A stretch of 64,000 nucleotides of DNA from Callorhinchus milii (lineage: Eukaryota): NCBI RefSeq assembly GCF_018977255.1, contig NW_024704766.1:4960001-5024000 (forward strand), in the 5' to 3' direction. A program made the translations under genes and the position numbers. Position 1 is the first letter of the stretch. Each line of letters starts with the position of its first letter. The notes beneath the pieces are model-generated. The model saw only the letters and a list, made by a program, of their open reading frames with translations, had not been told where the DNA came from and ran no database searches. Positions 1 through 64,000 of the stretch are shown piece after piece.

Positions 1-384
1 TAACCATAATAACTTTTTAAAAATATATATTGATGTGAATGGGTTGCAGCGGTGCAGATTCACCAGGCAGGTGGATAAGTGGTCATGGTCTTATTTAAGA
101 AGCAACTTCAAACTGTAATGGAAAGATCAGTGTAGATTTAGATTTATCTGAATGTGTAGAGTGTAGATTTATCTACATACACTCTATACTTTACAGAATA
201 ATCTGTGAATCACTTTGAGCCATTGTGATAAAATAAAGTGCTGTATCCAATGCAAAGATTATTATTATTATTATGGAACTATGGGATCACATGGGCCTTT
301 CTTTATCCCCTCTACTTTTCTTGTGATCGTACAAAGCAAAAGGTTCCAAAGAGCGCTATTTGCATCTCCAAATAAGTTATCATT

Positions 385-800
385 GAATCGTAGAATTTTA
401 CAGCACAAAGGAGGCCATTCAGCCTATCGTGCCTGTGCCGGTCCTTTGAAAGAGCTCCCAACTTCCCCGCTCTTACCCCATAGCCCTGTACACAGTTCCT
501 TTTTAGGTATGTACCTACTTCTCTTTTGAAAGCTGGTATCGAATCTGCTTCCACCGGGCTTTCAGGCCGTGAGTTTCATAACTGTCTGGTTAAAAAAAAA
601 GTCTCCTCGTCTCCCCTCTGGTTCTTTTCCCAATTGACTTAAATCTGTGTCCACTGGTAACCGGCCCACCCAACCGCCAGAGTAAACAGTTTCTCCGTAT
701 TTATTCTATCAAAACCCCTCATAATTTTGAACACCTCTATTAAATCTCCCCTCAATCCCCTCTTCCCCAAATAGAATAATCCCAGCCTCTCACGTCCACA
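385..800 (-). mobile_element. Degenerate CR1 LINE 3' fragment
   Basis: ORF 312..554 (ADSIPAFKREVGTYLKR...GYG) resembles the CR1 ORF2 C-terminus and the CR1 copy at 22200-23260. Confidence 0.7.
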
Positions 801-807
801 GGTAGGC

Positions 808-1195
808 TAATAATAATAATCCTTGCATTGGATATAGCGCCTTTTTACGACTTCTAGACATCTCAAAACGCTTCACAGAATATACTGTAAAGTGAAACGA
901 CTGCGTTTTGTGGGCGAAACGCGGAAGCCAATTGCGCACGGCAGCAATCTCACGAACAGTTGTAAATTAAGTGACCAAATTATTCTTTTTTTTTAAGGAA
1001 TTATTACCCCTGGAAAAGCGATCCGCCAATCGATTAACATTGATTCTACCGATCTACTGTTAACGTTGTTTCGTACTTAACTGCTCGGTAAACAGAGGCG
1101 TGTGGGGTAAGGAAACTTGTCCAACGTTTTGCCCTGCCAGGATGAACCCAGGTTCTCTCACTTGCGAGGTTTAACCACTACGTTACAGGAATCCA
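808..1195 (-). mobile_element. tRNA-derived SINE, L2-tailed family
   Basis: (ATT)n tail and body shared with dozens of copies in the window. Confidence 0.8.
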
Positions 1196-1243
1196 CAGGA
1201 TGTCTCTATTTGTATAGTTAGCACCACAGTGCAATGAACCTAC

Positions 1244-1462
1244 CTGATAAGCAATAGCTCTACAAGCATCACACTTGAGATGGTCGGGCATGTGGTTAGA
1301 ATGAGCCTCCTCGTTATTCAGGTCGGGAGATTTCATCTCAATCGTTCCTGATGTTGCATATGGAAAGTGATCGCTTTCTTTCCTCTTCCTATCCCTGTGA
1401 TTGCCTCTGCCAGCAACCTCATACATACACATCACCAGCACGGCGGCAACAAGAAGCTTCAT
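1244..1462 (-). CDS. MZB1: MZB1-like (marginal zone B and B1 cell-specific protein / pERp1), first coding exon; remaining exons apparently beyond the window start
   Basis: ATG at 1462 gives signal peptide MKLLVAAVLVMC, then SPDLNNEEAHSNHMPDHLKCDACRAIAYQ, which matches MZB1 APQLDDEEMYSAHMPAHLRCDACRAVAYQ including the CxxC. Donor CAG|GTAGGT at 1243. Ortholog versus paralog is unresolved. Confidence 0.88.
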
Positions 1463-1596
1463 GGTTTCATCAATTATTGGCAATACTATACATTCAAACG
1501 GGGCTATTGAACAGTGTGAACCGCAGGCTGGCAGGAAACCAAGTGCTGATGTGTACTGTATGTGGCCCACGGTGTCTTCAGTTCATGTGCGCTGGA

Positions 1597-1613
1597 CCAA
1601 TGAGGAATCGAAA
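1597..1613 (+). promoter_or_regulatory. CCAAT box plus Ets-IRF composite element (GGAAnnGAAA) upstream of the MZB1-like ATG
   Basis: GGAATCGAAA at 1604-1613, immediately after CCAAT, about 140 bp upstream of the ATG. Motif match only. Confidence 0.4.
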
Positions 1614-2276
1614 AGCAGCAGCTTTAAGAAACTTTTTTTTTTAAAAAAAGTGAGCAAGAGATTGGGAGGGGAGAGAAAAATAATCTTTAAACAATCACTA
1701 TTTAGCAGGTTCTAAATCCTAACTCAAGTTTGGTAATTTTAGCTTAAAACTACACAAAACACGTCTGGCTCTCTGTTAAATGATTATACATTCTCGAGGG
1801 AACATCTGGCTCGACTCCCTTTGTTAATTACATTCCTATTTCTTCCCCCTTTTACAGCCTCGTCTATTTGCAGAATAACTTGAGCCGAGGAAAGGGCTAG
1901 CTTGCTCCCAACAAGACAGCAAAGCTGATTGGAATCAGCCAGGGAGAAGCTGTTCAAAAGGTGATGCTCACTAATTAATTTTCCGCCAACTTCATGTTTT
2001 TCACAGTTCTTTATAATGAAATGACTGTGAATAGAAAGCGCTGTGGGTTCAACTTGGGGGAATAATAATAATCCTTGCATTTGATATAACGTCTTCAAAA
2101 CGTCTCAAAGCGCTTCACAGAATACACTGTGAATTGACTGCATATTTTGTGAGCAAAACGTGGCAGCCAATTGCGCACAAACAGTCGTGGATTGAGCGAC
2201 ATTTTTTTTAGGGATTATTACTCCTGGTAAAAGCGATCCGCCACTCAACTAACAACTGGATTCCTACTTACTGCTA

Positions 2277-3650
2277 ACATAACATAACATGTAGGAGCAG
2301 GAGTAGGCCATTCGGCCCTTCGAGCCTGCCCCGCCATTCAATCATGGCTGATCTACTAATCTAACTCCAGCTAATAACCTGACCCTGCCTTATCCCCATA
2401 TCCCTTAATCCCTTTTGCAATAAGAAATCTATCTCTCTCAGTCTTGAATATGTTCAAGGACTGAGCGTCAACAGCCCTTTGGGGTAGCGAGTTCCATACA
2501 TTCACTGCCCTTTGAGTGAAGAAGTTCTTCCTCAACTCAGTGCGAAAGGGCTGCCTCTGATTTTAAGGTTGTGACCCCTGGTTTTAGTTTCTCCAACCGG
2601 GGGAAACAATCTCCCACTATCTACTCTATCATGCCCTTTGATGATCTTATAGGTTTCTATAAGATCCCCTCTAATTCTTCTATATTCTAGAGAATATAGG
2701 CCCAAATTGGTCAGCCTATCCTCGTAACTCATCCCCTTCATCCCTGGTACTAACCCAGTAAATCTACGCTGCACCCCCTCCAAGGCAAGTACATCCTTCC
2801 TTAAATAAGGAGACCAAAACTGCACACAGTATTCCAGGTGTGGTCTCACCAGGGCCCTATACAGTTGCAGCAAGACTTCCCTACTCTTATACTCTAATCC
2901 TTTCATAATGAATGCTAACATACCGTTCGCCTTCCTAATTGCTGCTGCACCTGCAGACTAACTTTCTGTGATTGGTGTCCAAGGACACCCGAGTCCCTCT
3001 GGACACTAACACATTCCAATCTCTCCCCTTCTAAAAAATAACCCACTCTTTTGCTCCCGAGGTGGATGACTTCGCACTTCCCTTTATTATACTTCATCTG
3101 CCACCCACCTGCCCAACCACCTATGTCTCGCTGCATTTTTTTAATGTCGTCCTCTGTGTTGACACTTCCTCCTAGTTTTGTGTCATCCACGAATTTAGAT
3201 ATATTAACTGCGATGTCCTCATCTAGATCGTTGATGTAGATGGTAAATAGCTGAGGCCCAAGGACTGATCCTTGTGGCACTCCACTAGTCACATCCCGCC
3301 AATCTGAAAAGGACCCGTTTATCCCTACTCTTTGTTTCCTACCCGTTAACCATTCCCCAATCCACGTTAATATGCTCCCCCGAATTCCATGGGCCCTTAT
3401 CTTTTGGATTAACCTTTTATGCGGCACCTTATCGAATACCTTCTGGAAGTCCAAACAGACCACATCCACTGATTCTCCCTTATCCAGTTTACTGGAAATA
3501 TCCTCAAAAAACTCTATGAGATTTGTCAAACATGACATCCCTTTTGTAAAGCCACGTTGACTTGGCTTAATTATATTGTGCCCTAAACACCGCACTACCA
3601 CATCCTTAAAGAATGATTCCAAAATGTTTCCTATCACTGATGTGGATAAA
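2277..3650 (-). mobile_element. CR1 LINE, 5'-truncated, reverse-transcriptase region with a frameshift, nested in a SINE (2062-2276 and 3652-3775)
   Basis: ORFs 2915..3718 (LDFQKVFDKVPH, GVPQGSVLGP, KFVDDTKL) and 2532..2921 (RPHLEYCVQFWSP) are typical CR1 ORF2. Confidence 0.93.
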
Positions 3651-3802
3651 CTGGGTAAACATGAGTGTGTGCGGAGTAAGGGAACCTGCCCAATGTTTCG
3701 TTCCTGCCCGGGAATCAACTACAGGTCCTCTCGCTTGCGAGGCGAGTGTTCTCACCACTGAGCTACAGGACTCCACAGCATCAGGGCAAACATACTCTCA
3801 GA

Positions 3803-4200
3803 ACAACAACAAATTGACATTTATAGAGCGCCTTTCACGTCAGGAGGACGTCAGGGGTCGGGACCCGAGCATGGAGGAGGGATGGGGGTGAGGGTGAGGA
3901 AAGGGGGAGAGGTGGGAGGGCGACCGAATGCACGATCGAAGAGAAAGGTCTTGAGATCAGTCTTGGAGTTCCAGAGTGTGGGGCAGAGAGGCTGAAAGCC
4001 CGGCCACCGATGGTAGGGTGGGTCGGGCGGGTGACATGGAGCAGGTGGAGCCCGCTGACCGGAGGGAGTGGGCGGGTTGGTAGGGAGTCAGCAGGTCAGA
4101 GAGGGAGGAGGGGGCAAAGCCGTGGAGGGCCTCGAAAGTGAGGACGAGGATCTTGAACCCGATCCTCTGGGGGATGGGGAGCCGGTGGAGTCGGGCGAGG
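3803..4200 (-). mobile_element. L2 LINE 3' fragment
   Basis: Reverse complement of the L2 3' end at 21050-21630; (TTG)n tail. Confidence 0.75.
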
Positions 4201-4559
4201 GCGGGGGCGACGGGGTCGGCCGGGGCGGGGGTGAGGGGGTCGGGCGAGGGCGACGGGGTCGGGCGAGGGTGACGGGGTGAGGGGTCGGGCGGGGGCGACG
4301 GGGTCGGGCGAGGGTGAGGGGGTCGGGTGAGGGCGGGGGTGAGGGGGTCGGGTGAGGGTGAGGGGGTCGGGCGAGGGCGGGGGTGAGGGGGTCGGGCGAG
4401 GGCGAGGGCGGGGTGTCAGGTGGGGGTGACGGGGTCGGGGGTCTGAGGCGGTGTCCGGGTTCCTGACCGGCTCAGTGAGGCTGAGTGTGTGTGTGTGGGG
4501 GGTGGTGGGGGGGGGACAGGCTGGAGGGGCTGAATGGCCTCCCCTCCTGTTCCTGACCT

Positions 4560-4870
4560 CACACTTACTCCCCGGGGCAGCACTTCGCTGCTGCTGCTCT
4601 CGCCGCTGACGTCATTTGGCTTCCGGCCCAAACCCGCCCCTCGGCCCGTTGGCGCCGCAGACCGACTCCTCCCATTGGCTAACCCGGCCGTCCGTCACTC
4701 GGCTCGACCAATCACCCGAGGGGGGGAAGGGCCCTGACGGGGCGGGCCGGCGGGCCATCCCGGCCTCTGATTGGTTCGCGGCCGCGCACGGACGAAGAGC
4801 GCACCAATCGGGGACGGGCGCCTGTGACCCGCCGCGCGCGACGCGGGGCTGAATGTCCCGCCTTCTTAGG
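4560..4870 (-). promoter_or_regulatory. CpG-island promoter with a probable non-coding first exon ending at 4569
   Basis: CpG-rich. Four CCAAT boxes (4674, 4708, 4770, 4804), GC box 4633-4640, ETS CTTCCGG 4620-4626, CRE TGACGTCA 4607-4614, minus-strand donor GGA|GTAAGT at 4568. Confidence 0.7.
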
Positions 4871-5262
4871 CAGAGGGGGGGGGGAAGGGGCAATGGGGTC
4901 AGGGGGTCAATGGGGGGCAGAGGGGTCGGGGCAATGGGGGCCAATGGGGAGGCAGAGGGGAGGGGCAATGGGGTCAGGGGTCAATGGGGGGCAATGGGGG
5001 GGCAGAGGGGAGGGGTAATGGGGTCAATGGGGGGTCAATGGGGGAGGCAGAGGGGAAGGGCAATGGGGTAAGGGGTCAACGGGGGGCAATGGGGGGTAGA
5101 AGGGGGGGGGCAATGGGGTCAGGGGTCAATGGGGGGCAGAGGGGGAGGGCAATGGGGTCAGGGGGTCAATGGGGGGGCAGAGGGGAAGGGGCAATGGGGG
5201 AGAGGGGAGGGGCAATGATGGGACAGAGGGGGGGGCAGTGGGGGGCAATGGGGTGGGGAGAG
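4870..5262 (+). repeat. Degenerate G-rich minisatellite (GGGGCAATGGGGTCA-like units)
   Basis: Repeated GGCAATGGGG, GGGGTCAATG and GGCAGAGGG blocks. Confidence 0.8.
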
Positions 5263-5609
5263 GATAATAATAATAATCCCGGCATTTGTCGCAGCCCCTT
5301 ATCAGGTCTTCGAGCCGTCTCAAAGCGCTTTCCAGAGTACACTGTAAAGCGTAGTGACTGTGTGTTTCGCGGGGGGGGGGGGGGGAGTGCGGCAGCCGAT
5401 CGCGCCCGGCGGTCGCGGAATCGAAGCGAAGTTATTTCTAAACAAATCACTCTCTTAAGGGGATTATCAGCCCCCCCCGGGGGGCATCGAACCCGGGTCC
5501 TCTTGCGAGCGGGAGGCAAGGGCTCCAACCGCTGAGCGACACGACCACCCCCACCCCCCCCAACCCCCCCGCCTCGGGCAAGCGGCGGAACTAACTCGAT
5601 TAACTCATA

Positions 5610-6002
5610 GCCCCAACCGCCCGACCATCGGTGGCCTTCAGCCTCTCAGCCCCGAGGCTCTGGAAGTCCATCCCCAGTGCCTTCGCCGCTTCCTCCCTTT
5701 CCTCCTTCAAGGCCGGTCTCAAGACCTTTCTCTTTGACCTTCAGCCTTCAGCTCCCCTCTCGACTCTCTACCCCCTCCTCGTCCCTCCCTCCCTTCCCTC
5801 ACCCTGACCATTTCCCCCTCCTTGCTCCCCCCCTCCCCCTCACCCTGACCATTTCCCCCTCCTCGCTCCCTCCATCCCTCCCCTCACCCTGACCATTTCC
5901 CCCCTGCTCGGGTCATGACCCAACTGTGCAGCGCCTTGGGACGTCCTCCCGACGTGAAAGGCGCTTTATAAATGGAATCTTGTTGTTGTTGTTGTTGTTG
6001 TT
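5610..6002 (+). mobile_element. L2 LINE 3' fragment
   Basis: Near-identical to 21285-21630, including the GGGACGTCCTCCCGACGTGAAAGGCGC tail and (TTG)n. Confidence 0.85.
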
Positions 6003-6764
6003 AACGCCCTCCGGTTAAACGGACCCGGTGAGCGTCCGCCGCGCCGGGATGACGGGACTCGTGGATTTTTTTACCCGGGCGGAAAGTTGACCTTATTTTT
6101 TTCGCCCACCTTTCAAGTGATCGGGGACTGCAAAGCATTCACAGCATCTGTGCAAACCCACACGTCTGGTATGCGTCTGGATCAGAGAGGTAGTAAATCA
6201 CCATCGTGTCGGATGACAAACTTCCTTTTTCCTTTCCCTTGAAATCGTCGCAGCCGATCGAAAGGGGATGAGACCACATTTTTCGAAGAAACCCAGCGAA
6301 TTCTCACCAGAGGGGGAATGCGATACGCGCATGATTAATACTGCTGGTCTGAGCCGACGAGGCCTGGCAAACACTGATCAATCGGGTGAGGCCAACTCAC
6401 AAGGCTTTGCAAAGAAAGTGAGCGGAGGGAAAGAAAAGTCATAGCTCACGGAAAATAGTCATCAGCTGGCGGTGAGCAGAGACCGTCGGGCTCGGTTAGG
6501 ACCAGCAAACTGTTGCGACTGACTGCAAAACTGCAGACGCAGTGATCCACCCTTATTTTTCTTAGGACGCATTCAATGGGTGCAATGGGTTGCGTTTCGT
6601 CGCCCTGAACAGGTCACAGTCGGCTGGAATGGCTTGTGCTAAGCCCTCTGGAGGCGCTACCCTGGGTGAGGGGTGTCGTAAGAAGGAAAGAGGGCAGTAG
6701 TTTGGCCGGTAGCACGCACCATCATCTGCGCAGTTAGTGGCGAGGAATGGATGTTGGAAACCCA

Positions 6765-6945
6765 CTTCTCTTTCGATAGTGTCATGGGATCTTTAAAATC
6801 CACTTGAAGAAAGGGAGACGGACCCTCTATTTAACGTTTTATTTAAGAGATTACATGGCATGTCCGACAATTATCGCGCGGGAGTGTAGCCTAGACTGTC
6901 AGCTCCGTTCTTGACCCCGAAGAGAGTGCTAACGACTGAGGCAAG
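6765..6945 (-). mobile_element. Old Deu-domain SINE fragment
   Basis: Degenerate match to the Deu core as recalled (GTCGGAGGTGCC...GAGACGTTAAACCG...AAAGATCCCATGGCACTATT). Confidence 0.55.
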
Positions 6946-7899
6946 AGGGTTATTTTGCACTGTCAGCCTTGCTACCTTACACACCGACGGGAAGGTGAAC
7001 TGCCGGAATCAGAGCTGCAAACAGAAAATGCTGCAATTGCACAGAAAGTGAACTAGCGATCGAAAGTTATACTATCGTTAGCTTGTTCTAAGTGCAAATA
7101 GAACAATTACCGATCAGTCCCATCCACCGCAAACGGCAGTCCGCCAAGTGGATAGAAGTGTAGAACACAAATGTTTTGAGAAATCGTAACGGGTTCTGAT
7201 ACTGAGCCTTTTTTATTTTGACGTTAAAGAAATGTGACAAAGCCGGGAAACGGCATCAGAGGCCGTAACAGTGGAGTGCAGGAAAGGGTCTGCGGAAAAG
7301 AAGAGCGAAGATCATCCATTCCCCTCATGATAATGTAGCATATTTGGGCCGACTGACCTTTAACACCATCACAGACAGGACCTGCAAAGCTTGAGTTACC
7401 CGAACTTGTGTCTGACAGTACGCAGTAAAGCTGGTGACCTTTACTAATTATAGCCCGTGCTGCCCTTGCTGGCATTCGTTCAACCATCGCTTGGCACACT
7501 CCAATGAGTTGTTCCATCTCCCACAGTAAAGCCACTGGGATCTGCGCTGCCGATAGATTGTATTACAAGTCCTTTGCCAGCAATTCTATGAATTGAGCTG
7601 GCAACACAATGTGCAGAATGATTCACTGTAGTCTTAGCGCTGTACTTGGAACTGCCCCACACAATTTTCGGTTAATGAAAACACTCTTTTTTTAATACAA
7701 CTCCAAATACTAACATATTTCAGTGGCTTCAAGGAGATGGAAGTCGCATACCTAAGGGCAAAAAGTGATTGCAGTCTCGGTATCCTGAGATTGATCAGGA
7801 TAATAACCTAACGTGAAAGGCTGAGTAAATTGGGATTGTTATATTATATATAACCCCCAACTAAATGGTGACAAGATGGAAGCCATACTCATTTGCTCC

Positions 7900-8270
7900 C
7901 GTCAACTTCTTCTATTCAGCGGCTCTGACTTCCTCAACCTTCCCCGGCCTATCCCTCAGACTTAATAAACCAGTGCGAAACCTAGGCATCAAGTTCGACC
8001 CCCAGCTGTCCTTCCTTCCCCACATCCAGTCCCTCACCAGGACCACCTTCCTCCACCTCAGCCACATTGCCCACCTCCGACCGTGTACCCCACCCCAGAC
8101 GCAGCCCAAAACACTCCATGCGTTCGACACCTCCCGACTCGACTTCTCAAATGCCCTCTTGAGCGGTCTCCCCAGTTCCACCAGGCACAGGATCCAACTG
8201 ATCCCAAACTCCACAACCCGCATAACTCACCGTTACTAAACTCCGTGCCCCCCATCGCACCAGTTCTAGC
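7900..8270 (+). mobile_element. L2 LINE internal fragment
   Basis: ORF 7865..8239: VRNLGIKFDPQLSFLPHI...HAFDTSRLDFSNALLSGLP, typical of L2 ORF2 downstream of RT. Confidence 0.85.
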
Positions 8271-10801
8271 CGGGGCTCCAGCCAGGTGTCTGACACATGC
8301 CTGCGTTAGCGGGTCACAGAGGTAGGAAGGAGTGCATTTCTCTCAAGATTTCTTTATTCGTGAATAATGAGTGAACGAGGTGGAATAAAAGTAAATATTT
8401 GTATCAGATACAAAATGTGTCTCTCTCTCTCTCTCTTTCTACCTAGCACAACACACAGAAATATTACTAATATTTATTGAACCCACCCCGCCCCCCCGCC
8501 CCCTCCACCCCAAAAAAGTTTTTAAAACAAATTGCCGTTGGAGGCAACATGATCTCTTTGATAATCGATCGATATCAGAAATTTAAATTGTGGTTTTATT
8601 TATATACACTACTGAGATCTCACGCATCTCAACAGTCTTTGCCCCCATTGTCAACTTTGTCTCATAGTGGTGCAGGTTACATGTTATGATACATAAGCAC
8701 AGACGCACACAATAAAACTTAGTTACTGGATTAACCCATATTTCAATCGGCACTCAAATCAAAATACTGCTGTCAAATTCCTATAATTGACTCTTATCTA
8801 TTGCTAACCAAAGTGCCATGATAGGCATTGCTTTTATGTGTGCTGAACAGATCTATCCATTGACCCTCAAAGCGTGTTTGAACCATTATTCTTTCCCCCC
8901 CATCGCCGCCCCCCCCGCCGCCAATCCTAAGGTGATAGAGTACAGCATCACTGCCACGGGAAACCCTCTGCTACGTTGCATAAGTGGCCATTTGGAGTAA
9001 ATACCGAGCGTTAGCACAGTATGAGACTTCAGCGTCAATCAAGCCTGATTTTCTCCTTACCCGCTGTCGAGCAGGAACCACTGGGCAGTGCTCGGGAGCG
9101 GGGCACCGAGGACCACACTACTGAGCTAAGATCAAGTAATTCAGCACCAAGAGAATCTGCTGATCAAACCTGGGACCTCCGGTTGTGTTTGGTTCAGTTT
9201 CAAGGCTCCGAATGCATATTTGATCATGCGATAGGAGCTGAGATATTAGCAAGGTTATTTTTGAAAGAGATTATAGGAAGAGCGAGCCGGCTGGCACGTT
9301 CTGACCTCTATCCTTTCATCTCTGGTTCCTCCGATGAATACCAGACCGGGATTGAAAATCTCTCTCTCTCTCTTTCTCTCTCTGTCTCCGTCTCTCTTCC
9401 TGCTACAGATGTCCTAAATTTTACTCTGATTTGAAGCAATGACAGAGAGGGAGAGAGCGAGAGAGAGAGAGACAGATGCTGATATTCAGTATGAATAAGT
9501 ACTTGGGCTTCAATAATAATAACATTCCTTGCATTTGATACAGCGCCTTATCACATCATCGAAACGGCAGCCAATTGCGCACAGCAGTGTCCCACAAACA
9601 GTCGTGGATTGAGGGATCAATTTATTAATCTTTTTTTGACGGCAGCACATTTTTCAACGGGCAAATGGCCTCTTTCTTTATCCTTTATTTTGTTCCAATT
9701 TCCTCCTCACCTCGTTAATTAGGAAAAAGCAGCTTAAGATGAACAACACAGGTGACAGGAAAGTTCTTTAGCTGCTTATCTAACACGATACCTTATTTTC
9801 TGAATGTTAATACTTGCATAAAGCCTTCGTATCTCTCTCATCTGATATCCCACACGTCAAAAAAAAATAACCATACCTACTCCAGTAATATGACAAGAAC
9901 ATTATAAAATGGCAATAGACCATTCAGCAAATCAAGTCTGTGTGAACGTTTTCCTCCTAGTCTAATCTCACTTTGCTGATCTCTCCTCAAACCTTGCCGT
10001 ACAATTTATGACAGTAGTGTGACAAAGTAAAAATAATAAGATTACAAAAACAAAGGGGTAGGATAACTTTGCCCGGGAACTAACCGAGTTAATTTCAAAA
10101 TGCAGCCCCCACCCACTGACATAAACTTGACTAAATGCAAACTTTGGTTAAGAATTACAACATTTTTCAAAGCCACTTTTTTTTCCCCCAATAATGAGAG
10201 AAAGATTCAAAATGTGCACTTGGAAAATCACTCTGGGAAAATCACAGGGGCTTTTCTCAGTAATTATATACCCTTATCTTCTGTGACAGTAACATATCTA
10301 TTTGCACTATTGTAACTAGAAGATTTTGACTCTCAAGTTACTACTCTTTGTGAGGTGCATGAGTCAGTTATTCAACCAAATGCTACCAAGTGAAATACTT
10401 GTAGATGCTGGAGCAAACCAGAATCTGTTGGCTTGCAATGAGAACATTCCCCCGTAACCAAGATCCTCTATAGGATGGATCTACTTTCCTTAGATGTGGT
10501 TAACAGAAAATAAGGGAAGGTGTTTGTGAATGGTTGTGTAAGCTTGTCAATCATGTTTGAGACGGTAGTAAATCTTAGCTGTTATCTCCAGAGTGAATAC
10601 ACAGATCCATTTATCCTTTTCGTGATGAACAGTGTGTTCGGTCTTCTTCCAACCAGACACTAAGCTTGCTGCTCGCTTGACTGCAGCCACGATACCTCTT
10701 CCTCCGCTTGAGTTAACATGTGTGTGTCATGCTTGTCCTTAATCCACTGTAAAGCTACCGTAGGACGAGATGCTAGTCACTCCAGCATTGTGCTGTGATG
10801 A

Positions 10802-13800
10802 TCAAATGGCTGTAGGTTTGCACTCTTTGACTTCAAGGCAAGACTTGGCTCGCATGGCTACTTGCGGCAGGGTAGGATTAGGACATAGGGTCATACCTGT
10901 TGGGATGTAATACAAGCTTTCCATATATTCAGTCTCAGCAGATATGCTCCTATGGATGTGATGTTGCTTATCTGCCTGATTAGTGTGCAGGCCACTTTGT
11001 TGGGACGGCATATCTGGAGGCCTTTGAGAGGACACCTGCGGGTTTACAAGCAACCCGGGGTATGGCACATTTGGCAAATACGATGGCGCCACGACACTCG
11101 GATTAAGAAGATAGGGAGAGAATGGCATTTGGTACAAACCGCCAAACGTGGGCTGAGCCTGAGGCATTACAACTTCAACATACTGACCAGTTTCTGGATC
11201 CAGAAGCATTTTCCTTGAAGGCTGGACAGGAGCATCAACAAAGTAGTACTTTCCCGTCTCTGGGTCAACCAGGATCTTCCTCTCTGTTTGAGGATACTGG
11301 TAGCTTGGCACTGGGGCCTTGTCGATATCTTGAGCACTCTGGGGTACCTCGCAAAATGTTTCAGGAAAGTTCAATGTCCTTGCCTCCGGAAAGAAAGGAA
11401 GCATTTGGGGCTGCGATGGATTGGGGACCTGAGAGAGACTGTATGGATTCCATAGAGATGTACCGGGAGACTGCGATTCCTGGGAGACTTGCTGAGAAAG
11501 CGTTTTCTCTTGCCTGTGAGGATTTGGAATCTCCCAACTCTGTTGGCGCTGAAAATATGGGATGGCCAATGGAGTAGGCTGACTTGACTTAAAACCAGTG
11601 GAATACGGAGAGGTAGGTGTTTGTACCTGAGCAGGCACAGGCGGCTTCTGTTCCTTAATAGGAATGGCGAGATAGTTTACAGTTTCAGAGCAGGTTTTGT
11701 GTTCTTTTGGGACTGTTCAGTTGACAGCTGCACTTTAACCTTTGAGGAATTAGATTCCCCTTGATCCTGACTGTCAGAGATAGACAACCTGTTAGTAGAC
11801 TTAACAGGAAGAACTGATGTCACATTTAACTCTGTAAAAGTCGAATGGCTTTGTGACGCTTTAGCTGCGGACTTTGAGATATTCGTTACAGGTGTGGATG
11901 TGTCAGAAATATCATGTCTCTCAGATGGATGAGCAGATGTCTTCAAAGAGCCTTTCACTGCCTGGTAGCCTTCTGAAGATCTTGCCGGGACCTTGCCTCT
12001 TTGTCTTCTGTCCTAACTAAAGGCGAAGGCTGTGGAATAGGATCATTTGGGATCTGGTACTGTACAGATGAAAGTTGTTTATTTCTAATTTTGCTGTCAC
12101 TAGGCTCCGAGCTATTCTTATCTGCCTTCATCCTTTCTTCTTCCAAAATCAGTGACAATACGTAGCTATCTTTAACTAGCTGTGATTCCCGCAATAACCC
12201 TGGCTTCAGCCCTGGCTTCTCTGAAGCCTGCACCTGTTCAGCTTTCCCCTTTTTCACTTGCTTCTCCAATTCAGTTGACAACTCGTTCTTGGTCTCCCTT
12301 TTGCCGAGCGACTGAACGTCATGATTCTGGACACAATAATCTCGGGAATTAAGCCAATTTTCGGGACCATCTTCGTTCCGATCACCGCTCTTAGTTTTGC
12401 CAGTCAGCAGGTCGTCTTTGGTGTATGCAGTTGGATTTTCTTCGGTCTCCGTTCTAGGCTCATTCTTTTTGGTCGACAGTTTGAGATCGTCATTCTTTGA
12501 CGGTGAAATCTTGAAGCGTTTAGTTTGACCTTCTGATCGATCTCGCACATCTCTATTACGCTCGCTGTTTCCATGTATCACATTGGCTTCTGTGTTTGAA
12601 GTTGTATTTCCAAGTTGGTTGTGCAGTTTGACTTGTCCTTCTGTTTGACGAGAAACTTTATTGGGTGAGATATTACTATCTTCCTTGGCTGCATTGAATT
12701 TGGAAGGAATTTGACTTTCTCTGTCAGTCTTCACTTTATCCTTAGGATGCACGGAAACATTTTGTTTCTGCTTATTTCTTTCAGAGGACAAATTGGTGCT
12801 TTCATTATTCAAACAAATCTTACCAGTCAGGTGTTTGTTCAAATTTTCTCCTCCAACCTGGGCTTCTGTTTTCGATCCAGCCTTCATTGCCGATGCTTTG
12901 ACATCTTCATTCTTCACTGTAGATGAGGTTTGCACCTTGTCATCTTTTGCCTGCTCTTTTTTAGACGTTTTCATATCAGTAAAATGGATTAAATCTTCAG
13001 TTCCTTCTTTCTCAATCACTGTTTTCCTGGAGGAACCAACCTTGTTCTTCATGATGTCTGTTGGAATTAAGAACTTGATGTCTGAAGAATACATCCTTGA
13101 GGTGTCTGTACTCCCTGCATACGTCCAGTACTTTTTATCAACTGACAGATGATTGTCTCTGATGCCTTTGTGATTTATTGACTGGTATTTGATAAAAATG
13201 GGCAAAGGCAGAGTGTTTAGCGATGAAGTGCGATCAGGTGTGGCATCTTCTGAATCTTCAGGATTAAAAACTTGTTCAGATCCGTACAGTTTTACGTCAG
13301 TGAATGTCAAAGCCCCGTAGGTATTTTTGACCAATTTACGCACATCTCGCACATGATGTATAGGCCCTTTTCCTTTCTGTTTTAAATATCTGTTGTCTTT
13401 TATCTCGAACTGGGGCTCTTTCACCTTGCAATCACCAGTCTCATATTTAAAGGATGCTGGCAGTGTGTGATATTTAGGGTCTAGGGGAATTACTTTACTG
13501 CTGGAGCTAATGTTTGGGGACAACAGCTCTATGCTTCCAAAGAGCTCATTCAACTTCTCCATTGGCATTTGCAAAGCTTTCGTTTTTTCTGGTGACCTAG
13601 AAATACGTCTTGGCTGATTCTTCAACTCGGAAGTGCTACCTGACCACTTGTAACTAATCTTGTCTTCATAAGCTGTCAGCTTGCTTTGCTTTGACTGACT
13701 GACTTGCGAGATCTCCTTGGGAAGATGTGGGATGCCATCTACATCACTGTCTACTACAACTTGTTCATTGGCCTTTTTCTCATCAGCTCGCACACTGTCT

Positions 13801-15194
13801 AAGCCATGTAACATCAAGTAAGATTGCTCTCCACATAGCCCCATCCCTCTCCCTGATTTAATTCCCTTTATGCTGTCTGTGTTGCTTTCCTTCCAGTTTC
13901 TAAACGCGCTGTTTTCCCCACGATTAAAGATATCTCTGCTGGGCTGCCCATCTAAACCAAGACCCCCCTCGCACCATATAGACCCCCAGCTGTTCTGTCG
14001 CAAAACACTTCTCTTTTCATGCGTCGCCTCACCGAGATCATAACTTTTCCTTCTGAAACTCCTGGAAAGTTCCTCCTCGGACATATCGCTCTCGGATTTG
14101 GAATTGGAGTTTTGGCGTCTCAGTTCCTGGGGAAACTCAAACTCCTTCAAGTTTACAGAGGAGGGGGTTGAGGGAACAGAAGGGAGGTTGTCCTGAATTA
14201 CTCCACGTTCCATTTTAAGCTCTTGCTCGAAGAGCATCTTCTTCGAGATGACGTTAGATATGTGACACGAGGCAAATTTGGCCTTTTTTGAGCATTCTTC
14301 CATTGACTCCGCTCTCTTCAGTTGCCTGTTGACTTCTTCCTTCGTTTCCACGCTCACCTTCGTCTCCTTTTTGTAAGGAGCGGTTTCGGGCTTTTCTGGA
14401 AAGTTTGGAGCTTCCTCCGTTTTATGCATCTCGCTTCCAAGCTCAGTCGCGGCCCGGCAATCGGTGGCATCCTTCGACGTAAAGATTTTAAGTTCGCTTC
14501 GCTGGCGTTTCTTCAGTTGGATCTCTCTCTTTGGTACGGTCCTACTTTCACCTCGTACTTTGCTCTCCTCTCGAGTCTCCACAGCCACATCAACGCACTC
14601 AAACTGGGCTCTGCCATAACTCTCTTCCGAATCCGCATTGCCGCTTTCCTCACTTCTGGTGCTTAAAGTGCAGACGGCGCTGCTATTAGACTTTGTGTTG
14701 TCCTCGCCTGGGAAACCCAAGTCAACATACGTAGATGACCTTTTAATGCTGTTGCTGTCCTCTGAGCGCGACAGAGACAAATCGCTGGAGGTCCTGGTGC
14801 TATAGACATCGATGTAGCTATTGTGAGGACAGGCCAGGCTACGGAAGGCTAGAGCAGTGAGCTTCCGAACCTCGTAATCAGTTTCATCCAACCCACTCAC
14901 CACACTAGAGGTCTCACTCATATAATCAGCATAAGCACTTTTAACACTTACAACTGGATCTCTCCTGAAACAGTCGTCCAGATTTTTCTTGTCAATCTGA
15001 AACATTTCTCGCTTCGGTGGATTGAGAGAGGGTGGCGTGTCGATTCCCTGCTCGTCTGAGCTTCTGCTGTCTGGTTGTGAGCAGTGAGCCTCTCCTGTAT
15101 CTATCCCGGCTATTCTGGGAAGCAAGTGACAGCTGAACCTGTTGGCTTCTATACCCTTTGCAGTTGTTGCTGTCTTGTGCATCCTCCCCCACAT
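10802..15194 (-). CDS. C4orf54/PROB1-family DUF4585 protein, single long exon, interrupted in this assembly by two 1-nt frameshifts (about 11955-12012 and 11680-11716)
   Basis: The 1081-aa ORF carries C4orf54-type motifs KFAS..SNVISKKM.FEQELKMERG and PIHHVRDVRKLVKNTY. The third frame carries NYLAIPIK and the DUF4585 signature RKILVDPETGKYYFVDAPVQPSRKMLLDPETGQYVEV. First in-frame ATG is at 15194. Confidence 0.85.
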
Positions 15195-15497
15195 CCCCAA
15201 TGGATCATGTTTAATGGCTTTGCTGACTGTTCCTACATTTTACGTGGTTGCATTTTCTGTTAGGAAAGTCTCAGTGTTGAAGAATGCCCTGGTGTTGTAA
15301 AAATCTTTATCCTTCCAAAGCTTAAGATGCATTGGCCAAGTGAGCAAACTTTAAATCATTCTTGGCTTTCTTCTATTCAGGGTTGAATATTAACTGCCAG
15401 CTCACAGCTTGATTGTTTAGCTGCTCCTGTCAGTCACGGCAGTGAAACTATTTCAGTAGTTTTGCCCACACTGACGGGCTATTGGACTTTATTGGAA

Positions 15498-15908
15498 AGG
15501 CAGACCAGTCACTGGGAGCAGGGAGTCATCTCAAGCAGCTCCTATAAACCCTGCAAGCCAAAGCCCTAACGGGTAGAGTGGTCCCAGTTAGATAAGCAGC
15601 GGGAAAGCTTGCCAGACAGCGATATCAATGGCAAGCTATGAGGTTTTCGCTGGTTAGACTCCAGCAGTTACCCCAACGCACGCTCTGGGCTCCCCCAAAG
15701 CCTTGGCTCTTGCCAACTTGGGCCTAATAGCTTCCGGAATTAGGTTAAGAAGCGAGAGAGAGAGAGAGAGAGAGAGAGCGCATACCATTCCAACATTCTA
15801 TCTCTGGGATTTCCATGTGTAGGTTGGATGCCTGGAAATCTCAGCTTAGTTTGGAGACTCTTAAGCCCAGTGATGGGTTTCCGCATGTGTCAGACACCCG
15901 GCTGGGCA
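15498..15908 (-). repeat. Unclassified dispersed repeat, copy A
   Basis: Reverse complement aligns by eye with 26550-26800 (+) and 55350-55760 (+). Confidence 0.75.
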
Positions 15909-16101
15909 AAAAAAAAAGACTTTACTTCAACTGATTCTGTTCTTTCCTTCAAGTTGTCCAGAGCACATCACTTTCAGGAAGCCTGGGATCCTTAAGGTCT
16001 TTAAGCCCAACCTCACTGCGAGACACCCAGGCTAAATGACTCAAAGTGCTCCACAATAATGATAGATAGCAACCAAATAGAGAGATATTTTAAGAGAGTG
16101 T

Positions 16102-16458
16102 GATAATAATAATCCTTACATTTGATATAACGCCTTATCACGTCGTTGAGACGTCTCAAAGCGCTTCACAGAATATACTGTAAAGCGAATTGACTGTATA
16201 TTTTGTGGGCGAATCGCGGCAGCCAATTGCGCCCAGCAGCGTCCCCACAAACAGTCGTAGATTGAGTGACCAATTTTATTATTTTATTTTATTGTGAAGG
16301 AATTATTACCCCTGGAAAAGCGATCCGCCAATCAACTAACAACCGGGTTCCTACTCACTGCTAGGTAAACAGAGGCGTGTGGAGTAAGGAAACTTGCCCA
16401 AAAAGTCACCCTGCCGGGAATCGAACCCAAGTTTCTCGCTTGTGAGGCGAGCGCTGTA
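16102..16458 (-). mobile_element. tRNA-derived SINE, near full length
   Basis: B-box head (GGTTCGATTCC), conserved body, (ATT)n tail. Confidence 0.85.
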
Positions 16459-18571
16459 AACAAGTAATTTCCAGAGAGTGCCAATTAATGGCCAGCTTAG
16501 TTACAGTATGTGAGGGTCACAAACAATGTTTGTGATAAAGCTTTTGACGTGACACAAAAAACGTTGCGCTTACTCCCATACGGACTCCAAATCTACCAAA
16601 TCAACATTTCATCTTCGAAATACACAGTCACTTCACCTTACAGTAAAATTTTGTGAAGCGCTTTGTGGCTTCCTGACAATAATAATGATTAATAACATGT
16701 CAAATAATAATCATAGTAACCCTCCCCTTGCATTTGATGCGGCGCCTTATCACATCATTGAGAAGTCTCAAAGCGCTTCACGGGATACACTGTAAAATGA
16801 GTTGACTGTGAACTTTGAGGGCGAAATTCGAAATGCAAAGAGAGTTGTTATCATCAATAATTCTTATTATTCTTATTATCCACTGCACTCTCATTGACCG
16901 GTGAAAGGTTAAAACTAAGTTTATTAAGGAAGCTGAGAGATGTCAGCAGCTATTAAAATAGTCCCGTGTAGAGTCCACAAGACCACTCCCTAATTCAGTC
17001 TAACTTTGCAGAACATTATAAAAGGAACAAAGTTCTTCTGCTATTTGTCGGTAAAGCCTGCTGATAATTGGATAAAATATTTGGTTAACCTCATTGTTAT
17101 TTTGGGTCAAATGTTCCCGTATCATTTTCATGGTCAGTGAGGGTTGGGATTCTTCACCGATTCTCGTCTGAAAGCCAAAGCCAAAGGTCATGAATGAGCT
17201 TAGAAATTAAATGTCTGACACTGTAGCCTCAAGTCACTATTCAGTTCAACCCTATCCCCACATGGACACAAACAATCTTTGCAACAAGGCAATCGAAAAT
17301 CTTGACTGGCTTTATCTCTCTCTCTCTCTCTCTCTCTCTCGCTCTCTCAAAGGACGCTGAGCAAACTGAGCCCTTCCCAAACTGGTTTGAGATCAGTTCA
17401 GACATTGGGGGGGGATTTCAAACTCGTGACCTTGAATTCATTCAACTGTGTTGAACTGAGTAATCTCCTGAGACACTGACCAGATTTAGGGAGAGCTCGG
17501 ACATCACGTTAGAAAGAAAACGGTGGTCACAAATGGGTGTGATTGAAACAACGTAATCAGAACGTAAGAATTTGCTAGCGACGGAAGACCAAGGTCCATC
17601 TGGTTCTCTATCCGCCGTCCTGGCAGTCGCCTGACATGTCGTGTCCCAAACTATATACTGTATCCCCCAGGTATTATTTCCCAACAGAAACCTTTCTAGT
17701 TTGTTCTTGAAACAAATAACACTTTCTGCTTCCGCCATCTTCTCTTGGGAGCCTGTTCCATAAGTTTACTTCTTGCTCACTCAAGTAGTAGTCTCCGCAG
17801 ATGTGTCCTGAATTTAAACCCCACCCCCACTTCGATCGCAGACCATGTCCTCTGGTTCTACTGCTCAGCAGAAGCTAAAACAGCTTATCATGGTCTACAC
17901 TATCACGTCCCAAAGACAGGTGGGAGGTGAGGAGAAACAGATTTCTTTTAGGAAGAGTGCGCTGTAAAAAGTTATGGTTAGCAGCAGGTGGTTAAATTAG
18001 ACACGGGCAGAATTTGAAACCTGCCAGACAGTCACAGTCACGTGCAACAACTAAAATAACCCCCAACTGCGATCAGAGGCAATGTTTGAAACCATTGTTG
18101 CCCATGGAGACGAGAGTTTTTCTTTCTCACAACTGCCAACAATATCTCCGCAACCAACACCGTCCGCAACCTCTCTCACCTCTCTATCTCGAGCCCTTAT
18201 CTCTGTCACTTGACACTGTGGTAAAATGCAACTTAAGTGAACCCTCAGAAGGGAGGTTCTTATCACATCAAAGAATCATTGAAGCACAGTTTAATCACTT
18301 GGGCTGCAATGGTTCCAATCATTGGCTGCTTCTGAACTTTATAGTTTGGGGTGCTCTATTCTACAAAGATAGAACGATAGATAAGATCTTCAGTCTTGAA
18401 AACAACTGAAAGGTGACCTTATGATTATCATTATATGATACAAAACGAAGCTGAAACGGAAAAAAAATCAGTACAATACCTGGTCATAATGGAGATAAGC
18501 CTTCCTTGTTAAAGGTAGAGGTTGTGCAATGACTGGGTTTGTTCCATATTGGTCATAGTTCCGTCTACAAC

Positions 18572-18903
18572 AATAATAATAATCCTTGCATTTGACACAG
18601 CACCATATCACGCCTTCGAGACGTCTCAAAGTGCTTCACGGAATATACTGTAAAGTGAATCGCTTGTATATTTTGTGGCAACCCGTTACAGACAGCAATA
18701 TCCCACAAACAGTCGTGAATTGAGAGGCCAAATTATTATTTTTTTTAAGCGATTATTACCCTGGAAAAGCGACTAACATCCGAGTACCTACTTATTGACG
18801 TGTGAGTAAGGAAACTTGCCCAACGTTTTGCCCTTCCGGGAATCGAGTCCAGCTCCTCTCGCTTTGCGAGGCGAGTGCTCCAACCACTGAGCTACAGGAC
18901 TCC
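18572..18903 (-). mobile_element. tRNA-derived SINE, full length
   Basis: Head GGAGTCCTGTAGCTCAGTGG, body and tail all present. Confidence 0.85.
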
Positions 18904-19584
18904 AATATGGCTTTAATAAAACTTTTCATATTACTTTTATCCACGTTGAGATCAGGCTCAGATGTGATGGGACTGTCTCTCTGGCTGCCCTCTCTATAAG
19001 ATGAGATACGAAACCAAATCTCTCTCATTAACTTTGAAGTATCTAACACCGTGCCGATGAGCAGTGCTCGTGGCAAATAACAGTCACTGAAATGTTTTGT
19101 TAGAAATTCAATCGTAAAATTGGATGCACACCCAATTTGTGCGTTACACACAGGATAACACATGGACTGGAGTGCATTACACGCAGATGAGTGAACGATA
19201 CCAAGGATTCCAAGGCCTGAAACACCACATGGCACTCGCCTTCAAAAAAAGACTGCAGAAAATTAGCTCCTGAATTATAATTTACTGATAGCTTCCATTT
19301 ATTTTAGTGCCTAAAAGCCTCAGAGTGCTTTGCAAAGTAAATTGGCTTTTAAATGAAAGTGAATGTTGTGTCGTGAATGTAGATACTGCAGCTAATCTGG
19401 TTCGCTATCTACTCTGTTAATAATTGTTCACAGAGCCTTCCTTCCCCGGGGGGGGGGGAGACACGTACGTGCAATGTCCCAAACCAAAAGCCAATGAGTG
19501 TGTAGGCGGACAGACATTCTGTGTTGTAAAGTTACCGGCTTCATAAACGGGTTTGAGGCAGTTTTACTTGGGTTCCAGTTTCCT

Positions 19585-19906
19585 TAATAATAATAATAAT
19601 CCTTGCATTTGATATAGCGCTTTTCACGTCGGGAGGACGTCCCAAAGCGCTTCACAGAATATACTGTAAAGTGAGTTGACTGTATATTTGTGGGCGAACG
19701 CGGCAGCCAATTGCGCACAGCAATGTCCCACAAACAGTCATAGATTGAAAATGACCAATTTATTATTGTTTTTGGTTTTGGAGGGATTATTATTAGGCTC
19801 TGTGTGGAGTAAGGAAACTTGCCCGAGGTTTCGCCCTCTGCCTGGAATTGAACTCAGGTCTCTCGCTTGCAAAGCGAGTGCTCTAACCACTGAGCTACAG
19901 GACTCC
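19585..19906 (-). mobile_element. tRNA-derived SINE, young subfamily
   Basis: A-box (TAGCTCAGTGG) and B-box (GAGTTCAATTCC) head; near-identical to 27432-27759 and 37424-37747. Confidence 0.9.
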
Positions 19907-20249
19907 ACGGTTTTTCCTTGGCAAGGTATGCCATCTAGTGATAATGTTGAAGACTGTAGGTGTGATTGTGTGTATCATAGTGCTCTATAAATGCTAATTG
20001 TTTTTCTTGAAGTGTATTTTGTTGCATTGTAGTTGCCAATAAATAGGGACAAGGGATGGGGGGGAACAGGAGATCGGACTCATTAGAATAATAATCCTTG
20101 TGTTCGATATACCGCCTTATCACATTTCTGAGATGTCTCAATGTACATAGAATCATAGAATATTACAGCACAGAAGGAGGCCATTTGGCCCACTGTGTCT
20201 GTGCCGGCTCTTTGGAACCCAATCAGTGTCACTCCTCTGCCCATGCATT

Positions 20250-21630
20250 ATTCGAACCCCTCGAGTCGGGTTTCCGTGCTGCCCATAGCACAGAAACTGC
20301 CCTGGTCAAGGTCACCAATGACATCCTGACCATCTGCGATCAGGGCTCCCTCTGCCTCCTCGTCCTCCTCGACCTATTGGCAGCATTCGATACGGTCGAC
20401 CACTCTATCCTCCTCCACCGCTTGTCCTCCCACCTCAACTTTCAAGGCCCTGTCCTTGAGTGGTTTAGGTCGTACCTCTCCCACCGTCTTCATTTTGTTT
20501 CCACACACGGCTTTTCCTCCACCCCCCGCACTGTCTCGTGCGGTGTCCCTCAGGGCTCTGTCGTCGGTCCCCTCCTCTTCACCCTCTATATGCTCCCCCT
20601 GTGGTGATATCATCCGCAGACATGGGGTTAACGTCAACATGTATGCGGATGACACCCAACTCTACCTTTCCTCCTCTACCCTCAACTCCACGACCACAGA
20701 TGTCCTGACAGCTGTCTGTCCGACATCGAGTCCTGGACGAGAGACAACTTTCTTCAGCTCAACGTGCGAAAAACCGAGGCCCTCCTGATTGGCTCCGTCA
20801 GCGCCTCCGCACCTCAGGCACTGACACCATCAGCATCCAAGGCTGCACTCTCCACCTCTCAAAGCCATCAGGAACCTCGGGGTTCTGTTCGACCCTGAGC
20901 TGTCCTTTCTTCCTCATATCCGCACCACAACTGGCACCGCCTTCCATCACCTGCGGAACATCGCCAGACTATGAGAACTCTCTCCTCGCCGGCCTTCCCG
21001 GCCCTCCCTCCACACTGCAGGTCATTCAGAACTCTGCAGCTCATGTACTGTCCCGCACCAGGCTTCACGACCACATCACTCCCACCCTCACCCTCGCCCT
21101 CACCCTCGCCCTCGCTCGCCTCCACTGGCTCCCCATCCCCCAGAGGATCAAATTCAAGATCCTCATCCTCACCTACAAGGCCATTCACGGCCTCGCTCCC
21201 TCCTACCTCTCTGACCTACTATCCCCCTACCTACCTGCCCGTACCCTCCGTTCCTCTGGCTCCGGTCTGCTCCACATCCCCCGCCCCAACCGCCCTACCA
21301 TCGGTGGCCTTCAGCCTCTCAGCCCCGAGGCTCTGGAACTCCATACCCCAGTGCCTTCGCCGCTTCCTCCCTTTCCTCCTTCAAGGCCGGTCTCAAGACC
21401 CTTCTCTTTGACTGTGTCTTCAGCTCCCCTCTCGACTCTCTACTCCCTCCTCGCTCCCTCCCTTCCCTCCCCTCACCCTGACCATTTCCCCCCTCCTCGC
21501 TCCCTCCCTTCCCTCCCCTCACCCTGACCATTTCCCCCCAATGCTCGGGTCCTGACCCAACTGTACAGCGCCTTGGGACGTCCTCCCGACATGAAAGGCG
21601 CTCTATAAATGGATTCTTGTTGTTGTTGTT
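20250..21630 (+). mobile_element. L2 LINE, 5'-truncated, RT region to 3' tail
   Basis: [13 protein letters not shown]...[12 protein letters not shown]...[10 protein letters not shown] followed by MYADDTQLY; frameshifted; ends in stem-loop tail and (TTG)n. Confidence 0.93.
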
Positions 21631-22199
21631 GTCAGACAGAAACTTCCTTAACTCATCAAATAGAGGAACGAGATCTTTGACATTCATCTGAACAGGGAGG
21701 TGTGTAAACATAGAAGGTGCCAGGAGAGGGCTAGAATGAAGTGACAAAAGCACAGAACCGTGCCAACTAAAAGGTCAAGAGAGGCAGGTCCCAACCCAAA
21801 GGTGTGACGTGACCATTTTCCACAGTTCCAGTCAATCAGTGCTCAATCGGTGACACCTTAACATCACCTGCCTGCATTTATAGGATGCTCAACCCACAGT
21901 GAGAGGAAGAGGCTTACACTTACACCGAGTCTGAGCAATTTTAAATAATAATATCCTTGCAGTTGATACAGCGCCTTACCTCGTCTATGAGACGTCTCAA
22001 AACGCTTCACAGAATATAATGTAAAGTGATGTTTGTTATTATCATAACAAAGTATTTTGCGTATTTTGTGGGGGAAACGGTTTTGTCTTAAAATATAAGA
22101 TTGCATAGAATTGGATGAAAATTAATGAATTCGGTCTTAATTTAAAAGCCAGTTTCTTTCTTTTCTGTGGAAGTCCTGTAGCTCAGTGGTTAAAGGCTC

Positions 22200-23260
22200 G
22201 GCCCATCGAGTCTGTGTGGCTCTTTGACAGAGCGTCACTTTCACTAACCCCACTCACCAGCTTTCTCCCCATAACCCTGCAAACCTGTCTTCTCCAGATA
22301 CCTATCCAGTTCTCTCTTAAAAGCTGTTATTGAATCGGACTTCACTGCCCTTTTGGGCAGATCATTCCAAACTTGAACAGCTCGCTGAATGAAAAAATTT
22401 CTTCTAACCTCCCCTCTGCTTCTTTTGGTAGATATCCCAAGACTGTGACCACGAGTCACAGACGCACCTACCAGCGGAAACAGCTTTTCCCTATCTCGCC
22501 TGTCGAAACCTTTCATGATCTTGAAGACCTCTATCAGGTCCCCACGTAACCTTCTCTGCTCTAATGGGAAAAGTCCTAACTTCTCCAGCCTGTCCTCATA
22601 GCTAAGGTTCCCCATTCCTGGTATCATTCTCGTGAATCTCCTCTGCACCCTTTCCAGTGCCTTAATATCCTTCCTGAGGTAAGGTGCCCAGAACTGGACG
22701 CAGTACTCCAGCTGAGGCCTAACCAGTGTTTTGTACAGATTAAGCATAACCTCTTACTCTTATACTCTACTAATGAAGCTCAGTACACCAAATGCCCTTT
22801 TTACTGCCCTATCTACCTGCTCTGCCGCCTTCAATGAATCGCTTACTTGAACGCCCAGATCTCTCTGTACGTTCACCCCCCTTAAGATTGAGCTCCCAAG
22901 CCTATATTGCCTCCTATCATTTTTCCTACCTAAGTGTATCACCTCACACTTATCCACATTGAAATCCATCTGCCACATGTCAGCCCATTCCACCATTCTG
23001 TGTATGTCTGCCTGCAGTTGGTTACAGTCCTCCTCACTATTTACTACCCGACCTAACTTGGTATCATCTGCAAACTTGGAAATAGTGCTCTCTATGCCCA
23101 AGTCCAGATCATTAATATATATTAGAAAGAGCAGTGGTCCCAATACCGATCCCTGGGGGACACCGCTGCACACCTCCTTCCATTGCGAGTAACACCCATT
23201 AACCACCACCCCCTGCGTTCTGTCACTCAGTCAGTTCCTAATCCAAACGACTACTGTTTC
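22200..23260 (-). mobile_element. CR1 LINE, 5'-truncated, nested in a plus-strand SINE head (22170-22200 and 23260-23565)
   Basis: ORFs 22760..23209 (GVPQGSVLGP, KFADDTKL) and 22244..22747 (RPQLEYCVQFWAP). Confidence 0.93.
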
Positions 23261-25223
23261 TCGGGTTCGATTCAAGGGCAATGCGAAACCATAGACAAAT
23301 TTCCTTACTCCACACGGCTCCATTTGCCTAGCAGGAAGCAGGAACCCGGTTGTTAGTCGATTGGTGGATCGCTTTTTCCTTCAAAATTAAAAAAAATCAT
23401 AATTTGGTCACCCAAACCGCGACTGTGTGCAATTGGTTGTCTGCCGCGTTTCACCCAGAAAATGTTACAGTCAGTTTATTTTTACAGTATATTCTCTGAA
23501 GCACTTTGAGAAGTCTCCCAGGCGCGATAAGGCGCCGTATCAAATGCAAGGATTGTTATTATTGTCATTACAGATGTAATTTTGATTTGCTGTTGTTGAG
23601 ACGAGGTGGAATATCGAGACTCTGGCTTGGGAGTGGTGGTGGGAGGGGAAAATTTAAATAACTATATAACATATAACTGTACATAATACAACACGTTGTT
23701 ATAACTAATTGTCATTGGCCACCTTGTCTATGTGTTAAAAATATCCAGACATGATATCCAACACCCAGAGCTTGGGAAAAGTTTCTGGTTAAACTTGTTT
23801 CCTAACCAATAGCCCAACCCAAAACATACGAGCCCTCATTGACACACAGCAACATAGTGCAGCACAACACAACAGAACACACCCAGACTCAGGCTCTCCA
23901 CAAAGGTATCTCTCACACAATCAATACTTAAGTTTCAGTAAAAAAAAACTTCCTGAATTCTTTGTGAAACATCAGGTGTGAAGTGAGGTGAAGCGAATTC
24001 CCGTTGCTGTTTCCTCTCAAACACCTTCTGCCTTTGTATATGCACAAGAATACACTGTTCGGGCTGAGATGAATTCGATGCCGGTATGTATAGCAGAATT
24101 TGCTGTTTCTTAAATAGTTTTTGTCGTGATAAGCTTGTGATCGGAGATGGGTTCGGTTCTGTTGTTTCGCTGAATGTCTAAAAGACGATTTAACTACAAA
24201 TAAAAAGGTTCTCTCACTTCCTCTAAGGAAAGGGTATAGTGAGCCAGAGGAACACTGTGCTGTGTTGTTGAGATTTTGTCCTTTGGAAAACACAGTACAT
24301 TAAACAAAGTCCTGAATGTCCGATGAGCTTAATGATGGACTGACACTAATTGGAAAAGAAAGCAGTAACGATCCTCGAGATAAATTAATCATTCACCTCC
24401 CAGGTGGGTGTGAGTATTTGCTATGCACAGAGTGCTATGTTTGCCTAAAAATAAGTTACTGTTTAAGCAATAAGAACTGTAACGCACTTTGAGATACTTT
24501 GGTCGATAGGTGCCCCAAAAATGCGAGTTATTATGTCTCCCCTGGCAGTTTATACAATTTACTTTTTTAAAAATGCGGTCACTCGGTCCATCAGTGTTTG
24601 TGGGACACTCCCGTGAGCCATCGACTGCCACGTTTCGCCCACAAAATGCACAGTCACTGCACTTTGCAGTACGTTCTGCCAAGCGCATTGAGGCATCTCA
24701 ACGACATGATACGACGCTTACATCAAATGCAAAGATGATTGTACATTACCACAACAGAATTTAACAGTTCGATTGTGTCTCTGCTCTTAAAATTAGTGGC
24801 CACGTCAAGACCGAATGTCTAAATGATAATTACTCTTTTAACCCGGCGTGGAGGGCGCTATATAAATCCAAGTTGTTGCTGTTGTTGTTAACCACGATTA
24901 ACCACGAGGCGCTCTACAGGGCTGAGTCTCGCTGCGGGTGTAGGCATAACATTCACAGTACAGCTATGGAGCCCTTTGGAAGGTCCCTGCGCCTGAGCCG
25001 GAGAGCTGAATGGAGTCAGTGAGCGCTGTAGGACAGTCTTTGTAGTTAGGTTGAAAGCGAAGCTGGGTGTTGCAGTTTTATAATGATTTGACCCAAATTA
25101 ATGACTTGAAAACGAGGGTGTTGCAGAGAAATTTAGGAACAAAGAGGGCTCTATGGCCAGACAAACCCCCTGCTCATCACATCATAGGATTATGATTGAT
25201 TTAAAGAGCTATTGGATTTATTG

Positions 25224-25232
25224 ATGAACGGG
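25224..25232 (+). CDS. Candidate first coding micro-exon of TMPRSS13 (MNG)
   Basis: ATG AAC GGG|GTGAGT is a phase-0 donor that joins the phase-0 exon at 28670 (N-V-Y), similar to human MERDSHG|N. Chosen on phase and donor quality only. Confidence 0.35.
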
Positions 25233-25799
25233 GTGAGTTTCTACCTGCTATACGCTTCAGAAACCTGTCCTCACTCACAGGCTATGATGAGGAAACAATT
25301 TAATTAAGTGCTCTCATTGTTCCTTCCAAACTTGCTTCCTCTTCCAACCCCTACGGACACTTTGGTTACACAAACCCCAGTAACCTGTGTAAGATGACAA
25401 GTTGTAGAGAGGCTATAAAGGGAGTTGGCCAAATTAAGCAGTGACCCCCTCCCCTCCCCCACTGGGGATCTGACCTTAAAAAATTAAGACGAAACCAGTT
25501 AGATGAAAAAAATAATTTAGTCACTCAACGCACGGCTGTTTGTGGGACGCTGCTGTGCGCAATTGGCTGTCACGTTTCGCCCACAAATATGCAGTTAGTT
25601 CACTTTACAGAATATTATATGAAGTGCTTTGAGAAGTCTCGAAAACGTGACAAGGCGCTGTATCGAAAGGGTTATTATTATATTATACATTATTTTCTAT
25701 AGTGGTTCCAGGATTACTACACCTTTACCTGTTCTCAGCCGCCCAAAACCACCAGCAAATTTGAGACGTGCATTGATTTCCGAAATTGATTTGTAAATG

Positions 25800-26360
25800 A
25801 CAGAACATAGGAACAGGAGGAGGCCATTCAGCCCCTCGATCCTGCTCTGCCATTCAATAAGTTCTGTACCTCAACTCCAATCAACTACCTTTGCCCCATA
25901 TCCCAGTCTTGAAGATGTGAATGGATCCGGTGTCTACAGCCTTTTAAGGGAGGGAGAGAGTTCCAGATTTTCATACTATACATAATCCACAGCATTTTGG
26001 GGGAGGGCGAGAGTTCCAGATCCCCACTACCCTTTGGGTGAAAAACTGCCTCCTGATTTCACTCCTAAATAGCCCGGCTCTAATTTTAAGATGCTGCCCC
26101 CCCGCCTTGTTCACCCCAACCTTCCCCCCACCCCATCCCACCCACCCACCCACCAGAGGAAATAGTTTCTCTGTATCTCCCCTATCGAATCCCTTTATTA
26201 TTTTTAAAAAAACTCAATCAGGTCACCTTCTCCACCTTCTGAGCTGAAGGGAACACGGACCAAGTTTATACAGCCTGTCCTCGTAATTTAACCCTTTAAG
26301 CCCCGGTATCATTCTGATGAATTTGCGCTGCACCCCCTCCAGAGCAAATTGTATCCTTCC
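25800..26360 (-). mobile_element. Degenerate CR1 3' fragment
   Basis: ALEGVQRKFIRMIPGLKGLNYEDRL and FFTQRVVGIWNS motifs. Confidence 0.8.
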
Positions 26361-26549
26361 TGAGGGTGTATTCAGCACCGTACAATAACACTGACTGTAC
26401 ATACTTGAACAGCCAAAGCAATGAATTAAATACAAAAGAAGTTTCACAATTGAGGTTCAGATAAATATGTGAAAAAGGAGAGGACGTAAAGGGTTGGGTG
26501 ATTCTACACAATCGCATGAGTCACTGCCAGCATCATTGATGTTCTTTTT

Positions 26550-26800
26550 TTGGTCAGCCGGGTGCCTGACTCACCACTCAGAAATTGTGCTTAAAGAGTC
26601 TCCAAACCAATTTCCGGTTTGTTGCAGAGCGTGCGTTGGGGTAACTGCTGGAGTCCAACCAGCTAAACCCGTATAGCTTGCCATTGATAACGCTGTCTGG
26701 GAAAGCTTTCCCGCTGCTTGTCCAGCTGGGATTATGCTGTCTGTTAGGGCTATGGCTGAAGGAGCCAAGTGGCAGGATTCCTTGTCCCCAGTGACTGGGG
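26550..26800 (+). repeat. Unclassified dispersed repeat, copy B
   Basis: Shares CAGAGCGTGCGTTGGGGTAACTGCTGGAGTC...AGCTTGCCATTGATA...AAGCTTTCCCGCTGCTT with copy A. Confidence 0.75.
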
Positions 26801-27224
26801 AGAGTGACGCATTGGAAATGAATGTAACTTCAACATCCTTTGCATTGGGATTCCTGTTCGCCGAGTGTTTCTAAAAGCACCACATCATCGACAGTTTCTA
26901 TGATTGCACAAAAAAAAGTAACAGACAGATCTCACCATGGATGTGGGGCAAACTTATAATAATAATAATAATAATCCTTGCATTTGATATAGCGCCTTAT
27001 CGCGTCTTCGAGACGCCTCAAAGGACTTCACAGGATATACTGTAAAGTGAATTGACTGTATATTTTGTGTATATATAGTATATATAACTATTTATATATA
27101 TATATTTATTTCCCAATGCTGGTTTGTCCAGCATGACAAAGCAATCATGACGAACATTGGTTAACACCCACATCAGGATCTGAGCTCACAGTCTTGGCTG
27201 GCGCAGTGCCATTTTGAGAGAACT

Positions 27225-27425
27225 CTGCATTATCGGAGGTGCCATCCTTCAGATAAGACGTTAAGCCGAATTCCTACCGTATTTATAGTAAAGGTCCCGA
27301 CACTATTGGAAAAGAGAAGGAATTTTTCCCTGTTGTCCTGGTCACCAATCCCTCCGATAACACTTGTATTCCTCTCTCCGCTGTTCGAAGGAACTTGCCA
27401 CCTGCAAAACGGCTGCTGGATTTGC
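27225..27425 (+). mobile_element. Old Deu-domain SINE fragment
   Basis: TCGGAGGTGCCATCCTTCAGATAAGACGTTAAGCCG...CACTATTGGAAAAGAG...TGTCCTGG resembles the Deu core; similar pieces near 48232, 53730, 54780 and 62010. Confidence 0.6.
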
Positions 27426-27431
27426 CTACAA

Positions 27432-27759
27432 AATAATAATAATAATAATAATCCTTGCATTTGATATAGCGCTTTTCACGTCGGGAGGAACGTCCCAAAG
27501 CGCTTCACAGAACACACTGTAAAGTGAATTGACTGTATATTTGTGGGCGAACGCGGCAGCCAATTGCGCACAGCAATGTCCCACAAACAGTCGTAGATTG
27601 AAAATGACCAATTTATTATTGTTTTCGGTTTTGGAGGGATTATTATTAGGCTCTGTGTGGAGTGAGGAAACTCGCCCAAGGTTTCGCCCTCTGCCGGGAA
27701 TTGAACTCAGGTGTCTCGCTTGCAAAGCAAGTGCTCTAACCACTGAGCTACAGGACTCC
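27432..27759 (-). mobile_element. tRNA-derived SINE, young subfamily
   Basis: Near-identical to 19585-19906. Confidence 0.9.
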
Positions 27760-28669
27760 ACGTATTTTACAAATACTGCGCGTTGTCAAAAGCATTTGTA
27801 AAATATTGAATTGTAAAGTGTTTTGAGTCGATTTGACTAGACCTGGCCTGATGGCACAGCGCCCTCCTATGGTTCAGAACGACTTTCTGCTTCACGATTT
27901 CCTCTCAAGAAACGTGATGACATTAATGTTTTGCCCATTGCTCTGCTCTGCACTGACCCAAAGACGTTATACGAGGACCAGAGTTTGTGCATTGGCCCAA
28001 CCAAGTAATAGCAAAATCTTCGAGGAGGGCAGTAACCCAGCTTTCCAGCCAGGGCCCAACTTTGCTCTGGGGTTAAAAAAAAAGCAATTTGATATCATAA
28101 CTGAAATGACTCACCGAGATTTCAGCAATGATCCAAGGATGAAGTAAGTCTTCCCGTCAAGGTCTTGGAGCTCATAGACTGAGCATCACACAAACAACAG
28201 TTTAGTTCTATGGTTTCCACAGAGAAACTATGTCCTCTCGTGGGTGGGGCGATTCCAGAACAAGGGGAGCTTCATCCTAAAATTAAAGCCAGGCCATTTA
28301 GGAGTTAAGTCAGGAGGCAGTTTTTCACCCAAAAGTGAGTGAAATCTGTAACTCTTTCCTTCCCAGAAAAAGGCTGTGGATTATGGCCGAATCCATTCAC
28401 ATTTTCAAGACTGAGGTGGATAGGTGTTTTGTTAGGTCAGGGCATCAATTGATACGGGGCAACTGGAGATGAGGTATAGATCAGCTATGATCTAATAGAA
28501 TGGCTCAAGGGGCTGAATGGCCTCCTCCTGTTCCTAAATTGTACGTTTCATTCATCACTTCCACAGTAACAAGTGCTTTGAATATTTGTTGGGGGTGGGG
28601 TTGGGGCGGGCAGAGGCAGTTCAAAACAATTTTCTAAAAGAATGATTCCCAATCTGTGTTGTGTTGCAG

Positions 28670-31600
28670 AATGTTTATCCTCAAACGGATTTCAGAGAGA
28701 ATCCACCGCCATACTCCGCTGTGCAGCCTGGCGATCTACCATCTTACACCAGCATTCAGAACCCACCGCCCCCTTACACAAGTTCACCACCACGTTCCCA
28801 TTATCCAACTGCACCCCCGACGTCTGGGAACCCACCTGGGGAATATCAGCCCTATTACATACCTGTGTCTGTCCCAGTTACGTCTTCGACAGCAGTGACC
28901 CATGCTGCAGGTTGGTTTATAGTCTGTGTTTGTGTGTGTGTAGCTGTCTACTGCGGTAAAGGATTGACGTGCGGGAGTGGGGGGGGGGGGGGGGGGGGTT
29001 GTGGGGATGGGTGTTAAAAAAAAAGAGATATTAGAGGTATATTGAGTCCTGTAGCTCAGTGGTTAGACCACTGACCTCGCAAGCGAGAGACCTGGGTTCA
29101 ATTCCCGAGTAGGGCGAAAGGTTTACCCAGCAGTAAGCAGGAACCCGGTTGTTAGTCGATTAGCGAACCGGGTAGGGGGGAATAAAATAAAACAAAATAA
29201 TAATAACTTGGTCACTCGATCCACAACTGTTTGTGGGACACCGCTGTGTACAATTGGATACGGCCCTGAATCAAATGTGAGGAATTATTCTTGTGATAAT
29301 AGATGCTTTGAATGAGAGCTAAAGGTTATTTCTTATCTGTGGATGTTTAACATGACCCATGTCTTCTCCTCAGTCAGACCCTGCAAGCATTTCTCCTGCT
29401 CACGAAAGAGGAGGTGTATGGGATGGGGCAGCTCTACGAGCCTGGTCTTCGGTCTGGTAGCCGTTGGCATTTGGCTTATATGTAAGTAATGCTTTGACAG
29501 TGACCTGGGATCTCAGCACCCTGGTACTCTGGTTCCTTTTAATCCTTGCTTCCTTCCTTGCATTTGACGCAGCGCATTATCACGTCTTCGAGACGTCTCA
29601 AAGCGCTTCACAGAATATACTGCCAAGTGAATTGACTGTATATTTGTGGGCGAAACGCGGCAGTCGATTGCGCACAGCAGCGTCCTCCACAAACAGCCGT
29701 GGGATTGAAGTGACCAATTTATTATAATTTTTTTTTTCTTGAGGGATTATAATCAGGCGTGTGGAACAAGGAAACTTACCCAAGGTTTTGCCCTGACTGG
29801 AATCGAACCCAGGTCTCTCACTTGCGAGGCGAGTGCTCTAACCACTGAGCTACAGGACTCCAGTTTTAATCTTCAGGAATTACCTCACTTCCTACTTCAC
29901 ACCCTTTTGTTCCACCAAATGCAAATTTCCCAATCGTCTTCCATCTGCGCTGGTCACAGATTGAACNNNNNNNNNNNNNNNNNNNNNNNNNNNNNNNNNN
30001 NNNNNNNNNNNNNNNNNNNNNNNNNNNNNNNNNNNNNNNNNNNNNNNNNNNNNNNNNNNNNNNNNNNNNNNNNNNNNNNNNNNNNNNNNNNNNNNNNNNN
30101 NNNNNNNNNNNNNNNNNNNNNNNNNNNNNNNNNNNNNNNNNNNNNNNNNNNNNNNNNNNNNNNNNNNNNNNNNNNNNNNNNNNNNNNNNNNNNNNNNNNN
30201 NNNNNNNNNNNNNNNNNNNNNNNNNNNNNNNNNNNNNNNNNNNNNNNNNNNGACTGTTCTTGCGCGATTCATTGAATGACGAGTGGGTGACTGATAGATT
30301 GACAGGTGATCGATATGTGCAATAGTTACTCTATTGTACTTTAATAAAAGTAGAGTTTTTAGCAGTTTTGAAAGTGCATAATTCCAAAGACGGGAACGAT
30401 CTCCTTAAAGCTCACAGCTCGATCACATGGACCGTACCCTGAATGAATTTTAAGCACTCTGAGAAGTTACCCTGCCTTCTCTTCAACCGTGCCTTCAGCT
30501 CCCCTCTTGACTCTCTACCCCCTCCTCGCTCCCTCCCTTCCCTCCCCTCACCCTGACTATTTCCCCCCCTCCTCGCTCCCTCCCTTCCCTCCCCTCACCC
30601 TGACCATTTCCCCCCTGCTCGTGTCCTGACCCAACTGTCCAGCGCCTTGGGACGTCCTCCCGACGTGAAAGGCGCTCTATAAATGCAATCATGTTGTTGT
30701 TGTTGCCTGGTGGGCGCTATATAAGCGCAAGTTGTTGGCGTTGCTGAATAGGGAGAGAGGAGAGAGAGAGAGGGTCAGCAGCCAGAGCTGAGGGTGAAAT
30801 TCTCACCGTGCTCCATGTCCAGCAAACCAATGTGCTCTTACCTTCTTCCCACAGACACTTATGTTGACTTCAGCCCAAGTTCCGAGCCACAATGTCCATC
30901 CGAATTCGTTCATTGTGATGGGAAATCCGAATGCTCGGATAGAAGCGATGAATTTGGATGTGGTGAGATTTCTCAACTAATATTTAGTCATCACATTATT
31001 GTCTTGTTTATTATTTGGGGGGGGGTTGTCTCTTTTGCTCCTGTTGGTACTGACTTTACCAGACATATCGTCTGGTATGATTGACAATGACAACAGGAAA
31101 TGACATTTACACGGCGTCTTTCACATCGGGAGGATGTCCAGAGCCAGTCAGGGATTTGGACCCGAGCTGGGGGTTGGGATCAGGAGGGGGTGGAGGGCGG
31201 GGAGGGTGGGAGTAGGAGTGTGACCAAAGGCGCGGGCGAAGAGAGGGTCTTGAGACGTTCCTTGAAGGAGGCCAGGGAGGGAGTGAAGTGAAGGGACTAT
31301 GGGATAGAGTTCGAAAGCGCGTCCACTGATGGTGGTACTGAGGGCCCGAGGTACAATCAGGAGGCCGGTGCCAGTCTTGCGGAGGCCGGGGGTAGTGGGT
31401 TAGGGAGAAAGCAGGTCGGAGAGGTAGGGAGGGGAGGTGCCAGGGCTAGTGGTGGACTAATTGTTCTATTGCTTGGTTCACAGTGCGATTCAAAAAGACT
31501 ACCAACGAGCTAGAGGTGTTCTCGTGGAAAACGAACAGCTGGCTGCCCGTGTGTTACAGCGGCTGGAGCAACGATCTGGCAAGCACAACCTGCCAGCAAT

Positions 31601-34600
31601 TAGGGTTCACTGGGTACATGCTGGGGGGGGAAAGGGGTGAGGGGAGGGGAGAGGGGTGGGGGGGGCAGGGAAATAAACACTGAAGCGCTTTATCGCATCG
31701 TTAAGACATCCCAAATTGGTTCTGATCAGCGAATGACGGGCACTTTTACAACTGGTAAAATCGTACTTGAACGTTACGTAAAGTAACTGATAATAACTTG
31801 ATATAGCACCTTATCAGGTCGTCGAGGCATGAAAGGCGCTGCGTAAGTGGCAATAGTTGTTGTGGTGGTTGTTGTTGTTGTTGTTGACGTCTGAGCCTCT
31901 GAGCGTAATGATGTTGTGTGACATTTTTCAGATATTTCCAATCGAGCAAAATTAGCAGCAACCAAATCTCAACCCTGACGGTCAACTCCACAGCAAAGCC
32001 AGGAAGTAATATCCAAACCATACTAAGCAGTGGGTAAGTTTATGACACCCCTGTGGTGAGTGGGCAGGCGGGTGGGTGTGAGGGAGTCCCACAAACAGTG
32101 ATCTCTCTCTCCTGCAGTAACATCTTCATGTGGACCGGTCCATTCCCTCTGCCTCACCATTCGACAGCCTCCCTGCCCCCACTCTTTGGAACTCCATCTC
32201 ACAAAGTCCCTTCGCCTCGTCCCCTCCCTTGCCTCTTTCAATGCACGTCTCAAGACCCTCCTCTTCAACCTCTTCTTCGGTCACTCTCCCACACCCCCCT
32301 CTCCCCCCCCTCCTCCCTGCCCTCCACCCCCTTCTGATCCCCACACCCAGCTCGGGCCCAATTCCTGACTGTCCAGCACCTTGGGACATTCTTCCGATGT
32401 GAAAGGCGCTGTGTAAATGTCATTTGTTGTTGTTTCCTCCACCAAGTAGAGGCATTTCTGTCTGATGAGGTGCTATAGAAATACAAACTCGTGCTTTCCA
32501 GTCACCGACTGACTGACTGAGCTGTGATGCTCTGTGTTTGTGTTTCAGGGACCAATGTGCCAGCAGAGAGGTTGTTGGACTCAAGTGCATCGGTGAGTTT
32601 CACCCACGTCCCAGCCTGGTCTGGTGTCGGTTATCATGCCTAGTAATAATAATAATAATCCTTGCTTTTGATGTCGCGCCTTATCACGTCTTCGAGACGT
32701 CTCAAAGCCCTCCACAGAATATACTGTGCAGTGAATTGACTGTATATTTTGTGGGCGAGACACGGGAGCCAATTGCGCACAGCAGCGTCCCCACAAACAG
32801 TCATGGATTGAAGTGACCCAACTATTATGTGTGTGTGTGTGTGCGTGTGCGGAGTAAGGAAACTTGCCTAACTTTTCTTGCACTGCCCGGGAATTGAACC
32901 CAGATCTTGTTGCTTGCGAGGTGAGCGCTCTAACCACCGAGTTACAGGACTCTACGAATTCAAAAAGTGGGGGGAAAGGACTTTCCGCTGTGAGGTTGAG
33001 ATATTAACACAAAAAAACCTCTCTCTCTCTCTCTCTCTCCCTCCCTCTCGTTCCCTAGACTGCGGGAAAAGAGTCAATCCATCAGAAAGAATAGTGGGAG
33101 GGACGGCGGCTGAGCTGCAGAAGTGGCCTTGGCAAGTGAGTCTGCACTTTGGCTCCAGCCATGTGTGCGGAGGAACCATCATTGCTCATGACTGGATCCT
33201 CACTGCTGCCCATTGCTTCCTTGGGTAAGTCTGCACCTCTCCATGAGCTGAGATTCCAACTCAAACTACACTGAGAACTGCTGCGTTGAGGGACCATCGG
33301 ATAAGTTCTGGTCTGTAACAAAATACACAGTCACCTCACTTTGAGACGTCTCAACGACGTGATCAGGCGCTACATCAAATGTAAGGGGTTATTATTTTGT
33401 TTTGTGTCACTGGCTGAATCACGTACTAATTCATTAGAAGAAAAACAACAGCATTAATAATAATTTGGTCGCTTCAATCCACGGCTCATCGTGGGGACAC
33501 TGCTGTGGGTGCTTTGGGGTTTGGCCTCAGGTTTGTAACCGTTTTTTTTCTCTCTCCAGCGACACGGCATTGGAACCTTCAAACTGGAAGGTGTACGCTG
33601 GCATTATCTCTCAGAGATTTAAATACAATGGTCAGTTAAGAGATATCAGCCAGATCATCACTCACAAACAGTACAGCAGATCCACCAACGACAATGACAT
33701 GGCTTTGTTAAAGCTGAGTAGACCTCTGACTTTCACAGGTCAGTTCCCCGTGACCAATGTCACCACTATTATCTCTGCCTTGTCTTGGTTTCGCCCACAA
33801 AACGCAGTCAATTCACTTTACAGTACATCCTGTCGTAAGAGCTTTGAGAACACTTCGACGACGCGAAACGGCGCTACATCAAATGCAAGGATTATTATAA
33901 TAGAATGTTTAGGATAATAAGACTTTGCAGCTCAGAGGGTAGTGATATTAGCGATTAATTCAAAACCTCTAGGCTAGTTGAAGCTGAAACAACAGTAAAT
34001 GATATTTACACACTCTTTTCATGTCAGGAGAACGTCCCAAGGCGCTGGACAGTCAGGAATATGGTGTGGACCCGAGCTGGGGGTTGGGATCAGGAGGGGC
34101 AGAGGGGCAGGGAGGGTGGGGGTAGGAGGGTGACCGAAGACGCGGTCGAAGAGGAGGCTCTTGGGATGGGTCTTGAAGGAGGGCAGGGAGGGAGTGAGGT
34201 GTAGGGACTGTGGGATGGACATCCAAAGGGTGAGGGCAGAGAGGCTGAAGGCCTGACCGCCGATACTGGGGCGGGCAGAGTGGATGAACGTGCAGGCCAG
34301 AGCCAGTTGAGTGGAGGGAGCGGACAGGTTGATATGGAAGGATGCAAGGATTATTATTAATACTATTATTATTCCCTGTAGATAGAGTACAGCCTGCCTG
34401 TCTGCCAGCCTATAACCAGCAGTTCCCAGAAAACAGCAGGTGTTGGACAACCGGATTCGGACACCTGCAAGATGGTGCCTGTAAGTAGCTCTGTCTGACG
34501 AATGTATAGCACATCAGAGTCTCACTCCACCCTCTGGAGATCAGAACGTTACACTATGGACAGGGGCCATTCAGGATATCTCCGTGCTGATGTCCCCAAC

Positions 34601-36231
34601 CTCCTCCACCGCCCCGCAGCCCCAACCCCACCCCCACACAGACCTGACCTTAACTCTCGACCCTCTCTGTTTCAGCTTCCATTTCAGAATCGCTCCAGCA
34701 AGTCTCCATTGGGATAATCAGCAGCATTTTATGTAACAGTACAAGAATGTATAATGGAGCCATCACCAAGAGGATGGTGTGCGCAGGCTCGGTAAATGGA
34801 GGTGTGGATTCCTGCCAGGTTAGTGCCACACATGAGACATCGCTCCACACAATCCCATATTCTCCAGGGTATGCCCTCCACCCCTCCTGACCACAACTCG
34901 TAGCTCAGGTCCAAAAACTCCTGATTGTCCAGCACCCTGGGACATCTTTCCAACGCGAAGGCCACCATACAATGTCATTTGTTGTTGTTGTTGTTGTATT
35001 TGCCGGGGAGGAAGGCTTCCATTTGCAAAGAGAGACTTGTGAGAAAGATTGGGCCTTTTTTTTTCCAACAATAAATGACATTTACACGGCGCCTTTCAAG
35101 TCGGGAGGACATCCCAAGGCGCTGAACAGTCAGGGATTTGGATCTGAGCTGTGGGTTGGGATTAGAGAGGGGTGTAGGGCGGGGAGGGAGATTGGAGATA
35201 GGAGGGTGGCCGAAGACATGGCTGGTCGAAGAGGAGGGTCTTGAGATGGGCTTTGAAGAGGGCAAGGAGGGGCGAGGTGAAGGGACTGCGGGATGGTGTT
35301 CCAAAGGGGAGGTGGGGGAAGAGAGGCTGAAGGTCTGACCGTTGATGGTGGGGAGGGCTGGTCGGGGGACATGAAGCAGGTCGGAGCCCACTGAACAGAG
35401 GGAGCGGACAGTATAGTTCACAGGAACACAATAGTTTGCAATGGAGAGTGTGTGTCCTCAGCTTAGCTCGTCTCAGATCATCGTGTGTTTATAAACCTCA
35501 GGGTGACAGTGGAGGGCCATTGGTGTGTGAAGTGTCGGGGACCTGGTACTTGGCAGGTGTTACCAGCTGGGGCATTGGCTGCGGCCAGAAAAATAAACCA
35601 GGGGTTTATGCTCGAGTGACAGAATTCACCAACTGGATCTACACCCAAATGGAGGTAAGAACGGTGTTGGGAGCGGGAGATGGAGGGGAAATTTGCTGCC
35701 ATATCTTCTGGATTTCTAGAAGTTGGGTGTTATGATTTATAATAAAAGTAATAAGGATATTCCTTGCCTTTGATATAGCACCTTATGCTCCCCCATCCCA
35801 AAAAAAACATTTGGTCACTCAACCTACGACTGTTGTGGGACGCAGCTGTGCTTAAATGGCCTCTGCATTTCACACCCAAAATATACAGGCACTACACTTT
35901 ACAGTCTATCCTGCGAAGCGCTTTGAGACGTCTCGAAGACTTGATAAGGCGCTGTATCAAATGTAAGAAATTACTAATATTATCACGTCGTCGCGACGTC
36001 TCAAAGGGCTTCGCAGAATATATTGCAAAGTGGATTTTGCCCGTGGATTTTGTGGGCGAAACGCGGCGTCCAATTGCGCACAGCAGTGTCTCCCACGAAC
36101 AGTCGTGGATTGAGTGACCAAATTTTTGTGGGGGGGAAGCTGGGTGGGGGGGATTTCAATCAAAAGTGCTGTCCGTTGACTTCCCATGCTAAAACCTTGT
36201 CCTTGTTTGTGTTTTATAGGCGAACAGCTAG
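28670..36231 (+). CDS. TMPRSS13: Transmembrane serine protease 13 (type II TTSP: cytoplasmic tail, TM, LDLRA, SRCR, trypsin domain)
   Basis: Phase-consistent exons 28670-28910, 29374-29481, 30855-30962, 31484-31613, 31932-32033, 32549-32592, 33059-33224, 33560-33738, 34382-34480, 34676-34818, 35502-35654, 36220-36231. Activation site R|IVGG, triad TAAHC / DNDMAL / GDSGGP, S1 Asp (DSCQ). Lies directly upstream of FXYD6 as in human. Confidence 0.88.
29555..29861 (-). mobile_element. tRNA-derived SINE
   Basis: Head, body and tail match the family. Confidence 0.85.
29967..30251. other. Assembly gap (285 N) inside a TMPRSS13 intron
   Basis: Run of N; the flanking exons join in phase 1. Confidence 0.99.
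32644..32952 (-). mobile_element. tRNA-derived SINE
   Basis: Family head, body and tail. Confidence 0.85.

Positions 36232-64000: not shown

Follow-up and report, generated by a model that had tools for sequence, protein, structure and literature searches.

An MZB1–DUF4585 gene pair on an 11q23-type segment of the elephant shark genome looks like an old local copy-and-loss

Mammalian MZB1 assists IgM and IgA assembly together with GRP94 and BiP (PMC7956327, PMC3893805). Among DUF4585 (Pfam PF15232) proteins, C10orf71 (CEFIP) is the only member for which a Z-disc location and a role in cardiomyopathy have been shown (PMC11178530). The window analysed here, 64,000 nt of Callorhinchus milii (elephant shark) DNA from NW_024704766.1, carries an MZB1 gene with a DUF4585 gene upstream of it. 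The MZB1–PROB1 tandem at human 5q31 shares this arrangement and orientation; the chicken tandem lies on chromosome 13 (segment beta2), and the MZB1 family is assigned to CLG-Q. The C. milii locus differs in two respects: the partner of MZB1 is another DUF4585 gene, and the segment is of 11q23 type rather than 5q31 type. Cartilaginous-fish MZB1 sits off its ancestral segment, on a kind of microchromosome that is usually described as stable. No prior account of a shark MZB1–DUF4585 pair was found by title or abstract in the literature searched, which mostly excluded subscription papers, and neither gene was matched in the supplements of the ohnologue database paper PMC13450315, of PMC7269912 or of PMC8302630 (file 4 excepted).

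Gene content of the window

The first coding exon of MZB1 (pERp1/CNPY5) lies at 1244–1462 on the minus strand and comprises 73 codons, running from a signal-peptide-like start through the CxxC motif to a GT donor; the remaining exons fall outside the window, left of base 1. Its translation agrees at every position (100% identity) with the beginning of the C. milii UniRef entry A0A4W3HIM0 (1 match among 30 candidates); for that entry, human MZB1 (7AAH, E 1e-42) is the one strong hit in the PDB. Six cysteines (C64, C67, C108, C154, C182 and C189) are invariant in 47/47 alignment rows, of which only C64 and C67 are encoded within the window. In a predicted model of the shark protein (pLDDT 82), 7AAH chains alone matched at E<0.001 (2 of 201 matches; E 1.5e-12, rmsd 2.1, TM 0.88 on target). 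On this model, the protein is a pERp1-fold member of the MZB1/CNPY saposin-like ER proteins. It shares with human MZB1 the fold, the CxxC and four other cysteines, an N-terminal hydrophobic helix (residues 2–14, by inspection) and an acidic C-terminal tetrapeptide; the latter, also by inspection, reads KEEF and is not a canonical KDEL-type motif.

A further difference from the human gene is a probable CpG/CCAAT promoter with a putative non-coding first exon at 4563–4870 (minus strand). This region (CpG observed/expected 1.07, GC 0.72) contains GC boxes and the window's sole TGACGTCA, followed by a GTAAGT donor toward MZB1. It also holds four CCAAT boxes, a number reached in 0 of 1,000 shuffles of this region picked by eye; the ERSE consensus is absent nearby.

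The window contains N only at 29967–30251 (285 bases) and at the single base 37979, so that no N run interrupts the stretch from 1244 to about 29376, which holds the MZB1 exon, the DUF4585 gene and the two leading TMPRSS coding exons detected (at about 28671 and 29376). The longer gap falls inside a TMPRSS13-type protease gene (approximately 28671–36231, plus strand) with transmembrane, LDLa and SRCR-position exons and a trypsin domain, the LDLa and trypsin domains being matched in Pfam. The best PDB rows for its first protease exon are hepsin, followed by TMPRSS13; its exact name is taken from adjacency to FXYD6, as in the human gene order. An FXYD6-type gene (approximately 44500–48100, plus strand), an exon of which gave no PDB match at E 0.01, precedes an FXYD2-type gene (approximately 50560–53310, plus strand) for which the gamma subunit heads the PDB rows. 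On the minus strand follow exons of a TMEM25-type Ig-domain membrane gene (approximately 56700–59940) and the last two exons of a TTC36-type TPR gene (63120–63952), with Ig and TPR Pfam matches only, below or near cut-off. These results bear out a preliminary description of the locus, which had placed MZB1 and its co-oriented DUF4585 partner on one ungapped stretch with the start of TMPRSS13 and linked them to the other four neighbours.

MZB1 copy number and the DUF4585 family

One MZB1 locus per species was present in 8/8 elasmobranchs listed, skate Mzb1 carries no copy suffix, and the 91 matches listed, among which human, chicken, frog and teleost MZB1 are missing, show no further intact MZB1 for any chondrichthyan. 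On these matches, the locus does not add the second MZB1-type ER chaperone that had been proposed. The only other C. milii match, A0A4W3JUB1 (P0153), was rejected as a working MZB1: large deletions run through it, and neither a signal-type start nor the second cysteine of CxxC is present. Since it is closer to the window protein (52/67 aligned columns) than are seven full-length elasmobranch sequences (38–44), we read it, from the alignment, as a putative recent, degraded duplicate of the chimaera lineage. The window gene would be the one functional ER-luminal saposin-fold co-chaperone of the shark and may function as mammalian MZB1 does, in secretory IgM assembly; nurse shark Mzb1, like human MZB1, is reported to be highly expressed in plasma cells (PMC10529500).

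Sequence matches to MZB1 extend to amphioxus, hemichordates, molluscs, spiders, lamprey and hagfish. MZB1 is thus older than IgM, and its origin is not tied to the IgM secretion machinery on which the locus had been thought to bear; because it is far older than immunoglobulins, antibody secretion appears to have co-opted it. In the MZB1 tree, jawed vertebrates form one clade (98/97) with a stem of 0.35 and an unresolved base. Neither two deep clades nor two copies per genome were seen. Plain orthology, with a bony clade, was not rejected (p-AU 0.19), while a grouping of sharks with coelacanth was marginally rejected (p-AU 0.042). A split at 1R was rejected as lamprey plus amniote excluding sharks (p-AU 0.010), but not as bony fish, tetrapods and cyclostomes with sharks outside (p-AU 0.073). 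An alpha/beta ohnologue split and orthology yield an identical topology.

Four skate genes carry PF15232: C4orf54, C10orf71, a separate Prob1 and C4orf54-2. The window-type gene had been counted as a third family member; it is indeed an extra paralogue, but the fourth, because C10orf71 also has the domain. It shares PF15232 and common N-terminal blocks with C4orf54, after which the skate authors and RefSeq name it, rather than after PROB1. However, its clade is separate from C4orf54 (100/99), the true C4orf54 of Heterodontus (P0022) stands apart from its lineage, and its placement as a shark duplicate of C4orf54 was rejected (p-AU 0.001). The clade falls on the side of a coelacanth protein from a contig of the same size as that of coelacanth MZB1, to which the window gene scores 246 bits, compared with ≤136 bits for C4orf54-clade matches. 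This corrects the orthology: cartilaginous fishes have a fourth DUF4585 gene, labelled C4orf54 in databases.

None of the 78 family matches is named PROB1 or C10orf71, which leaves the tree without a root and the window gene as no more than a candidate sister of PROB1. C. milii has a second non-C4orf54 member, LOC121850066 (P0018), on a 19.6 Mb scaffold; its placement as sister to the window gene, the shark clade or the coelacanth protein was rejected in none of the three cases, and ESM Atlas returned only generic DUF4585 clusters for it, below 0.8. C10orf71, compared here by annotation and description rather than by sequence, resembles the window gene in having PF15232 (skate annotation) and in being a long low-complexity protein, and in the skate fin data both C10orf71 and C4orf54-2 track muscle genes. 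The window gene probably encodes a disordered protein with muscle expression, linked to MZB1 only physically.

Origin of the pair

Hagfish chromosome 3 carries MZB1 with a PF15232 gene 334 kb away, an ancient linkage like that of MZB1–PROB1; the tandem is older than the split of jawed and jawless vertebrates. Linkage outside the window was taken from same-size contigs and, in the skate, from identifier blocks rather than coordinates. Skate Mzb1 and C4orf54-2 share one such block, in which 17/21 other named genes have 11q23-25 names, whereas Prob1 lies in a different block with 5q31-35 names for 7/13 named genes. The preliminary description had interpreted the pair as a whole-genome-duplication copy on a 4q/5q/Xq/11q paralogon. 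Its extra DUF4585 paralogue, the separate Prob1 among 5q-type genes and the ancient tandem stand; the second MZB1, the link to IgM origins and the paralogon are contradicted or unsupported. GRIA4 lies at 11q22, a block other than 11q23.3. The I/Q copies listed in the skate correspond to chicken chromosomes 6, 22 and 13 and skate chromosome 1 or 3, with chicken 24 not listed; the 11q23-type chromosome does not belong to the group-Q copies, and the window pair does not lie on a paralogous CLG-Q segment.

The account that we somewhat favour places the copying of the pair out of the 5q-type segment later than genome doubling, with loss of the original MZB1 in sharks. MZB1 and a DUF4585 gene would have been neighbours since before the jawed/jawless split and, after two genome doublings, would have survived together on the 5q-type segment as MZB1–PROB1. 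A small segment with the pair may then have been duplicated to the 11q23-type microchromosome, which is unrelated, probably on the stem lineage of cartilaginous fishes, with sharks retaining the new MZB1, losing the old one and keeping both DUF4585 copies. This would be a clean case of copying with reciprocal loss, and not a second chaperone left from genome doubling.

It is possible, though on balance doubtful, that shark and mammalian MZB1 are instead paralogues from genome duplication, the shark copy being displaced and the pair hidden by reciprocal loss; the DUF4585 neighbour would complete a 2R family of four, lost from mammals. Both copies would then serve plasma cells, placing the recruitment to antibody secretion before their split, and shark and mammalian MZB1 could help to date the co-option. 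In one form, which we consider unlikely, the gene would be an ohnologue that left the vacant fourth position (the CLG-Q copy of chicken 22 / human 8p-2p) for the 11q23-type chromosome, sharks having retained it and bony vertebrates the MZB1 of 5q. The four skate genes fit a 2R quartet, three on expected segments and one slot without a known member, the tandem predates 2R, and one AU version of the required split is not rejected. However, an extra translocation is required because chicken 24 does not count among the I/Q copies, the predicted shark–amniote split before lamprey is the rejected one and runs contrary to the jawed-vertebrate clade, and no C10orf71-type protein occurs among the 78 matches. 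This form restates the preliminary idea with a corrected paralogon.

Equally improbable is a displaced alpha-2 copy, that is, the MZB1 of the 4q-type segment with an early C4orf54 duplicate, arising before sharks and bony fishes diverged, so that shark MZB1 is a hidden 2R paralogue. The database names and the MZB1 topology are compatible with it, but it calls for a duplication and a relocation as well as losses from each lineage, the bit scores favour the MZB1-linked coelacanth protein, and the long jawed stem with its star-like base would sit better with a divergence close to the crown of jawed vertebrates than with the older alpha/beta one. A simple translocation of the sole MZB1–PROB1 pair without duplication would account for the lone MZB1 and for a tree that allows orthology; it is very unlikely given the skate gene labelled Prob1 that remains among 5q-type genes and LOC121850066 in C. 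milii. An assembly misjoin between 15 and 28 kb, in a repeat-rich interval with frameshifts and gaps nearby, is the least credible, because skate data independently group Mzb1, C4orf54-2 and Tmprss13 in one 11q23-type block and the Amblyraja MZB1 and DUF4585 orthologue are on sequence of equal size (30,292,166 bases).

Reading frame of the DUF4585 gene

In the assembly, the DUF4585 gene (minus strand) has no intact single frame, showing two frame changes, near 11990 and near 11700, and a premature TGA, none of which appears in the preliminary description. The main open frame (11958–15005) begins at a start codon common to elasmobranch orthologues. A middle piece in a shifted frame (11680–12012) is skipped by the RefSeq model, yet is coding in relatives (10/10 align, with 22–40% identity). 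The last piece (10805–11716) contains PF15232 at about 11093–11299 (87 bits against a cut-off of 27) and ends at an in-frame TGA (10804–10802), where 9/9 elasmobranch orthologues have Trp and proteins about 21 residues longer. Pseudogene decay was considered and rejected: 3/86 near-invariant columns are altered, within the range of 0–7 in other sharks, so there is no sign of long decay. Upstream, 15064–15252 (minus strand) matches the coelacanth relative (tblastn E 0.003, 33% identity) as an out-of-frame remnant of an N-terminal extension that the coelacanth protein retains.

Linkage and identity of the window genes

N runs occur in the window only at 29967-30251 and at base 37979, which leaves MZB1, the DUF4585 gene and the opening TMPRSS exons together on one gap-free stretch, as the preliminary description had reported. 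Its identification of the first two genes also stood. The sole MZB1 coding exon within the window (exon 1, 1244-1462, minus strand) encodes a peptide identical at 73/73 residues to a 204-residue UniRef entry of the elephant shark, Callorhinchus milii, the species of the window (one match among 30 candidates). Against the PDB, this protein matched human MZB1 (7AAH; E = 1e-42), the remaining 14 of 15 rows being at chance level. A structure model built from 47 named relatives (pLDDT 82) matched 7AAH alone at E<0.001, and six cysteines are invariant in the alignment. PF15232 was found at 87 bits in the frame 10805-11716. For the neighbours, TMPRSS and FXYD2 were upheld by Pfam and PDB matches, while FXYD6, TMEM25 and TTC36, names that we assume here, were read from exons with weak domain matches.

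TMEM25 and TTC36 adjoin FXYD2 directly (28671-63952); in human, we take them to lie several hundred kb from it and, on this comparison, regard the arrangement as local reordering inside the 11q23-type block. Pieces of a dispersed repeat (80-86% identical, opposite orientations) occur at 15556-15908, 26625-26757 and 55346-55811, and one of the copies closely precedes the DUF4585 gene on its upstream side. Short tandem units occupy 55.35-55.68 kb, a 16-base tandem repeat spans ~800 bases of an FXYD6 intron (45810-46620), and LINE reverse-transcriptase coding fragments are intergenic at 2530-3720 and 22240-23230.

Gene number and phylogeny

An MZB1 profile search recovered at least 91 proteins from 4,975 candidates (members within 90% identity clusters are hidden), a set without human, chicken, frog or teleost MZB1. 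All 8 named elasmobranchs had one locus each (Hemitrygon with two isoforms). In C. milii, besides the window protein and an isoform, the search recovered a degraded model, P0153 (A0A4W3JUB1), whose closest relative is the window MZB1; an intact second MZB1, as proposed earlier, was not found among these proteins. MZB1-like proteins were also named in lamprey, hagfish, amphioxus, hemichordates, a tunicate, molluscs, annelids and spiders. A no-index search gave 389 proteins at E 0.001, most of them without a name and kept out of counts. Two proteins labelled MZB1 '-like', P0241 (Huso) and P0246 (Erpetoichthys), lie on chromosomes of 89 and 316 Mb, where their gene neighbourhoods may not be 5q-type.

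The MZB1 tree (27 named rows of 91; a run with 37 rows agreed) supported jawed vertebrates (98/97), chondrichthyans including the window gene (100/99) and amniotes (99/98), its base being open. Bony vertebrates as one clade were not rejected (p-AU 0.19). Topology tests gave p = 0.010 for lampreys plus amniotes against sharks, 0.042 for sharks plus coelacanth and 0.073 for all bony vertebrates plus cyclostomes with sharks outside.

The DUF4585 tree (19/78 rows, 237 columns, named sources only) is unrooted because no PROB1 or C10orf71 sequence was included. It splits C4orf54 from a group made up of the window clade, the second C. milii protein and proteins of coelacanth and salmonids (100/99). 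A shark-only C4orf54 duplicate was rejected for the window gene (p = 0.001). The second C. milii protein outside C4orf54, P0018 (LOC121850066, on a 19,629,525-base contig), keeps an N-terminal extension in a record without the DUF4585 domain and could be a damaged PROB1 orthologue; chicken 13 is presumably close in size to its scaffold. The divergent salmonid proteins P0080 and P0081, one misnamed, fall on the window side and are possibly teleost PROB1-type genes.

Ancestral position and history of the pair

The accessible supplementary tables for little skate (PMC10115646) list four PF15232 genes, C4orf54-1, C4orf54-2, C10orf71 and Prob1, so the window gene is not the third family member once suggested, and the skate gene is already annotated there as a second C4orf54. 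These tables hold expression data without coordinates, and chromosome placement is taken from gene-ID blocks. A single block holds Mzb1 (LE04110), C4orf54-2 (LE04033) and Tmprss13-3 (LE04148); of the 21 other named genes seen in it, 17 bear 11q23-25 names. Prob1 (LE00639) lies apart, in a 5q-type block with 5q31-35 names on 7/13 named genes (human cytobands in both blocks) and the remaining six called after paralogues elsewhere. Skate Mzb1 lacks the numeric suffix that marks duplicates in this annotation (PMC10115646). MZB1 and the DUF4585 orthologue of Amblyraja are on contigs of the same size, as are coelacanth MZB1 and the closest coelacanth DUF4585 protein.

In the portions available of PMC10972751, hagfish MZB1 (chr3 116.44-116.52 Mb) lies near a PF15232 gene (116.86 Mb) with top expression in heart, the MZB1 family is assigned to linkage group CLG-Q, lamprey MZB1 is on 1R copy 2, and chicken MZB1 is on chr13 (segment beta2) beside DNAJC18. 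Supplementary Table 3 for skate gives the I/Q copies as 15/34 (chicken 6), 35 (chicken 22), 1 or 3, and 11 (chicken 13), and has no entry for chicken 24 (PMC10115646). According to a referee comment, chicken 24 belongs with elephant shark scaffold 25 to the unassigned proto-chromosome (PMC8302630). Together, the hagfish linkage, CLG-Q and the I/Q table show that the MZB1-DUF4585 pair is ancient, that its expected home is the 5q-type site (the segment of the human MZB1-PROB1 tandem) and that the window site is not. We take chicken 24 to be the 11q23-25 block; with MZB1 in CLG-Q and chicken 24 outside the listed I/Q copies, an 11q23 paralogon copy no longer fits.

The most economical history, which we favour with some reserve, is a segmental copy: MZB1-PROB1 would have been copied onto the 11q23-type chromosome after genome duplication, probably in the cartilaginous stem, and MZB1 at the donor site would then have been lost. 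Less probable is a displaced ohnologue, a paralogue from the two vertebrate genome doublings, even counting both slots from which it could derive. Literature searches found no prior account of a relocated MZB1-DUF4585 pair. The result is real but modest comparative genomics, the window DUF4585 gene adding a member to a known family.

State and likely roles of the two genes

The probable MZB1 promoter is a CpG-rich stretch (4563-4870) that carries a CRE, four CCAAT boxes whose orientations alternate and, pointing towards MZB1, a splice donor. It appears housekeeping-like, though MZB1 is B-cell-restricted in mammals; Mzb1 expression is also recorded in skate embryonic fin (PMC10115646) and hagfish liver (PMC10972751). 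The window gene most likely encodes the shark's ordinary ER co-chaperone. In mammals, MZB1 partners GRP94/BiP in acting on polymers of IgM and IgA (PMC7956327, PMC3893805), and Mzb1 is high in nurse shark plasma cells (PMC10529500).

In one skate fin comparison, all four DUF4585 members changed by -4.3 to -6.3 log2, Myot by -6.2, Myoz2 by -4.9 and Mzb1 by +1.5 (PMC10115646), and C10orf71 is described as a disordered Z-disc protein (PMC11178530). Because the skate family members shift with Myot and Myoz2 and C10orf71 is a Z-disc protein, the window DUF4585 gene probably encodes a muscle protein. The two genes look joined by history, not function.

Elasmobranch orthologues cover the DUF4585 gene in three successive frames. 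A C. milii RefSeq protein named 'C4orf54 homolog', whose contig measures 8,504,660 bases, shows full identity with the long frame (11958-15194); the RefSeq model omits the middle piece (11680-12012), although this aligns with 10/10 relatives tested and is coding there, and it stops early. A TGA (10804-10802) replaces a Trp found in 9/9 elasmobranch orthologues, whose records lack such breaks. Both frame changes adjoin short A runs, where sequencing errors are frequent, and decay in conserved columns is no greater than elsewhere (3/86 changed versus 0-7 in other sharks), so that the three lesions stem either from faulty assembly or from a very recent loss in C. milii. Sequence at 15064-15252 reads, out of frame, as a remnant similar to the N-terminal extension found in the coelacanth relative (E = 0.003).
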